The notes: generated by a model from the sequence alone, not told the origin. 58,092 nt of DNA from a virus (IMGVR_UViG_3300042924_003258:1-58092), one strand, 5' to 3'; positions 1-58,092 are shown, numbered from the stretch's first letter. A program made the numbers and translations.

Positions 1-118
1 TCAACAAACCAGTCCTTGATTTTCTTCGGCTTGCACTTGTACCAGTGCCACCAGCCGTTCAACTTGTGAATGCCGCCTGCGATGCGGTCGTTGTGGATGT
101 AGCGGGAATGCGATTCGT

Positions 119-370
119 TTAGGGGTTGCCACAATCGGCCCCCTTCCACGCCACCGCGTTTGCCCTGATCCCGTACACGCAGAACCAGTCAACCTTGCCG
201 CGATCCGTTTCAATCACCATCTTGCAAAGGCCGTTTGGGTGGCGGTCTACGAACGCCTCTTCGACCACAAGCGGCTCGCCCAGACCGTTCCAGATTGTCG
301 TGCCGCTGACGAGAATGATTCCGTCGCGTGTGTAGCACGGGGCGGATAAATAGTCGTCGTTACTTGGCAT
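119..370 (-). CDS. hypothetical protein (copy A only)
   Basis: MPSNDDYL...KGADCGNP; overlaps the stop of the upstream gene. Confidence 0.6.
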   Translation of the reverse strand: MPSNDDYLSAPCYTRDGIILVSGTTIWNGLGEPLVVEEAFVDRHPNGLCKMVIETDRGKVDWFCVYGIRANAVAWKGADCGNP

Positions 371-932
371 CACCAGCCCCCTTCCGCGCGTTCTCGATGG
401 CGGCGGTGATTGCCTCAGCCAAACCGGGAACATGCTGGCAGTGATGCTTGATGACGACTTCTTCTGCTGCCAGTTGATCCGCCGTCTTCACCTTCGCCTG
501 CTCGACGTACTCGCGGACTTCGAAGCCGCGTTCGTGCCACGATTCGCATTGACGTACCAGCCATTCGGCGGCGGTCTTCTCGTGCGTGACGAAGATGTCG
601 GCCCGTCCTTCACCGACCCACGCTCGCAGTTCGATATCCCGCACCCCCCACCTCCTCCCCCCGCCCATCGCGGCGATGGCGGCGCGGGCGAGGTGTCGGC
701 ACTTGCGGCTAAGGAAGTCGTCTGCGGACTCGGTGTACGCCTGCAGCTTGGTTGGCATGTCATCTTCATGCGTCTTCGCTTCCTGAAAGATCGCCCTCGC
801 CACCCTCTCCACCTGCTCGGCGTCGGCGGGGGGCTTGGGCGGCTCGACCGGCTTGGATGCGGTTGGCGACGGGACGTAGACCCCTCGCAATGCGGCCCGC
901 CTGATCTGTTCGGCCTCGATTGGTGTCTTCAT
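360..932 (-). CDS. hypothetical phage protein (copy A only)
   Basis: ATGA-coupled start MKTPIE with AAGGAG RBS; contains 'VERVARAI...ARAAIAAM', a motif common in phage accessory proteins. Confidence 0.7.
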   Translation of the reverse strand: MKTPIEAEQIRRAALRGVYVPSPTASKPVEPPKPPADAEQVERVARAIFQEAKTHEDDMPTKLQAYTESADDFLSRKCRHLARAAIAAMGGGRRWGVRDIELRAWVGEGRADIFVTHEKTAAEWLVRQCESWHERGFEVREYVEQAKVKTADQLAAEEVVIKHHCQHVPGLAEAITAAIENARKGAGDAK

Positions 933-1267
933 TCTGCACGCTCCTTCTTGGCCTTCGCTTCCAGCACACGACGCACGACGCGCCGCCATTCGCCCTTGTG
1001 TCCTTCTGTTTCGCCTTCCCATGTTCCTAGCGTGTCAGTACCTTCCCAAAACGCTTCGTACGCAACGCGGGCGAGGTCGTCGATGGTCTTGTCGTCAGGC
1101 ATTGCCCTCAACTCCTGGTTCTCGCGGGCGAGGCGGGCGAGTTGTTGCTCCATTGCCTCGATCATGTCGCAGGCGTCTTCAATCACACCGTTGCCCGAGT
1201 TGGCTAGGTTGCGAGTGATTGCGTCTCGGTGTTCTTTGTTGTTGAAGTCTGGTGCGTAATTGCTCAT
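929..1267 (-). CDS. hypothetical phage protein
   Basis: GGAG RBS; C-terminal half is homologous to 53710-53892. Confidence 0.7.
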   Translation of the reverse strand: MSNYAPDFNNKEHRDAITRNLANSGNGVIEDACDMIEAMEQQLARLARENQELRAMPDDKTIDDLARVAYEAFWEGTDTLGTWEGETEGHKGEWRRVVRRVLEAKAKKERAE

Positions 1268-1313
1268 TGGTTCGGCTCCTTCCTGTTGGTAATACCCCGC
1301 GTCCCACGGTCCA

Positions 1314-1670
1314 CTAGCCCAAGGTGGGTCCATTCTGCTCCCCTCCCCTCGCGGCTTCGGCGGCGGTGCGCTTTAGGAATTGCTCGCACGCCAGTTGCGG
1401 ACTTGCAAAGTTGCCCGTGCCGTGGGCTATCTGGAAGATCAAGCCCTCAGCCTGCTCGCAGCGAAATCGGTAGTCTTCCATCGCGGCGCGTAAATCGGCG
1501 GCGGTCCTGTGGTCGCTGCGGAACAGTTCGCCGCCGACATACTTCTCCAACTGCTCGCAGCGGGCGAGGAGGGTTTCGTAATCGTCATATCGAACCCAAT
1601 CGCCGTTTGCCACGCGATGCTCGCACCAATCGCCTTTCATGTCGTACCGCGTCACTTGCTCACTCGCCAT
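1314..1670 (-). CDS. hypothetical phage protein
   Basis: GAGG RBS; homologous to 53885-54166 (MASE, TLLARCEQ, AAEAARGGEQN). Confidence 0.7.
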   Translation of the reverse strand: MASEQVTRYDMKGDWCEHRVANGDWVRYDDYETLLARCEQLEKYVGGELFRSDHRTAADLRAAMEDYRFRCEQAEGLIFQIAHGTGNFASPQLACEQFLKRTAAEAARGGEQNGPTLG

Positions 1671-1911
1671 GCTTCACCTCCTCGCCGGGGATGCGGACGA
1701 TGCGGACGGGTCCGCCGTATTGGAGTTCGTGTCCTTGGGCAGCTTTGATTGCAGCCATTTCTGTGTCGTACTCAATCGCAGCGTTTATGCAACGCCAACT
1801 GCTAAGCGTTTCACACCAGTAAAAGTATTGAAAAGTCCACCTGTCAGGCCACGCTTTCGGGCGTGGCGTGGTTGGAATCTCGCTGGTTGGTTGTGCCGTT
1901 TCACTTTGCAT
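1660..1911 (-). CDS. hypothetical protein (copy A only)
   Basis: GGAG RBS before MQSETAQ; tightly packed. Confidence 0.55.
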   Translation of the reverse strand: MQSETAQPTSEIPTTPRPKAWPDRWTFQYFYWCETLSSWRCINAAIEYDTEMAAIKAAQGHELQYGGPVRIVRIPGEEVKHGE

Positions 1912-2092
1912 TGCCGTTCTCCTTCTTCCGCCGTTCAATCTCCGCACGCAGACACTTCGAGCATGTGTACCCGCCACGCGCGGGATGCCCGCACACGCCC
2001 ATCGAGTACGTCTTCCACGGGTGGTCCTCGACTTGCCACGCGAGCCGACGCTCAAGCACGCCGAGCGAGTTGTCTTTCAGGTGGTTGGTCAC
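1901..2092 (-). CDS. small Cys/His protein
   Basis: GTG start; CGH...CSKC; conserved at 54156-54347. Confidence 0.65.
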   Translation of the reverse strand: MTNHLKDNSLGVLERRLAWQVEDHPWKTYSMGVCGHPARGGYTCSKCLRAEIERRKKENGNAK

Positions 2093-2361
2093 TTCGCTAC
2101 CCTCCGCTTCTTCGCGGGCTTCTGCCGTAGCGACTGTTCCCACTCCGACACCGCACGCTCTATTGCTTTGGGCGTAAGTGAAAACACCTTGGTCTTCCTC
2201 TCCCGCTTCCGCCTGTCGGCTGCGACGGCGCGGCGGGCGTAGGCGTTGATCGCGTCCGCGAGCCTCCAACGATCCTCCGCCACGTCTGCGGCTGTCAACC
2301 CGAACCCCGGCTCGATGAACCGCGCCGCGATCCTGAATGCTGCGTCGATCTTGCTGCTCAT
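2089..2361 (-). CDS. hypothetical protein
   Basis: ATGA-coupled to the MTase; shares MSSK and RAVAADRRKR with 54398-54598. Confidence 0.6.
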   Translation of the reverse strand: MSSKIDAAFRIAARFIEPGFGLTAADVAEDRWRLADAINAYARRAVAADRRKRERKTKVFSLTPKAIERAVSEWEQSLRQKPAKKRRVAK

Positions 2362-3104
2362 TGGTGTGCCTCGCTTTCCATGAATGCTCTCACGAACGCC
2401 GCTGCGACTTCTGGGTCAATGGCGTTTCCATAGCCCTTGATAGCGACTCCAGCCACACTACTGGATAGCCCATCAGATACCCCACCAGTGCGGCCGGCGG
2501 GTACAGAAACCCGTATCGCTTCCTGAACCAGTCTCTCAAATTCGTGCGGTGTCCTCGTTCTCGCGATACGCCCGCACCGTTCCCGTCGCTTGCTCGGGGC
2601 CTGGGATGTCGCAACGATGTACAGCCTGTTGCCGACGTACATGCCGCCGAACTCACAAGCCGGAAGTACGCACGGCCACACTTCGTAGCCGACGCTTTCC
2701 AAGTCGCCGGCGACTTCATCGAGCCATCCACACCCGATAGCCGCTGCAACCTGTTCAAGAAAACACACCGCCGGCAAGCACTCGCGGACGAGTCGGAACA
2801 TCTCGGGCCACAGGTGCCGCTCGTCGGCTTGGCCTTTGCGCTTGCCCGCCGCGCTGAACGGCTGGCATGGGCAAGAGCCTGTCCAAACAGGTCGGTCGTC
2901 GGGCCATCCGGCGAGCTTGAGGGCGTAGTCCCAGCCGCCGATGCCAGCGAACAAATGCACGCGCCCGTAGCCTCGCAGGTCTTCCCCTCGCAGTTCTGTG
3001 ATGCTTCGCTCATCGACGACTCCATTCGTCACCAGCCCTTGCTTGCACAACTCCCGCAGCCATGCGGCGGTCTTCGCGTCCCATTCGTTGTAGAACGTGG
3101 TCAT
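2358..3104 (-). CDS. C5 cytosine DNA methyltransferase, alpha frame (allele A)
   Basis: FAGIGG (motif I), SCPCQPFS (IV), EQV (VI), GYGNAI (X). Confidence 0.9.
   Translation of the reverse strand: MTTFYNEWDAKTAAWLRELCKQGLVTNGVVDERSITELRGEDLRGYGRVHLFAGIGGWDYALKLAGWPDDRPVWTGSCPCQPFSAAGKRKGQADERHLWPEMFRLVRECLPAVCFLEQVAAAIGCGWLDEVAGDLESVGYEVWPCVLPACEFGGMYVGNRLYIVATSQAPSKRRERCGRIARTRTPHEFERLVQEAIRVSVPAGRTGGVSDGLSSSVAGVAIKGYGNAIDPEVAAAFVRAFMESEAHQ
2390..3025 (-). CDS. overlapping +1-frame MTase beta polypeptide (putative TRD plus motif IX-like segment)
   Basis: 211-codon ORF nested in the alpha gene, with PRPRASD and LMGYP; the frame is also open in allele B. True start uncertain. Confidence 0.7.
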   Translation of the reverse strand: MESSMSEASQNCEGKTCEATGACICSLASAAGTTPSSSPDGPTTDLFGQALAHASRSARRASAKAKPTSGTCGPRCSDSSASACRRCVFLNRLQRLSGVDGSMKSPATWKASATKCGRAYFRLVSSAACTSATGCTSLRHPRPRASDGNGAGVSRERGHRTNLRDWFRKRYGFLYPPAALVGYLMGYPVVWLESLSRAMETPLTQKSQRRS

Positions 3105-3391
3105 TGCTCGCTTTCCACCCTTCGCCACACCCTCGCCCGCCTGTCGCTCGCAGTCTTCCGCGTGAACAGGCACAACTCAATCTTGAACTCTTCCGCCAGT
3201 TCCCCGCGTCGGGGCCGGTACGTGTTGCCGGGGATGCCAAGAGCTACTTGCCCCTCCTCGTCCGTCGCGCCTTCGTCGCCCTTGCTCGCGATGAACGCGA
3301 GGATGCGGGCGCGGTCGCTGGCTCGCTTGGCGTCGGTCTGCGAGAGCGCGGCTTCGATGCTGGTGGTTGTTCCGTTGTGGGGGGCGGTCAT
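3101..3391 (-). CDS. winged-HTH-like phage protein
   Basis: GATDEEGQVALGIPGNTYRPRRGEL; nearly identical at 55359-55652. Confidence 0.75.
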   Translation of the reverse strand: MTAPHNGTTTSIEAALSQTDAKRASDRARILAFIASKGDEGATDEEGQVALGIPGNTYRPRRGELAEEFKIELCLFTRKTASDRRARVWRRVESEQ

Positions 3392-4278
3392 GGCTTCACC
3401 TCCGGGAATTGGCGAACTCGCAGGTCTTCGGGCCACTCGGACGGGTCGCCGCCCTTCTTGTCGCGCGGCTTGTACCACCGCTCGATGTTCTCGCCGCCGT
3501 CGTCCCACTCGAACGGCATGAGAGAGACGTGTGCCCGCCCGCGCTTGTTGAGTTCTCGTGGTTTGCTGCCAAGTTGTTTGACAAACACAGGAACACCCTC
3601 GGCTTTGCAGTCGGTGACAACCCGGCGAATCCAATCAATGTCGCATGGACGCGAGTTGTTCCCGCTCTCTCCGCCAACGATCACCCAATCAATCCAACCA
3701 ATGTGAAGCGGGAGCGATATGTCAATCGGGCCAACTAGCGGCTCGCACGAAAGGAAACGACGGCCCGGAACTTGTGCAAGGTCTTTGATGCACTTGTCGG
3801 CTGTCTCTTGGTTGCACGGGCTTGTGCCAGTCAGCGCGTTTGTGGGCCACTGGTCCAGCCACTCAGACGGAACCATCCGCGTGACGTTCTCGGGTCGCTT
3901 GGTCAGCAGCTGCCATTCGAGCCACGGTGTCTTTTCGATCATCTCAAACACGCGGCGGCGCAGCCTGTCCACTGTCCATTCGAGTTCCTTGCCCTGCTGG
4001 TCAACAACGGGGCCTTGGTAGTCTTCAAACAGGTCGCACATGCTTGCACAGAAGACCCGGGCCTTCACGCCCAAGTCTGCTGCCTGCGCGTTCCACTTGG
4101 CGGGCTTGCCCCACTCACCAAGCACCATGCGACGCGGGTTGTTGCCCCAATGCGAAGGACCAAACCGCTTGTCGAGCGTTTCCGCGTAGCAGTTGGTGCA
4201 GCCGGAATGTACCTTCGTGCATCCCCACCACGGGTTGAACGTGTGGTTCGTCCACTGAATATCGCTGTTGCTGCTCAT
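3388..4278 (-). CDS. DUF5131 / phage Gp37Gp68 family radical-SAM-like protein
   Basis: IQWT..TFNPWWGCTKVHSGCTNCYAE, SMCDLF, LLTKRP, FLSCEPL, WVIVGGESG, FVKQLG. Confidence 0.92.
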   Translation of the reverse strand: MSSNSDIQWTNHTFNPWWGCTKVHSGCTNCYAETLDKRFGPSHWGNNPRRMVLGEWGKPAKWNAQAADLGVKARVFCASMCDLFEDYQGPVVDQQGKELEWTVDRLRRRVFEMIEKTPWLEWQLLTKRPENVTRMVPSEWLDQWPTNALTGTSPCNQETADKCIKDLAQVPGRRFLSCEPLVGPIDISLPLHIGWIDWVIVGGESGNNSRPCDIDWIRRVVTDCKAEGVPVFVKQLGSKPRELNKRGRAHVSLMPFEWDDGGENIERWYKPRDKKGGDPSEWPEDLRVRQFPEVKP

Positions 4279-4448
4279 CGCCGTTCCTCCATCCGCTTCA
4301 ACCCCTCAACGCACGCCGTGAGGGTCGTGAACGACGGCCCGTATCGGCCCGGCTCGTTCACGCATCGCTTCGCCGCCTCGTACAACGCTTCGAGCAACTT
4401 CGCTCGCGCGGCTTGGTCTTCTGAGTGGGTGATTGGGTTTGCCTTCAT
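4275..4448 (-). CDS. small hypothetical protein
   Basis: 57 aa, MKANPITH; ATGA-coupled at both ends. Confidence 0.55.
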   Translation of the reverse strand: MKANPITHSEDQAARAKLLEALYEAAKRCVNEPGRYGPSFTTLTACVEGLKRMEERR

Positions 4449-4675
4449 GCTGCACGCTCCTTCCGCTTGACCTTCTCAACCACCACGCCTCGCGGCCTGA
4501 CAATCACGTAGACCCCATCACCGCGCTTGTTGCTCACCTTGATCGCGTACCACTTGCTCCGGTCGGTCTTGCGGCTAGACGCCGCACACTCCACATCGCC
4601 GATGGCCTCGTACCCTTCAACGCCCTTCACTTCGACCAGCAGTTCCCAGCCGTGTTTAGTTGCTCGTACTGGCAT
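4445..4675 (-). CDS. hypothetical protein
   Basis: TAATG coupling and AAGGAG RBS. Confidence 0.6.
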   Translation of the reverse strand: MPVRATKHGWELLVEVKGVEGYEAIGDVECAASSRKTDRSKWYAIKVSNKRGDGVYVIVRPRGVVVEKVKRKERAA

Positions 4676-4926
4676 TAGGCACGCTCCTTTCGCCGCCAGA
4701 GGACGCCTTCAATGTCGTTGGCCTTCTTGTTCTTTCTCTCAACCAGCCCGTTCCGCTCCATCCATCGCAACGCCTTCGAGAACTCGGATGGTTCGGCAAC
4801 CTCGCCCGTAGCCACGGTCCAACGCATTCTGATGCGGGCAACATCTTGCCATTCGGTCGGCATCAGTTCGATAATCTGCCTGCTCATCTTCTGGTGTCTG
4901 CGAACTAGGGTTTCCATGCCGCTCAT
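4675..4926 (-). CDS. small winged-helix-like protein
   Basis: SKALRWMERNGLVER; conserved at 55828-56079. Confidence 0.7.
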   Translation of the reverse strand: MSGMETLVRRHQKMSRQIIELMPTEWQDVARIRMRWTVATGEVAEPSEFSKALRWMERNGLVERKNKKANDIEGVLWRRKERA

Positions 4927-5378
4927 GCCGCACACTCCTGTCTTACGCCAATCGCTGCCTTGCACTTCGCAACGGCTTCGATAACATCTTGCTCACCCGC
5001 GTCAATCCTGGCTTGACACGTTTCGGTCAGGTACTCCAGTCCTCTATTGCTGCGCCACATACACGCGGCAATCTCGGATGCCGAAGGCTTTGAGGTCATC
5101 TTCGCAAGGCAGTACGCCGTGACCATCCTCGCGAATGCGATAGATTGCTGGCGGTCCTTGCCAAGTATCAACTCGACGTGTACGCCAAGAGCCTTGGCGC
5201 ACGCATTCCTAGCGGCGTCTAGTGATGATGTGGGTGAGCTAAACATATCTCGCCAAGTTTGCTCAAACGCCACAATGCGAATATCTCGCTCTTGTTGTGC
5301 CGCGTTGTCCCAGAAGTCAGGCCCTTCAACGCGATCCGTGAACATCTTGCAGAATTTTTCAGTCAACGCCAGCATCAT
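4923..5378 (-). CDS. DnaA C-terminal (domain IV)-like HTH protein, allele A
   Basis: ACAKALGVHVELILGKDRQQSIAFARMVTAY...SASEIA pattern. Confidence 0.7.
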   Translation of the reverse strand: MMLALTEKFCKMFTDRVEGPDFWDNAAQQERDIRIVAFEQTWRDMFSSPTSSLDAARNACAKALGVHVELILGKDRQQSIAFARMVTAYCLAKMTSKPSASEIAACMWRSNRGLEYLTETCQARIDAGEQDVIEAVAKCKAAIGVRQECAA

Positions 5379-6691
5379 TCTTCCTCCACAACCATCCCAA
5401 ACTCATTGGTTCGCAGCGTCATGCTGTCAAAGAAAAGACCGATCTTCCTTCCGGCCCCCTTGCCTCGCCTTGCCTTCTTCACGGTTAGTACGCGGTTACA
5501 TTCAGTCTTGAACGATCCGTCGTCACCCAGAAGCGTCAATGTCTCCGGCTCCATCGCCGTCAGCCACAGCACCGTGTCAACATGCCGCTTCCACGCCGCG
5601 CCGCCCGCCATCTCTTTGGCGTGGTCGCCCATCTTGGGGTGAATGACAACGATCAGGCTCGCGCCGTGCTTGCTCACCGCCGAGCGAAGGTCGCCCAGCA
5701 GTTCCTTGTCCGCGATCCACGGCTTGTCGCTGGGTGCAGCACTGGTGATCGGGTCCACCAGTAGCACGCGAACCCCGGCCTGAGCCTGCGAGTGGACCCA
5801 TGCGGCAACCTGGTCGTACGTCGCCTCACCCTCCGCAATTTCGTGGCAGCAGGTGCCGAACTCAGAAAGCCATTCGGCGTTGTCGGCCTGAATCTTGCGG
5901 ACCCGATCAGCGTTGCGGCGTACCCATTCAGGATCGTCCAGTTGGCTTTCGCCGACCCGCATGGCCAGCATCCGAAGCAGGTGCATAGCCCGGCCCGATT
6001 CCAGTTGCAGCATGGCGACCGATTCGCCCGCGTTGTGCATGTTCATCAGGGCTTCCGCCGCGATCATGGACTTGCCAGCCCCGGGGTCGCCGCAGAGCAT
6101 CGTGATTGTGCCGGGTTGCAGGGCGTTGGTCGTGAAGTGAATGGCGTTGAACCCAGCCCACTTGACCGACCGGACGCCCCCGGCAATCGCCGCGTCGAGC
6201 GTGGCGTTGACTTCCTGCGCCGCCGATCCCTTGCCCGACAACCGGGACGCCAGATGCCGGGACACGCGGGCGACCTTGTTGGCGAACTTGTCGATGAACT
6301 CCTGCGTGTCGGCGGTCCATTCGCCCTTCTTGGCCGCGTGGTCGATCTGGCGGGCTTCCATGACCACCGCACGGGCGGCTGCCGCCAGAAGCACTAGGCG
6401 GGCGTAATAGGCAAAATTCGTCGGGGAGGGTACCGACCCCGCCATCTGCTCCCACAAATCGATCAGAGAGGCATCCACGGCCAGCAGACGCGAAGCCAGC
6501 AGCGCGCCGTCAGCGCGCTCGCCGTATTCCCGATATCCGCTGGCAAGAATCCCAAACATCGTCGCGTGCCTTTCGTCGTGGAAACTCTTCTCCGTCAGAA
6601 CCGCCATCACTTCCGGGATGCACTTGGGGTCCAGGGCCATGCTGCCCAGCACCGCCATCTCTGCCGACAGGTCTTGCGGTACTTCATCCAC
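5375..6691 (-). CDS. dnaB: DnaB-like replicative helicase
   Basis: N-terminal PQDLSAEMAVLGSM; Walker A GDPGAGKS; Walker B VLLVD; follows the initiator gene. Confidence 0.85.
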   Translation of the reverse strand: MDEVPQDLSAEMAVLGSMALDPKCIPEVMAVLTEKSFHDERHATMFGILASGYREYGERADGALLASRLLAVDASLIDLWEQMAGSVPSPTNFAYYARLVLLAAAARAVVMEARQIDHAAKKGEWTADTQEFIDKFANKVARVSRHLASRLSGKGSAAQEVNATLDAAIAGGVRSVKWAGFNAIHFTTNALQPGTITMLCGDPGAGKSMIAAEALMNMHNAGESVAMLQLESGRAMHLLRMLAMRVGESQLDDPEWVRRNADRVRKIQADNAEWLSEFGTCCHEIAEGEATYDQVAAWVHSQAQAGVRVLLVDPITSAAPSDKPWIADKELLGDLRSAVSKHGASLIVVIHPKMGDHAKEMAGGAAWKRHVDTVLWLTAMEPETLTLLGDDGSFKTECNRVLTVKKARRGKGAGRKIGLFFDSMTLRTNEFGMVVEEE

Positions 6692-7568
6692 TGCCCACCC
6701 CCATCGCCCTGTCCTTGGCGCGTTCCCGCCGCAGGTACGCCGAGAACTCTTCCCGCTCCTGCTGCGTCATGGGTGGTGGCTTGGGTGTGTCGTCGTCGTC
6801 GTCCGAAACGAGCGGGGTTTCCCACCGGGACTGGTTCAGGTACGTTTCCGCGTTGGGCACGAACTGCTGGCCCTGCTTCTGCCACTGCTCGGATTGGGAC
6901 ATGGCCCGGACGTGGCCGATGATCTTGTCTGCCAGCACGTCCAGTTTGCGGGCGCGCCACTTGTCTTCGCACTTGGACTTAGCGATTCGCTTTGGCTTGG
7001 GGTACGCCTGCCAGAAGTCTTCAAACCGAACCGCCTCACCACCCACAGCCCGACGCGGCTTCCGCGTCGCGGCGGGTGTTTTGTCCTCTACTCTCCTATC
7101 CTCTCCTATCCTCTCCTCTCCTAAGTCACTTGACGGGCAGTAGGCAGTCACTTGACCGTCACTAGGCGGGCACCCGACCGTCACTTGACCGTCACCTGAC
7201 GGGCAGTTGACCGTCACCTGACCGTCACTTTCAACCAGCCACCCCTCTTTTTGAAGCAATATCCACGCTTGTATGGCGTGTTCGATTGGCAACCCAAACG
7301 TCCGCGAGTACCGCTCGGGACCGAACGGGCCTCGGTCGTCGCGCAAAACCCCGTCCCGAAGTTGCCGTTTGCCGCGCCGGGCCATCCACTGAACCAGCAC
7401 ACCGAACACGCCAAACGCGATGGTGCCTTCGGGTGTGCGAGTCAAACACAGGAACGCCTCACCTGCCTTGGTGGGCCAGTTGACGTATCGGGGATGGTCG
7501 AGCGTCCGCGTTCGGTTGTTCTCGAACGTCTCGTTCCAGTCCTTGATCTTGTAAAGCGTTTCAGCCAT
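6684..7568 (-). CDS. phage replication initiator (lambda O-like) with internal iterons
   Basis: YKIKDWNETFEN N-terminus; 11-aa repeats; C-terminal FEDFWQAYPK...VPNAETYLNQSRW. Confidence 0.85.
   Translation of the reverse strand: MAETLYKIKDWNETFENNRTRTLDHPRYVNWPTKAGEAFLCLTRTPEGTIAFGVFGVLVQWMARRGKRQLRDGVLRDDRGPFGPERYSRTFGLPIEHAIQAWILLQKEGWLVESDGQVTVNCPSGDGQVTVGCPPSDGQVTAYCPSSDLGEERIGEDRRVEDKTPAATRKPRRAVGGEAVRFEDFWQAYPKPKRIAKSKCEDKWRARKLDVLADKIIGHVRAMSQSEQWQKQGQQFVPNAETYLNQSRWETPLVSDDDDDTPKPPPMTQQEREEFSAYLRRERAKDRAMGVGSG
7125..7228. repeat. Iteron array, probable replication origin
   Basis: GTCACYTGACCGTCAC at 7147, 7180 and 7213 (33-bp period); GTCAC recurs at 11/22-bp spacing; adjacent CTCTCCTATC repeats at 7091-7120. 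Confidence 0.8.
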
Positions 7569-7627
7569 GCTCGCGTCCCTGCGACCTGTAAACATCCCAA
7601 AACCTTTCACTTGCTTTCAGAAGCGGT

Positions 7628-7795
7628 CTACTCGATCTTCCTGACAACGTTGCCCTGCTCGTAGTATCCGAGTTTGGCAAGTTCCTGAACGTGATTCCGC
7701 AGGTTCCAAATTGAGAACCCGATCATCCCGAACAAGCCAACGAAGAACACGATGAACGCCGCCGCTACCCACTTGCTGTCGCTGTCCTTTTCCAT
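7628..7795 (-). CDS. small membrane protein
   Basis: One hydrophobic helix, WVAAAFIVFFVGLFGMIGFSIW; GGAG RBS. Confidence 0.6.
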   Translation of the reverse strand: MEKDSDSKWVAAAFIVFFVGLFGMIGFSIWNLRNHVQELAKLGYYEQGNVVRKIE

Positions 7796-7868
7796 GCTGC
7801 ACTCCTGCGGCCAAGCCGCGAATCCAATCCCCACCCTCCGCGTCTCCACGGAGGGGGGACCACACCAA

Positions 7869-8309
7869 CTACCAGCCAATTTCGTTGGGAGCCATGGCCT
7901 GCGCCTCCTCGCCCGGCTGCTTGAACTTCTTGCCGCCAGCGGGCTTCTCGGCGGGCGCGGGGTCAAGGTCGCTGCCACCCTTGCCGCTGCCAAGGAACTG
8001 GAACGACTCAACCACAACCTTGATCTTGCTGCGCTTCTCGCCGTCCTTCTCCCACGAGTCCAGTTTCAACCGGCCATCGATGAACACCGGCTTGCCCTTC
8101 GCCAGATACTTCGCCATGATCTCAGCGGTCTTGCCCCACGCTTCGCAGTCAACGAAGGTGACTTCTTCCTTGTCCGCGCCCGCCTGGTCTTTCCACTTGC
8201 GATTGATCGCGAGGCCGATCTGGGCGACAGCCGTTCCGCTGCTGAGGTTCTTCAACTCCACGTCGCGAGTGAGATTCCCAATGAGGATGACTTTGTTGAC
8301 GTTTGCCAT
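7869..8309 (-). CDS. ssb: single-stranded DNA-binding protein
   Basis: NKVILIGNLTRDVEL...FVDCEAWGKTAE...KGKPVFIDGRL OB-fold. Confidence 0.97.
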   Translation of the reverse strand: MANVNKVILIGNLTRDVELKNLSSGTAVAQIGLAINRKWKDQAGADKEEVTFVDCEAWGKTAEIMAKYLAKGKPVFIDGRLKLDSWEKDGEKRSKIKVVVESFQFLGSGKGGSDLDPAPAEKPAGGKKFKQPGEEAQAMAPNEIGW

Positions 8310-8965
8310 TACTTTGCTTTCTCCATGAGGGGCAGGACTTCACTCAGAAACTTTGGGCCGTCGTCGTCGGGTTCCAACTCGGCGGGCTTGGGCACGGCTT
8401 CGACTGTGACCGGCTCGACCTGCGGGGCTGGCTCGTCGTCCAGTTCCTCGCGGATGCCAACGCCTTGCAGCACGTCCGCGAACGCATCCCGCAACGCCCA
8501 CGACTTCGCACGCCATTCCAGCATCCGGCGCGGGTAGGATGACCAAGTGCCCTTGCCCGCAAGCCCGGCCTTCTTCGCGTCTGCCATTGAAAACTTGCGA
8601 ACCGTGGGGTTCTTGTCGCCCTCGCGGTAGACCGTGGCGACGGATGCCATCGCGTCACCCTCGCCCGTGGTTTCAACGTCGATGCCTTGGCACTTGCCGC
8701 TGGCCCGGACCACGGCGACCAGAGCATCGCCCCAGACGGTCGGCCTGCCGTTGATGACGGCGATGCCCTGCACAGCCTGAAACGGGTTCAGCCCCAGTAC
8801 CGCGCCGTGCATGATCGCCATGGTCGCCTGCTCCGGCGTCAACTTGGTCCAGCCCGAACGGACCAGCCCGTTCGCCATGCGGCTCGCTTGTGACAGCGTG
8901 CCAATCTCGGGCTTGCCGTCGCGTAGCACGATGTCTGTCTTCTCTTGCTTGACGATTTCGCTCAC
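8309..8965 (-). CDS. RecT-like single-strand annealing protein
   Basis: GLNPFQAVQGIAVINGRPTVWGD...WSSYPRRMLEWRA..ALRDAF; located next to the exonuclease. Confidence 0.8.
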   Translation of the reverse strand: MSEIVKQEKTDIVLRDGKPEIGTLSQASRMANGLVRSGWTKLTPEQATMAIMHGAVLGLNPFQAVQGIAVINGRPTVWGDALVAVVRASGKCQGIDVETTGEGDAMASVATVYREGDKNPTVRKFSMADAKKAGLAGKGTWSSYPRRMLEWRAKSWALRDAFADVLQGVGIREELDDEPAPQVEPVTVEAVPKPAELEPDDDGPKFLSEVLPLMEKAK

Positions 8966-9789
8966 AGTTCAACCTCCATTCCGGCCACAGCCCACTTCGG
9001 CAACGCCAGCGGCCTCGGTGCGGTGTCGTAACCGGGCCACTTGCCCGCCTTCTCGCACGCGGCCACGTCCAGCAGCAGGCCGTTCAGCACATCGCCGAAG
9101 TAGTCACGCTGCTCTTTGGTCACTTGAAACACGTTGACGCCGTGGGGCGGTTCGTTCTCAACTGCGATGATCTCGACGGACTGGACCGCGATACCCGCCA
9201 TGCTGCACGCGCGTTCGTACATCGCTGCTTGCAGGGGGTAGCCGAAGTTCGCGGCGTCGCGCCCGAAGGCGTTGTCGCTGGCGTCCCGCGTGGTCTTGAT
9301 GTCCACGATGGTCGCGGCGTCGGCGAGAAGGATGATCTTGTCCAACCGGGCCTTGCACTTGATGCCGCTCGGGTCGTCCCACACGATGACCGTTTCGGTG
9401 TGCCCCGCCGTGTCACGCAGGGATCGGGCGTGCGGGTGCATGGAGATGCGCCGGGCCATGCCGCGAACCGCTTGGGCCTGCTCTTGCGAGAGGATCGAGC
9501 GGCCATCGGCCACCTTGACCAAGGCGGCGTATTCGTCCTTGCCTTGCTTGGTGCGACGATCCGGTACGTCCGCGATAAGGAACCGCACATCGAACGTCGG
9601 GCGTTCCAGCAACCAGCAATGCAACGCCTCGCCAACGAGCATCGCATCCGACTGCTCGGAGCGTTCGCCGTTCATAGCCTCGAACGCATGGGCCATGCTT
9701 CGCCGACCGTGCTTGATTGACGAGTAGTTCCACGCCTTGATCGCGGCGTACTCGTGCATGGGCATGTTGTGATACATCGCTGCTGCCAT
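8962..9789 (-). CDS. RecE/ExoVIII-like PD-(D/E)XK exonuclease (DUF3799-like)
   Basis: SDAMLVGEALHCWLLE, CKARLD, IVDIKTT, YPLQAAMY. Confidence 0.88.
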   Translation of the reverse strand: MAAAMYHNMPMHEYAAIKAWNYSSIKHGRRSMAHAFEAMNGERSEQSDAMLVGEALHCWLLERPTFDVRFLIADVPDRRTKQGKDEYAALVKVADGRSILSQEQAQAVRGMARRISMHPHARSLRDTAGHTETVIVWDDPSGIKCKARLDKIILLADAATIVDIKTTRDASDNAFGRDAANFGYPLQAAMYERACSMAGIAVQSVEIIAVENEPPHGVNVFQVTKEQRDYFGDVLNGLLLDVAACEKAGKWPGYDTAPRPLALPKWAVAGMEVEL

Positions 9790-9939
9790 AAACCCACCAG
9801 CCCCGTTCCCGAGGCTGGCGAAGTAGGGATGCTCCCAGCACCCTTCGCGCCTCTCCATCGGGCAATGGAGGTTCGGGCGGCGCGGCCCATGTAAACCCAC
9901 CCCGCGCGGCTACACGCGAGGCGGGGAGAGGAGGAGAGG

Positions 9940-10227
9940 TCAGGGGTTCTTTCCGGCAAAGACTTCGCGCATCTCTGCAAACGCTTCTCGCCTGCCTTGT
10001 TCAAGGCCATACTGGAATCCGGCCTTCCACGAATCAGCAGAGACTCGCGCGTACGACAAGGCCGTAGCAGCCAAAGACGTGCCATCCGTGGCACTCGGCG
10101 GAGGAGTCGCCGGGGCGTCCTGCCCAGCCTGAGAGAGTTTGGTTTCGGTCGCGCCAGCAGTGCGGCGTACGAAGTCCGCTTGCTCCTGCTCGATGGTCGT
10201 GTCGTCTACTTGGTGTTCAGTTGCCAT
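9940..10227 (-). CDS. hypothetical protein
   Basis: GGAGG RBS before MATEHQV. Confidence 0.55.
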   Translation of the reverse strand: MATEHQVDDTTIEQEQADFVRRTAGATETKLSQAGQDAPATPPPSATDGTSLAATALSYARVSADSWKAGFQYGLEQGRREAFAEMREVFAGKNP

Positions 10228-10376
10228 CTTGCCTCCCATCTACCACCGCATCCGCCGCATCCTGCACCGGATCGCGCGGCATGTCTCGCGACCACGCACA
10301 CCAGTCGCACAGGACCGTGCCCAACGCAACGCGCGTTGGGTCGCCACAGTCAGGGCAGTGTGTTGGGTCGTGTATC

Positions 10377-10410
10377 AAAACCCCACCGCGCCGCATCCGA
10401 CGCGGTGGAG
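10377..10410 (-). terminator. terminator-like hairpin
   Basis: CTCCACCGCG-loop-CGCGGTGGGG followed by TTTT, after the stop at 10420. Confidence 0.5.
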
Positions 10411-10419
10411 CGAGTCGCG

Positions 10420-10653
10420 CTAGTGCGCGGATGTGACGGGTGACTCGTTCAAACGCCGAATCAGCGCGTCTGCCTGACTAACCGAATACGCGGCAAGTTC
10501 AACAAAGCCGGTATCGATGTACGCCTCGTTCGCGCAGAACCCCTGCATCGCCATCGCCGCGAACAACTCGCGTTTGGTGAGGCCAGCACTTGCGTTGATT
10601 CGACTCACTGTCGCGTCTTGAAGCGGAAACGCCGGTTCATTTGCTTGGCTCAC
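10420..10653 (-). CDS. conserved small phage protein
   Basis: PAFP...GLTKRELFAAMAMQG...AY..ADAL motif. Confidence 0.75.
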   Translation of the reverse strand: MSQANEPAFPLQDATVSRINASAGLTKRELFAAMAMQGFCANEAYIDTGFVELAAYSVSQADALIRRLNESPVTSAH

Positions 10654-10859
10654 TTCGCACCTCCAAACAACACGCAGCCCCACCAACCAAGTGCGATCAT
10701 GCCCGCGTTCAACGCCGCCAGCAACAACGATGTCGCTAGCCTCCCGCCGGGTGAATCCACGGACGCGCCGGGCTTCTTCGGAAGCGAGTTCGCATAGAAC
10801 GAAAACAGCGGCCAGAAGACCAACGCAAACGCCACGAACACAAAGAAGATGGCCTTCAT
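10650..10859 (-). CDS. two-TM membrane protein
   Basis: Two hydrophobic segments; coupled start and stop. Confidence 0.6.
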   Translation of the reverse strand: MKAIFFVFVAFALVFWPLFSFYANSLPKKPGASVDSPGGRLATSLLLAALNAGMIALGWWGCVLFGGAK

Positions 10860-11248
10860 TGCCCACCCCCTGCGGCGCGGAAGGCGGAAAGGGCCGAATC
10901 AATCTTGTCTAGGTAGATTCCATAGTCGCCAGCCACCCTCGCATACTCATCGTTTGCCGCCTCCGCCAACTCCCTCGCCGCCCTCACAAACTCAGCGGGG
11001 TTGGGGATGCCTGCCAAGGCGTTGACGCAGGAGACGATGCGGGTGGCGTTGGCAAGTGCCTCGTTCGGCTTGATGCCGTCGATGTTTGTCGCGCTTTGGA
11101 ACCCGCAGACTTCGCCGCGATACTTCTCGGCGTTCAATTGAACGACGTAGCCAACCCATTCGGTACTCAGACCCCTAACAAGACAGCCGACCTGCTTGAA
11201 CTCGCCTTCTGCCAACCACGGCTCCGGCGTGTGTTTCTGCTCACTCAT
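10856..11248 (-). CDS. phage protein of the KHTPGPW...ANARxI type
   Basis: KHTPEPW and ANATRIVSCVNALAGI. Confidence 0.7.
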   Translation of the reverse strand: MSEQKHTPEPWLAEGEFKQVGCLVRGLSTEWVGYVVQLNAEKYRGEVCGFQSATNIDGIKPNEALANATRIVSCVNALAGIPNPAEFVRAARELAEAANDEYARVAGDYGIYLDKIDSALSAFRAAGGGQ

Positions 11249-11442
11249 CGCACACCTCCCAAAACTCTCTCAGCCCTCGCCTCGCGCCAAGCGAGAACGT
11301 CCCGCTCGCGCCATTGCAGGCGTTTTTCTACTCGCTCGGGTTGGGGGAACTGGTGGTTCCGAATCCTGCGGTCGATGAACTGGTACGGATGCGACCCCTC
11401 ATAACCAAGCAATCTTGCTACGTCCTTCGCTTCAAGCCACAT
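11245..11442 (-). CDS. AlpA/excisionase-like HTH protein
   Basis: WLEAKDVARLLG...FPQPERV...WRERDVLAW; adjacent to the integrase. Confidence 0.8.
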   Translation of the reverse strand: MWLEAKDVARLLGYEGSHPYQFIDRRIRNHQFPQPERVEKRLQWRERDVLAWREARAERVLGGVR

Positions 11443-11448
11443 GGCAAA

Positions 11449-11477
11449 AGTATACCGTTTTCTCTATCTGGCGTCAA
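11449..11477 (-). promoter_or_regulatory. sigma70-type promoter, probably giving a leaderless mRNA
   Basis: TTGACG-N17-TATACT; the ATG at 11442 lies 7 nt after the -10 box. Confidence 0.75.
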
Positions 11478-12588
11478 GGGTTTGTAGCAGATTTTCTCCA
11501 TTGACTTCGCAAACCATTGTGGCTATGTGAGTTGCGGACACGAGCGAGGCAATGCGACTGGCAGGGAACCGCTCGTAGTAATACTTCTTGACCGTTTCCT
11601 CCGTGTCGCCAAGGGCCTCCGCGACCAACTGGAACGACGCCCCGCCGCGTATCCAGTCCGTAGCCAATGACTTACGCAGCGTGTGCAGGGGCTTGCCGTA
11701 GTCTGCAATACCCGCCTCGATCCTCGCCTTGTCGATGATGCGGGCGTGGTGTTCACGGAAGCCACGGCAAGGCCCGTCGTCGTAACTCTCGTCCTGCGCC
11801 TTGAGCAGCAGACCCGCGAGGGTTGCGTCCATTGGGGCGAATCGGTCCCGCTGTTTGGTGCCCCGGTCCATGCGCCCGTTGCTCTCGCGGACGGGAATGT
11901 GAATGACGTTGTTGTGCCATTGAATGTCGGTCCATCGCAGGTTGCGTATCTCCTCGCGACGAAGCCCAGCCCGGCGTGCGATGCTGAACGCGAGGAACGC
12001 CGTGGGGTTGGTGATGTACCCGGCGATGGCGTCGGCCTGTGCCTGCGACACGTAGGACCAACCAGCAGCCCCGCCCGCCGCGATGTTCAGCGTGTGCGTG
12101 CGTAGGGCCTTCTTCGCGAACGGGTTTCGCTGGGCGAGGGGTGTGGAGCGATTCACCGCGTACTCGAAGACCACGCCAAGCCGGGCCACGATGCCCGCGA
12201 TGGTGTTGGCACTCAACTTGTCCGAGTCGCGGCCCTTCGCATCCCTCAAGTGATTCACGAACTGGCGTGCGTGTTCGGCCCCAACGTCGCGTACCCGCTT
12301 GTTGCCGATGACGCCGATGAGCCGGTCGATGGCGGCAACCTGGTCGGCTAGCGTCTTCGCGTTGAGGTCCGTGCGTTCCAGCCGGTAGGCGTCACGCCAC
12401 GCGAGGAGCGTTGTGGGGTCCACCCTCCCGACCATGACGCCACGCTCGGCAATGCGTTGAGTCGCCAGCCGTTCGGCGTCCTTCTTGCCGCCGATAGCGT
12501 CCTTGCGGCCCAGCGATTCACGCGAGCGCGTTCCATCGGGCAACTGATAGGACAACTGCCAGTAGTCGCCGTTAGACCGGACGCGCAT
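11464..12588 (-). CDS. int: tyrosine recombinase / integrase
   Basis: GLRREEI (R), TKQ (K), HTLR (HxxR), LGD...KKYY (Y); N-terminal arm-binding-like and SAM-like segments. Confidence 0.92.
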   Translation of the reverse strand: MRVRSNGDYWQLSYQLPDGTRSRESLGRKDAIGGKKDAERLATQRIAERGVMVGRVDPTTLLAWRDAYRLERTDLNAKTLADQVAAIDRLIGVIGNKRVRDVGAEHARQFVNHLRDAKGRDSDKLSANTIAGIVARLGVVFEYAVNRSTPLAQRNPFAKKALRTHTLNIAAGGAAGWSYVSQAQADAIAGYITNPTAFLAFSIARRAGLRREEIRNLRWTDIQWHNNVIHIPVRESNGRMDRGTKQRDRFAPMDATLAGLLLKAQDESYDDGPCRGFREHHARIIDKARIEAGIADYGKPLHTLRKSLATDWIRGGASFQLVAEALGDTEETVKKYYYERFPASRIASLVSATHIATMVCEVNGENLLQTLDAR

Positions 12589-12901
12589 GGGGATTCTCCG
12601 CGTAGGACACAGCAAACTCGGCGGCGGCGAGCGCAACGGCTTCTTGTTCGCTTGTCGCACTGGCCTTGCAGTAGATTCTACGGTCGCCGTCCGTCAGTTT
12701 GACTTCGGTGTGTCCGCGTTCCCACCGCACCAACTCAATAACGCACGCCGGTCGGCCTTTGGCTTTGTCGCCAGCGTTGAGCCACGCCTTGACCATTTCG
12801 CAAAGTTCGGCATCAGAAGTAAACGCGCGGGCAACGCCAGAGAGATGATACCCACGGCTACCAAAAAGCCCCGCCACCTTCGCATCCAATTCACGATTCA
12901 T
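12572..12901 (-). CDS. hypothetical phage protein
   Basis: NRELDAKVA...AVALAA pattern; GGAG RBS. Confidence 0.65.
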   Translation of the reverse strand: MNRELDAKVAGLFGSRGYHLSGVARAFTSDAELCEMVKAWLNAGDKAKGRPACVIELVRWERGHTEVKLTDGDRRIYCKASATSEQEAVALAAAEFAVSYAENPHARPV

Positions 12902-12911
12902 TACTGGACTC

Positions 12912-13118
12912 CTATCGCGTCAACATCGCGTCGCCTGCGTCTACCTGATCTAACTGCTGGTTGTAGTGTCTCGGCACGTCACGAGCAACCACAAGCACGA
13001 CTTTGCCATTAGCAACGGCCACCGCGCAAACCTTTCCCTTGAATGGCGTTGAACCCTCCGGCATCCACTTCCGGTAAGACACCTCTACTCCGACGAGATT
13101 GCTCAGTACGTCAGACAT
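12912..13118 (-). CDS. hypothetical protein
   Basis: GGAGG RBS; tightly packed. Confidence 0.55.
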   Translation of the reverse strand: MSDVLSNLVGVEVSYRKWMPEGSTPFKGKVCAVAVANGKVVLVVARDVPRHYNQQLDQVDAGDAMLTR

Positions 13119-13353
13119 CCTTAGCCTCCTTTCGATTGCCTGTCAGGTCGCGGTAATGCGCCCCCTCCGGCGTGTTGTGCGTGAGGAACCGCGCGGCCTT
13201 GATCGGGTCGGCGATGCTAACCGCAGCGTGCAGGGCGAGAGTCTTCGGCACGGGCTTGCCCATGATCCGCGTGAGGTCGTCGGCGAGCCTGTTCAGCGTG
13301 TCGTCCGTGCCCCATGATGGGGCCAGCATGTAGATTGTGCGTTTGGCGGGCAT
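13111..13353 (-). CDS. small protein, possibly ribbon-helix-helix
   Basis: MPAKRTIYM...DDTLNRLADDL...KTLALHAAV; resemblance is weak. Confidence 0.45.
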   Translation of the reverse strand: MPAKRTIYMLAPSWGTDDTLNRLADDLTRIMGKPVPKTLALHAAVSIADPIKAARFLTHNTPEGAHYRDLTGNRKEAKDV

Positions 13354-13388
13354 AATCCGACCCCTCGCGTTTCGGCGAGGGGGCGGGT

Positions 13389-13637
13389 TCAAATCATCTC
13401 GTCCTGATGCCATTCGACTTCCCAATCCGACATGGGCAGGCTGCCCCAGCCGTTGTTTGTCCCAATGGCGACGTTGAAGGAAAACTCGTAGCCGTGCGAC
13501 TCAATCGCGTTGCGTGTCCGAACGATGCCGCAACCACAGGCGTTGGCGATGTCAGACAGGCTGCGCGTTTTGTTCTCCGACTTGGCCAGCATCTTGCGGG
13601 CAGTCTCGATGATGGTTTGTGTGCTTACCCGTGCCAT
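13389..13637 (-). CDS. small HTH-like protein
   Basis: SLSDIANACGCGIVRTRNAI; AAGGA RBS. Confidence 0.55.
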   Translation of the reverse strand: MARVSTQTIIETARKMLAKSENKTRSLSDIANACGCGIVRTRNAIESHGYEFSFNVAIGTNNGWGSLPMSDWEVEWHQDEMI

Positions 13638-13679
13638 TCGTTTCCTTTCTGCGTTTCGGCGAGGGGTGGGGTGGGGTGG

Positions 13680-13877
13680 TTACTTGGTCTGCTTCGGCAA
13701 CAACCGATCCGCACACCGCTTGCACAGCCATCGCCCACGGCTGCAACGGACGTACCCGTGTTTCTCGGCCTCAGCTATGCACTGATTGCGCGTCGTCGCG
13801 CCCCAGACGTTTGTAGATGGGTCGTCGCAGTCGGGCGAGTCGCAACGAACGCCATATTCGACGATTCGTACGATCAC
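13680..13877 (-). CDS. small zinc-binding protein
   Basis: CDSPDC...CKRC. Confidence 0.6.
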   Translation of the reverse strand: MIVRIVEYGVRCDSPDCDDPSTNVWGATTRNQCIAEAEKHGYVRCSRGRWLCKRCADRLLPKQTK

Positions 13878-14203
13878 GCGACACCTCCACGAGCCTTCGC
13901 GATTGCGGCGCGGGCGGCTAGAACGTCATCCCACTGGATGCCGTCAACCTGCGACGGTTCGCCGTCCACCTCGCACTCGGTTGCGTCTTTGACCAACGCC
14001 TCCAGAGCCGCCAGCAGGCACGGACTCGCGGCGATGAGGCGGGCGTTGGCCATGTCTTCATCGTTCGGACGGTCGCCGACAAGTTGCACTTGGCAGCACA
14101 GCCCGCGATCATCGGCAATCCGACCCTCTACGAAGAGCGAGGTTTCTTCGCGTCCGCGAAACACCTTGACATCCCAGGGCCCTTCCGTGTGCTTCGCCTG
14201 CAT
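13874..14203 (-). CDS. phage protein of the KHTxGPW...ANARLIAA type
   Basis: KHTEGPW, ANARLIAASP.LLAALE, ARAAIAKA. Confidence 0.75.
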   Translation of the reverse strand: MQAKHTEGPWDVKVFRGREETSLFVEGRIADDRGLCCQVQLVGDRPNDEDMANARLIAASPCLLAALEALVKDATECEVDGEPSQVDGIQWDDVLAARAAIAKARGGVA

Positions 14204-14292
14204 GTCCTTCTCCATTGCTTTCGCTACCTTCCTGTGTTGAACGTCACTGTAACCCGGTGCCATTGCTGCCAAAGCTGATGCGAGGGTTGGGG

Positions 14293-14442
14293 TCACTTGG
14301 CACCGCCTTCCGATGTTTTTTCTACTCGCTTGGGGTGCCAAAATCCGCATCGTGGGCACTTCTTGCTCTCGTTGCCCCTAACGCCCTTCCATCCGCACCT
14401 CTCGCAGACACAAACAAACTTGGGAATCCAATTGCGTCCCAT
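14293..14442 (-). CDS. 49-aa zinc-ribbon protein (below the ORF-track cutoff)
   Basis: MGRNWIPKFVCVCERCGWKG...CPRCG; GGAGG RBS. Confidence 0.6.
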   Translation of the reverse strand: MGRNWIPKFVCVCERCGWKGVRGNESKKCPRCGFWHPKRVEKTSEGGAK

Positions 14443-14647
14443 CACTGGCCTCCAATCTTGCGGAGATGCTTGGGGTCTACTAATCTCTTGACGTGCGAAT
14501 CATCGACTCGCGTTATCCAGTCTTGGGGCACGGGCTGCACGCTGGCAACAAGGATGACCCACACCCTTCCGTCAGCAGACTTCTCGCCGGTCAACAGGGC
14601 TGGCCTTGGGCTTGTGCCGGGACCGTGGTTGTATTCGTGTGTGTAAT

Positions 14648-15052
14648 TCACTTCACACCTCCGTTCATCGCCTGATCGACCTTGCGCCAGTACGCGAGGG
14701 TTGCGGCCTTGCGGTGTCCGCGTGGGCCGCCGTTCCAGTTCCGCGCCACCTTTTCCGCGTCCCCACACTTCGCGTAGTGGTCCGAGTAGACCCGGAACAT
14801 CTCGCGCGACTTTGCGGGGTCCAGGCGGTCGGCCAAGGTGTACCGATCCTCGCCGAGAATGCGGTTCACGTCCTCGACCATGACGGGGCGAATCTGCAAG
14901 ATGCCGACAGCCTTGCCGCCGTCGCCAACCGCGTTTGCCCGCCCGCTGGATTCGACCATCTCGATTGCGGGGAGGACTCTGGCATACCGATCCGCCTTGC
15001 CCGCGCCTAGCGCGAGGAAAGCACAAACAGATAGGACTACGATGCGTTTCAT
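14648..15052 (-). CDS. secreted lysozyme-fold protein (transglycosylase / i-type-like)
   Basis: Signal peptide MKRIVVLSVCAFLALGA; VES catalytic Glu; GILQI; ARNWNGGPRG. Confidence 0.8.
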   Translation of the reverse strand: MKRIVVLSVCAFLALGAGKADRYARVLPAIEMVESSGRANAVGDGGKAVGILQIRPVMVEDVNRILGEDRYTLADRLDPAKSREMFRVYSDHYAKCGDAEKVARNWNGGPRGHRKAATLAYWRKVDQAMNGGVK

Positions 15053-15216
15053 GGGCTTCTCCATGACACGCCCCCCGGCGAGGTAACGACTCGCGTGGGG
15101 GGCAACCTTTTGAAACCTGCGGGTACATATCAAACCCGCAAGTAAACCCGCCCAGTGCGTTTAGGCAGTGGGCGAGGGGTGGACATGGGCCTTGACTTGG
15201 GCCTCCACATAGGCCC

Positions 15217-15495
15217 CTAGCCAACAGAAACGCCGTTTTCTTGGCTAGCCGATTCTTCCCGAACCTTGGCTAGCCAATCAGACGCCACACGATTGATGCG
15301 ACGCGCCGCCCATGCGTACACGCAGCCCCGATGCCCAAACGCGCGGCGTGGGTCGGCATCAATCCGCTCTCCAGCCCCGCCCGTGCAAGCGACATAGCCA
15401 ATAAACCCCCTATCAAACTCCCCGCCGCATCCGTCGCATGTGCCGAGTTGATCCGATCCTCGCTGGGTCTGTGCGGTGTATACGCTGAACTGCAT
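15217..15495 (-). CDS. hypothetical early protein
   Basis: GGAG RBS; CDGC...HRGC. Confidence 0.55.
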   Translation of the reverse strand: MQFSVYTAQTQRGSDQLGTCDGCGGEFDRGFIGYVACTGGAGERIDADPRRAFGHRGCVYAWAARRINRVASDWLAKVREESASQENGVSVG

Positions 15496-15562
15496 GGGTT
15501 GCTCCCTGTAAGGAAACCTGTGCCGCGCCCCCGGAGCTGCAACTCGCGGGGGCACTTCATTG

Positions 15563-15587
15563 AGTTGTCAAGTACGCCTTGACAACT
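15563..15587. promoter_or_regulatory. perfect 10-bp inverted repeat
   Basis: AGTTGTCAAG-tacgc-CTTGACAACT in intergenic DNA. Confidence 0.55.
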
Positions 15588-15627
15588 GAAACCCGCCTGG
15601 CGTCGGTGGACGCGAGGCGAGGGGTGG

Positions 15628-15825
15628 TCAATCACAATCAACCATGTTGATAGCCTTCTCGATCACTTCGCATATCCGGGTGTCGTGGTTTTCCGACTTT
15701 TCCGCCGACAAGTCGCGCGCCCCCTCTATCGTGACGCGCCGACCAAACAGCCGCCACTTGCCCAAGTTAGCATTGAAAACCCACACTTCGTAGTACGTTC
15801 TTGGCGTTCGCGTGAACTCAGGCAT
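15628..15825 (-). CDS. hypothetical early protein
   Basis: GGAG RBS before MPEFTRTP. Confidence 0.6.
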   Translation of the reverse strand: MPEFTRTPRTYYEVWVFNANLGKWRLFGRRVTIEGARDLSAEKSENHDTRICEVIEKAINMVDCD

Positions 15826-16057
15826 TTTGCGACTCCATTTGGCGTTGCAGCGCGTCCCATCCGTAGGGCGATGGGTTTGCGGCGACAACGCCCAGACTCC
15901 CCGCGTCCCCGCTGGCGATTATGCCCGCGTCGGCGTAGGTGTCGATCAAGCCATTGCACAAGTCCGACGCGAGCCGGAACAGCGAACACACTGCGACACA
16001 CTCCCAAGGCGACACAAGCGAACGCTTGATGCAAACCAGATACTTTTCGCGCTCCAT
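15818..16057 (-). CDS. hypothetical early protein
   Basis: GAGGAG RBS before MEREKYLV. Confidence 0.55.
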   Translation of the reverse strand: MEREKYLVCIKRSLVSPWECVAVCSLFRLASDLCNGLIDTYADAGIIASGDAGSLGVVAANPSPYGWDALQRQMESQNA

Positions 16058-16169
16058 CGTTTGCTCCTCTGCTGCAACATTTTCCAAATCTCCGCCAGTT
16101 TCCGACGCCGGAAACTATGGCATTCTGCGAAACCCGCGCCGTCCTGTGGGGAGGGCGCGAGGGGTGGGG

Positions 16170-16742
16170 TTACAGTCGCTCGGTTTTATACAGCAGGGTT
16201 TCGTATTCCTCGCCCAGCAGGGCGCGCAGCCGCTTGGCTTCTGCGCCGCACGCTTCGTACGTGTCACGGGCCTTGATGCTGTCATCGCTGTAGCCGTACT
16301 CAGCCGCCCACGTAGCGAAGCAATCCGCCGCATCGAATCCGCTAGCGTCGGACGCGAGGCAATCCAGTACGTCGGCGAGGGTTGGTGCAACCGGCTCGGT
16401 GTGCCGGGCGATTACCTCCTCGCTCCAGATTGTCTTTTGCGACAAGAGCAAGTACGGCACGGGTCCGCCCGGCTTGTATTGAAACCGCTTGCGGTCGTGT
16501 TCGGAAAGCCCGTACGCTTCGATTCCGTGCTTGGGTTTCCATCGACGATGCGCACTGCCCATTGAGTATTCAACCCGCATCGTGTACCCGCGTGGGTTGG
16601 TGATGACGCATTCCCAGTGTGACGCGAACTTGTGCCAATCGTCCGTAGGCCCAGAACGCTTCGCGAGGGGTGATGCGGTCATCTTGAGGCCCAGGCGTTC
16701 GATAAACTGGTGTACGGTCGGGTTGGTATCATTCTGTGCCAT
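16170..16742 (-). CDS. conserved phage early protein
   Basis: PTLADVLDCLASDA...FATWAAEYGYSDDSIKA motif. Confidence 0.75.
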   Translation of the reverse strand: MAQNDTNPTVHQFIERLGLKMTASPLAKRSGPTDDWHKFASHWECVITNPRGYTMRVEYSMGSAHRRWKPKHGIEAYGLSEHDRKRFQYKPGGPVPYLLLSQKTIWSEEVIARHTEPVAPTLADVLDCLASDASGFDAADCFATWAAEYGYSDDSIKARDTYEACGAEAKRLRALLGEEYETLLYKTERL

Positions 16743-16863
16743 GACGATGCCTTTCATCGTTCGTGGTCCGGCGAGGGTTGGGGTGCTACCCAGCCCCGCC
16801 ATTCGGCCCACACTACGCGGGCCGTGAAACCCGCCCCTGGCGGTTAGGCCGGGGGCGAGGGAG

Positions 16864-17100
16864 TTAGGCCGATATCTCTGTGAACCTGATCCCGCTCCCG
16901 TTGAGGCTGCCCACTACCCACAACAGGCCGCGCCCGTTGCTATCTACAACCCGATAGGCAATGCCCGGATGAACCGCACGAATCCGATTCCCAGCCGCGC
17001 GAACGGTGCGGCGCACGTCCCTGAGCCAAACGGCAAGAGAATGCCTAGATTCATCTGAGCCGCCCTTGATACGCGAGGGTTGGATAGACTTAGTGGCCAT
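16864..17100 (-). CDS. hypothetical early protein
   Basis: GGAG RBS; followed by a repeat hairpin. Confidence 0.6.
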   Translation of the reverse strand: MATKSIQPSRIKGGSDESRHSLAVWLRDVRRTVRAAGNRIRAVHPGIAYRVVDSNGRGLLWVVGSLNGSGIRFTEISA

Positions 17101-17215
17101 TGGGTAAGCTCCAGTGGTACGGGCGTTGTCGGGTGCAACCGACACGCCCACTTGCGACCCCCCGCACGGCGCGAGGGAAACCGGCGCGGGCCTGTTGAGG
17201 CGCGCGCGGGGAGGG

Positions 17216-17590
17216 TTACTTGGACTTGGCCGCGAAGTAGTTGCCCACAGCCGTATAGGGCCAGTGGGCTGGTTCGTCTTCAGAGGGGGCCGATTCCATG
17301 CCGGGGCTGTAGATGCGACCCAAGGCACACATAGCGGCGTACTCGGGCGAAGACTGGCCCGCGTGCCATTCGGTCAAGGCCCAGTACGCGCCGACGATCA
17401 AATCGGACGCGCAGCATTCCCCACCCTCGCCCAAGTAGAGCCAGGCATCGTTGTCGGATTCTTCGCCCTTGACGGCATCGGCCAATTCGATAAGGGCTTG
17501 GCACAGGTCGATGTCAGGCCCATCGGTTCGGAACAAAGACGAACGAGCGATGGTGTCAAACGCGCGAACGGTATCAGCATTGGCTTTCAT
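17216..17590 (-). CDS. hypothetical early protein
   Basis: GGAG RBS; GAYWALTEWHAGQSSPEY. Confidence 0.7.
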   Translation of the reverse strand: MKANADTVRAFDTIARSSLFRTDGPDIDLCQALIELADAVKGEESDNDAWLYLGEGGECCASDLIVGAYWALTEWHAGQSSPEYAAMCALGRIYSPGMESAPSEDEPAHWPYTAVGNYFAAKSK

Positions 17591-17668
17591 TGCTATTGCT
17601 CCCGGCCCTGCAAGGCCATAACAACCCCGAAAACCCATCCGGCCCGTTGGGGCGGGAGGGGTGGTAGA

Positions 17669-17980
17669 TCAAAGACCGGCAATCTTGGCCACTACTCGCT
17701 TGGATATCCCCGAGCGATTCAACGTAAAACAACCCGACCGAATGGCCGACAACCCGCCAATGCTCCCGCCATCAGTTCCCCAAGTAGAACCCGCCTGAGT
17801 CGCAGGCAATTCCGCCAAGTATCCTCCCGCCATCATGTCGCAATCGACGAATGCCGAATTGTCGCCAGCGGGAAAACGCTTGCTAATCGTCACGATGCAT
17901 CCACGCGCCGAAACGCTGTACCCATCCCCCTTCACCTTCGCCATCCAACCCGCCAAGTCAAACATTGTCGCAGTGCCCAT
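17669..17980 (-). CDS. first early protein
   Basis: Lies directly downstream of the early promoter; STWGTDGGSIGG. Confidence 0.7.
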   Translation of the reverse strand: MGTATMFDLAGWMAKVKGDGYSVSARGCIVTISKRFPAGDNSAFVDCDMMAGGYLAELPATQAGSTWGTDGGSIGGLSAIRSGCFTLNRSGISKRVVAKIAGL

Positions 17981-18012
17981 CGGTCGTTCCCTTTCGTGTT
18001 CCCCGATACACC

Positions 18013-18041
18013 AGTATATAGCACTCATCGACCAAAAGCAA
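18013..18041 (-). promoter_or_regulatory. host sigma70-type early promoter
   Basis: TTGCTT-N17-TATACT with upstream T-tracts (UP-element-like). Confidence 0.75.
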
Positions 18042-18113
18042 GGGAACAGACAAGGAAAAACAGAAAAAACTGGAAAACTTGCACCCCAGCCACAGATTCC
18101 GCCCGTCCCCCCC

Positions 18114-18142
18114 TTGAATTGTTAGGTTTTCGTGCGTAGAAT
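18114..18142 (+). promoter_or_regulatory. divergent sigma70-type promoter
   Basis: TTGAAT-N17-TAGAAT. Confidence 0.6.
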
Positions 18143-18149
18143 CATGGGA

Positions 18150-18810
18150 CATACGGGAGATGTGAGACAACACCAGGCGCCCAGCGAGCAGGTGATGCAA
18201 CCAGAGCAGGCACGCGCAACGATGCGACCGTGCGGCGTAACGGGCAGAGCATGACGCACAGACCAACCAACCACGCGGCGAGCACTGGCGACACCAGTGC
18301 AGACACCAACCACGCGCAGGGCAAGGAGCAGAGTGAGAAAAACACTGTCAATGGCGGTAGGTGGGTGTGTGAGCGGATGGGCCAGTGGTTACGGATGGGT
18401 AGGGCCAAGCTGGCGGGGCCGGTGTGGACAGGGCTAGCCATGACAGAGAGAGAGAAGAGAGAGAGGATGGGACAGGCGAGCGACACGAACGGCAAGGTGA
18501 GTAGTGGTGAGTAGGTGAGTGGTGGTGGTGGACGCCAGCAGGAAGAGAGAAGAGAGAGGGAGTGTGTGGTGGTGGTCGGGTGACACACACACGCACGAAC
18601 GCAACCGGGTGACCAGGCTCCACCGAACGCAATGCGAACGAACGCACAAGCAAGCACGAATCCGCACAAGGAACCGCACAGATGCAACGCAACCCACGCA
18701 ACCACAAGCAGTTAGCGATGCTTGCACCGAGCATTGGACGCGGGGAACGCCGGAAAGAGAGGGGGGCCAGGGGGGGTTCCCGCGTGCGGGCCGGTTCAAT
18801 TGACCCCCAC
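18150..18810. other. Low-complexity, T-poor region; candidate genome end / packaging region
   Basis: (GA)n, (GT)n and (CA)n runs; many ACGCA units at 18590-18705; GGGGGGCCAGGGGGGG near 18760; lies between the late end and the early promoter. Confidence 0.55.
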
Positions 18811-18848
18811 GATTGTCTAAACCAAAACGACCCCGGTCAGGAGTGGCC

Positions 18849-19058
18849 ATGAAGCGAAAGACTAGAAAGCCGCAGGAGCATCACCTTTGCCTCGGGTGCA
18901 ACGAGTTCACGAACCATCCGTCGCGCGTGTGCGTGAAGTGTGTTCGGGACGCTGACCGGCACGACTGTCTTCTGCCCGAAGAGATGAGCGACCGGGACAG
19001 GGACGCGATGGAGGCGATCAAGGGGCCGGTTGAAGGGAAACTGATTGTGGTCACCTGA
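18849..19058 (+). CDS. small zinc-finger protein
   Basis: AGGAG RBS; CLGC...CVKC. Confidence 0.65.
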   Translation: MKRKTRKPQEHHLCLGCNEFTNHPSRVCVKCVRDADRHDCLLPEEMSDRDRDAMEAIKGPVEGKLIVVT

Positions 19059-19123
19059 AACCCTGAGATTCCGCGCAACACCACCCCCAATGCCCCGGAT
19101 AAGTAGAGAACATGGAGCAACAC

Positions 19124-19348
19124 ATGAAGTTCAACAGTCAAACCGCATACCTCGTCACGATGAAGCATCCGATGGTCGAGAACCGGGTTGAGGTTCGGGT
19201 GCTTGCGAAGGACACGGACGAGGCTGCACGATTGGCCGTACAAGCCGAAGAGTACGGGATCGGGATGCCGGGGTACTGGCAATCTGGTCGCGTCGTTGCG
19301 ATAGAGGAGATTGGGCCGGTGTACGTGCCCGTGAAGGAGCCAGCATGA
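19124..19348 (+). CDS. hypothetical protein
   Basis: GGAG RBS; ATGA-coupled to the next gene. Confidence 0.65.
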   Translation: MKFNSQTAYLVTMKHPMVENRVEVRVLAKDTDEAARLAVQAEEYGIGMPGYWQSGRVVAIEEIGPVYVPVKEPA

Positions 19349-19605
19349 GTGACACATTCAGGATCAAGCCGCTGGTGTGGGAGAAAGAATACCGCCCCAG
19401 CGAGGCGTACACAGCGACGCCACAGCCCACGTTCTTTCGGGTCGCGGTTTGGTATTCAGACGCCCTCTCGCTTTGGGGTTGGTGCATTGATAACCGAGAT
19501 TCGATTTGGCACGCAAACGGGCTAGAGAAGACGCCTGAAGACGCCAAGGCGCGGGCCGAATCCGCCTACCGCGACCTCCTGATGGCCGCATTGGAGCCAG
19601 CATGA
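19345..19605 (+). CDS. hypothetical phage protein
   Basis: RIKPLVW...EDAKARAES.Y...LMAALE motif. Confidence 0.7.
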   Translation: MSDTFRIKPLVWEKEYRPSEAYTATPQPTFFRVAVWYSDALSLWGWCIDNRDSIWHANGLEKTPEDAKARAESAYRDLLMAALEPA

Positions 19606-19770
19606 ACACAACCACGACGATTTTGCCCTACGCCTGCCTCTGGCTCGTTTCCGCCCCCGCCCCCACCCTCGGCCCGGTCGAAACGAACGTCGATCCTGGG
19701 GCATTGTGGGGCAAATGGTGGGACTGGGCGTGGAGCGGGGCGAATCGCCCGTTGAGGGTGGTGGACGGTC

Positions 19771-20028
19771 CTACTCCACCTCCCTCCCCCGCTTCGTCAT
19801 CTTGTCCAGTTCCTTGAACCAGATTTCGCACAGCATGTCTGTGGCTTCGAGGTACTTATCGGATGTCAGGTCTGACCGCTCGAACTCGCCGATGGTCCAG
19901 TGGTCGTAGCCGGATTCGTCGCTGCTGATGACCATTGAGGTTCCGGCCTCATGGGTGATGTACGTCGCTGTCAGGCCGTACTTCTGTTGGGCGAGCGTTT
20001 CGCACTCCTCGAACGTTTCTGGGTCCAT
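19771..20028 (-). CDS. hypothetical acidic protein
   Basis: GGAGG RBS before MDPETFEE. Confidence 0.6.
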   Translation of the reverse strand: MDPETFEECETLAQQKYGLTATYITHEAGTSMVISSDESGYDHWTIGEFERSDLTSDKYLEATDMLCEIWFKELDKMTKRGREVE

Positions 20029-20103
20029 GCGGCCTCCTGTCTGGTGGGGGCACAAAGCAAACACACTGCGCGATCGGGTGATCGCACCACTGGCAGGTCG
20101 GTT

Positions 20104-20847
20104 CTACTTCATGGCTATCTCGCAGTCCCACGCCTTGCCCATCCGGGCCTTGGGATCGCACTCGACCTTTGCGCATGCCACCCCCCAGCGAAGAGTTGAC
20201 TGGCGTTCCATGTATCCGGGCTTGAGCGGTCCCATCGTGCCGACGTTGGCAAACCACCACGGCAGCGGCACCTTCTTGTTGCGACGGCACTGCGTCACAT
20301 GCTCGGGCCTGTGCGTGTGACCGCGAATGAACAAGCGGTGCGAGTGGCCCCCGAGGTACATAGCCATCTCAAGGGCCTCTGATTCGTCGCTGGACTCGCT
20401 GTGCGCGAACCCGTGGTAGAAGACGACTTGGCCGATGGTGAAGCAGCACCGTTCGTCCTTGACGTACGGGTACTCCTCCCATCGCCGGAACTCGTCGGCC
20501 CACTCCGAGCGTCGCCAGTGGACCAGCGAGCGAAGGTTCTTGGGCACGCGGCGGGCGTCCTTCTTCTGGATGTTGTCGTCGTGGTTCCCGAGCGTCCACA
20601 CCAGCCGGGCCTTGGGTGCCTGCTTGCGGATGCGTTCGGAGAACTTGGCGGCAAACTCGTACTCGTCGGCTAGGTCGTGCTGGTGTTCGTCAGGATGAAC
20701 CGACGCGGCGGCAGACTCGAAACGGTCGCCAAGGTGGACGATGATCTGAGGCTTGAACTCCGCGATCTGCTTGAGCAGCCATTCCTGGTGGGCTGCTGGC
20801 GTGAACGGCGCATGTTCGCACGAGTACGCAAGAATCTTTGTTCCCAT
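20104..20847 (-). CDS. calcineurin-like metallophosphoesterase
   Basis: HLGD, GNHD, YHG and GHTH motifs. Confidence 0.88.
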   Translation of the reverse strand: MGTKILAYSCEHAPFTPAAHQEWLLKQIAEFKPQIIVHLGDRFESAAASVHPDEHQHDLADEYEFAAKFSERIRKQAPKARLVWTLGNHDDNIQKKDARRVPKNLRSLVHWRRSEWADEFRRWEEYPYVKDERCCFTIGQVVFYHGFAHSESSDESEALEMAMYLGGHSHRLFIRGHTHRPEHVTQCRRNKKVPLPWWFANVGTMGPLKPGYMERQSTLRWGVACAKVECDPKARMGKAWDCEIAMK

Positions 20848-22766
20848 CACTCCCCACTCCATACGGGCGTGTAGTACGCCTCTGGTTTCTTCTTCCCAAT
20901 CGCCATCTGGTCAAACCGCTTCATGCGGTCGGCCCACTCCTCAGCCTTGTGTTTGGCGGCGTTCGCGGCAATCGCGTCCTCCCGCATCGAGAGCGACTGG
21001 TTGCTGTCAGTCCATGCCGCCAGCGCGATCTGCATGGCGTCCACCGCGTCATCGTGTTGCAGGCTGTTGCGTTCCCGCGTGATGCGGGTGAACTGCCACT
21101 GGAACTCATGCTCGGGGTGGCCGGGGCACTGAGGTTCAAGCACCTGCGGGGCGACCACGATCTTGTGACCAGCCAGCAGCGGCTCGATGGTGTTGATGAC
21201 GCGCAATTCCTTCTGGCCCGAACTGTGCTTGCCCGTGACTTGGCAGGACCAGCCATCGGGGTACAGCGGATCGGCACCCTTGGGCACGGCGGCATCACCA
21301 ATGGCCTTGGTGAGCAACTGGCCGAACGCCCCGGTCGGGTCGGCGTTCTTTTCGTAGATCAGTTCGGTTGCCCCGTGTTCTCGCAGTGCGGCGGCAATCT
21401 TGGCGAGACTGCCCGAGTCAAGCCCGCCCGACATGATCGTGAGGTTCTTGACAAAGAACGTGGCAGCGGCCATCGACACGATGCACAGCACCATCCGGTC
21501 GGCACCGGCACCGGCGATGTCCAGGCCCGCCTTGGTCCCTTGGTAGTTGATCGTGGTCGAGCCGATCTGGGCTGGGCGGCGGATTGCCTGCAAGCGGCTC
21601 TGTGGGTCGGGAGAACGGTTCTCGATGGTCCCGATGGCCGTGCTGCCGTTGTGGTCGTGTTCGCCCCAGAGCACCGGGAAAGGCACGGCGTCGCGGTGCA
21701 GCGGCATTACCATCAGGTCGCCCAACTTGAGCGGGCGGCGTTCCCCCTCGCCAATGCCGGGCAACATGAGGTACTGCCAGTGGAAGTAGAGTTTGCTCTT
21801 GGCTTCCTGCTCGGCCACGTAGCCGATCCCGAACCGGCGCGGCGTCGTGGGCGACCCGGCCAGCGTGCGTTCCTTGGCCAGATTCTCGGCGAGGAACGGG
21901 GCGAGGTAGGGAACCTTCTCGGTCGGATGGGGGTAGCGAACCGGATAGGCGCGGGCAGCGGCCTTGTCCATCGACACTTGCCGCAGGTACAGGCTGTCTT
22001 CCGCGTGGTAGGTGCCCGACTCCAAGATGCGGGTCGGGCTGGTGTTCTTGCTCCCCTTGGTTTCGTAGAGCCACGCGGAAAACTGGCGGGTCAGTTCGTG
22101 CAGGCGGTTGCGTGCGTCAACCGTCAGCGTGTTCGTCGGCTGCTCCAAGTCGTCGCCGTAAACGACGTGGGCACGCTTGGACGCCAGTGTGCCGGTGATG
22201 CCAATGGCCATCACGCTTGACTGGTCGCCCTTGGGGGCACAGCCGAATTGCAGTTCGGTGTCGTTGTCCTTGTCGTCTTCGGTGGGTTGCAGGTGTTGCA
22301 GCCACCACGCGGCGCGGATGATGTGCCGCATACGCCGCAGGTTCTCGCACGCCAACCCCTCGCTGCTGGCCACAATGACGAATCGCCACGACGGGTCGCG
22401 GTAGGCCAAGTAGTCCATCGCCACGGGCGCGATGTGCGACTTACCCAACTGACGGAACCCAAGAACGATGCGGGTGCGAACCGGATCGTCGTTGCACCAG
22501 AAGTCCAGTACGTCCGTTTCGGTCGTGTCGAGCGGGGCCTTGCGTTGCCACCCCATCGCATTGAACGAGGCGATGGCGAACGCGGCAGGGCACTGGGCAA
22601 GGGCCACGCGGCGAAGGGCTGCGTCATCGCCCGCAGACTTCTTGGGCTTGACGTGGAGCGTGTCAAGGAAACGCTCGTCCCGCAGGGCGTCTACAAGCCA
22701 GTCTTCCAGTTGCGACAGGTCGCAGCCAGGGTTCAGGGTCGCGCCCTGATATGTCAGCGTGTTCAC
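20847..22766 (-). CDS. terL: terminase large subunit (T7 gp19-like)
   Basis: GFRQLGKS (Walker A); GITGTLASKRAHVVYGDDLE; nuclease motifs GLDIAGAGAD and HDDAVDA. Confidence 0.93.
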   Translation of the reverse strand: MNTLTYQGATLNPGCDLSQLEDWLVDALRDERFLDTLHVKPKKSAGDDAALRRVALAQCPAAFAIASFNAMGWQRKAPLDTTETDVLDFWCNDDPVRTRIVLGFRQLGKSHIAPVAMDYLAYRDPSWRFVIVASSEGLACENLRRMRHIIRAAWWLQHLQPTEDDKDNDTELQFGCAPKGDQSSVMAIGITGTLASKRAHVVYGDDLEQPTNTLTVDARNRLHELTRQFSAWLYETKGSKNTSPTRILESGTYHAEDSLYLRQVSMDKAAARAYPVRYPHPTEKVPYLAPFLAENLAKERTLAGSPTTPRRFGIGYVAEQEAKSKLYFHWQYLMLPGIGEGERRPLKLGDLMVMPLHRDAVPFPVLWGEHDHNGSTAIGTIENRSPDPQSRLQAIRRPAQIGSTTINYQGTKAGLDIAGAGADRMVLCIVSMAAATFFVKNLTIMSGGLDSGSLAKIAAALREHGATELIYEKNADPTGAFGQLLTKAIGDAAVPKGADPLYPDGWSCQVTGKHSSGQKELRVINTIEPLLAGHKIVVAPQVLEPQCPGHPEHEFQWQFTRITRERNSLQHDDAVDAMQIALAAWTDSNQSLSMREDAIAANAAKHKAEEWADRMKRFDQMAIGKKKPEAYYTPVWSGE

Positions 22767-23206
22767 TCGTCGGTGTCTTCGGTCGGGTCGTAGTCGTCAG
22801 CCTTGGGCTTCTTGCGGCCCACGGCGCGGAGTTGGTCGGCCATGTCAGTCGCGGTGGTTTCGTGGTCGTCGCCGAAGTCGCGCTTGACCTTGCCGTGCTT
22901 CTCTGCAAACTTCATGGCTTCGTTGAGCAGGCCACGGTCGGCTTCTTTGTAGAGCGGCTTGCCGTCCTCGTACAGCGGCTTGCCGTCCGCGCCGATGCAC
23001 TGGATGCCACGCTCAACCATGATGACCAGTTTCTTGCCGATCATCGGCACCAGCATCGCCGCGTACTTCTGCGGGTCTTCGACGCGGAGTTCGTCGAGAC
23101 ACGCGCGGATGTTGGCCATCTCGCCAGCCTGTGCGGGCGAGGCAACGCTTGCGGCGAGTCGGTCGAGGGACGCGAGAGCCTTGTCGATGATGGCGATGTG
23201 GTTCAT
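22763..23206 (-). CDS. probable terminase small subunit
   Basis: Helical protein coupled directly upstream of terL. Confidence 0.55.
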   Translation of the reverse strand: MNHIAIIDKALASLDRLAASVASPAQAGEMANIRACLDELRVEDPQKYAAMLVPMIGKKLVIMVERGIQCIGADGKPLYEDGKPLYKEADRGLLNEAMKFAEKHGKVKRDFGDDHETTATDMADQLRAVGRKKPKADDYDPTEDTDE

Positions 23207-26200
23207 TCTGTTTCGCTGCGCGATGGCAGGTTGAGTTCTTCACGGATGGCACGAAGCGAACCCATGTAGTTGGGCAGGAACAGGCCCTTCGTGATGGTGT
23301 TGTAGTTGCGTTCCGAGAAGTCGTAGTCGGACTCGATCATCGGTCGCAGCACAGCACCCGGAAGGGCCGTGAGGTTCTTGAGCGAGTCGGCGGCGGCGAA
23401 GTTCGCAAGCACGCCGCTTGCCCCGGTCGCCATGTACGTTTGGCGGTACTGCGAGAACGGCGCGTCGTAGCCGAACGCGGACGCACCGGCATCCACAACA
23501 GTCGGCATGATGCCTGCCATTGCGGATCGGGCGAACGCGGCCTTGGCGATGTTCTCGGTGGCCAGGCGTTCGTTGAGGAAGTCTTCGCGGTCCTGCATGG
23601 TCGCGGCGGCGATGACGTTGGCCACGACGTACTGCAACATGCCCGTGGCAGCGGCGGATGCCGTGGTAAGCGCGGCGTGACGGTCGGCCATGCGAGCGTT
23701 GAAGCCGAGGTAGTTGCCAGTCGCACGGAGGGCGAACCGACGCAGTTGCAGGAACAACTTGCCGTACCACTTGGCCGCGAACGTCGGCATAGAGGACGCA
23801 TCGCCAAAGTTGGTCAGGCGTCGAGTGGCAATGTTTACGGCCTCGCGAAACGCAGCGGCGGCGGCTTGGTTGCTCCACGCCCGTTCGTTGGGCATGACCA
23901 CTCGGCCCGTCTTGTCCTTGGTGCCGAATCGCCGGATCATCGCGCCAATCTCGGTTTGCAGTTCGGGCGTGAGATTCAGGGCTTTCAGGCGTGCGTTTGA
24001 GAGCGGGCCAGTGCGTCCTACTGCAAAGTCAACCCAGTGGCCCACCGCGCCCGCGTACACCGCGATTTCCTGCGAGTTGCCAATCGGACCTTCGCCCGAC
24101 ATCCACTTGTTGCCGAAGTGTGTGGCCTTCTCAGCAGCCGTCGTGACAGGCCCAAACTTCTTGGCATACCCATCCGCCGCGTCCATGACGTGACCGGGGA
24201 TGCGGCTTGCGTAGCCGCGACCGAACCCGGCCAACTGCGCGTCGGCGATGATCTCTACGTCCGACAGTTGACCCGACATGGCCGACGTTGAAAGTTCGTC
24301 GATGACCGGGAACAACTTACGCATGAACGGGACGCTGACTTCCGGCTGGACCAAGTGGTTCAGCGATTCGGTTATCTGCATCGCCCCGGCGCGTGGCGTC
24401 GCCATAACCTGCATGTAGACGCCAGCGTTGATGACCTGAGTTGACCCCATCAGGGCGTAGTCGAGTTCATCCTTGAGGTCGTGGACGGCGTACCCAGCCA
24501 ACTGGCGGAACAGGGCTTCGGCTCGCGACTTGCTAGACGCGCCGGGTGCGTACCACTTGGCCGACGCCTGCTGAAACTCCGCAAGCGTCTTGGGCATGTC
24601 CTCGTTGAACAACGCCTTGTAGACGCGGCCAGCCTCTTCGAGCGCGGACCCGCTGTGCATCTCGTGCGAGTAGCGGGCGTAGAGAACGCGAGGATCGTTC
24701 TCAAGCAACTGCTCGATGGTGTACGTCTTGTCGTTGATGACTTCGCTGTACGACTCGTCGAGCGGCGTACGGGCGCGAAGGCGAGGATTAGCCGCCTCGT
24801 CACGCCCGAAGATGCTGCGGATGATGTGCTTCTTGTCGTCGCTCGCGAGGTCGGCAATCTCGTCCAGCACGCTTTCGGCGTCGGCTCGCGACATGCCAGC
24901 GTGATAGACGCGGCCCGACTTGGTGCCGCCGTACTGGATTGCCGCCTCTGCCATGCGGCGGGCAACCTTGTCGTCCTTGGCCGCGACCTGATCGGGCGTC
25001 AAGTCCGGGAACAGTTCGAGTTGGTTCTGCCCCACGCGGGATTGCCGCATGTCCGACAGGATCGCGTTCTTGTAGAACGTCACCGCCCCATCGTGGCCGA
25101 GTTCCTTGACCAGCCGATCCAGTTCGTCCCGCTTCTGGATGCGAGGCACGTACCCAGCCACATTGCCAGCCTCTTCGCGCTTGATGCCAGCGTGACGGAG
25201 GTAGTAGTCGAGGTTCGTGTCAAGCCCGCGACGCATGGCGTTGGCAGCTTCGACCACGCCGGGAGCGGCCCCAGTCGTGAAGCCACGCGCGGCCCGCGTC
25301 ACCTGAGCCATCCACTCGTCCTGCTTGGGCATGGCTACGCCCGACTGCTTGGCCTTCTTCGCTTCGACGCGGTACATGGCGGCAAGGCCGGTGTTGAAGT
25401 TGCCGGTGTCGTTGCTGACCGCCGCGCCGACCTGCTCGATCAGGCCGCGATTCACCGACCCGTCTTTGTGCGGGACGTAGTTCGTGCCGGTCGCGTTGGC
25501 GAACCAAGTGCCCCTCGCGTCGATCGCGTCCTTGCTCGCCCACGCCGTCATCGACATGGTGATGGGAACCTTGGTGTCCTTGTCCTTGATGTAGAGCGTC
25601 GTGGTCGCGGGCGACAGGCTCACACGCGAGGCATCCATGTCGCCCAACTTGAAGTCTGGACGAAGGAGCGGGTTGACGAAGGTGGGCGATTGGGTTTGAC
25701 CTTCGCCACCGGCGCGGATGGCACTGGAAAGAGCGGACAGGTTGGCTTGCGACGCCGGTATGGACTGTGCAAGCCTAGCGTTTCTCGCGTTGAGCCACGC
25801 CTGAAAATCAACCCTGTCGTCTTGGCTTGGGATGCCAAGCGACGCCCTAGCGGGATAAACGATATCCGACAAGATTTCGTTGCGGCTTTTGCCGGGAACG
25901 TCGTTGTCTGCAAGAAGACGAATTGCAACTTGTTGCCCAGTTAGTCCTTGTGCCGACAAGTCTTCGATCTTCTGGGTGATACCAAGACGGTCTGCTGTGT
26001 TTCTTCCGTTGCGAATCGACTCGCGAACCCAATCTGCGGCTTTGATCGTGTCGGTGATGTTTGGCAATTGGGGCGAAGCGGGCTGTGGTGCGGACGGGGC
26101 AAGGTCTGGATAGTCGGCCAGCACGCTCGCAGGAACCCGCTTGCCCGCTTGAACCGCCACTTCAACCGCTTCTCTGTGTGCGTCTCGCCCGAATCCAATC

Positions 26201-28173
26201 GACTCTGGCAGTGCGACGATTGAAGAGAATCCGCTTTCGGCAACATCCTTCACCCGAACCGCAGAAACGCCGTTGTCTCGCATCCACGCTGACAACTTTG
26301 TGTCAAACTCATGTGCAAAGCCAAGGTCTTTCCCGTACTTCTTGATGTTGTCTGGAACCCAATCTGGAACATCCTTTGCGGTCAGGTCGAGCGTGTTGCC
26401 GTAAATCTTGGTCTGAATGACCCGAGGCGCAGAGTCTTTGCGGTACAAGCGAACATCGCCGTCCGTAAGAATGTCGTCGTTGAGTTCATAGACAGACTTA
26501 GCCTTCACGATGCGACCAGCGAGTTCAGGGTCCGCATACCACAACACTGCACCCTTTTCCATCTGCGAGTTGATCGCCTTCCGCATGTCCCCAAGAGTGC
26601 TTGGCTTACCAGCGTCCAGGGCCTGCTCCGACCACTTGTCGTAACTAATCTGCTTGTACCCAGTGGCGTTTGCGAACGTGTCTGCAACAACCGGGTCTTC
26701 CGTGAAGTAGAACCTGTCAGACCGAGTTCGCTCTTTGCCGAAACGATCAAGCGCGGCGGCGTCGAACCTGTCGAACTGCCTGTTGGTTCCGTGGTACACA
26801 GCAAGCCCGGTCGCCTCGTACTCGTCGCGGGTCATCTGCCATGGCTGCTTGCCTCCAACCGGAATCGGCTCTGGGTCTGGGGCGTTCCGACCTGCAACTC
26901 CGGCTGCTACCGTCGCGTCTTCGCGAGGCACGGGCGTTGCAGCACTCCGGGCGGCGGCTGCTTCATTTACTAGCCGCTGAGCGTCTTCTGCGGTCTTGAT
27001 CTTGCCTTCTGCGTACGCCCGAGTAACAAGTTGGGCATCCCACGACTGCGTTGAAAACGGCGTCGCCACCTTTCCATTTGCCAGCCGTTGTAGCATCGCG
27101 TCGTAGTAGTTTAGGGTAATAGCCCCACCCATGTTGCCAAAGGCACTTGCGATGCCGGGGCTGGACGCGCCTTGTGCAGCGGGCGTAACCGCCGCCGGAA
27201 CATCCGACCGCCCAGCCCGCATCTCAGCCCACTGCTGGGGCGGAACGTGCGAAACAGCGGCAACGAAGTCGTCGGCGTTGAACACCGTGGCGGTTGGGAT
27301 CGTGCCGTTGGTGTAGAAGTTCGCGCGGCCAGTCTTCCAGTCGTTTGCAATGCGAACGGTGGCAGCGTCAAAAGCGGCGGCTTCTCTGGTCTTGGCGACC
27401 GCGCCGAACGCGCCCCCCATAATGCCAGACACCAACGCGGCGGTGCCAATGTCGTAGATATCTGCGTCTTCGCGCCATGCCGCGCCCAAGGCCCCGGACG
27501 GCGCGTACGCCCCAAAGCCCGTGGCCGCACGAACGGCGGTGTTGGCACCCATCGAGTTCGCCCGCGCGATGCCGAAGCCGAACAGGAAGTCGCCAATGGC
27601 CCCGGTCACGGCGTCGGATGCGTCAAGGTCGGGCGACAGTTCGGCCCGCAACCCTTCCGTCACAAGGCTCAGGCTGGCGTTGATCGCACCCGACGTTGCC
27701 CACGCGCCAATCCCGGTGCGCCCCGCGACGCCGATGGGACCAACGGCCATAGTAAGGATGCTGACGGGATCGGTAATCATCGCCCCGACCGTCGCCATCG
27801 TCCCGCCGTACCCGGCCTCGCGGAGAATCTTGCGGCGGCGGCTCGCGTTGACCGCTTCGGTAAGCAGGTAGTTGTAGTGGTCGCCGCTTCGGGCCTCAAG
27901 GATGTTCAACTTGAGGTCGGGGTCAACGTGCTTGGTCTGCTGCTCCCACGCGGAAAGGTCGGGGTTCCACGAAGGATCATCTTTGAAACCTTGGCTGACG
28001 AGTTCTCGCCCGGCCATGTCGGACAACCAATACTGTTCCTTGGCCGCAAGCAGCGTTTCGGACGAGAAGAAGTTGCCGATGGTCGAGAGCGGAGTGGGCG
28101 GCGTATATCCAGCGACAGTCTCTTCCGTTGGCACCATGTTTTCGATGCGTGCCGGGCGGGGGAATACGCTCAC
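23203..28173 (-). CDS. large internal virion (ejectosome, gp16-like) protein with an ART-PolyVal-like insert
   Basis: 1656 aa; Gly/Ala hydrophobic N-region; C-terminal YVPR and GKLFLQLRRF; insert YHGT...FYFTED...A. Confidence 0.75.
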   Translation of the reverse strand: MSVFPRPARIENMVPTEETVAGYTPPTPLSTIGNFFSSETLLAAKEQYWLSDMAGRELVSQGFKDDPSWNPDLSAWEQQTKHVDPDLKLNILEARSGDHYNYLLTEAVNASRRRKILREAGYGGTMATVGAMITDPVSILTMAVGPIGVAGRTGIGAWATSGAINASLSLVTEGLRAELSPDLDASDAVTGAIGDFLFGFGIARANSMGANTAVRAATGFGAYAPSGALGAAWREDADIYDIGTAALVSGIMGGAFGAVAKTREAAAFDAATVRIANDWKTGRANFYTNGTIPTATVFNADDFVAAVSHVPPQQWAEMRAGRSDVPAAVTPAAQGASSPGIASAFGNMGGAITLNYYDAMLQRLANGKVATPFSTQSWDAQLVTRAYAEGKIKTAEDAQRLVNEAAAARSAATPVPREDATVAAGVAGRNAPDPEPIPVGGKQPWQMTRDEYEATGLAVYHGTNRQFDRFDAAALDRFGKERTRSDRFYFTEDPVVADTFANATGYKQISYDKWSEQALDAGKPSTLGDMRKAINSQMEKGAVLWYADPELAGRIVKAKSVYELNDDILTDGDVRLYRKDSAPRVIQTKIYGNTLDLTAKDVPDWVPDNIKKYGKDLGFAHEFDTKLSAWMRDNGVSAVRVKDVAESGFSSIVALPESIGFGRDAHREAVEVAVQAGKRVPASVLADYPDLAPSAPQPASPQLPNITDTIKAADWVRESIRNGRNTADRLGITQKIEDLSAQGLTGQQVAIRLLADNDVPGKSRNEILSDIVYPARASLGIPSQDDRVDFQAWLNARNARLAQSIPASQANLSALSSAIRAGGEGQTQSPTFVNPLLRPDFKLGDMDASRVSLSPATTTLYIKDKDTKVPITMSMTAWASKDAIDARGTWFANATGTNYVPHKDGSVNRGLIEQVGAAVSNDTGNFNTGLAAMYRVEAKKAKQSGVAMPKQDEWMAQVTRAARGFTTGAAPGVVEAANAMRRGLDTNLDYYLRHAGIKREEAGNVAGYVPRIQKRDELDRLVKELGHDGAVTFYKNAILSDMRQSRVGQNQLELFPDLTPDQVAAKDDKVARRMAEAAIQYGGTKSGRVYHAGMSRADAESVLDEIADLASDDKKHIIRSIFGRDEAANPRLRARTPLDESYSEVINDKTYTIEQLLENDPRVLYARYSHEMHSGSALEEAGRVYKALFNEDMPKTLAEFQQASAKWYAPGASSKSRAEALFRQLAGYAVHDLKDELDYALMGSTQVINAGVYMQVMATPRAGAMQITESLNHLVQPEVSVPFMRKLFPVIDELSTSAMSGQLSDVEIIADAQLAGFGRGYASRIPGHVMDAADGYAKKFGPVTTAAEKATHFGNKWMSGEGPIGNSQEIAVYAGAVGHWVDFAVGRTGPLSNARLKALNLTPELQTEIGAMIRRFGTKDKTGRVVMPNERAWSNQAAAAAFREAVNIATRRLTNFGDASSMPTFAAKWYGKLFLQLRRFALRATGNYLGFNARMADRHAALTTASAAATGMLQYVVANVIAAATMQDREDFLNERLATENIAKAAFARSAMAGIMPTVVDAGASAFGYDAPFSQYRQTYMATGASGVLANFAAADSLKNLTALPGAVLRPMIESDYDFSERNYNTITKGLFLPNYMGSLRAIREELNLPSRSETE

Positions 28174-30350
28174 TCAAGTCCTCCGTATCTCACCGTACTC
28201 AGATTGCGCATGGCGTTGTCGATTGCCTTGGCTTCGGCTCGGCGTTTCATCGCTTCGCTAGTTGCGTTGGACCGCATGGCCGTCTTGAGGTCTTCCGCCG
28301 TGAACGTCATCGTCACGGCCCCGTCGTCGTGGCGGTAGCGGAGAACGTCGCCGGTGCGGTTGTCAACGAACGACAGCATCCGGCTCTGCGGGTCTTGCGT
28401 CAGGCGAATGTCGCCCTTGCCGATCTTCTTGTTGTTCCAGACGTAGGCGGTGTCGTCCTTGATCTGTTCGTGCAGGATGCCAGCCAACGCGCTGCCCGCG
28501 TCCTCAAACGAGTATTCCTGCCCGAATCCAGGGTCTGGAACCTCGTCGCGGAAGAACGTGTAGTGGCCGTTGACGATCCTGCTCTTGGCCTTCACCACTT
28601 CGGCGGCGCGCTTCACGGCATCGACGGGCCGAAGGTTCGGGTTCCGCATCATCAGGATGTTGGCAAACTCAGACACGTTATCCTTCGCAACCTCGCTGTC
28701 TTCGGCCCGAGTGAACGGAATCCACGGCGCACGGTCCAGAAGTTTCTCGGCTTGGTTACGAACGGCCTCGCGCTCCGCCTCCTGCATCGGGCGGGGCTTG
28801 GCGGCGAAGCGTGCTGCCTGAATCAACGCCTGCTCTTCGGTCATCTGCTGACCGGCGAGCGGGTTGGATTCGAGAATGTCAATCGCGGCTTCGTACACCG
28901 CCATGTCGCCGTCAAGTTCTCCCAATTGCCCATCGGTGCCAGCGGCCCGAAGTTCTCGGTACATGCGGAAGTTGCCAACCGCAGACTGGATCGTGGGCCG
29001 ATTGCGTTCGTCGGTCGGGGCGAGTGCCGCAGCCTTGAGAGCGCGGGCGTCAATCCGCATCATCGACGACTCTTCGCTCATCGGGTAGCCGTTCTGCTGC
29101 GACCAACGCGAGTACGCAACCACTTGAGATTCGCCGCCGGGCCGGTTCTCTGGCCTCGCGTAGTAGGCGCGGGCGGCTGTCTTCATCGTGCGTTCGACTT
29201 CGGCGGCGTCGATCTTCGCAACCACTTGCCCGTTGTCCACCACGCGCAGCCCATCGGCTTCCAGAACGTCGGCCTTGCCCAAGCCCGGCTGCATGGTCAT
29301 TGCGAAGAACGAACCAAGCGTTGACTGGCGAGCGTTGGCGACGCGAGCGGCCTGTACCGCCTTGGCCTGCTCGCCGAAGTACCGATCCGATGCGTTGTTG
29401 AGCGTCGCAATCGGGCCGTCGAAGTAGCGGGCCAGATCGGGGTTGGCCTTCATCTGATCCCGCAGGCGTTCGCGTTGGAGCAGGATGTCTTCGATCCGGC
29501 CACCCGTCAGGGCTTCGGACGTATTGAGAGCGGCGGTCGTGACTTGCTGAGACAGAATCTCGGAACGCTGACGCTCTTGGGCACCAGCGGCAACGTCTTT
29601 GAGTTTCTGTAGTTGCCCGCCAAGCAACGGCTCAAGACGGGGAGCAATTCGCTCAAGCCCGGCAACATCGCCCGACTCTGCTAGCGTCTTGGCTACAGGA
29701 AGGTACAGTTCCAGCGTTGCCCGATCCGGCTGGCCCGGAAACAGGTTGCGTTCGCCCTCGGCAAGAGCCGCAGGATCAGTCAGGCCTGCGCTCTGGTAGC
29801 GAGCAACTGCAAAGCCGCGCTCTTCTTCCGTCACGCGGTCAAGTTGACGCACGACGTTCTGCGCGTACGCCTGGGTGATTGCAGACGAATAAGCCTCGCG
29901 AGCAGCGGGGGAGTCTGGGAAGAGCCTAGACGCCTCATCCTCGCCAAACAGAATGGCCGTGTTGCGGATCGTTTCGGCGTCCGCGCTTGGCGGGATCATC
30001 ACATCGCCGCGCTCGACTTCGCCTTCCAGCGTCACGGCTCGCAGCCTTGCGGCCTCGGTCGCCTCAGAGCGTTGCAGGGCTTCGGTGCGAGCAAGGGTCT
30101 GCTCGTACTGGGCCTGATCCTCAGCCGCCCTTGCTGCCGCCTCCCTCTCCTGCCCAATCCTGATCCGCTCCGCGCCAGCCATGAAGTCCACGACTGCCGA
30201 CGTTGCCCTCAGCGATTCGCCGACGATGCCAGCGACCTGATTGGCCGTTTGGTCGGGGATGACGGGAATTGGAGCAACCCCCGGCGCGGCGAGCGATCTG
30301 CTCACGCCAGAACCGCGCAGTGGGTCGATGGAGCGTCCGTATCTTGACAT
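28170..30350 (-). CDS. internal virion protein (gp15-like)
   Basis: 726-aa helical protein preceding the gp16-like gene. Confidence 0.6.
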   Translation of the reverse strand: MSRYGRSIDPLRGSGVSRSLAAPGVAPIPVIPDQTANQVAGIVGESLRATSAVVDFMAGAERIRIGQEREAAARAAEDQAQYEQTLARTEALQRSEATEAARLRAVTLEGEVERGDVMIPPSADAETIRNTAILFGEDEASRLFPDSPAAREAYSSAITQAYAQNVVRQLDRVTEEERGFAVARYQSAGLTDPAALAEGERNLFPGQPDRATLELYLPVAKTLAESGDVAGLERIAPRLEPLLGGQLQKLKDVAAGAQERQRSEILSQQVTTAALNTSEALTGGRIEDILLQRERLRDQMKANPDLARYFDGPIATLNNASDRYFGEQAKAVQAARVANARQSTLGSFFAMTMQPGLGKADVLEADGLRVVDNGQVVAKIDAAEVERTMKTAARAYYARPENRPGGESQVVAYSRWSQQNGYPMSEESSMMRIDARALKAAALAPTDERNRPTIQSAVGNFRMYRELRAAGTDGQLGELDGDMAVYEAAIDILESNPLAGQQMTEEQALIQAARFAAKPRPMQEAEREAVRNQAEKLLDRAPWIPFTRAEDSEVAKDNVSEFANILMMRNPNLRPVDAVKRAAEVVKAKSRIVNGHYTFFRDEVPDPGFGQEYSFEDAGSALAGILHEQIKDDTAYVWNNKKIGKGDIRLTQDPQSRMLSFVDNRTGDVLRYRHDDGAVTMTFTAEDLKTAMRSNATSEAMKRRAEAKAIDNAMRNLSTVRYGGLE

Positions 30351-30352
30351 GG

Positions 30353-30883
30353 TTAGACCATCAGACAGACCGAGGCGTTCAGGGTGGCAGCAGGCGTGCC
30401 GCCGTCACAAAGCAACTGGGCGAGGATGTTGGCACCGGCCACGTTCTTGATGATGACAGCACCGGCACCGTTTGCCGTGTTGTTGTAGACGCCGATGGAG
30501 CCATAGACGCTCTCGAACGTGGTGCGGAATGCGGGCGTCGTCATGGTCAGCGTGTCGGCGACGAAAACCGAGGAACTGAGCCACGGGAACGTGTGCGTCA
30601 GGGTGCCGAGCGTGATGCTGACGGCACCGAGATACAGGCCCACGTTGTCGGGCGTCGCAACCCAAAGCCGCATCGTGCCAGTTTCGTTCGCGGCGTCTGT
30701 GCCGTACGGGATGATGCGGATTCCTTGGTAGTCGCAGGCGGGCTGCTGGCTCATGCGAATCAGCGCGGAGTTGATCGGCAAGTCAGATGGGATTGAAATG
30801 TCGGTCGCACCAAGGTCGCCCGTTGCGGTTGTCGAGTTGACCGTCAGCAACGGCGATGGTCCAAGCGTTTTGAGAATGAGCAT
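30353..30883 (-). CDS. putative virion protein
   Basis: Thr/Gly-rich, beta-rich protein in the late operon; AAGGA RBS. Confidence 0.6.
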   Translation of the reverse strand: MLILKTLGPSPLLTVNSTTATGDLGATDISIPSDLPINSALIRMSQQPACDYQGIRIIPYGTDAANETGTMRLWVATPDNVGLYLGAVSITLGTLTHTFPWLSSSVFVADTLTMTTPAFRTTFESVYGSIGVYNNTANGAGAVIIKNVAGANILAQLLCDGGTPAATLNASVCLMV

Positions 30884-30892
30884 GGTTGTTCC

Positions 30893-32275
30893 TTATGGGC
30901 GGGCGCGGATTCGCCCGCTGCCCAGAGTGTCGTCTTGCATTGAACTTTGCAGGTACATATCAACTTCAACGGTCGGGAAATACAAAGCCCCGGAGTCGCT
31001 GGGGTGGATCGCGCCGGGCGTGTCGCCCACCGTGTCCAAGTAGGTTGCCGCCCAAGTGTTGACGGGGCCAAGGCGGTCGCGCACTTCAAGCCCGAGCGGG
31101 GTGTACGCGACTTTGTTGTGAAGCGAGTTGTTGTTGTTGGCGATGGTGCGGAACACGTCATCCATCTCATCGAACCGCACCTGCTCAGCGACGGTGTAAC
31201 CGGCCACGTTGCCCGTGGTGTCCCACTGCAATACCAGTTCGATGAGGATGTCAGACGATCCCTTGCCAACGCGAGTCAGAGAGTCGCGGATGCGGGCAAT
31301 CGTTGTCAAGACTTGCGTAGTCAAAACACCCTGATCGCCGGGCGCGTACTTGTTCTGGCCAAGCATGATACTGATTTTGCCCGACTTGCCGCCCGTGGAG
31401 TAGTCACCCTCGATGGGCGTCATCGAAAAGATGGCGTCCATTGTTGCGTCGGTGTACCAGCCTTGGTTGCCCGCGCCGCCCGGAGCGACCGCCGCCATGT
31501 GGTTGTCCCAACCAGCACCACCCCAACCCATCGAAACCTCGCCGTAGCGGGTGGCGGAAAGCGTGTTGTGACGCACCGTGCGGTACAGCATCATCGAACA
31601 CTTGCCGCTTTCCGAAGTGCCGCCACCGAGCGACTGGCGGAACATTGAAATATCAGATGACCCAGTGCCCGTCGAAGACGCCGGGGTTTCGTAGAACGTG
31701 TGCGTGCCCTTCGTGCCCGACGAATCGTTGATGGCCGACGTGCTGCTGTCGTAGATGTTCGTGCCAGCGCATCCGGTCGCAATGACTGACATGCCGGGCA
31801 CGCCGTCCGCGCCCGCGCTGATTCGCAGTTCGCCGAACCTGATACTTTGGTTGGTGAGCCAGTCCGTGCCCCAGAATGACTGGCGAATCGTGTTGCGGAT
31901 GATTGGGGCGAAGTCGCTGTTGGCTCCAAACTTCAATATGGTCGCGCCTGCTGCAAATGCGTTTAGGGACGACGGGATTGCCCCAGCCCCAGAACCCATC
32001 TCAAAGTCCGCGACCGTGAAAGACGTTCCTCCGACAGACAGCGATTGTGTGCTGGCTGGACCGGAAGCGTTGAACCAGCCAAACGCGGCCAGGTCTCCAC
32101 CGGCCGCAAAGCACGGGTGAGCAAAGAACCCCCACGGCCCGTATCTGGTGTCCTTCTTGCGCCCGATGGGAAGACGCTTGGTAACGCCCTCAACGCCTTG
32201 CGAGTCGGTCATTCGGACGACAGGGCGTTGCATACGGGCGTACAACTCGTCGCCCTTGACACAAGTTCTAGGCAT
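30893..32275 (-). CDS. putative tail-associated SGNH-like hydrolase
   Basis: IMLGQN (block III-like) and a C-terminal D...IHPSDSG. Confidence 0.5.
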   Translation of the reverse strand: MPRTCVKGDELYARMQRPVVRMTDSQGVEGVTKRLPIGRKKDTRYGPWGFFAHPCFAAGGDLAAFGWFNASGPASTQSLSVGGTSFTVADFEMGSGAGAIPSSLNAFAAGATILKFGANSDFAPIIRNTIRQSFWGTDWLTNQSIRFGELRISAGADGVPGMSVIATGCAGTNIYDSSTSAINDSSGTKGTHTFYETPASSTGTGSSDISMFRQSLGGGTSESGKCSMMLYRTVRHNTLSATRYGEVSMGWGGAGWDNHMAAVAPGGAGNQGWYTDATMDAIFSMTPIEGDYSTGGKSGKISIMLGQNKYAPGDQGVLTTQVLTTIARIRDSLTRVGKGSSDILIELVLQWDTTGNVAGYTVAEQVRFDEMDDVFRTIANNNNSLHNKVAYTPLGLEVRDRLGPVNTWAATYLDTVGDTPGAIHPSDSGALYFPTVEVDMYLQSSMQDDTLGSGRIRARP

Positions 32276-33597
32276 CAGTTCTCCGTGGCTGTGGTGTTGC
32301 CGGTGATGACGATTGACCCACGCGGCTGCTCGATGTGAATAGCCACCTTGGGGTTTCTGTGGATGTTGCCGAAGACGAACGCCCCGTCACCACGCGACAC
32401 GCGGATGTGTTCACCCTGCGCCGCGCCCGGAACCGATGCCCAACCATTGAACGTGTTATGGGCAATCGCACCACGCCACAGCACGCCCGGAGGCTGCATG
32501 GCGTGCCCGCCGCTGATACCGATGGGGCAGTCGCTCACTTCGTTCTGAGAGGCGTAGGTTCGACCAGCACGCATCTGAAGGCCCGCGTGGGCGACATTGT
32601 GGATGCGGTTGTAGCGGGCCACGAACGGCAATTGCCCGAACGTGCCGGGCGTAGCGACGATGTAGACGCCCTGCGAGAACTTGCTGTTCTCGTCGCGCCC
32701 GCCGCTGGGGGTCAGGCCAAGGTTCGACAGTTCGTTCTCCTCGAACAGCATTCCCTCGACGCGGACGACATAGCCGCCCCCGCCGTGTGAGCCGTTCATT
32801 GAGAACGTGTTGTGGACCGTGTTGCGACGGAACACCACGTTCATAAGCCCGCCATCTACCACGCCATCGAAGATAAACGCGGAGTTGCCGCCCTCGAAGT
32901 GGCAGTCCTCGACGACAACGCCGATGGTGCTGGCGTAGACGATGATGCCGCAGTGGGGCTTGCCGCCGTAGTTGAGCGGGTTGGGCGTGAAGTCCAGGCC
33001 GATGACCCACAGGTTGCCAGCGAACCCATCACCCTGCACCCGCATCGTCCCGTCTTTGTCAGGCCGGGTGAACTTGGGGCGTGGGCCTTCGCCGTACGCC
33101 TTCAACACCATCGGGCGCGTGCTGCTTGCACCGCCCTTGTCCCACGTCCCGTATTCGCCGACGATCCGCTCATCCCAGACGCCACCACGCTTGAACGCGA
33201 TGTGGTCGGCCCGGCCATTGCGGGCGAGTGCGTAGGCGCGCGCGACGGTGCGTACGGGTGCATCCTGCTGCAAGCCCGCGTTGGCGTCGTCGCCGTCGTT
33301 GGAGACATAGATCGTCCGCTCGGCTGGCGGGATGATCGTGGCACCGTTGTCGTCCTGCTTGGGTGCCCAAGGCATGTCGGCTGGCAGGCCGAACCGGACG
33401 CGCTTCTCGTACGCCTCAAGGTCGGCGGGGTCGAAGAACGCCCCGTCGCGGTTGATGTCAATGCTGTCGTTGTCGCCCGTGCTGGATTGGCCTTCCGAGA
33501 AGACCGCGTACAGGTCGTCAAGGTCAATGCCATTCACCAGCCCGTCGTTGTTGAAGTCAGGGTCGGCAAAGTGGTTCATGTTTGATCCTGTTTTCAC
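32275..33597 (-). CDS. dockerin-like domain plus right-handed beta-helix protein
   Basis: DFNNDG..VFSEG and DSIDINRDG..FDPAD Ca-binding loops; IYVSNDGDDANAG...FKRGGVW; beta-helix repeats. Confidence 0.8.
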   Translation of the reverse strand: MKTGSNMNHFADPDFNNDGLVNGIDLDDLYAVFSEGQSSTGDNDSIDINRDGAFFDPADLEAYEKRVRFGLPADMPWAPKQDDNGATIIPPAERTIYVSNDGDDANAGLQQDAPVRTVARAYALARNGRADHIAFKRGGVWDERIVGEYGTWDKGGASSTRPMVLKAYGEGPRPKFTRPDKDGTMRVQGDGFAGNLWVIGLDFTPNPLNYGGKPHCGIIVYASTIGVVVEDCHFEGGNSAFIFDGVVDGGLMNVVFRRNTVHNTFSMNGSHGGGGYVVRVEGMLFEENELSNLGLTPSGGRDENSKFSQGVYIVATPGTFGQLPFVARYNRIHNVAHAGLQMRAGRTYASQNEVSDCPIGISGGHAMQPPGVLWRGAIAHNTFNGWASVPGAAQGEHIRVSRGDGAFVFGNIHRNPKVAIHIEQPRGSIVITGNTTATEN

Positions 33598-34133
33598 GCG
33601 CTGACAGCAAAGGCGTTCTCGGCACCTTCCATCGCGCGGCGAAGGGCCTGACGAACAGTGACGCCGGAACGAACCTCGAAGGTGTCCAGCAACGCGAACG
33701 AGAAGTCGTCGGCGGACGGGATCGAACCGATGTTCAGGTTCGCCCCGATGTTGCCACGACCAATCATGCTGACGGTCGCCGCAACGGACCCGGCAATGTC
33801 AACGTCCACTTCCTTGAGGCCCGTCAGGTCGCCATCCGAAGACGCCGCTGCGGTCGTGGTCGTGGCCGTGTCGCCAAGCCCACTCAGGGCCACGTCAGAA
33901 CTGGCCGATGCGGTCGTGCGGTTCGTGGACGCGAGGCCACCGCTCGTCTGGGCGGGCACGTAGGCAACACTGTTGATGTAGCCAATCGGCGCGCTTGCGT
34001 GCTTAGAAAAGCCTCCACCGTGGACGCGAGGCAGGGCGTTGCCCATGATCCACGCATCTCGGAATCCAACTCCCGCGTAGGAGCCGGTAAGCCGAGCCTT
34101 GATGGAGATGTTGGAGCCGTTTCGGATAAGCAT
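33594..34133 (-). CDS. tail fibre-associated protein
   Basis: Ala/Ser/Thr-rich; ends with ...TVRQALR. Confidence 0.6.
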   Translation of the reverse strand: MLIRNGSNISIKARLTGSYAGVGFRDAWIMGNALPRVHGGGFSKHASAPIGYINSVAYVPAQTSGGLASTNRTTASASSDVALSGLGDTATTTTAAASSDGDLTGLKEVDVDIAGSVAATVSMIGRGNIGANLNIGSIPSADDFSFALLDTFEVRSGVTVRQALRRAMEGAENAFAVSA

Positions 34134-34135
34134 GT

Positions 34136-34987
34136 TTAGTCCCAAGCCATGTCTGCGTAGCCCATGAGCAGGCTCGAAGTGGCAAGCGCGCCGCCCACTT
34201 GGATCAGGAACCCGAGGCAAGCCCCGTCTTCGACGCGGGGCAGGGATGGCAACTGGTACACAAAGTCGCGTTCAGACGCGGTGTTGATCGCAAGCAGCGG
34301 GATCGTCGCCAGTGGCTTGCAGAGGATCAGTGAGGCCGTGCCCGTCGTGCCCGTCGCAAGGGTGTACGACTGCACCGATCGAATGCCGTTGTCGCCAGAG
34401 GCCAAGCGGACGAACGGAGAGCCGTCAGTCTGAAAGCAGGTGGAGAGCGGAGCCGAGTTAGCCGGGGATGTGTGGGCCGCAGCGACGTTTGAGCCGGTGC
34501 CGCCTTGGTCGGTGTAGGTGAAGGTCAGGGCGGGAGCAGCAGCACCCAGAGCCGAGTTGACCGTCACAATCGCCTGCACGCCTTCGCCGCTGGTGTAGCG
34601 AGGCAGGCCAACGCCGTTGGTCAACGTCGTGGGCGTACCCGTCACCACCAGCGACGGGTACATAAGCAGGAAGTCGCACAGGATCAGCGTGGCCGGAACC
34701 ACGGTCGCAGTGGGGGACCACGCGGCAAGGTTCAGTAGGTGGCGAGTGTCAGGCGACACGTTGGACCCGATGGGCAACGCGCCAGCCGTGGATGAAGTCA
34801 GTTGGACCGCCGTGCCAGCCGTGCCGCCCAGCGACATCGCCGTGGGCACACCATTCCATTGCAGCGTGTCGTGCCAGCGACCAGCGGCGGAAGTGGCCGC
34901 GTTGTTGCTGGTTTTCTGGAAGACCGTCTTGAGGTTCTGCCCGCCCGTGATAGCAGCCACCATCGCATCGACCGAAGCGAATCCCAT
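34136..34987 (-). CDS. virion structural protein
   Basis: LPRYTSGEGV...FTYTDQGG...DNGIRSVQS...LPRVEDGACL. Confidence 0.7.
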   Translation of the reverse strand: MGFASVDAMVAAITGGQNLKTVFQKTSNNAATSAAGRWHDTLQWNGVPTAMSLGGTAGTAVQLTSSTAGALPIGSNVSPDTRHLLNLAAWSPTATVVPATLILCDFLLMYPSLVVTGTPTTLTNGVGLPRYTSGEGVQAIVTVNSALGAAAPALTFTYTDQGGTGSNVAAAHTSPANSAPLSTCFQTDGSPFVRLASGDNGIRSVQSYTLATGTTGTASLILCKPLATIPLLAINTASERDFVYQLPSLPRVEDGACLGFLIQVGGALATSSLLMGYADMAWD

Positions 34988-35394
34988 TAGTCCTCCACAA
35001 TCTGCAACGCACCAGCAACGGCGCGCGGCGTAATCAGGTTTGACACGGCCAACGAAGCGTTGAGCGTGCCCTTATACAGCAGCCGGCCCGTGCCCGACGA
35101 GGCTGTGCCAATGCCGAAGTGAGTCAGAGTTTCAGACCCGCCCGTGCATTGAGGCCAAGTCACTTCCGCCGTGTTGCTGGCGGTGTTGCCGCTCACGGTC
35201 CAGCCAGCCCCGTCGCGCGACACAAGCACGCGCGCGTAACTGGTGTACGCCGCCTCGTTGGTCGTCTGGTTTCCAGCCTCGCCGGGGTCCGAAGTGTGAA
35301 GCGACACGTACAGGTTCGACGTTGACCACGAAAAGGTGGTGCCGTTGAACACGTACAGCAGCACGTCGTTCTCTAGGTTGTTGCCCTTGCTCAT
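34987..35394 (-). CDS. tail fibre-type structural protein
   Basis: LYVSLHTSDPGEAG..NEAAYTSYARV...THFGI. Confidence 0.75.
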   Translation of the reverse strand: MSKGNNLENDVLLYVFNGTTFSWSTSNLYVSLHTSDPGEAGNQTTNEAAYTSYARVLVSRDGAGWTVSGNTASNTAEVTWPQCTGGSETLTHFGIGTASSGTGRLLYKGTLNASLAVSNLITPRAVAGALQIVED

Positions 35395-35759
35395 AGTGTC
35401 GTCTGGTTGATCTCAACCAGCGTGTCTCCTGAGTAAACGAAGTCTTTGCGGGTCGTCGTCGCGCCTTGCACGAAGTCGATCCGAGTGAGTTTGCCGCTTG
35501 TGTATGTGAACGTCTTGTACGAACCGTCGTCGTAGTCGATGCGAGTCAGAACGCCCGACGTGTACGTGAACTCGGGGCCAGCGGGCGACGAACCGCCCGA
35601 CGATCCCGCCGCGCCCTGCGGACCCTGCGGCCCTTGCGGACCAACGCCGCCCGATCCCTCGTTGGCCCGCCTGACCAACTCGTACAACGCCGTTGCCTGC
35701 GGATCGTTCCCGCGACGTGTTCGCGGAAGGGCGATGGGCGCGGCGCGTCTGTTGCTCAT
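35391..35759 (-). CDS. short collagen-like / YD-like repeat protein
   Basis: GPQGPQGPQG and two FTYTSG.LTRID repeats. Confidence 0.65.
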   Translation of the reverse strand: MSNRRAAPIALPRTRRGNDPQATALYELVRRANEGSGGVGPQGPQGPQGAAGSSGGSSPAGPEFTYTSGVLTRIDYDDGSYKTFTYTSGKLTRIDFVQGATTTRKDFVYSGDTLVEINQTTL

Positions 35760-36031
35760 GGGGTTGGGGGCGGCAACTTGCCGGTCGAAAGCATCTTCCA
35801 GCCGGTCGCGACCAACGCGAAGAATGCGGCGGTAACGGAGCCAACCAGCCACTTCACGGCGGATCGCTGGGTTTCCTGCAACTCTTTGACGTGTGCTTCC
35901 AGTGTTGGTACGCGATGGTTCAAGCCCTTCTCAGGCTCGCCGTTGCCGGTCAAGTGTTCCTTGACTTGGCGAACGTCGGTCTGAATCTGCTGCATGAGAA
36001 ACATCGCATCACGCAGAGTCGGCTCGTTCAC
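35756..36031 (-). CDS. coiled-coil protein with a C-terminal TM (lysis-associated?)
   Basis: LTGNG..GL..RV..LE followed by a hydrophobic helix. Confidence 0.6.
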   Translation of the reverse strand: MNEPTLRDAMFLMQQIQTDVRQVKEHLTGNGEPEKGLNHRVPTLEAHVKELQETQRSAVKWLVGSVTAAFFALVATGWKMLSTGKLPPPTP

Positions 36032-36297
36032 TGCACTACCTCATCCGGCTGAGCCGCGTTAGCGACAACTTCCTTGAGCATCTGCCCCGTGCGGATGCGC
36101 TTGGCCTTCTCGGTGTCGGACAGGCTCGCGTCAGCCTGCACGTAGCCCGCGTGTTCCTCAGTGAGAACATCCACGGCGGGCTTGATGTTGGTCGCCGAGA
36201 TGAGTCCCTGCGCGGAGCAGGCCCCCATCACAACCGGAATCAACACCACGCCCATCCAAAGGGCAAATGTCGCAGCGTTTTCGATCTTCTTCTTCAT
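36028..36297 (-). CDS. predicted lipoprotein (spanin-like?)
   Basis: Basic N-terminus, hydrophobic stretch, MGAC lipobox-like motif. Confidence 0.55.
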   Translation of the reverse strand: MKKKIENAATFALWMGVVLIPVVMGACSAQGLISATNIKPAVDVLTEEHAGYVQADASLSDTEKAKRIRTGQMLKEVVANAAQPDEVVQ

Positions 36298-36551
36298 GCC
36301 ATTGCTCCCACGGCCATGCTCACGCCAAGCCGCACAAGGCGACGAACGGCGTTGCGAGAACGGCGGTTCAGTTCGATACGGTGCTTCTCTGCCAGCAGCA
36401 TCAGTTGTGCGTCAAGGTGCTTGTCGCTGGCACCAGCCATACCAACCGCGTCTTCCATGATCGCCTCCGCGTATCGCTGGATGTCTTCGCTGGCACCAGT
36501 CAGGTAGTCGCCAATGGCGTCCTGTAAGTACCCCGCATACTTCTTGTTCAT
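36294..36551 (-). CDS. hypothetical protein
   Basis: Coupled ORF in the late operon. Confidence 0.6.
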   Translation of the reverse strand: MNKKYAGYLQDAIGDYLTGASEDIQRYAEAIMEDAVGMAGASDKHLDAQLMLLAEKHRIELNRRSRNAVRRLVRLGVSMAVGAMA

Positions 36552-36746
36552 GTCAGTCCTTGTGGTCGTGGCGACAGCGCGCGTAGTCGGTCAGGTCGTC
36601 GCCGAACTCTTCTCGCATGTCGCTGGGGCTATACACCCGCTTGGAAACGCACTTGACGCCGTGGTTGCCAGTGCCGGAACCGCCCGGATAGAGCGGCCCG
36701 CGATGCCCTTCGGGAATGCCCGTGGGCGTGATGGGGGTCGCCTTCT

Positions 36747-36962
36747 TCACTTGCCAGCCTCCGGGGGAGCCTTCTTCCACCACGCCTTCTTCTCGGCGTA
36801 GGACCACGCCAGCGAACCGCCCGACAGGACGATGGCCGCGAGGACCGCAACACCCTTGTCCAACTCACCTTCCACCGCCTGATACCCGACAGCAGCCGCA
36901 ATCCAGGCGAGGAACATGCGAACCGCACTCTGCACCAACCCGACAATGAGAGACTTGTCCAT
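36747..36962 (-). CDS. putative two-TM holin
   Basis: LVQSAVRMFLAWIAAAVG...LAWSYAEKK. Confidence 0.65.
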   Translation of the reverse strand: MDKSLIVGLVQSAVRMFLAWIAAAVGYQAVEGELDKGVAVLAAIVLSGGSLAWSYAEKKAWWKKAPPEAGK

Positions 36963-36970
36963 GAAAACTC

Positions 36971-37543
36971 CTATGAACCGCTCACGCCTTGCAGCGCGCT
37001 CAGTTGATTCAGCCCGGCGAACAGGCCCACGCCCGACGCGAACCCGCCAACACCAGCCTGCACCGCCGCCAGCACAGGGCTTTGCCACTGCGACCGGATG
37101 CGTGCGGCCTGTGCCTCAAACTGTGACCGCTCGGCCCGACGCTGATTGCGGGCGTTCTCTTCCACGACGTAGGTGTTCACGGCGTTGTCGCCGACCGCCT
37201 GTCGCCGGAAGTCCGACGCGCTGGCACCGCCAGCACCAGCAAACGCGACCGCCACCCGCCCGAGCGTCCGACGAAGGTTCTGGCGTTCCTTGAACAACTC
37301 CAACTGCTCGGCCTCATTGATCTGGCCAATGTTGACGCTTGACGCCAAGGCTAGGTTGTTTAGCGTGCCTTCAATCGCCCGGTTGTTCTCGAACGCCTGA
37401 ATACCCGCCAACGCAGCCGTGCCAAAAGCAAGGCCAGCGGCATTGGCAACCCCATAACCACCACCGCCGCTTGGCCCGCCGATTGCTGGGTTCGACCCGA
37501 TAGACGGGTCAAACTGTGGAATCGGAATGATGTTTGGATTCAT
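36971..37543 (-). CDS. internal virion protein (gp14-like)
   Basis: Gly/Ala hydrophobic ends with a central coiled region; follows the nozzle gene. Confidence 0.65.
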   Translation of the reverse strand: MNPNIIPIPQFDPSIGSNPAIGGPSGGGGYGVANAAGLAFGTAALAGIQAFENNRAIEGTLNNLALASSVNIGQINEAEQLELFKERQNLRRTLGRVAVAFAGAGGASASDFRRQAVGDNAVNTYVVEENARNQRRAERSQFEAQAARIRSQWQSPVLAAVQAGVGGFASGVGLFAGLNQLSALQGVSGS

Positions 37544-40506
37544 CGCAGCATCGGAGCCTGGTTGCCCACAAACTGAACGGTCGTGATGGTCACGGGTCGG
37601 CTGTTCTCGCTGGTGATGCGGAACGTCGTGTTCGACGTTGGCCCGCCGCCGTAGACGCGATAGACGCCTTCTTCTTCGAGTGGCGTTCCGCTAGGCGGGG
37701 TGAACGTGCGGGTCACGTCGCCCATCGCGGCAGCCCGCCGCGTGATCCAGTTGAAGCCACCGGATCGGCGATACAGCAGGTAAGCCGCCGTGACGTAAAA
37801 GCCGTGTGAAGGAATTGCAAGGTTCGTGTTCTCGCCACGCACGTAGTCGCGAGAGATGTCCACGAGCATTTCGTACTTGACGCCAGCACGCACAACGTCA
37901 CTAGACGGCGTGCCGACTGCGGCGGTGTGGTCGCCCGTGGCGCGGATCGTGGTGTTTGACGGGCGGGTGGTGGTCAACTCGGTGCCGTCGTTCTTCACGA
38001 TGCAGTCGTAGTCACCATCGGTCATCGTCACGCCGTACGGGTCTTTGAGCGTCCAAGTGGTGTGGTTGCCACCACCGTCGTAGACGCCATCGACGGACGT
38101 ATCAATGCTGATCGACCGATCCAGCCTGCGCGGGAAGTCGCCTGAGTCGTAGATGGTTGACTTGCCAAGGCTGGTAATGTCAGGCTCGAACCGCAGGTAC
38201 TCCTGCGTGTAGCCGCCAAGCGCGTTCTCGCAGACGATGTGAAGGCCGCTGGTGAGCAGGGCCATGTCCACAACTTCGCTCTTGAACACGTACTTGGTCC
38301 ACGCCGCCTGCTGCAATTGGTTGTTCGGCGAGCGGGTGTACCGCCACACGAAGATCGTCTTCTTTTCCTGCTCGTTCAGCACGGCCAGCAAGTTCTGCGA
38401 CGGGACCGTGGCCATGCGCCGGATGTTGTCCTCGAAGAACAGGGGCACCTGCTCGGTCACGTTGTACGGGGTGTTGAACCCGCGCCCGTCGTCGTAGGCG
38501 TACTCAAGGATGCCGCTGGCAATGCGGGTTGAGCCATTCGTGGGGCTGTGCTGGCGAACCGGCACGTACAGCCGCGAGTCCATGCCCACCGGATCGACGT
38601 TGAGCAATTCGTTGTTGAAGGCTTCCTCGATCTGCACGGAAGATGGGGTCCACGCTCCATCGGCAAATGCCTCGAACGCGCGAGCGGCGTTGGTCGTGAT
38701 AAACAATGCGCTTCGGATCGGCTCAATCGCCCAGATTGTCGCCACCGACCGGCCCGGAATTGCCTTCTCGATGCGGTCGCTGTCGGCAACAACTGTGTCA
38801 TCTACAAGGTAGAAGTTGTAGTAGTTGCCCGCTTCGCTCTGCACCATGTATTCGCCCGCGCCGAACGTCAGCCGCCCCTCATGGACGTTGATTGCGGTGA
38901 TGGCACGGGCCAGTTGGAACGCTTCGGGAGCCTTGTTGGTCACTTCGTCGCCAGCGTCGCGAACGGTCCACGCCACTTGAGCAATCGAGAACGCTGCCGG
39001 AGTGGTCCCGTTGCCCGTGTACGAAGTGCGGGTCATCAGCACGGGCATCTTCGCCGGGTCGGGCTGGTACTCAGGCTGCGACGGGGCGGGTTTGCGGGTC
39101 CAGCGGGAAGTGATCGGGATGCGAGCGGTGGTGGCACCCGTGCCCGCCGCAACCACAATGTTTGATGCGCTACCGCCAGAGAAAGGTCGGCTAGTGTCGG
39201 TTGGTAGCGACAGGTTCTTGTCCGTTGCGGTGTCAACCAGCGTTGAATACATCGTGACGGTCGCAGCAGACCCCTTCCACGGCGAAGTCACGCGGAACGA
39301 GCCGTAGCCGCTGCTGTTGGGAATCCACCCAACGAACGCATCGGTTTCGCCAAGGTCACGGAACGCCTGCGTCCATTCGGACGCCACGTCGTCCATGTCC
39401 TCGATGTCGCCGCTAGCAATGAGCGACGCGAACGAACGCTCAAGTTCGTACTCGCGGCCAATGCTGTTGAACGCAACGTCGGCGGTCGCAGCCAAGGCGC
39501 AACTGCGTCCGGGCGTGTAGGTCGGTCCAGACGCGGCGTCTGTCACAGTGATTTGGTCGTTGCTGTCCTTGGAAACAATCGTGACCATGCCAACCGACGC
39601 CGACGCGCCGTAGGTAACGCCAGTGCCAGCGGTGATGCGGAGTTGGTCGCCAGCCTCAAAGGTGTAGCCAGAGAACGCGCCGGTCTTGGTCAGCGTCCAT
39701 GTGTCGCCCGTCACGTTCGCAGCGGTTACGCCGGTTTGCGAGTTGGCCTGCCGCTGGAACCACACACGGAACCGCTTGGGGTCTTTACCCGCGTCGTCCC
39801 AGTCCCCGCCTCGCAACTTCGCCCAGCCTGTCCAAGTCGGGGGGGTGTTGGTGTAGGTTGCAAACGCATCCCCGCTCGGGATGTCGTACTGCCAGTACCC
39901 GGCGTCAAGGTCGGTGCCGTCTTCCAACGCGCGGTGATACGTCCCGTCAGCCGGGCCACTCGCCACCATCACGTCAGCGTTCTTGTACGTCCGCTCAAGC
40001 GTGTACGCAGGGCTAGTCAGAAGCCCGGTCGCAACCTTCGTGTTGACGATGAACGTGCCGTCTGCGACGGTCAAGAATCGCAGGTCGGCGGGAGTCGCAC
40101 CACCAGATGAAAGATACGTTTCTACGCCCGTGCCGTACGTCACAAGAGCGGGTGGTCCACCCTCTTCGAGCGGCCACACCCGCATCTGCGGTCCTTGATC
40201 CAATCCGTAGAACACAAGGTACTGTTCTGTCGCACTTCGACGAATCGGGTGCAGGCGGTAATCGCCGCCAGCGTTCAACAACGCGCCCGTCATGTCGCCG
40301 CTGAACCTGAGAAGCCCGGTGATTCTGCGGGTCAGCACCGTGCCCGAACGCTTGCGGCACCCGTCGAACGTGTCGAAGTCCGCGTTCTTTGCGTCCTCGA
40401 CCGTGCCGGGGAATCGAATCGCTGCCGGTTGCTGGGAGATGCCACCGGAAAGCGTTGGCCGCGCGACAATCGCGGATGCTCTCGTCGCCAGATCGAATTG
40501 CGTCAT
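37540..40506 (-). CDS. tail tubular protein B / nozzle (T7 gp12-like)
   Basis: LSGGISQQP..IR, GCRKRSG, TVADGTFIVN, HEGRL, QAAWTKY. Confidence 0.88.
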   Translation of the reverse strand: MTQFDLATRASAIVARPTLSGGISQQPAAIRFPGTVEDAKNADFDTFDGCRKRSGTVLTRRITGLLRFSGDMTGALLNAGGDYRLHPIRRSATEQYLVFYGLDQGPQMRVWPLEEGGPPALVTYGTGVETYLSSGGATPADLRFLTVADGTFIVNTKVATGLLTSPAYTLERTYKNADVMVASGPADGTYHRALEDGTDLDAGYWQYDIPSGDAFATYTNTPPTWTGWAKLRGGDWDDAGKDPKRFRVWFQRQANSQTGVTAANVTGDTWTLTKTGAFSGYTFEAGDQLRITAGTGVTYGASASVGMVTIVSKDSNDQITVTDAASGPTYTPGRSCALAATADVAFNSIGREYELERSFASLIASGDIEDMDDVASEWTQAFRDLGETDAFVGWIPNSSGYGSFRVTSPWKGSAATVTMYSTLVDTATDKNLSLPTDTSRPFSGGSASNIVVAAGTGATTARIPITSRWTRKPAPSQPEYQPDPAKMPVLMTRTSYTGNGTTPAAFSIAQVAWTVRDAGDEVTNKAPEAFQLARAITAINVHEGRLTFGAGEYMVQSEAGNYYNFYLVDDTVVADSDRIEKAIPGRSVATIWAIEPIRSALFITTNAARAFEAFADGAWTPSSVQIEEAFNNELLNVDPVGMDSRLYVPVRQHSPTNGSTRIASGILEYAYDDGRGFNTPYNVTEQVPLFFEDNIRRMATVPSQNLLAVLNEQEKKTIFVWRYTRSPNNQLQQAAWTKYVFKSEVVDMALLTSGLHIVCENALGGYTQEYLRFEPDITSLGKSTIYDSGDFPRRLDRSISIDTSVDGVYDGGGNHTTWTLKDPYGVTMTDGDYDCIVKNDGTELTTTRPSNTTIRATGDHTAAVGTPSSDVVRAGVKYEMLVDISRDYVRGENTNLAIPSHGFYVTAAYLLYRRSGGFNWITRRAAAMGDVTRTFTPPSGTPLEEEGVYRVYGGGPTSNTTFRITSENSRPVTITTVQFVGNQAPMLR

Positions 40507-41105
40507 TGCAGATTAGGCTGGGACGGAATCAGCGGTTGGTTCTGCGGGGCGGGAGGCGACATCGGAGAACGCTTGGCCGACAATTCGTTGACCGCACGAA
40601 CCTGCTGGTACGCGGCGTCAACGCGGGTGTCGCGGCTGGTCACGCTCTGGAACTCAATCAGTGCGTTGTTCATGCACAGCGATTGCAGGTTGGGGTCGCG
40701 GATGTTGTTCACTTCCTCGTCCTCAACCACGGCAAACTGATACGTCCCGTCTGGGAACGTGGTGGTGCTGCCCTCGGCGTTGTAGATCAGAGCCGTGCCG
40801 TTCTGCAAGTACCAGTTGCGCCGTTCGTCGCGCCCGATAGGACGGGCGAAGATGGCGTTGGTTGGGGCGGTGATGGTGTTGGGGGCACCAGAAACGGTGA
40901 CGGCAAACACTCGGCTCGTCTGCCGCCATTCGCGGGCGAGCGTGTCGCGTGTCGCCATGTCAAGGTAGTTCTCGGCCTGCCCCGCGTCGGACGTGCCGTA
41001 GGTCTTGCTGGGCCACGATCCGCTTGAATCAAGAGCCGACACAGGCAGGTGCCCGCACGCGCGCAGCATCTTGTTCACCAGTTGGAGTTTGGTGTGAAAC
41101 GCCAT
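40503..41105 (-). CDS. tail adaptor (gp11-like), paralog 2
   Basis: TKLQLVNKMLRACGHLPVSAL...AENYLD....LAREW. Confidence 0.7.
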   Translation of the reverse strand: MAFHTKLQLVNKMLRACGHLPVSALDSSGSWPSKTYGTSDAGQAENYLDMATRDTLAREWRQTSRVFAVTVSGAPNTITAPTNAIFARPIGRDERRNWYLQNGTALIYNAEGSTTTFPDGTYQFAVVEDEEVNNIRDPNLQSLCMNNALIEFQSVTSRDTRVDAAYQQVRAVNELSAKRSPMSPPAPQNQPLIPSQPNLQ

Positions 41106-41554
41106 TAGACAGTCTCCACAAAGATTTCAAGGCACCACGCGATTGCGTTGGTCGAACCGGATGGCCACGTAATCGCGAACGTCACGGCCTGCCCGTTGGT
41201 CAGGACGAGGCCAAGCGTGTTGCCATAGGGCGAGTTGCTGTTGAAGTAGGGCGTTGCCAGCGTCGTCGGAGAACCCGGCGCGTCGCAGCCCGTGCCGTAC
41301 ACGGTGAAACCGGCTGCGGTCGTCGGTTCAAGTTGCCCGAGCGTTGCCGCCGTTCCCAACGTCGCGGGCGTGGTGCCGCGCTGAATCGTGATCGTGCCCT
41401 TCTTGTCGTCGGGCTTTGCGTTGTCGGTCGTAAGGCTGTAACTACCGACCGAGATAACAGTCTGTGCATCGTCACACACCACGGCAACGCGCTGCGTACC
41501 GCCACTGCTTAGGATTGATCCCGAAAGCGGGACTCGAATCATTCTTCGTGCCAT
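41105..41554 (-). CDS. putative virion protein
   Basis: Thr-rich beta protein; AAGGAG RBS. Confidence 0.6.
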   Translation of the reverse strand: MARRMIRVPLSGSILSSGGTQRVAVVCDDAQTVISVGSYSLTTDNAKPDDKKGTITIQRGTTPATLGTAATLGQLEPTTAAGFTVYGTGCDAPGSPTTLATPYFNSNSPYGNTLGLVLTNGQAVTFAITWPSGSTNAIAWCLEIFVETV

Positions 41555-41563
41555 GATTGCTCC

Positions 41564-42856
41564 TTACCACGGCAGAGTGATAATGCCACCGCTGCCCATG
41601 TTGTTTCCGCCTGTGACGCCGCTAGAGGACGACGTGTCGTCCCCCGGAGGGCCTTGGTTGTTGCCGCCGCCAACACCGCCGCCGGGCGGGTCTTCTGTGT
41701 CGTCCAGTGGTGGACCGCCCTCATTGGGGCCTTCTGGCTTTTCCGTGATGTCGCCCGGTGGTGGACCGCCGACGTTCGGGCCGCTACTTCCACCGCCGCC
41801 TCCGCTGCCGTCAGTCCTTCGATACACAACCTGAGAGACATCGAGCGTGGCAAAAGTCCCAGACGGCGCGCTCCAATCTGGCACCGTGCCGGGGATGAGG
41901 AACACGCTTGACTCTTCGTCTTCGCAGCACTCCTGCGAATCGGGGTCGTACGTGTCAATGGTGATTGGATGAACCTCGGCACACTCAACAGCCGGGTTCT
42001 CTTGGGCCGCAATGCCCGCGTAGTAGTCGCACAGGAAGTCGAACGTGTCGGGCCGCGTCAACTCGAAGCCCGTGTAGGGCGAGATGACAAAGCCACGGTC
42101 GATGAGTTCTTGGGCCTCGGCAATCGTGAAGTCAGAGTCGCCGAATCGCGGGCAAACGTGTAGTTCGGTTCCCTGTGACGCCGTGATGTTGTTGGGCTTG
42201 TAGAAGGTCTTGTAGTTGGGCCACACCACCATGTAGGGCCGCTCGAACGGTTCGGGATAGCGAACCAGCAGGCCCGAAGGCGGTGCCGCAAACGACACGG
42301 GCCACAACTCCCCGCCCGTCTTCCAACCCGCGTCTTCAAGTGCCGCAAGGATCGGCTTGCGTGCAACCCCGTCTGCGGCGGTCGCCTCGCTTGCGTCGAT
42401 CCAGGTGAACGTGAATCCGAGTTCCTTGAGCGGGGCAATCGCGTTCACGAAGAACGCCGGGCTTGGCACAACATCCGCCGTGGTGTCAATCGAAGACTGA
42501 TCCTCGGGCAGCGTGTTGTGCATGATGCCCTGATAGATTGCATACTCGCGTCCTTCGGTCTTGAAGTCTGCGAAGTTATTGGCAAACCAGTTGGCAATCT
42601 GCGGGTAGTGATTGGTCCAGACGTACCACGTTGCAGCCGGGGCGTTCTCGCCAACCTTGAATCCAACGGGGTAGTTGACGCAAATGGTCGTCGCGCTCAG
42701 CCGCGTGGCCAACGCTTCCACGGCGGGCCACGCCGCCTCTGGCGTTGGCAGCACGTCGCCGCGAAGCCCGCCAGGATTCGTTGTCGAGTAGTTGTCGCCG
42801 CTGCCCCACTGCCAATGCAGATGCGGGCGACGGCGCGGCTTGAACGGGGCGGGCAT
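41564..42856 (-). CDS. hypothetical protein with a globular N-domain and a Pro/Gly/Asp-rich tail
   Basis: 430-aa coupled ORF in the tail cluster. Confidence 0.65.
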   Translation of the reverse strand: MPAPFKPRRRPHLHWQWGSGDNYSTTNPGGLRGDVLPTPEAAWPAVEALATRLSATTICVNYPVGFKVGENAPAATWYVWTNHYPQIANWFANNFADFKTEGREYAIYQGIMHNTLPEDQSSIDTTADVVPSPAFFVNAIAPLKELGFTFTWIDASEATAADGVARKPILAALEDAGWKTGGELWPVSFAAPPSGLLVRYPEPFERPYMVVWPNYKTFYKPNNITASQGTELHVCPRFGDSDFTIAEAQELIDRGFVISPYTGFELTRPDTFDFLCDYYAGIAAQENPAVECAEVHPITIDTYDPDSQECCEDEESSVFLIPGTVPDWSAPSGTFATLDVSQVVYRRTDGSGGGGGSSGPNVGGPPPGDITEKPEGPNEGGPPLDDTEDPPGGGVGGGNNQGPPGDDTSSSSGVTGGNNMGSGGIITLPW

Positions 42857-43497
42857 TAGCGTCGCTCCGCGTCGTATCCGTTCCAGAACAGGCTTGTGGC
42901 GTTGTCGTGTGCCCCGACGATGTACCAGCCTTCGGGAGCAAGGGCGTTGCTGTTTGCCAGCGTGTCAACCGGCTTGCTCTGCATGTCGCGAACCTGCGCC
43001 TCTGCCATCGAACGCTTGGCCTGCGCGTCGAGTTTGCCGTACATGCCAGCCAGTTCCGGCGAGGTTGAGGACCGCTGGGCCGCAAACTCCGCAGCCGCGA
43101 TGTCCACCACGGCGCGGCGAACGTGCATCGGCAAGCACTCGGGCTTGTAGAGCAGGCTCACGCGGACGCGCGTGGTGTTGGTGAACACATCGGTCTGGTT
43201 CTGGCGGTCGTACAGGAACTCGCCAACCTGCACCAGTTCAAGGTGCCCGCTGGTGTTGTCGCTTTCGATGAACAGAGTGCCAGCGGGAACCGCGAGCTTG
43301 CCGTTCACGTCGGGCGTGATTTCCTGATTGAGCCGATCCGAGAACGCCCAGCGATGGGCCTGCTGGACTTCGCGGGAGACTTGATCCAGAATCTCCTCGG
43401 CAGTACCCAGTTCCGAGCGGGTGCCCGTGTCGAGGCCGGGCGACGGATTCCGACCGCACTTGGTCAGGATCAATCGCACCATCTGTTGTCTGTTCAT
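42856..43497 (-). CDS. tail tubular protein A / adaptor (gp11-like)
   Basis: AEEILDQVSREVQ...WAF, LYDRQNQTDVF, LPMHVRRAV...AA..F. Confidence 0.8.
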   Translation of the reverse strand: MNRQQMVRLILTKCGRNPSPGLDTGTRSELGTAEEILDQVSREVQQAHRWAFSDRLNQEITPDVNGKLAVPAGTLFIESDNTSGHLELVQVGEFLYDRQNQTDVFTNTTRVRVSLLYKPECLPMHVRRAVVDIAAAEFAAQRSSTSPELAGMYGKLDAQAKRSMAEAQVRDMQSKPVDTLANSNALAPEGWYIVGAHDNATSLFWNGYDAERR

Positions 43498-43500
43498 GGT

Positions 43501-43536
43501 AAAACCACCCCGGACGCTTTCGCATCGACGGGGTGG
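43501..43536 (-). terminator. terminator after the head genes (T-phi-like position)
   Basis: CCACCCCG..GATGC-GAAA-GCGTC-CGGGGTGG followed by TTTT. Confidence 0.6.
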
Positions 43537-43553
43537 GGGTGAGGGAGGGCTAT

Positions 43554-44201
43554 TTAGTTGTTGGTGCTGTTGTTGAGGCCGATGGAATCGACGACGAGGA
43601 CGAGTTCGCCATTGATGGTCAGAACACAGTCCGCGTCAATGTCCGTGTCGGTCTGAACGCCGATGTTGAAGAACAACTTGGGGGTTGCGCTGTTGACGAA
43701 CAAGACCGAAGACATGCCGCCAGTTGCATAGGCAATCTGGTTGGTAGTGTCCCAGCCCGCAGCCCCGCCTGTTTCCGCGTTCGCCAACTGCGTTGCGGGG
43801 ATGACGTTCTGCATTGTGGTCGCCAGCGTGCTTGCGGAAGCAGTTGCCGTGCCAACGCCAAATCGCACCGAAGTGGCCGCGTTGTTGATGTTTGCGTCTG
43901 CCCCGTCCTTCGCAAGAGACAGCGTGCAGGCGGCGTGGTTGATCTTTGTAAAGGTGCGAAGACTTGCGTTGAACGTGCCGAGTTCAAGGCCCGCGTAGGC
44001 CAATGCGTTCGTCACGGTCAACTTGACGTTGTTGAAGCGAATACGAATCTGCGTGGTGGGCGAGTAGGGGTCGCTGCAACGAACCGAGAACCGACCATTG
44101 GCCGGGTCCGAAGGCTGCGTTGCCGTCCACATCGCCGCAATGTCCTCGTTGGGGTTGCAAATAACCCCACGAGATGCGTCTTGATAATTGGCGTTTGCCA
44201 T
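43554..44201 (-). CDS. putative capsid decoration protein
   Basis: Beta-rich protein between the capsid gene and the terminator; GGAG RBS. Confidence 0.6.
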   Translation of the reverse strand: MANANYQDASRGVICNPNEDIAAMWTATQPSDPANGRFSVRCSDPYSPTTQIRIRFNNVKLTVTNALAYAGLELGTFNASLRTFTKINHAACTLSLAKDGADANINNAATSVRFGVGTATASASTLATTMQNVIPATQLANAETGGAAGWDTTNQIAYATGGMSSVLFVNSATPKLFFNIGVQTDTDIDADCVLTINGELVLVVDSIGLNNSTNN

Positions 44202-44255
44202 TGGGTGTTTTCTCCAAAGCGGCGGGGGCCGAAGCCCCCAGCCGCGTCAAATTCA

Positions 44256-45419
44256 TTACACTGCTGCGCGAGTCGAGGTCGTTTGGGTGTTGATTTCGAT
44301 GGCGAACGCGCACTCGGGGTTGAGCGGCGCGATCGTCCACTGGCCGACGAGCGCGAAAGTCTCGGACAGGCCGAGTTCGTGCTTGTCGTACACGGCCATC
44401 ATCGGCTTCTCTTCGGTGACGTGAATTGCACCCTTGCCGCCGTTGGTCGCGACCATGCCGAGCAGAACCGGGAAGCCGGTAGAGCCGGTCGGGTTGAAGT
44501 TCCCGCGAAGCGCGCTGGGGCCGTCGATGACGTTGGAGGCGGGAAGAACACCCGCGCCGTAGTTACCGTTGGACGGCAGCGTGCTTTCGTCGCCGGTGTA
44601 GCGGTTGACCGTCGCGAGGATGGTCAGGTCGAACGCGGGCAGGTAGACCGCCTTGCGTTGCAGGTTGCCATTGCTCAGGATGATGTTGTCGGTCGTGAAG
44701 GCGCGTTCGTTGCCGTACGCCTGCAAGCCCGCCATGAACTCTGAGTCGGCAATGGCAAGACGCTGGCCGGGTCCATTCGGAGCGTTCTTCTGGTCCAAGG
44801 TCAGACGCAGAAGTTCCAAGCACCGGAAGGTGTTTTCACGGGACGTAGAGCCGCCAATACCAATCGCCGCGCTGACGCAAGCGTTCAGAGAGCCGGGGTT
44901 GCCACCGCCTTGCGAGATGATCGTACCCTGATTGTGCGCCCACAGAGGAACGCCGCTCACGGTGATGGTCTTGGACGCGGCACGAGCAGCCAGAGCCAAC
45001 GCGCGAACCACGCGACGGCTCTTGAGGATGCCCATGTTGTAGCGGTGCTGGCGACCCACGTTGGCCATCGTCTGAGCAGCCCACTCCACGCGACGAGAAT
45101 CAGACTCGTGCAGCGTGTGCGCCTGATAGAGCAGGTCGTCGGCTTCGCGCGTGATGGTCTTGTAGAACTGACCGGACACCTGCCCGTTCATCACGTCGCC
45201 CTTGGCGAGCGTCAGCGGGGCGGGCGTTCCAGCGTCGAAGCGGTGGCGGTACGAGCCGCCCGGCTCGGCGGGAATGTTGGTGATACCAGCAATGTTGGTG
45301 TTGTCAAACACCGGCTCGGCCTGCATGGGCAGGTTGGTACCCTGCACATACATTTCGAGCAGCATCGAACGATCATCCGTAGAGCCGTCGTTGGCCCCAG
45401 GATTGATGAAAACTGCCAT
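44256..45419 (-). CDS. major capsid protein (probable)
   Basis: Position after portal and scaffold; LDQKNAP..QR pattern; C-terminal LNPECAFAI resembling T7-like capsids. Confidence 0.8.
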   Translation of the reverse strand: MAVFINPGANDGSTDDRSMLLEMYVQGTNLPMQAEPVFDNTNIAGITNIPAEPGGSYRHRFDAGTPAPLTLAKGDVMNGQVSGQFYKTITREADDLLYQAHTLHESDSRRVEWAAQTMANVGRQHRYNMGILKSRRVVRALALAARAASKTITVSGVPLWAHNQGTIISQGGGNPGSLNACVSAAIGIGGSTSRENTFRCLELLRLTLDQKNAPNGPGQRLAIADSEFMAGLQAYGNERAFTTDNIILSNGNLQRKAVYLPAFDLTILATVNRYTGDESTLPSNGNYGAGVLPASNVIDGPSALRGNFNPTGSTGFPVLLGMVATNGGKGAIHVTEEKPMMAVYDKHELGLSETFALVGQWTIAPLNPECAFAIEINTQTTSTRAAV

Positions 45420-45593
45420 GTGTTGATTCCTTCTGAATCAGTGCAAGCGACACCCCGCCTGTGCCGAGGTGTCGCTACATGGCGCGTCCGTCAACCGGGT
45501 CGGCATGGCCGAGTGTCCGGTTCGTGGCGTGCTACTTTGCGGCTCGTGGGATCGCGTTCGCGTGCGTGGTACACCCACGCCTGCGACTGCACA

Positions 45594-45620
45594 AAACAAC
45601 AAGGGGCGGTTTCCCGCCCC
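45594..45620 (-). terminator. Rho-independent terminator
   Basis: GGGGCGG-GAAA-CCGCCCC followed by TTGTTGTTTT. Confidence 0.7.
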
Positions 45621-45625
45621 TCGCT

Positions 45626-45967
45626 TTACTTCTTGATGTTCTTCTCGAACGCCGCGAGTTTGGCTTTCAACTCAGCGTTCTCGGCTGCGACGGCCTCTGC
45701 CTTTGCCGCCGTCACCTTGGCGTCTGCAAGCATCTCGGTCAACTTCTTGGGCTTGCCGATTGCGGTGGCCTTCGCCATCGCACTCTGTTCGGCGTCGTGT
45801 TCGTTGTCCTTGGGGTCGCCCATGACGTACGTTTGGCCGTCTTCGGTGCGGAGTTCGACCTTGAACTCGATTGCCCCGCCCGCAACGCGGCTCATCCACA
45901 CGTACTTGTCCAGCCCGTATTCACCCAGAAAGTTCAGCAGTTTCGGTTGTTCAATCGTGGTACTCAC
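45626..45967 (-). CDS. hypothetical head-region protein
   Basis: Coupled to the scaffold gene; C-terminal coiled coil. Confidence 0.65.
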   Translation of the reverse strand: MSTTIEQPKLLNFLGEYGLDKYVWMSRVAGGAIEFKVELRTEDGQTYVMGDPKDNEHDAEQSAMAKATAIGKPKKLTEMLADAKVTAAKAEAVAAENAELKAKLAAFEKNIKK

Positions 45968-46851
45968 TTGTTCACCTTCCTGAAAAGTGCGAAGTCGCTG
46001 GCCGTCCCCTGTCCAGCGGCGATTCGCGCAGTCGCGTCCAACTTGGCCTTCCTCACTTCGTCATCACTGGCAGGCCCCGGCGCGGACCCGTTGATCGGCT
46101 TCGGACCCGTGCTTCCGCCGTACTTGCGCGTGTGGTGCTGCTGCAAGAGCAACGCCGCTGCGTCGAATGTTTCGTGGTTGCTCATCAGCCGCACGATGCG
46201 GGCGTGTTCTTCGGCTGGGACGTATGACTCCCAGTCCTTGCCGAGTTCGGCCAGCTTGTCGGCACCGCCCACGACTTCCGCCGCGCGACGTTCGTTCGCC
46301 TCAACCTTGCCAAACTCTTCCTTGAGCAACGCACGCATCGCGGGGATGCGCGTACGCGGAGGCAGGCCCTTGAAGTCATCGTGGGCCAAGGCGAGTTTGT
46401 CAACCACCGAATCGCCAAGCGCGTTGGCCTTGTGCATCCGGTACAGGTCATCGCCGCTGAAACCAGCATCCTTCAACACCTTGGCCGTATCGACCGGCTT
46501 GCTGGTGTCGGGTTCCTTCTGTTCCTCCTTTGGGAACATCGGCGTGCTGATCGGCTTGGCGTCTTCCTTGGGCTTGCCAACCAGACGCTCCGCGCTCTTG
46601 TACGCACGCTCCGCGTCGGCCACCGTCTTGAACGGCTTGCCCTCGCCGATCAGGTCGCCTTCTGCGAGCGGCACGAGGCCCTGGCTTGCGTGCAATTCAC
46701 GCAACCCTTTGACCAACTGAGCCGCCGCGTCTTCGGGCGTAGAACCCTTGAACTTGCCTGCAAGAACAACCTCCTGCACCGGCTGCTGATCTTTGGGCGC
46801 AGCATCACCCGCAGTAGCCGTAGCCACTGCCGTATTCGCATCTGCCATCAC
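45964..46851 (-). CDS. capsid scaffolding protein
   Basis: LAGKFK....L.K...EL and EVVGG motifs; position. Confidence 0.75.
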   Translation of the reverse strand: MMADANTAVATATAGDAAPKDQQPVQEVVLAGKFKGSTPEDAAAQLVKGLRELHASQGLVPLAEGDLIGEGKPFKTVADAERAYKSAERLVGKPKEDAKPISTPMFPKEEQKEPDTSKPVDTAKVLKDAGFSGDDLYRMHKANALGDSVVDKLALAHDDFKGLPPRTRIPAMRALLKEEFGKVEANERRAAEVVGGADKLAELGKDWESYVPAEEHARIVRLMSNHETFDAAALLLQQHHTRKYGGSTGPKPINGSAPGPASDDEVRKAKLDATARIAAGQGTASDFALFRKVNK

Positions 46852-46857
46852 TTACCC

Positions 46858-48441
46858 CTATTGCGGCGCGAGTTGCTGTCGAACGACAGCACCCGCTGTA
46901 CGGGCCGCTTCCCGCCCACCCTCCATCGCCGATTCCGTCTGTGCCTGCAACTGCGCCGCCGCCTGTGCTTCGGCCTGCTGCTCCTCACGAGTCTTCACCA
47001 TGCCCGGCTCGAACACGTTGTTCAGTCGCATAATCGCCGTGAACACGTTGTTCATGTTGAGCGACGCCATGACATCCGGCCCCATCTGAGAAGCCAGTTG
47101 CACAACCTCGCCAAGCCTGCGAGCCTTGATCTGCTGGACAGCCAGCGAGGTTCCCGTGAGAACCTTCGGGCTGATGTATTGCTTCCACTCGTCGGGAATC
47201 GACGGGAGCAATCGCCGAATGTCGTGCATCACAACCGCGATCTGATGCGGCTGCGTGGTCGCTTGGAACGATGACAATGCCCCGCCAAGCATCTGCTCCA
47301 ACTGGCTGCTCACGCGCTCGACCTGCAAGGCCGTCACGCGGTCCACGTTGGGGAGCGATGCTGCGATGATGCCAAGGCTCTCGGCCACCCGCTGTTCGGT
47401 CGCTGCGATAGCCGATTGCACCACGCCGGGCGAACTGCCAGGATTCGCGTACAACGCGGCAACGTCGCCCACCACCCCGCCCACCACACTCGCCCGCATC
47501 GCGTAGCCCGACGGCCACTTGAGATGTTCCGGGTCAGTGGGCGAACCGTGGTTCACAGCCCACTTGACGTTGGACACCATGCGAGCGATTTCGAGAAGCC
47601 GCAGCCCGAGTTCATCGAGGGCCGCAAGGCTTGCAAGGTGGGCAGAGAGGGGCGAAGTGCCGTAGTGGTCGCCGGAAGAGAGGCGTATAGCCGGGGCTAT
47701 ATACCGGCAAATCTTCTCGCGGCGAGCCTCTTGCAGTTGGTTGCCGTTGATCTCTTGCGTCGTGACCCATTCGCCCGTGCGGGGGTCGTACTCGCAGAGC
47801 GTGTAGAGGTCTTTCTGTCGCGTCTTGCGGGGTTGGCCCGCCAGTTCCTTGCGATTCAGCCCGACGTTCTCGATCTGCTCGTCCGTCAGCGTGAGCGGGT
47901 CAACGCACTCTTTGGTGACGTGTTCGACCGGCGAACCCTTGCAGTCGCGCTGCGTCACGAACTGGTCGAGCCGGAAGTTCTGCGTGGATTGATCGTCGTA
48001 GATCAGTTGCAGGCCCGAGCCGAACGCGAGGACCGACCGGATCAGTTGTCGCTGGCCTTCGTAGAACCCAAGCGACCCGTTCGGGCTGGTGTGTTCCATC
48101 GCCGCGAGCGTCGTCAAGTCGCGCATCGTCGCCAGCGTCCCGGCCCCCTGCTTCATCTCGGTCGGGATGGCGGGGTTGTAGAGGATGTTCGCCGACAGTG
48201 GCGTAGCAAACCACGGGAGGCCTGGCGTGTAGGCCGCGAAGAAGAATTGGCTTTCCAGCAGGTTCAGGGCTTGCGGCCCGACGCTCTGGTACTGGCGAAC
48301 GTACTGCTCCGTCGCCCGCGTTTCCTCTCGCGGCGGCAGCAACGTGTAGTCGGTGGCTCTCGCCAGCGCGCGGCAGCGGCGTAGATACACCTGCCGGTCA
48401 GCGTCGTAGTCGCTAAACCGGCCCTGAATTTGTGTTTTCAC
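46858..48441 (-). CDS. portal / head-tail connector (T7 gp8-like)
   Basis: YQSVGPQALNLL, LPWF, FVTQRDCKG, GDHYG, DRVTALQV...LEQMLGG. Confidence 0.92.
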   Translation of the reverse strand: MKTQIQGRFSDYDADRQVYLRRCRALARATDYTLLPPREETRATEQYVRQYQSVGPQALNLLESQFFFAAYTPGLPWFATPLSANILYNPAIPTEMKQGAGTLATMRDLTTLAAMEHTSPNGSLGFYEGQRQLIRSVLAFGSGLQLIYDDQSTQNFRLDQFVTQRDCKGSPVEHVTKECVDPLTLTDEQIENVGLNRKELAGQPRKTRQKDLYTLCEYDPRTGEWVTTQEINGNQLQEARREKICRYIAPAIRLSSGDHYGTSPLSAHLASLAALDELGLRLLEIARMVSNVKWAVNHGSPTDPEHLKWPSGYAMRASVVGGVVGDVAALYANPGSSPGVVQSAIAATEQRVAESLGIIAASLPNVDRVTALQVERVSSQLEQMLGGALSSFQATTQPHQIAVVMHDIRRLLPSIPDEWKQYISPKVLTGTSLAVQQIKARRLGEVVQLASQMGPDVMASLNMNNVFTAIMRLNNVFEPGMVKTREEQQAEAQAAAQLQAQTESAMEGGREAARTAGAVVRQQLAPQ

Positions 48442-48689
48442 CTTGGGAACATCTGGGTCGAAATCGTGGGCGGCGTGACCACCTGCGCGGGCAATGCGTT
48501 GCCAGCGGACGCGAGCGCGTTCTGTTGGGAGATGCCGGTCGCGGGGTCAATCGTGAGTGATTGATTCGTGCCAGCAGTGGACCTTGCGGCGGATGCCCGA
48601 CGCACCGCCCGCCTGAACACTTCTGCCGGGTCTTCCGCCCGTGGCGGTGGAGCCACTTCGGGAATGCCGGGCGGGTTGAACAGGTTCAT
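48438..48689 (-). CDS. small Pro-rich virion protein (gp7.3-like position)
   Basis: NPP..P...PPP...GTNQSLTI just before the portal. Confidence 0.55.
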   Translation of the reverse strand: MNLFNPPGIPEVAPPPRAEDPAEVFRRAVRRASAARSTAGTNQSLTIDPATGISQQNALASAGNALPAQVVTPPTISTQMFPR

Positions 48690-48919
48690 TCTTCGATTCT
48701 CTTGTACCCCTCTGGTGCGTCGGTGGCGGGCTTGGTGTCCAGAAACCAGCCGTAGCCATCCTTGACTAGCGACCGCCTCCCCAGATTGCCGAACAGCACA
48801 GCGGCGTCGTTGGGCATAGTGCGGGGATCATGTTCGGAAACGGCCCGATCAATCTCTTCCCACAGTTCCCGCCGCTTCGATTCCGATAACTCCATCCATG
48901 CTCGAAAGTTCGTGTTCAT
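48686..48919 (-). CDS. small protein (gp6.7/6.5-like position)
   Basis: AAGGA RBS; G.RSLV motif. Confidence 0.55.
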   Translation of the reverse strand: MNTNFRAWMELSESKRRELWEEIDRAVSEHDPRTMPNDAAVLFGNLGRRSLVKDGYGWFLDTKPATDAPEGYKRIEE

Positions 48920-49220
48920 GGTCCTTCACCCATCCAAAGATCAAACGCGGCGTCACCGCCCACCACGGCGCACGCATCCCATGTGCCGATAACACGCGAC
49001 GCACCGACGCGACGCACGATTCCCCACGACTGGGGGATATGTCGGGCCATGATGGTCCGATATTGGCGATGCCAGTAGGCTCGCCAATCACCCGAAGCAA
49101 GGCCGATAACCGAACCCAACGGGCGTCTGGACCGGAAAGCATTGCACAGTCGCCCCTTACGATGACGACGTGCCCGAGGTATACCCCGCCTACGGTCCCA
49201 AACCACAAAACCCTGTCCAT
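48849..49220 (-). CDS. hypothetical first late protein
   Basis: ORF after the RNAP; H...C...TP pattern only weakly suggests a permuted papain-like fold. Confidence 0.45.
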   Translation of the reverse strand: MDRVLWFGTVGGVYLGHVVIVRGDCAMLSGPDARWVRLSALLRVIGEPTGIANIGPSWPDISPSRGESCVASVRRVLSAHGMRAPWWAVTPRLIFGWVKDHEHELSSMDGVIGIEAAGTVGRD

Positions 49221-49245
49221 AACCCCATAACCTCGCTTTGGCGGC

Positions 49246-49289
49246 GCAATTGAGAATGAGTCTCAATTGCAGTTGAGAATCCAATCTCA
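49246..49289. promoter_or_regulatory. Tandem palindromes resembling Fur-family boxes
   Basis: GCAATTGAGA-atgag-TCTCAATTGC followed by TGAGA-atccaa-TCTCA. Confidence 0.55.
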
Positions 49290-51806
49290 CTAGTGGAAGG
49301 CGTACGTGCTTTCCCGGATGCTCGCCGGGTCAAAGCTCCCGAGTTCTGGGGGTTGCGGCAACTCCAACCCCGGCACCAGTTTGGACCAATACTCGTGCAG
49401 CATGGCCAGCCGGTTCACGCCTTCGTACATCCCCGCCAGTTGGTCGATGGCCTCGCGGTGCATGTACGCGACGTGCCCAGCGTGACAGTTGTATTGGTCG
49501 TGCTGGGCGAACATCTCGTACCCGCGCCGCAGCATCATGCACGCCGTTCGCATCAGGTGTTCTTGATCGAACGAGTGAACCACGTTGGGGGCGATGCCCC
49601 GAACCTGACGCCCGACCGCCACTTCGTACGAATCGAACTCGGCCTGAACGTGTGTCTCGCCCACGATGGTCTGGATGCGGCCCTTCCACTTCTTGCGGTA
49701 AGGCTGCTCGACGAGAAAGTTGACGCCGTTGATCCACGACATCGCGGTTTTCTTGTCGCCGGAATTGCACACCAGCCGGGCGCACTCCTGCATCCACTTC
49801 ATCGCCGCCGCCGGTCGCTTGGCAATGTTCTCAATCGCCTGGATGCACGCGCGGGCCAGCGTCATCGCAATGCGGTGGGTGTCGTCGCAGTCCTCCGCGC
49901 CGTCCTTGAGCATCTTCGAGTGGACCTGATAGATCGCACCCGACAGCGTGACGCCGTACGCGAACGCGAGGAACGTCTGCTTGCACACCGACCGCTTCAC
50001 CCACGGAAGAACGTCCTTGACGTAGACCGAATACTGGACCTTCTTCTTGTGCCCACGCTTGGCGTACACCCACTTGTTGACGTGGATATCGCCCGCTTCT
50101 TTCAGCAGTTTCTCGACCTCGCGTAAGCACACGGTATACAAGTCTGCCGGGGCGTCGCCCGCCGTGAGGTTCACCAGCGGCGCGAGCGTTTCGTCCCGCG
50201 TCATTGCTGCCAAGTGCTGCAAGCCGTTGGCTGTCCCGTCCCGTCCAATCGGCAGCCGGGCCAACTGCTGATCGTCGGTCAAAGCGTGGCACGCGGCAAG
50301 GAACTCCCACGGGCTGTCTGCCTTCTGCCAGAAGTCCTCGTCCAGTCCCATAGCCGCACACCGGGCAATCTCGCGGGAGTGGTCCAGCGTCCACCGCTCT
50401 CGATCCGCGAACGAAACCTTGTCCACGCCGTAGCAGTTGGCCGCCCAGATTCGAGCGGCCCTGCGGCCATGCTCGCCGGGTTCAACTGGCTTGGCGAACT
50501 GCAACATCGCCCGCGCCCACTTCTCGTTCGTGTAGTTGAGGTAGTCGCCGCGCGGGTAGACCCGGCCACGGAAGTCGCAGAACTGATCGAAGTGAAACTC
50601 GGCTTCGTCTTCGTACGCCTTGGTGATGTTCAACGCGCCCGAGAAGATTGAACGCTGACCCTTGCGGCCCTGGCTGTCTTTGTAGAGCAACGCCACGTTC
50701 CGCTTGTGGACCATGAACGCATCCTTGTCGGCCACAACTTCCGCCGACGCGCGGGGCATGTCCTCCTTCTCAAGCGGCTTCGTTGCCGGAATCTCAAGCA
50801 TGTCGCGACCGCCGCGCCACACCTCCTCGATGACCTGCATGATCGGCTTGTTGATCGAGAACTTGGTGTTGGCGATCCAGTTGATGCCCCGGTAGAACGT
50901 GGGCATGTCGTTGTCTCGCATGTGCTGGCGTTGCTTCTTCGTCGCCCGCACCACCAGCGGCTTGCGGATCGTGTACCGACCGCCCCGCTTGCGTAGGCCC
51001 CACTCAATCGGCTCAGCCACCATCGGGAGGTTCTTGGCGTGCAGGCTCGCGTCGTGTTGCAGGCACGCATGAACCATCGCCTGCAACTGGTAATCCATCC
51101 ACACCACTCGCTGCTTCTTCTCGCCGGGCCGGATGCCAATGCGGAACGCCTGAACGTCCTTGCCCTCCGGGTCGGGCTTGAACACCAGCGTCGTTGACAC
51201 CGCCCACATCAGCATCGACGCCGCGCGGAACTTGCGGTTGATGTCGCTGATAGGCCCGGCAACCTCGGGAACCTTGTCGGCCATCTTCTTGCAGGCGAGA
51301 ACCTGCTTGGGCGTGGCCTTCCGCCAGCGGCCCACGATCTTCGGGAACAACTTGAGTTCGGCGTCATCCTGCGAGCGGTCGTACTTGCGGGCCAACGCCA
51401 GCAGCATCTCGGCCTTCGTCGCCTGCCAGATCAACGCCGCCAACTTGGTTGCCGACACACCCTCGGGGTGTTGCAGCGTGGCGTTGAATGTCTCGTGAAT
51501 CGCAATCGCCGCCAGCCGCTCCGACCCGAGCATCGTGTAGCACTGGACAAACGCAACGTGGTTCAAGTCCCACGGGCTTTCGCCGTCGCCGATTGCCTTG
51601 GCCTCTCGAATGCGGCTGGCCAGTGGTTTGATCCACGGCAGGACGATGTGTGACAGGGGCGGGAGGCTTGCGGCCTGTCGCTTCTCCACCTTGTCGTACA
51701 GTTCGTCGATGCGCTCGCTCTCACCCAGCACGCGCGAACGGTTCTCAATCTCAATCTGACGCTGCATCGCGGTCCCTGCGAGCAACGGAGTCGTCGCCAC
51801 TTCCAT
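49290..51806 (-). CDS. T7-like single-subunit DNA-directed RNA polymerase
   Basis: DFRGRVY; motif A DGTANGLQH; motif B RSVCK......YG; APNVVHSFD; motif C HD; GGAGG RBS before MEVATT. Confidence 0.96.
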   Translation of the reverse strand: MEVATTPLLAGTAMQRQIEIENRSRVLGESERIDELYDKVEKRQAASLPPLSHIVLPWIKPLASRIREAKAIGDGESPWDLNHVAFVQCYTMLGSERLAAIAIHETFNATLQHPEGVSATKLAALIWQATKAEMLLALARKYDRSQDDAELKLFPKIVGRWRKATPKQVLACKKMADKVPEVAGPISDINRKFRAASMLMWAVSTTLVFKPDPEGKDVQAFRIGIRPGEKKQRVVWMDYQLQAMVHACLQHDASLHAKNLPMVAEPIEWGLRKRGGRYTIRKPLVVRATKKQRQHMRDNDMPTFYRGINWIANTKFSINKPIMQVIEEVWRGGRDMLEIPATKPLEKEDMPRASAEVVADKDAFMVHKRNVALLYKDSQGRKGQRSIFSGALNITKAYEDEAEFHFDQFCDFRGRVYPRGDYLNYTNEKWARAMLQFAKPVEPGEHGRRAARIWAANCYGVDKVSFADRERWTLDHSREIARCAAMGLDEDFWQKADSPWEFLAACHALTDDQQLARLPIGRDGTANGLQHLAAMTRDETLAPLVNLTAGDAPADLYTVCLREVEKLLKEAGDIHVNKWVYAKRGHKKKVQYSVYVKDVLPWVKRSVCKQTFLAFAYGVTLSGAIYQVHSKMLKDGAEDCDDTHRIAMTLARACIQAIENIAKRPAAAMKWMQECARLVCNSGDKKTAMSWINGVNFLVEQPYRKKWKGRIQTIVGETHVQAEFDSYEVAVGRQVRGIAPNVVHSFDQEHLMRTACMMLRRGYEMFAQHDQYNCHAGHVAYMHREAIDQLAGMYEGVNRLAMLHEYWSKLVPGLELPQPPELGSFDPASIRESTYAFH

Positions 51807-51820
51807 GCGGCCTCCCTTGG

Positions 51821-52108
51821 TTAGTGAGTCTCTTTGTGTTCCCGCTGCCACTTCTCCGCGAACCCAAGATATACCTTGAGGTCGTCGTAGTTGTCCTGCT
51901 TGTAGACCCGCCTCATGCGGTTCAACTTGAGCGCGGACATCATCAGCCCAATCACCCACGGCGGCAACGGCTCCATCCTCGCAACCTTGTCTGCGTGCGG
52001 TTGCAGCAGGCAGGCCCACATCTGCGCGATGCCCTTGTGGTTTTCGAGCGGGTCGCCGTAGACATTTTGTCTATCCTCCTTGAGTTTTTCCAAGTCTGTT
52101 TCGCTCAA
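51821..52108 (-). CDS. DUF6378-like phage protein
   Basis: RQNVYGDP..NH..IAQMW...LK..R....DNYDD...Y. Confidence 0.75.
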   Translation of the reverse strand: MSETDLEKLKEDRQNVYGDPLENHKGIAQMWACLLQPHADKVARMEPLPPWVIGLMMSALKLNRMRRVYKQDNYDDLKVYLGFAEKWQREHKETH

Positions 52109-52380
52109 CGCTTCCTCCGTCGTTTCTTGAACCCGTGTCTGGTTTCTAACCCGAGTGCGTACCGCATCGCTGCGACCATCGACCGGATCATGCCGTCGTA
52201 GTCCAGGTCTTTGTCCATGACCATCTCAACCGTTTGGCCCGCAAACCTCACGCGCCATTCGAGCGGATCGGAGCCTTCGACGTGATCGACGCTGGCCGTT
52301 GCCTCGTACTCGAATAGCCCGTTTTCCCAAAGCAGTTCGTGAAAGGCTCTGGTCGCTACGGGGTCGTGTTCCAGAATCAA
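52105..52380 (-). CDS. hypothetical protein
   Basis: Coupled ORF with a TTG start. Confidence 0.5.
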   Translation of the reverse strand: MILEHDPVATRAFHELLWENGLFEYEATASVDHVEGSDPLEWRVRFAGQTVEMVMDKDLDYDGMIRSMVAAMRYALGLETRHGFKKRRRKR

Positions 52381-52583
52381 TCGCCACCCCCAAACGCCAC
52401 CCACGCGACAGACGCCAAGAACAACACGACGTTTGCTGCACCCGCCGCCAACGCAAATGTCATAGCCCAATCGTTCCATCGCCAGTGCTGCAACCTCTCG
52501 CGGTCGTAGACCGGCACGCCGACCAGCACAGCCAAGAACGCGAACGACGCCGCGCAGAACACGATTATTTCTGGTCCGTTCAA
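52377..52583 (-). CDS. two-TM membrane protein
   Basis: Two hydrophobic helices; coupled. Confidence 0.5.
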   Translation of the reverse strand: MNGPEIIVFCAASFAFLAVLVGVPVYDRERLQHWRWNDWAMTFALAAGAANVVLFLASVAWVAFGGGD

Positions 52584-52885
52584 TCGCCACCCCCATAAAA
52601 CTCCGCGAGCGCGTCGATGGGGGTGTCGTGTTCCTTGCCGCATGTGTCAGTGTCAGCCGAATACACAACGAAACTCTCCGCGAACGTGAGCAGGCTTTGA
52701 TCGTCAGGCATTTTTCGCATCCAGTGCGACTCGATCATGGCGACAGCCGCGCGATCAAAAATCGCCGTTTGGGTGCGTGACCATCGCCACGCCCCTTTGC
52801 TCCAATGCATCTTGCCAAGCAACAACTCACTCACCGCCAACTCCGGCCTCTTCGCCACGATCTTCGCGTAGGTTTCTGGTGTCAT
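52580..52885 (-). CDS. hypothetical protein
   Basis: GGAGG RBS; ATGA coupling. Confidence 0.6.
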   Translation of the reverse strand: MTPETYAKIVAKRPELAVSELLLGKMHWSKGAWRWSRTQTAIFDRAAVAMIESHWMRKMPDDQSLLTFAESFVVYSADTDTCGKEHDTPIDALAEFYGGGD

Positions 52886-53274
52886 TGACTGCCTCCATTT
52901 AGCATCCTGAGATTCGCCTTGATGTCAGACTCGCGGAACACGGTCACAAGTCCGCACTTGTCATCCATGAACGTCAGCCGCCAAGCACGCTTGCCGTTGG
53001 GTCGCCACATGACGCACGCGCCCCGGCCACTTGCAACGCATTTGTCCGACTTGCTGCAAGCCTGTACCCACGCCTCCCACAGTTGTTTGGTTCCCAAGTC
53101 CAGCGACTCAACCCGCTTCACTTCCAGATACACGTTCGGCAGGTCGCGGATAATCACATCCCGCCCATCCTCAACGCCCAGCCCTTTCGAGCGCACGGCG
53201 TCGAACCCAAGCGAGCAGATGAACGCAGCCGCTTCGCGTTCGCCCTGACTGCCTTTGCGTTGTGAGTGTGTCAC
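52882..53274 (-). CDS. PD-(D/E)XK Holliday junction resolvase-like nuclease
   Basis: SQRKGSQGERE...D...LEVKRVE. Confidence 0.8.
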   Translation of the reverse strand: MTHSQRKGSQGEREAAAFICSLGFDAVRSKGLGVEDGRDVIIRDLPNVYLEVKRVESLDLGTKQLWEAWVQACSKSDKCVASGRGACVMWRPNGKRAWRLTFMDDKCGLVTVFRESDIKANLRMLNGGSQ

Positions 53275-53522
53275 TTGCCCTCCAGTTCTTGAATCGCCCG
53301 ATCCGCATCCACGCACGCCTGTTGCAGCCGCTTGTATTCCTCTGCCGCGTCGTCTTGGTTGACGGGCGGGTAGAAGCGACGCTCGAATCGGTACGCGGCG
53401 CGGACCTTCTCGTACGCCTCGATCAGCCTGTCCAAGTCCGTCGCCCTCATCGCCTCGCCGTGTGCAGCCTTGCGGCCCGCGACGTTCGCGGCGAAGAGGC
53501 GGATTCTGTCTATCGCACTCAT
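53271..53522 (-). CDS. hypothetical protein
   Basis: Coupled ORF beginning MSAIDRIR. Confidence 0.55.
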   Translation of the reverse strand: MSAIDRIRLFAANVAGRKAAHGEAMRATDLDRLIEAYEKVRAAYRFERRFYPPVNQDDAAEEYKRLQQACVDADRAIQELEGK

Positions 53523-53725
53523 CTTGCGTTCCTCAGTTCTTGCCGTGCCTGTTCCCAAGTCGCGCAAGGTCCACCTTGCACGTACGTCGCGTCAACAAAC
53601 CAGTCCTTGATCTTCTTCGGCTTGCACTTGTACCAGTGCCACCATCCCGCGTGCTTGTAGATGCCGCCTGCGATGCGGTCGTTGTGGATGTAGCGGGAAT
53701 GGTGTTCGTTTAGGGGTTGCCACAA
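53519..53725 (-). CDS. small Trp-rich protein (partial homolog at 1-134)
   Basis: RIAGGI...GWWHWYKC present in both copies. Confidence 0.55.
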   Translation of the reverse strand: MWQPLNEHHSRYIHNDRIAGGIYKHAGWWHWYKCKPKKIKDWFVDATYVQGGPCATWEQARQELRNAR

Positions 53726-53892
53726 TCGGCCCCCTTCCGCGCGTTCGCTTCCAGCACGGCTCGCACGATGCGCCGCCAGTTTTCCTTGTACCCTTCTGGT
53801 TGGTTGTCCCACTTTTCTACGGTGTCGAATCCGGCCCACGAAGTCTCAAACGCAACGCGGGCGAGGTCGTCGATGGTCTTGTCGTCAGGCAT
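53710..53892 (-). CDS. hypothetical protein (MPDDKTIDDLARVA)
   Basis: Homologous to the C-terminal half of 929-1267. Confidence 0.65.
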   Translation of the reverse strand: MPDDKTIDDLARVAFETSWAGFDTVEKWDNQPEGYKENWRRIVRAVLEANARKGADCGNP

Positions 53893-54166
53893 TCTGCTCC
53901 CCTCCCCTCGCGGCTTCGGCGGCAACGTCAAACGCCCCGTTCCGATAGAACCTCTCGCACGACTGGGGCACCACGCCCTTTGGCGATGCAAGCAGGTCGT
54001 TCATGCACGCCTTGCACGCGGCGACGGTCGCCTCGGCCTGCTCGCAGCGGGCGAGGAGGGTGGCGTAGTCTTCGTGGTCAACCCACTCGCCGTTCTTGTG
54101 TTCAACGCCACGGGTTTCGCACCCAAGTTCGCAGACGGTTGTGTACCGCTTCACTTCACTCGCCAT
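53885..54166 (-). CDS. hypothetical phage protein
   Basis: Allele of 1314-1670. Confidence 0.65.
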   Translation of the reverse strand: MASEVKRYTTVCELGCETRGVEHKNGEWVDHEDYATLLARCEQAEATVAACKACMNDLLASPKGVVPQSCERFYRNGAFDVAAEAARGGEQNA

Positions 54167-54347
54167 GCTTCGCCTCCTTCTTCCGCCGTTCAATCTCCGC
54201 CCGCAGACACTTCGAGCATGTGTACCCGCCACGCGCGGGATGCCCGCACACGCCCATCGAGTAGGACTTCCGCGGGTGGTCGGCTTCTTGCCACGCGAGC
54301 CGACGCTCAAGCACGCCGAGCGAGTTGTCTTTCAGGTGGTTGGTCAC
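54156..54347 (-). CDS. small Cys/His protein
   Basis: Allele of 1901-2092. Confidence 0.65.
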   Translation of the reverse strand: MTNHLKDNSLGVLERRLAWQEADHPRKSYSMGVCGHPARGGYTCSKCLRAEIERRKKEAKHGE

Positions 54348-54397
54348 TTCGCGGCCCTCTGCTTCACGGTCCTGTTCGTACCACCACCACGGTCCAT

Positions 54398-54598
54398 CTA
54401 GCCAAGGCGGGTCCATCGCTTCGCTCCCTTCGTCTTCTTCCCCCGCTTCCGCCTGTCGGCTGCGACGGCGCGGAGGATGGCGGTGTTGATTTCTTTCGCC
54501 AACGACCAGCGTTCACAATCCACGGTCGCATGAGTAGAGCCGTAGTCCAGCACGATCCACTTCTTCGCAATCCTCTCCCCCGCCGTCTTGCTGCTCAT
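54398..54598 (-). CDS. hypothetical protein
   Basis: Allele of 2089-2361. Confidence 0.55.
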   Translation of the reverse strand: MSSKTAGERIAKKWIVLDYGSTHATVDCERWSLAKEINTAILRAVAADRRKRGKKTKGAKRWTRLG

Positions 54599-55362
54599 GA
54601 CGCCTCGCTTTCCATGAATGCTCTCACGAACGCCGCTGCGACCTGAGGCACTATCGCATTGCCGTAACCGCGCAGTCGCACCATGCCTTCGGATATCCCA
54701 TCAGACGACGCGAAAAGTCCGGGTTCGCCCATGCCCTCTCGTAGGTCCATCCATTCCGAATTGCCCATACGTGCATCCAATGCAACTGCCTGCCGGCTTT
54801 CACCCGCCTGATAGGTTGGTCGCGCTTGAACACATACCAACTTCTCCACTCTCTTGATTGCGGCGTCGGCCACCCACCACAACCGTTGTCGCATGTGCGG
54901 CGCGCCGACGCTGTGTGCGCCCAGTACGACCGCCCCGCAGGTGTAGCCAATTCCTTCCAGGTCTGCGAATACTCCATCGATCCAGCCGTGTCCAACCGCG
55001 CTCGCAACCTGCTCGCCAAAGATCGTGTCAGGTCTGCACTCGCGGACGAGCCGGAACATCTCGGGCCAGAGATGCCGCTCGTCGGCTTGGCCTTTGCGCT
55101 TGCCCGCTGCTGAGAACGGTTGACAGGGACAGGAGCCGGTCCAAACAACCCGGTCATCTGGGAATCCGGCGAGTCGCAGGGCGTAATCCCAGCCCGCAAT
55201 CCCGGCAAACAAATGCACACGCCCGTAGCCTCGCAGGTCTTCCCCTCGCAGTTCTGTGATGCTTCGCTCATCGACGACTCCATTCGTGACGTGCCCTTGC
55301 TTGCACAACTCCCGCAGCCATGCGGCGGTCTTCGCGTCCCACTCGTTATACAGCGTGGTCAT
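54595..55362 (-). CDS. C5 cytosine DNA methyltransferase, alpha frame (allele B)
   Basis: FAGIAG, CPCQPFS, GEQV, GAPHMRQRL (VIII), RLRGYGNAIVPQ (X). Confidence 0.92.
   Translation of the reverse strand: MTTLYNEWDAKTAAWLRELCKQGHVTNGVVDERSITELRGEDLRGYGRVHLFAGIAGWDYALRLAGFPDDRVVWTGSCPCQPFSAAGKRKGQADERHLWPEMFRLVRECRPDTIFGEQVASAVGHGWIDGVFADLEGIGYTCGAVVLGAHSVGAPHMRQRLWWVADAAIKRVEKLVCVQARPTYQAGESRQAVALDARMGNSEWMDLREGMGEPGLFASSDGISEGMVRLRGYGNAIVPQVAAAFVRAFMESEAS
54651..55283 (-). CDS. overlapping +1-frame MTase beta polypeptide (allele B)
   Basis: 210 codons, with WPTPQS and NPDFSRRLMGYP. Confidence 0.72.
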   Translation of the reverse strand: MESSMSEASQNCEGKTCEATGVCICLPGLRAGITPCDSPDSQMTGLFGPAPVPVNRSQQRASAKAKPTSGISGPRCSGSSASADLTRSLASRLRARLDTAGSMEYSQTWKELATPAGRSYWAHTASARRTCDNGCGGWPTPQSREWRSWYVFKRDQPIRRVKAGRQLHWMHVWAIRNGWTYERAWANPDFSRRLMGYPKAWCDCAVTAMR

Positions 55363-55652
55363 TGCTCGCTTTCCACCCTTCGCCACACCCTTGCCCGCCT
55401 GTCGCTCGCAGTCTTCCGCGTGAACATGCACAGTTCGATCTTGCACTCTTCCGCCAACTCGCCGCGTCGTGGCCGGTACGTGTTGCCGGGGATGCCAAGA
55501 GCCACCTGCCCCTCCTCGTCCGTCGCGCCGTCGTCGCCCTTGCTCGCGATGAACGCGAGGATGCGGGCGCGGTCGCTGGCTCGCTTGTCGTCGGTCTGGG
55601 ATAGCGCAGCCTCGATGCTGGTGGTTGTTCCGTTGTGGGGGGCTGTTTGCAT
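55359..55652 (-). CDS. winged-HTH-like phage protein (allele B)
   Basis: Near-identical to 3101-3391. Confidence 0.75.
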   Translation of the reverse strand: MQTAPHNGTTTSIEAALSQTDDKRASDRARILAFIASKGDDGATDEEGQVALGIPGNTYRPRRGELAEECKIELCMFTRKTASDRRARVWRRVESEQ

Positions 55653-55828
55653 CACGCACGCTCCTTCCGCTTCGACTTCTTCGCAGGCTTCGTCCGGTCC
55701 CACCAGATTGCTCGCGCATCACTAATCAACGCTTTCAACACCAGCCCCCTCGCCTTCCTCGGCGTCAGGTTCGCGTGAACCACGCCGTCAATTCCAACCG
55801 TGTCAGTGCCGCGTTTCTTGGTTGCCAT
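55652..55828 (-). CDS. 58-aa basic protein (copy B only)
   Basis: MATKKRG...KRKERA; coupled at both ends. Confidence 0.55.
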   Translation of the reverse strand: MATKKRGTDTVGIDGVVHANLTPRKARGLVLKALISDARAIWWDRTKPAKKSKRKERA

Positions 55829-56079
55829 TAGGCACGCTCCTTTCGCCGCCAGAGGACGCCTTCAATGTCGTTGGCCTTCTTGTTTTTTCTCTCAACCAGC
55901 CCGTTCCGCTCCATCCATCGCAACGCCTTCGAAAACTCGGACGGCTCGGCAACCTCGCCAGTAGCCACGGTCCAACGCATTCTGATGCGGGCAACATCTT
56001 GCCATTCGGTCGGCATCAGTTCGATAATCTGCCTGCTCATCTTCTGGTGTCTGCGAACCAAGGTCTTCATGCCGCTCAT
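55828..56079 (-). CDS. small winged-helix-like protein (allele B)
   Basis: Near-identical to 4675-4926. Confidence 0.7.
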   Translation of the reverse strand: MSGMKTLVRRHQKMSRQIIELMPTEWQDVARIRMRWTVATGEVAEPSEFSKALRWMERNGLVERKNKKANDIEGVLWRRKERA

Positions 56080-56549
56080 GCTGCACACTCCCTTCGCTTG
56101 CTCGCCTCAATCTTCTTGATCGCTCTCTCACAAACACTCGCCAACCTTCGCACTTCCTCGTCGCCCGCTTCCAACCTTGCTTTGCCCCATTTGAGAGACT
56201 TGTACGCGCTGTCCCTGTTCGTTCGCCCAGCCGCCCGCGCCGCATCGTGAACGCTTGGCGTCGGGGTGATGTGCGACATCAAGGAATACTCCACAACCTT
56301 GCGTCTGGTCAAGTAGTACCGCGTCCTGCTCAGTGTGCGAAGTTCTCCCGGCTCCATGCCCATCGCATACGCGCACGCATCGACGTACTCGCGATAAGGA
56401 AACCCGTCACCACCAAACAACTCGGACCATACAGCCGCGAACTTAGTAACGTGTTCTTCGCGGTTGTTGTGGTCCATGTCGTCCCATGCACCTGGGCCTT
56501 CCAGTTTGTCAATTAGACGTTGCATGAACGCCGCCGCTGTAGTTCTCAT
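56076..56549 (-). CDS. DnaA C-terminal-like HTH protein, allele B
   Basis: ACAYAMGMEPGELRTLSRTR...RRKVVEY...GRTNRDS; distant homolog of 4923-5378. Confidence 0.65.
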   Translation of the reverse strand: MRTTAAAFMQRLIDKLEGPGAWDDMDHNNREEHVTKFAAVWSELFGGDGFPYREYVDACAYAMGMEPGELRTLSRTRYYLTRRKVVEYSLMSHITPTPSVHDAARAAGRTNRDSAYKSLKWGKARLEAGDEEVRRLASVCERAIKKIEASKRRECAA

Positions 56550-57865
56550 TCGCTGTCCTCCACAACCATCCCAAACTCATTAGTTCGCAGCGTCATGCTG
56601 TCAAAGAAAAGGCCGATCTTCCTTCCGGCCCCCTTGCCGCGCCTTGCCTTCTTCACGGTTAGTACGCGGTTACATTCAGTCTTGAACGATCCGTCGTCGC
56701 CCAGAAGTGTCAATGTCTCCGGCTCCATCGCTGTCAGCCACAGCACCGTGTCAACGTGCCGCTTCCACGCCGCGCCGCCCGCCATCTCTTTGGCGTGGTC
56801 GCCCATCTTGGGGTGAATCACCACGATCAGGCTCGCGCCGTGCTTGCTCACCGCCGAGCGAAGGTCGCCCAACAGTTCCTTGTCCGCGATCCACGGCTTG
56901 TCGCTGGGTGCCGCGCTGGTGATCGGGTCCACCAGCAGCACGCGAACCCCGGCCTGAGCCTGCGAGTGGACCCATGCGGCAACCTGGTCGTACGTCGCCT
57001 CGCCCTCCGCAATTTCGTGGCAGCAGGTGCCGAACTCAGAAAGCCATTCGGCGTTGTCGGCCTGAATCTTGCGGACCCGATCAGCGTTGCGGCGTACCCA
57101 TTCAGGATCGTCCAGTTGGCTTTCGCCGACCCGCATGGCCAGCATCCGAAGCAGGTGCATAGCCCGGCCCGATTCCAGTTGCAGCATGGCGACCGATTCG
57201 CCCGCGTTGTGCATGTTCATCAGGGCTTCCGCCGCGATCATGGACTTGCCAGCCCCGGGGTCGCCGCAGAGCATCGTGATTGTGCCGGGTTGCAGGGCGT
57301 TGGTCGTGAAGTGAATGGCGTTGAACCCAGCCCACTTGACCGACCGGACGCCCCCGGCAATCGCCGCGTCGAGCGTGGCGTTGACTTCCTGCGCCGCCGA
57401 TCCCTTGCCCGACAACCGGGACGCCAGATGCCGGGACACGCGGGCGACCTTGTTGGCGAACTTGTCGATGAACTCCTGCGTGTCGGCGGTCCATTCGCCC
57501 TTCTTGGCCGCGTGGTCGATCTGGCGGGCTTCCATGACCACCGCACGGGCGGCTGCCGCCAGAAGCACTAGGCGGGCGTAATAGGCAAAATTCGTCGGGG
57601 AGGGTACCGACCCCGCCATCTGCTCCCACAAATCGATCAGAGAGGCATCCACGGCCAGCAGACGCGAAGCCAGCAGCGCGCCGTCAGCGCGCTCGCCGTA
57701 TTCCCGATATCCGCTGGCAAGAATCCCAAACATCGTCGCGTGCCTTTCGTCGTGGAAACTCTTCTCCGTCAGAACCGCCATCACTTCCGGGATGCACTTG
57801 GGGTCCAGGGCCATGCTGCCCAGCACCGCCATCTCTGCCGACAGGTCTTGCGGTACTTCATCCAC
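56546..57865 (-). CDS. dnaB: DnaB-like helicase (second copy)
   Basis: Protein identical to 5375-6691 except the last residues. Confidence 0.85.
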   Translation of the reverse strand: MDEVPQDLSAEMAVLGSMALDPKCIPEVMAVLTEKSFHDERHATMFGILASGYREYGERADGALLASRLLAVDASLIDLWEQMAGSVPSPTNFAYYARLVLLAAAARAVVMEARQIDHAAKKGEWTADTQEFIDKFANKVARVSRHLASRLSGKGSAAQEVNATLDAAIAGGVRSVKWAGFNAIHFTTNALQPGTITMLCGDPGAGKSMIAAEALMNMHNAGESVAMLQLESGRAMHLLRMLAMRVGESQLDDPEWVRRNADRVRKIQADNAEWLSEFGTCCHEIAEGEATYDQVAAWVHSQAQAGVRVLLVDPITSAAPSDKPWIADKELLGDLRSAVSKHGASLIVVIHPKMGDHAKEMAGGAAWKRHVDTVLWLTAMEPETLTLLGDDGSFKTECNRVLTVKKARRGKGAGRKIGLFFDSMTLRTNEFGMVVEDSE

Positions 57866-58092
57866 TGCCCACCCCCATCGCCCTGTCCTTGGCGCGTTCC
57901 CGCCGCAGGTACGCCGAGAACTCTTCCCGCTCCTGCTGCGTCATGGGTGGTGGCTTGGGTGTGTCGTCGTCGTCGTCCGAAACGAGCGGGGTTTCCCACC
58001 GGGACTGGTTCAGGTACGTTTCCGCGTTGGGCACGAACTGCTGGCCCTGCTTCTGCCACTGCTCGGATTGGGACATGGCCCGGACGTGGCCG
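57858..58092 (-). CDS. replication initiator, 3' part (cut by the window end)
   Basis: Identical to 6684-6918. Confidence 0.85.
   Translation of the reverse strand, partial: GHVRAMSQSEQWQKQGQQFVPNAETYLNQSRWETPLVSDDDDDTPKPPPMTQQEREEFSAYLRRERAKDRAMGVGSG

What the first reader, a model, noticed from the sequence alone, without database searches (positions are those of the whole stretch)
5375..51806. Hybrid phage: T7-type RNA polymerase and virion driven by a lambdoid replication/integration module, with no visible DNA polymerase
Seen: intact RNAP motifs A/B/C directly upstream of a T7-order late operon, plus integrase, Xis-like HTH, RecE/RecT-like pair, SSB, an iteron-containing initiator and a DnaB-like helicase. 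I recognise no PolA, primase-helicase or ligase in what looks like a full genome unit. Known: Autographiviridae normally carry their own DNA polymerase and primase-helicase, and the phiKMV group places the RNAP just before the late genes. Inference: a temperate lineage in which the RNAP serves only as the late-gene switch, filling the role of lambda Q.
Basis: partly seen in the sequence, partly recalled or inferred. Interest (0 to 1): 0.82.

Follow-up and report, generated by a model that had tools for sequence, protein, structure and literature searches.

The report
T7-type phage with lambdoid early genes
This lake-water phage builds a T7-style particle and carries a T7-style RNA polymerase, but it copies and integrates its DNA with lambda/P22-style genes and has no DNA polymerase of its own, a design seen again in a few other uncultured phages.

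Summary
The window is one IMG/VR virus record (58,092 bp). It contains a 51,174-bp genome unit (6919-58092) plus a second, variant copy of its end (1-6918). HMM searches confirm a single-subunit RNAP, T7-type portal, tube A, nozzle, gp16-like protein and TerL. They also confirm integrase, RecE-like/RecT, SSB, an iteron-bearing initiator, a DnaB-family helicase and a RusA-like resolvase.

Six-frame searches for eight polymerase, primase and ligase families gave 0 hits at E<=10. The RNA_pol control was found.

A chimeric assembly is unlikely. Two independent IMG/VR records (G003, G021) show the same early-to-RNAP-to-portal synteny, and G021 (47 kb, complete) also lacks PolA, PolB and DnaB_C. In RNAP trees these records group together, outside the clade holding all PolA-bearing records and the 8 reference Autographiviridae.

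The "RNAP replaces Q" reading fits the gene order (nin-like region, RusA, RNAP, late operon). It is not shown: no phage promoter was found.

Temperate T7-likes and DNAP-less Autographiviridae are already published. This is therefore a new variant of a known kind. Interest is moderate to high.

The parts
1..6918 (-). Second, variant copy of the end of the genome unit (nin-like block A plus DnaB-family helicase plus the start of overlap with the initiator gene). Mosaic relative to 53592-58092.
   Evidence: blastn of 1-8000 against 51000-58092 gives segments of 72-100% identity with indels. 5382-6918 equals 56556-58092 at 99.1% (also D1-D6).
6919..58092 (-). One genome unit of 51,174 bp (circular or circularly permuted map).
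   Evidence: Repeat period 51174. CheckV completeness is 100% for the record.
49290..51806 (-). Single-subunit T7-like RNA polymerase, 838 aa.
   Evidence: PF00940 1.5e-76, PF14700 4.7e-10. PDB hits: T7 RNAP 1.4e-51, yeast mtRNAP 6.5e-53. Nearest proteins are P0002 at 59% and P0003 at 44%; the rest are <=34%.
48920..49289 (-). About 370-nt gap after the RNAP gene. It holds three TCTCAAYTG half-sites at 49246-49280 and a terminator-like hairpin at 48946-48967. Candidate site of the late promoter (inference).
   Evidence: Sequence read; pattern hits; hairpin. The ORF there (48916-49290) scored poorly in the codon model.
46858..48441 (-). T7-type portal (head-tail connector).
   Evidence: PF12236 2.9e-26.
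45964..46851 (-). Scaffold candidate (assigned by position only).
   Evidence: No Pfam or PHROG hit. 28% tblastn match to the ORF after the portal in G005.
44256..45419 (-). Major capsid protein, Gp10A-like.
   Evidence: No Pfam, PHROG or phage tblastn hit. ESM Atlas features 0.97-0.98 and TM 0.64-0.69 to Gp10A-like / Phage_capsid_4 clusters.
42856..43497 (-). Tail tubular protein A.
   Evidence: PF17212 2.7e-22.
40503..41105 (-). Second, divergent tube A-like protein.
   Evidence: PF17212 1.1e-4, 22.7 bits against a cut-off of 22.3. Also matched in G021.
37540..40506 (-). Nozzle / tail tubular protein B.
   Evidence: PF25675 2.6e-67. 35% identity to G021 over 996 aa.
32275..33597 (-). Beta-helix tailspike candidate.
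   Evidence: PF13229 5.9e-6.
23203..28173 (-). gp16-like internal virion protein, 1656 aa.
   Evidence: phrog_342 4.9e-57.
20847..22766 (-). T7-type large terminase.
   Evidence: PF22530 2.1e-16. Matches 2663 phage records, all <60% identity; the listed best are 26-30%.
20104..20862 (-). Calcineurin-like phosphoesterase after TerL.
   Evidence: PF00149 4.1e-8. 63% match at the end of G021.
17640..18850 (.). Mostly non-coding, purine-rich stretch with divergent sigma-70-like promoters. Possible control region or genome end (inference).
   Evidence: Positive AT skew. TTGAAT-17-TAGAAT at 18114-18142 on the + strand. Read by eye: TTGCTT-17-TATACT on the - strand near 18035-18007. ORFs there translate to low-complexity junk.
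11822..17177 (-). Block of small genes plus SLT lysozyme (14648-15133) and integrase. It carries 15 of 15 sense-strand copies of CCCTCGC; several are the base of terminator-like hairpins.
   Evidence: clustering, flanking conservation. SLT PF01464 3.8e-7. The same cluster occurs in G003 and G021. Hairpin covariation: 6 of 11 pairs.
11464..12660 (-). Tyrosine integrase.
   Evidence: PF00589 4.2e-12, PF13495 1.4e-4.
11245..11477 (-). Sigma-70-like promoter (TTGACG-17-TATACT, 11477-11449) followed by a 65-aa Xis-like HTH ORF (11245-11442).
   Evidence: Promoter scan. phrog_66 'excisionase and transcriptional regulator' 2.3e-4. No Pfam hit.
8962..9900 (-). RecE-like PD-(D/E)XK exonuclease.
   Evidence: PF12684 1.3e-33.
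8309..8965 (-). RecT-family annealase.
   Evidence: PF03837 4.6e-9.
7869..8309 (-). SSB.
   Evidence: PF00436 5.8e-33.
6684..7610 (-). Replication initiator with an internal origin: 9.6 x 11-nt iterons at 7125-7230, then purine-rich 10-nt repeats at 7091-7122.
   Evidence: phrog_270 2.1e-17, phrog_9474 1.9e-16. TRF. Sequence.
5375..6691 (-). DnaB-family helicase (second copy at 56546-57865).
   Evidence: PF00772 3.4e-13, AAA_25 3.6e-7, DnaB_C 4.1e-5 (below its cut-off).
52882..53316 (-). RusA-like Holliday-junction resolvase at the end of the nin-like block.
   Evidence: phrog_244 7.1e-12. 67% identity to G003 and 33% to G021 at the same relative place. The Pfam RusA model does not hit the relatives and gave no hit for this protein.
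51821..52108 (-). DUF6378 protein directly upstream of the RNAP.
   Evidence: PF19905 1.8e-13. 59% identity to G003 at the same place.
54595..55722 (-). C5 cytosine DNA methyltransferase (variant copy at 2358-3173).
   Evidence: PF00145 5.1e-19 and 1.8e-18.

Best explanation
The window is the genome (1.13 units) of an uncultured, probably temperate podophage from lake water. It is mosaic.

Late half: T7-type. A single-subunit RNA polymerase is followed, phiKMV-style, by portal, scaffold, Gp10A-like capsid, tube A, nozzle, tail spike, internal virion proteins and T7-type terminase.

Early half: lambdoid (P22-type). Integrase, Xis-like ORF, RecE-like/RecT, SSB, an O-like initiator whose gene contains the iteron origin, a DnaB-family helicase, then a polymorphic nin-like block ending in a RusA-like resolvase.

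The phage encodes no DNA polymerase, primase or ligase. Replication must therefore be started by the phage initiator and helicase and carried out by the host primase and Pol III, as in lambda and P22 (inferred from gene content).

All these genes lie on one strand. The RNAP gene is the last gene of the long early transcription unit and sits in the slot that Q occupies in lambdoid phages. The most likely circuit has three steps:
1. Host RNAP transcribes the early unit from sigma-70-type promoters.
2. The phage RNAP appears with a delay.
3. The phage RNAP then drives the late operon from a promoter in the roughly 370-nt gap behind its own gene.

Shown: gene content, order, absence of polymerase families, recurrence of the design. 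Inferred: use of the host replisome, the late-switch role, lysogeny.
For: Absence of a replisome:
- 0 hits at E<=10 in six frames for PF00476, PF00136, PF03175, PF09250, PF13155, PF01807, PF01068 and PF07733.
- The positive control PF00940 was found.
- All non-structural ORFs without a family hit are 260 aa or shorter.

Complete unit: period 51174 and CheckV 100%.

One molecule:
- G003 has SLT, int, RecE, SSB, initiator, MTase, RusA, DUF6378, RNAP and portal in the same order (35-79% identity for the early proteins, 29-33% for RNAP and portal).
- G021 (47,231 bp, 100% complete) has int, SLT, initiator, RusA, RNAP, portal, two tube A, nozzle, gp16-like, TerL and metallophos. It has no PolA, PolB or DnaB_C.
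- Unitigs from other lake runs tile 38093-54359 across the RNAP/RusA junction with 0 differences (X2 #10 and #11, X3 #17 and #20, X7 #31).

Origin inside the initiator gene.

Sigma-70-like promoter at 11477-11449 in front of xis, recET, ssb, O and the helicase.

Genes from RusA to the RNAP overlap or abut each other. Local order RNAP, three small ORFs, portal equals phiKMV.
Against: - No phage-type promoter could be found. Neither a k-mer comparison of intergenic regions nor a scan of the RNAP-portal gap against the whole strand gave a clear repeated motif (197 hits against 84-191 in 20 shuffles).
- No RNA run holds the sequence, so timing and the transcribing polymerase are untested.
- No repressor, Cro, N or Q homologue was recognised, and no attP or host junction is known, so lysogeny is inferred only.
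- Many late proteins (726, 460, 430, 283, 208 aa and others) have no family hit.
- Sigma-70-like sites are no more frequent than in shuffles (3 found, 2.9 expected).
- The initiator is supported by PHROGs only, not by a Pfam O-protein model.
Confidence: 0.65

Rival explanations
1. Assembly chimera: a lambdoid temperate phage's early region was wrongly joined to a T7-like phage's late region in a metagenome assembly.
For: The record comes from a mixed population. Its two ends are variant copies of the same region. Logan unitigs break up and depth rises between 52.8 and 58 kb. No single listed contig spans 38-58 kb.
Against: The same junction (RusA, DUF6378, RNAP, portal) and the same early order occur in G003. 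The whole design occurs in the complete record G021. Both are different IMG/VR records with RNAPs only 29-30% identical to the window's. Unitigs from three runs overlap across 48260-54359 without differences. GC is even across the window, 0.59-0.64.
Confidence: 0.03
2. A very divergent DNA polymerase or primase is present among the unannotated proteins, so the phage is not host-dependent for synthesis.
For: About half of the proteins tested have no Pfam or PHROG hit (20 of the 40 had no Pfam hit). These include proteins of 726, 460 and 430 aa. The authors of the MPP-C paper raise the same caveat for their phages (PMC9860041, Discussion passage).
Against: Eight polymerase, primase and ligase HMMs gave nothing even at E<=10 in six frames, while the control worked. 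The large unknowns sit inside the virion operon at the gp13-gp15 and tail-fibre positions. The 430-aa protein has only weak TIM-barrel or glycosidase leads. Every unknown in the early region is 260 aa or shorter. In 12 of 13 other near-complete RNAP-bearing records PolA is found easily, at 1e-28 to 1e-49.
Confidence: 0.07
3. The RNAP is a general middle-and-late polymerase as in T7, or it serves another gene set such as the small-gene/SLT block. It would then not be a Q-like late-only switch.
For: In T7 and phiKMV the phage RNAP also transcribes DNA-metabolism genes; phiKMV has annotated phage promoters upstream of its RNAP gene. On a circular map the late operon runs on towards the SLT/small-gene block. 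That block holds an oriented conserved motif with terminator-like hairpins, which a T7-type enzyme might read through (recalled property).
Against: The replication genes lie upstream of the RNAP gene on the same strand and behind a sigma-70-like promoter. The CCCTCGC motif is conserved among phages whose RNAPs are only about 30% identical. That argues against it being an RNAP-specific promoter. Three + strand ORFs (18.8-19.6 kb) face the end of the late operon.
Confidence: 0.25
4. The phage is not truly temperate. The integrase is a remnant or serves another role (for example dimer resolution), and the phage is lytic or pseudolysogenic.
For: No repressor was found. IMG/VR classes the record as linear, not provirus. 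No tRNA or att site was found. All 24 holders are lake-water metagenomes, with no isolate genome among them.
Against: An intact 398-aa integrase matches the catalytic-domain model, with an Xis-like ORF behind it. Integrases are also present in G003, G005 and G021. A RecET, SSB, initiator and nin gene set is typical of temperate lambdoid phages (established knowledge).
Confidence: 0.15

Closest known systems
phiKMV-like Autographiviridae (Krylovirinae; record NC_005045 read)
   Same: Genes mostly on one strand. The single-subunit RNAP lies at the end of the early/middle genes. It is followed by three small ORFs and then portal, scaffold, capsid, tube A/B, internal virion proteins and terminase.
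   Different: phiKMV has its own DNA polymerase, primase, helicase-type ATPase, ligase, exonuclease and endonuclease VII upstream of the RNAP. The window has none of these. It has integrase, RecET, an O-like initiator, a DnaB-family helicase and RusA instead. RNAP identity to any of 2733 phage records is at most 28%.
Temperate T7-like phages (Rhizobium/Agrobacterium phage Pasto MT708545; LUZ100, PMC10134795, passages; Boeckman et al. 2022 Virology, not held and known only from citations)
   Same: T7-type RNAP and virion combined with a tyrosine integrase.
   Different: Pasto and LUZ100 keep the complete T7 replisome: SSB, primase/helicase, DNA polymerase, exonuclease and endonuclease, downstream of an early RNAP. 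In the window the whole replisome is replaced by a lambdoid module, and the RNAP is last before the late genes. Pasto's RNAP falls in the PolA clade; the window's does not.
DNAP-less Autographiviridae: MPP-C cyanopodoviruses (PMC9860041) and marine groups AG-1.2-1.4 and AG-11 (PMC12361551); passages read
   Same: T7-like RNAP and virion without a DNA polymerase gene. The authors propose dependence on the host polymerase. In AG-11 the replication genes lie upstream of the RNAP.
   Different: MPP-C phages keep T7-type primase/helicase, SSB and exonuclease and have small (about 37.8 kb) genomes. AG-11 is described as having a primase and a helicase. The window has no primase. It has an iteron initiator, DnaB-family helicase, RecET, RusA and a 51-kb genome. 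Figures and supplements of these papers were not seen, so overlap with AG-11 cannot be excluded.
Lambdoid early regions (lambda and P22: int-xis-recombination genes ... O/18-P/12-nin-Q; the order is recalled)
   Same: Order int, xis, exonuclease/annealase pair, SSB, initiator with the origin inside its gene, helicase gene, mosaic nin-like block with a Holliday-junction resolvase, then the late-gene activator slot. Dependence on the host polymerase.
   Different: No cI/cro/N/Q homologue was recognised. The activator slot holds an RNA polymerase. The lysis gene (SLT) is not behind that slot but upstream of int. The virion is T7-type, not a lambda siphovirus or P22-type particle. The initiator is not matched by a Pfam O-protein model.
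Xanthomonas phage Xp10
   Same: A known natural mosaic of lambdoid and T7-like modules that includes a T7-type RNAP.
   Different: Reverse combination, as recalled: a lambda-like siphovirus virion with T7-like RNAP and DNA polymerase. Here the virion and RNAP are T7-like and replication is lambdoid.

Membership tests
Autographiviridae (T7-like podophages) | Encodes a single-subunit T7-type RNA polymerase | tested here: met
   PF00940 1.5e-76; T7 RNAP 1.4e-51.
Autographiviridae (T7-like podophages) | T7-type virion and packaging module (portal, capsid, tube A, nozzle, internal virion proteins, TerL) in conserved order | tested here: met
   The scaffold, gp14/gp15 equivalents and TerS are assigned by position only.
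Autographiviridae (T7-like podophages) | Unidirectional gene arrangement | tested here: met
   All assigned genes are on the minus strand. Only three small ORFs (18.8-19.6 kb) look coding on the + strand.
Autographiviridae (T7-like podophages) | Own T7-type replisome (family A DNA polymerase, gp4-like primase-helicase). This was long treated as core but is no longer universal. | tested here: not met
   0 hits for PF00476, PF13155 and PF01807. The helicase has a DnaB N-terminal domain instead. Published exceptions exist.
Autographiviridae (T7-like podophages) | RNAP groups with those of classified members | tested here: inconclusive
   IQ-TREE quick, 51 rows. All 8 references and all 20 PolA-bearing IMG/VR records kept in this tree sit in a 30-row clade (SH-aLRT 99). 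The window sits in a sister 6-row clade (94; the sister link is 80). Only 8 references were used; the root is assumed.
Autographiviridae (T7-like podophages) | Linear genome with direct terminal repeats | not testable with these tools
   The record is a wrap-around assembly of 1.13 units. Only contigs, not raw reads, could be laid.
Lambdoid phages (lambda/P22-type early region) | int-xis and exo/annealase genes followed by initiator (origin inside the gene), helicase or loader, nin block, late activator, on one transcription unit | tested here: met
   Order shown. The activator slot is filled by the RNAP.
Lambdoid phages (lambda/P22-type early region) | cI/Cro-type immunity region and N/Q antiterminators | tested here: not met
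   No such family among the small ORFs searched.
Lambdoid phages (lambda/P22-type early region) | Initiator belongs to the lambda O / P22 gp18 family | tested here: inconclusive
   PHROG 'replication initiation protein' 2.1e-17, but no Pfam family at E<=0.01.
DNAP-less Autographiviridae (MPP-C / AG-11) | No DNA polymerase but T7-type primase/helicase retained | tested here: not met
   No Toprim or DnaG zinc ribbon. DnaB_C is below its cut-off. G021 has no DnaB_C hit.

The most novel reading that the evidence does not exclude
The window, G003, G021 and the proteins P0002 and P0003 represent an undescribed, roughly family-level assemblage of temperate podophages. In the RNAP tree this assemblage is sister or basal to the classical Autographiviridae.

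These phages keep the T7-type RNAP and virion. They run on exchangeable temperate-phage early modules and on the host replisome, with the RNAP wired into the lambdoid circuit in place of Q.

Two observations point to module swapping between lineages. Identity to G003 drops sharply exactly at the RNAP start (DUF6378 59%, RusA 67%, then RNAP 29%). All PolA-bearing RNAPs form one derived clade.

One further step is implied: the lytic T7-like phages descend from such temperate ancestors by acquiring a private replisome.
Probability: 0.3. Interest if true: 0.75.

Novelty: new variant of a known kind. Interest (0 to 1): 0.58.

Why it matters
T7-like phages are the textbook case of a self-sufficient lytic phage, with their own RNAP and replisome. 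Here the RNAP and virion are uncoupled from the replisome and combined with a complete lambdoid early programme.

The design recurs in at least two other divergent uncultured genomes. That makes it an evolutionarily stable arrangement, not a one-off recombinant.

It offers a natural system in which a single-subunit RNAP may act purely as a developmental switch, which is useful for orthogonal gene-circuit parts. It also bears on where the Autographiviridae came from: in the RNAP trees the PolA-less, temperate-type genomes fall outside the clade of all PolA-bearing ones.

It further warns that 'T7-like' hits in viromes do not imply a strictly lytic, replisome-encoding phage.

Tried and rejected
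- Close relatives by pattern scan. The RNAP as a single protein gave nothing in viral contigs or genome contigs. Alignment A1 gave nothing in viral contigs and one 29% hit in a MAG. A2 and P0003 in metagenome contigs gave nothing useful. P0003 and P0002 in viral contigs gave nothing. TerL and portal scans returned only near-identical fragments of the same population. Only the broader alignment A3 brought in useful loci.
- Host: not determined. There is no tRNA and no Rfam hit. The early region has only an 87-nt blastn match to Burkholderia phages. The helicase has only 3 weak phage hits.
- Phage promoter: no convincing repeated motif. The TCTCAAYTG half-sites behind the RNAP gene are local only (10 matches with <=2 mismatches against 5.2 expected, 3 of them in the gap).
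- My first IUPAC pattern for the C-rich motif was mis-specified and uninformative. It was replaced by regex counts.
- The + strand ORFs 17114-18139, 18230-18514 and 18519-18803 were rejected as non-coding. They give low-complexity translations, score poorly in the codon model and have no family hit.
- An integron attC reading of the repeated hairpins was considered and dropped. The 3' ends read GGGTTTC/A and do not fit the recalled GTTRRRY core, and the integrase lies downstream on the same strand.
- A Chi-like reading of the oriented motif was considered and kept only as a weak idea, because most copies sit at gene boundaries.
- RNA evidence: no RNA holder is listed among the 24 runs.
- Read laying: no listed contig spans the whole 20-kb stretch. 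The stretch from 52.4 to 58 kb is covered only by short pieces.
- The Pfam RusA model found no match in the 31 related records, although tblastn with the window's RusA-like protein did.
- Boeckman et al. 2022 is not held. Supplements of the cited papers were not available, so group AG-11's gene maps were not seen.
- Literature searches for this combination found only the MPP-C and AG papers and nothing describing a lambdoid replication module with a T7-type RNAP. This covers the held library only.

Full report
WHAT THE RECORD IS

The window is a whole IMG/VR virus record of 58,092 bp. It is classed linear, with a CheckV completeness of 100%. GC content is 0.59-0.64 throughout. No tRNA and no Rfam family was found.

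Its two ends overlap. Positions 5382-6918 equal 56556-58092 at 99.1% identity. Positions 1-5381 match 53592-56555 only in segments of 72-100% identity, with indels. For example, the DUF5131 gene at 3388-4278 is missing from the second copy.

The genome unit is therefore 51,174 bp (6919-58092). Positions 1-6918 are a second, mosaic variant of the helicase and nin-like end. This fits a circular or permuted genome assembled from a mixed population.

The sequence is held by 24 lake-water metagenome runs, 10 of them with at least half of the sampled words.

GENE CONTENT

Almost all coding potential is on the minus strand.

Late half:
- RNAP 49290-51806: PF00940 1.5e-76 and RPOL_N 4.7e-10.
- It aligns to T7 RNAP at 1.4e-51 and to yeast mitochondrial RNAP at 6.5e-53, with the catalytic Asp, Lys/Tyr and His-Asp motifs aligned (motif names are recalled).
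- Three small ORFs follow the RNAP.
- Then come the portal (PF12236 2.9e-26), a scaffold candidate, and a capsid.
- The capsid has no Pfam, PHROG or phage-database hit. It is Gp10A-like by ESM Atlas features (0.97-0.98) and structure (TM 0.64-0.69).
- Next are tube A (2.7e-22), a 430-aa unknown, a second weak tube A-like protein (1.1e-4), and the nozzle (2.6e-67).
- A beta-helix spike follows.
- Then a gp16-like 1656-aa protein (phrog_342 4.9e-57), a T7-type TerL (2.1e-16) and a metallophosphoesterase.

Early half, in transcription order:
- A block of small genes with an SLT lysozyme.
- Integrase (PF00589 4.2e-12).
- A sigma-70-like TTGACG-17-TATACT promoter.
- A 65-aa Xis-like ORF (phrog_66 2.3e-4, weak).
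- RecE-like DUF3799 (1.3e-33), RecT (4.6e-9) and SSB (5.8e-33).
- An initiator (phrog_270 2.1e-17). Its gene contains 9.6 copies of an 11-nt iteron followed by purine-rich repeats.
- A DnaB-family helicase (DnaB N-terminal domain 3.4e-13) and a DnaA_C-like HTH protein (just below its cut-off).
- A nin-like block with a C5 methyltransferase, a RusA-like resolvase (phrog_244 7.1e-12) and DUF6378. This block abuts the RNAP gene.

NO POLYMERASE

Pfam scans of 40 of the larger ORFs found no polymerase, primase or ligase. Six-frame searches of the whole record gave 0 matches even at E<=10 for these families:
- DNA_pol_A, DNA_pol_B and DNA_pol_B_2
- Prim-Pol and Toprim_2
- the DnaG zinc ribbon
- ATP-dependent ligase
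- Pol III alpha

The same procedure recovered RNA_pol at 5.2e-77.

There is also an external control. Among 31 other RNAP-bearing IMG/VR records, PolA was found in 22, and in 12 of the 13 that are at least 90% complete.

The unannotated early-region ORFs are all 260 aa or shorter. The large unknowns (726, 460 and 430 aa) lie inside the virion operon. The 430-aa protein has only weak TIM-barrel leads.

I put the chance of a hidden replicative polymerase at about 7%.

ONE MOLECULE, AND A RECURRING DESIGN

The RNAP lineage is rare:
- In 1.84 billion representative proteins only P0002 (59%) and P0003 (44%) are close. Everything else is <=34% identical.
- No isolated phage exceeds 28% identity, across 2733 matching records.

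A profile-derived scan of IMG/VR gave 80 loci. tblastn of 42 window proteins against these loci and against six fully fetched records gave the following.

G003 is a 22.6-kb fragment. It carries, in the same order:
- SLT 79%, p161 35%, integrase 36%, p130 46%, RecE-like 38%
- SSB 58%, initiator 43%, methyltransferase 49%, RusA-like 67%, DUF6378 59%
- then RNAP 29% and portal 33%

G021 (47,231 bp, 100% complete) carries integrase, SLT 59%, initiator 43%, RusA-like 33%, RNAP 30%, portal, both tube A genes, nozzle 35%, gp16-like, TerL 30% and the metallophosphoesterase. It has no PolA, PolB or DnaB_C. All 12 other near-complete records have both PolA and DnaB_C.

These independent assemblies make a chimera very unlikely. 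Logan unitigs from three other runs also overlap each other across 48260-54359 with no differences. No single contig spans the region, and the polymorphic 52.4-58 kb part is fragmented.

Identity to G003 is much higher for early proteins than for RNAP and portal, and it changes exactly at the RNAP start. This points to exchange of whole early modules between different RNAP/virion lineages.

G001, another PolA-less relative, has a PD-(D/E)XK nuclease, an AAA_24 ATPase and an SF2 helicase upstream of its RNAP. G021 also has AAA_24. Various temperate-phage-type early modules therefore occur with this kind of RNAP.

PHYLOGENY

FastTree on 159 rows:
- The rows were the window, 150 representative proteins and 8 references: T7, JSF31, phiKMV, S-CBP3, Pasto, Paku, Valrath and BL198.
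- All 8 references fell in one 16-row clade (support 96).
- The window fell in a separate 133-row clade of unnamed proteins (support 96).

IQ-TREE quick run (LG+G4) on 51 rows:
- Rows shorter than 700 aa were dropped.
- A 30-row clade (SH-aLRT 99) holds all 28 PolA-bearing or reference rows plus two fragments.
- The window, P0002, P0003, G003 (identical to P0040) and G021 form a 6-row clade (94) that is sister to it (80).
- Five more PolA-less fragments branch below.

Caveats: short searches; 8 references only; the root rests on four proteins of 1,030-1,431 aa (all at least 940 aa) that I assumed to be organellar; absence of PolA in fragments proves nothing.

HOW IT PROBABLY WORKS

Shown: the gene set and order.

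Inferred from the established lambda/P22 model:
- The initiator binds the iterons inside its own gene.
- The phage's DnaB-family helicase is loaded there.
- Host primase and Pol III do the synthesis.
- RecE-like/RecT, SSB and the RusA-like resolvase handle recombination and branch resolution.

The RNAP gene is the last gene of a same-strand early unit, reached after the nin-like block. That is the slot of Q in lambdoid phages (recalled). It also has the same local layout as phiKMV.

A roughly 370-nt gap follows the RNAP gene. It holds three TCTCAAYTG half-sites and a terminator-like hairpin, and it precedes the first late ORF.

The economical model is delayed, host-RNAP-dependent expression of the phage RNAP, which then transcribes the late operon. 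I could not find a phage promoter and there are no RNA data. The 'late switch only' claim therefore remains an inference, at about 55%.

Lysogeny is inferred from the integrase and the Xis-like ORF. No repressor was recognised.

COMPARISON WITH WHAT IS KNOWN

- Temperate T7-likes are published. Pasto and LUZ100 keep the full T7 replisome. Boeckman et al. 2022 could not be read.
- Autographiviridae without a DNA polymerase are published too. MPP-C cyanopodoviruses keep T7 primase/helicase, SSB and exonuclease (PMC9860041). Marine group AG-11 lacks DNAP, SSB, exonuclease and endonuclease, and has a primase and a helicase upstream of the RNAP (PMC12361551; figures and supplements were not seen).
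- What I did not find in print, in the held library, is a complete replacement by a lambdoid initiator/helicase/RecET/RusA/integrase programme with the RNAP in the Q slot.

I therefore rate this a new variant of a known kind, with a bolder reading: an undescribed assemblage sister or basal to Autographiviridae, at about 30%.

SIDE FINDING

All 15 minus-strand copies of CCCTCGC lie within 11822-17177, which is 9% of the window. Their flanks are conserved (C..CAMCCCTCGCS).

The same oriented cluster occurs in the homologous SLT-integrase regions of G003 (10 of 11 sense copies) and G021 (11 of 14).

I chose twelve copies because they folded as hairpins. They share one hairpin with a fixed base (CUCGC/GCGGG) followed by UUU and a variable upper stem. 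Compensatory changes occur in 6 of 11 pairs. The function of these elements is unknown.

Noticed in passing
window 11822-17177 (- strand); L102 54-3334 (+); G021 38135-43780 (-): An oriented motif, C..CAMCCCTCGCS. All 15 sense-strand copies in the window fall in a 5.4-kb block holding small genes, SLT and the integrase. The same cluster is present in the homologous regions of two phages whose RNAPs are only about 30% identical to the window's. About a third of the copies form the conserved base of terminator-like hairpins (CUCGC...GCGGG-UUU) with compensatory changes in the upper stem. Function unknown. Ideas: insulating terminators read through by the phage RNAP, RNA-processing sites, or a host-specific signal.
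   Followed up: partly
window 1-6918 vs 53592-58092: The nin-like block between the helicase and the RusA-like gene is polymorphic in the population. It shows 72-100% identity segments and indels, and a DUF5131 gene is present in one variant only. The helicase itself is 99% identical between copies. Logan unitigs fragment and depth rises there in four lake runs.
   Followed up: partly
window 17640-18850: An apparently non-coding, purine-rich stretch of about 1.2 kb (AG and GGT microrepeats, positive AT skew). It lies between divergent sigma-70-like promoters, next to three small + strand ORFs (18850-19605) that face the end of the late operon. It may be a control region, a long non-coding RNA or the neighbourhood of the genome end.
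   Followed up: no
window 42856-43497 and 40503-41105: Two tube A-like genes, separated by a 430-aa protein (weak TIM-barrel leads) and a 149-aa protein. G021 also has both. A dual tube A arrangement is described for the unrelated PhiGT1 lineage (PMC10386132, abstract and passages).
   Followed up: no
window 15563-15585 (- strand): A perfect palindrome, GTTGTCAAG-gcgta-CTTGACAAC, containing TTGACA. It lies just after one of the conserved hairpins and upstream of a 112-aa ORF and the SLT gene. It is a possible operator/promoter.
   Followed up: no
L104 (G001) 3098-12281; L100 (G021) 15672-16703: Other PolA-less RNAP podophage records carry a different temperate-type early module upstream of the RNAP. 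G001 has a PD-(D/E)XK nuclease, an AAA_24 ATPase, an SF2 helicase and an HTH_17 protein. G021 has AAA_24, HTH_39 and an HNH/NUMOD4 endonuclease.
   Followed up: partly
IMG/VR records G006-G031: In this sample of RNAP-bearing viral records, 12 of 13 that are at least 90% complete encode a tyrosine integrase. Four are classed as proviruses. Integrase-bearing T7-like genomes are therefore the rule here, not the exception.
   Followed up: no
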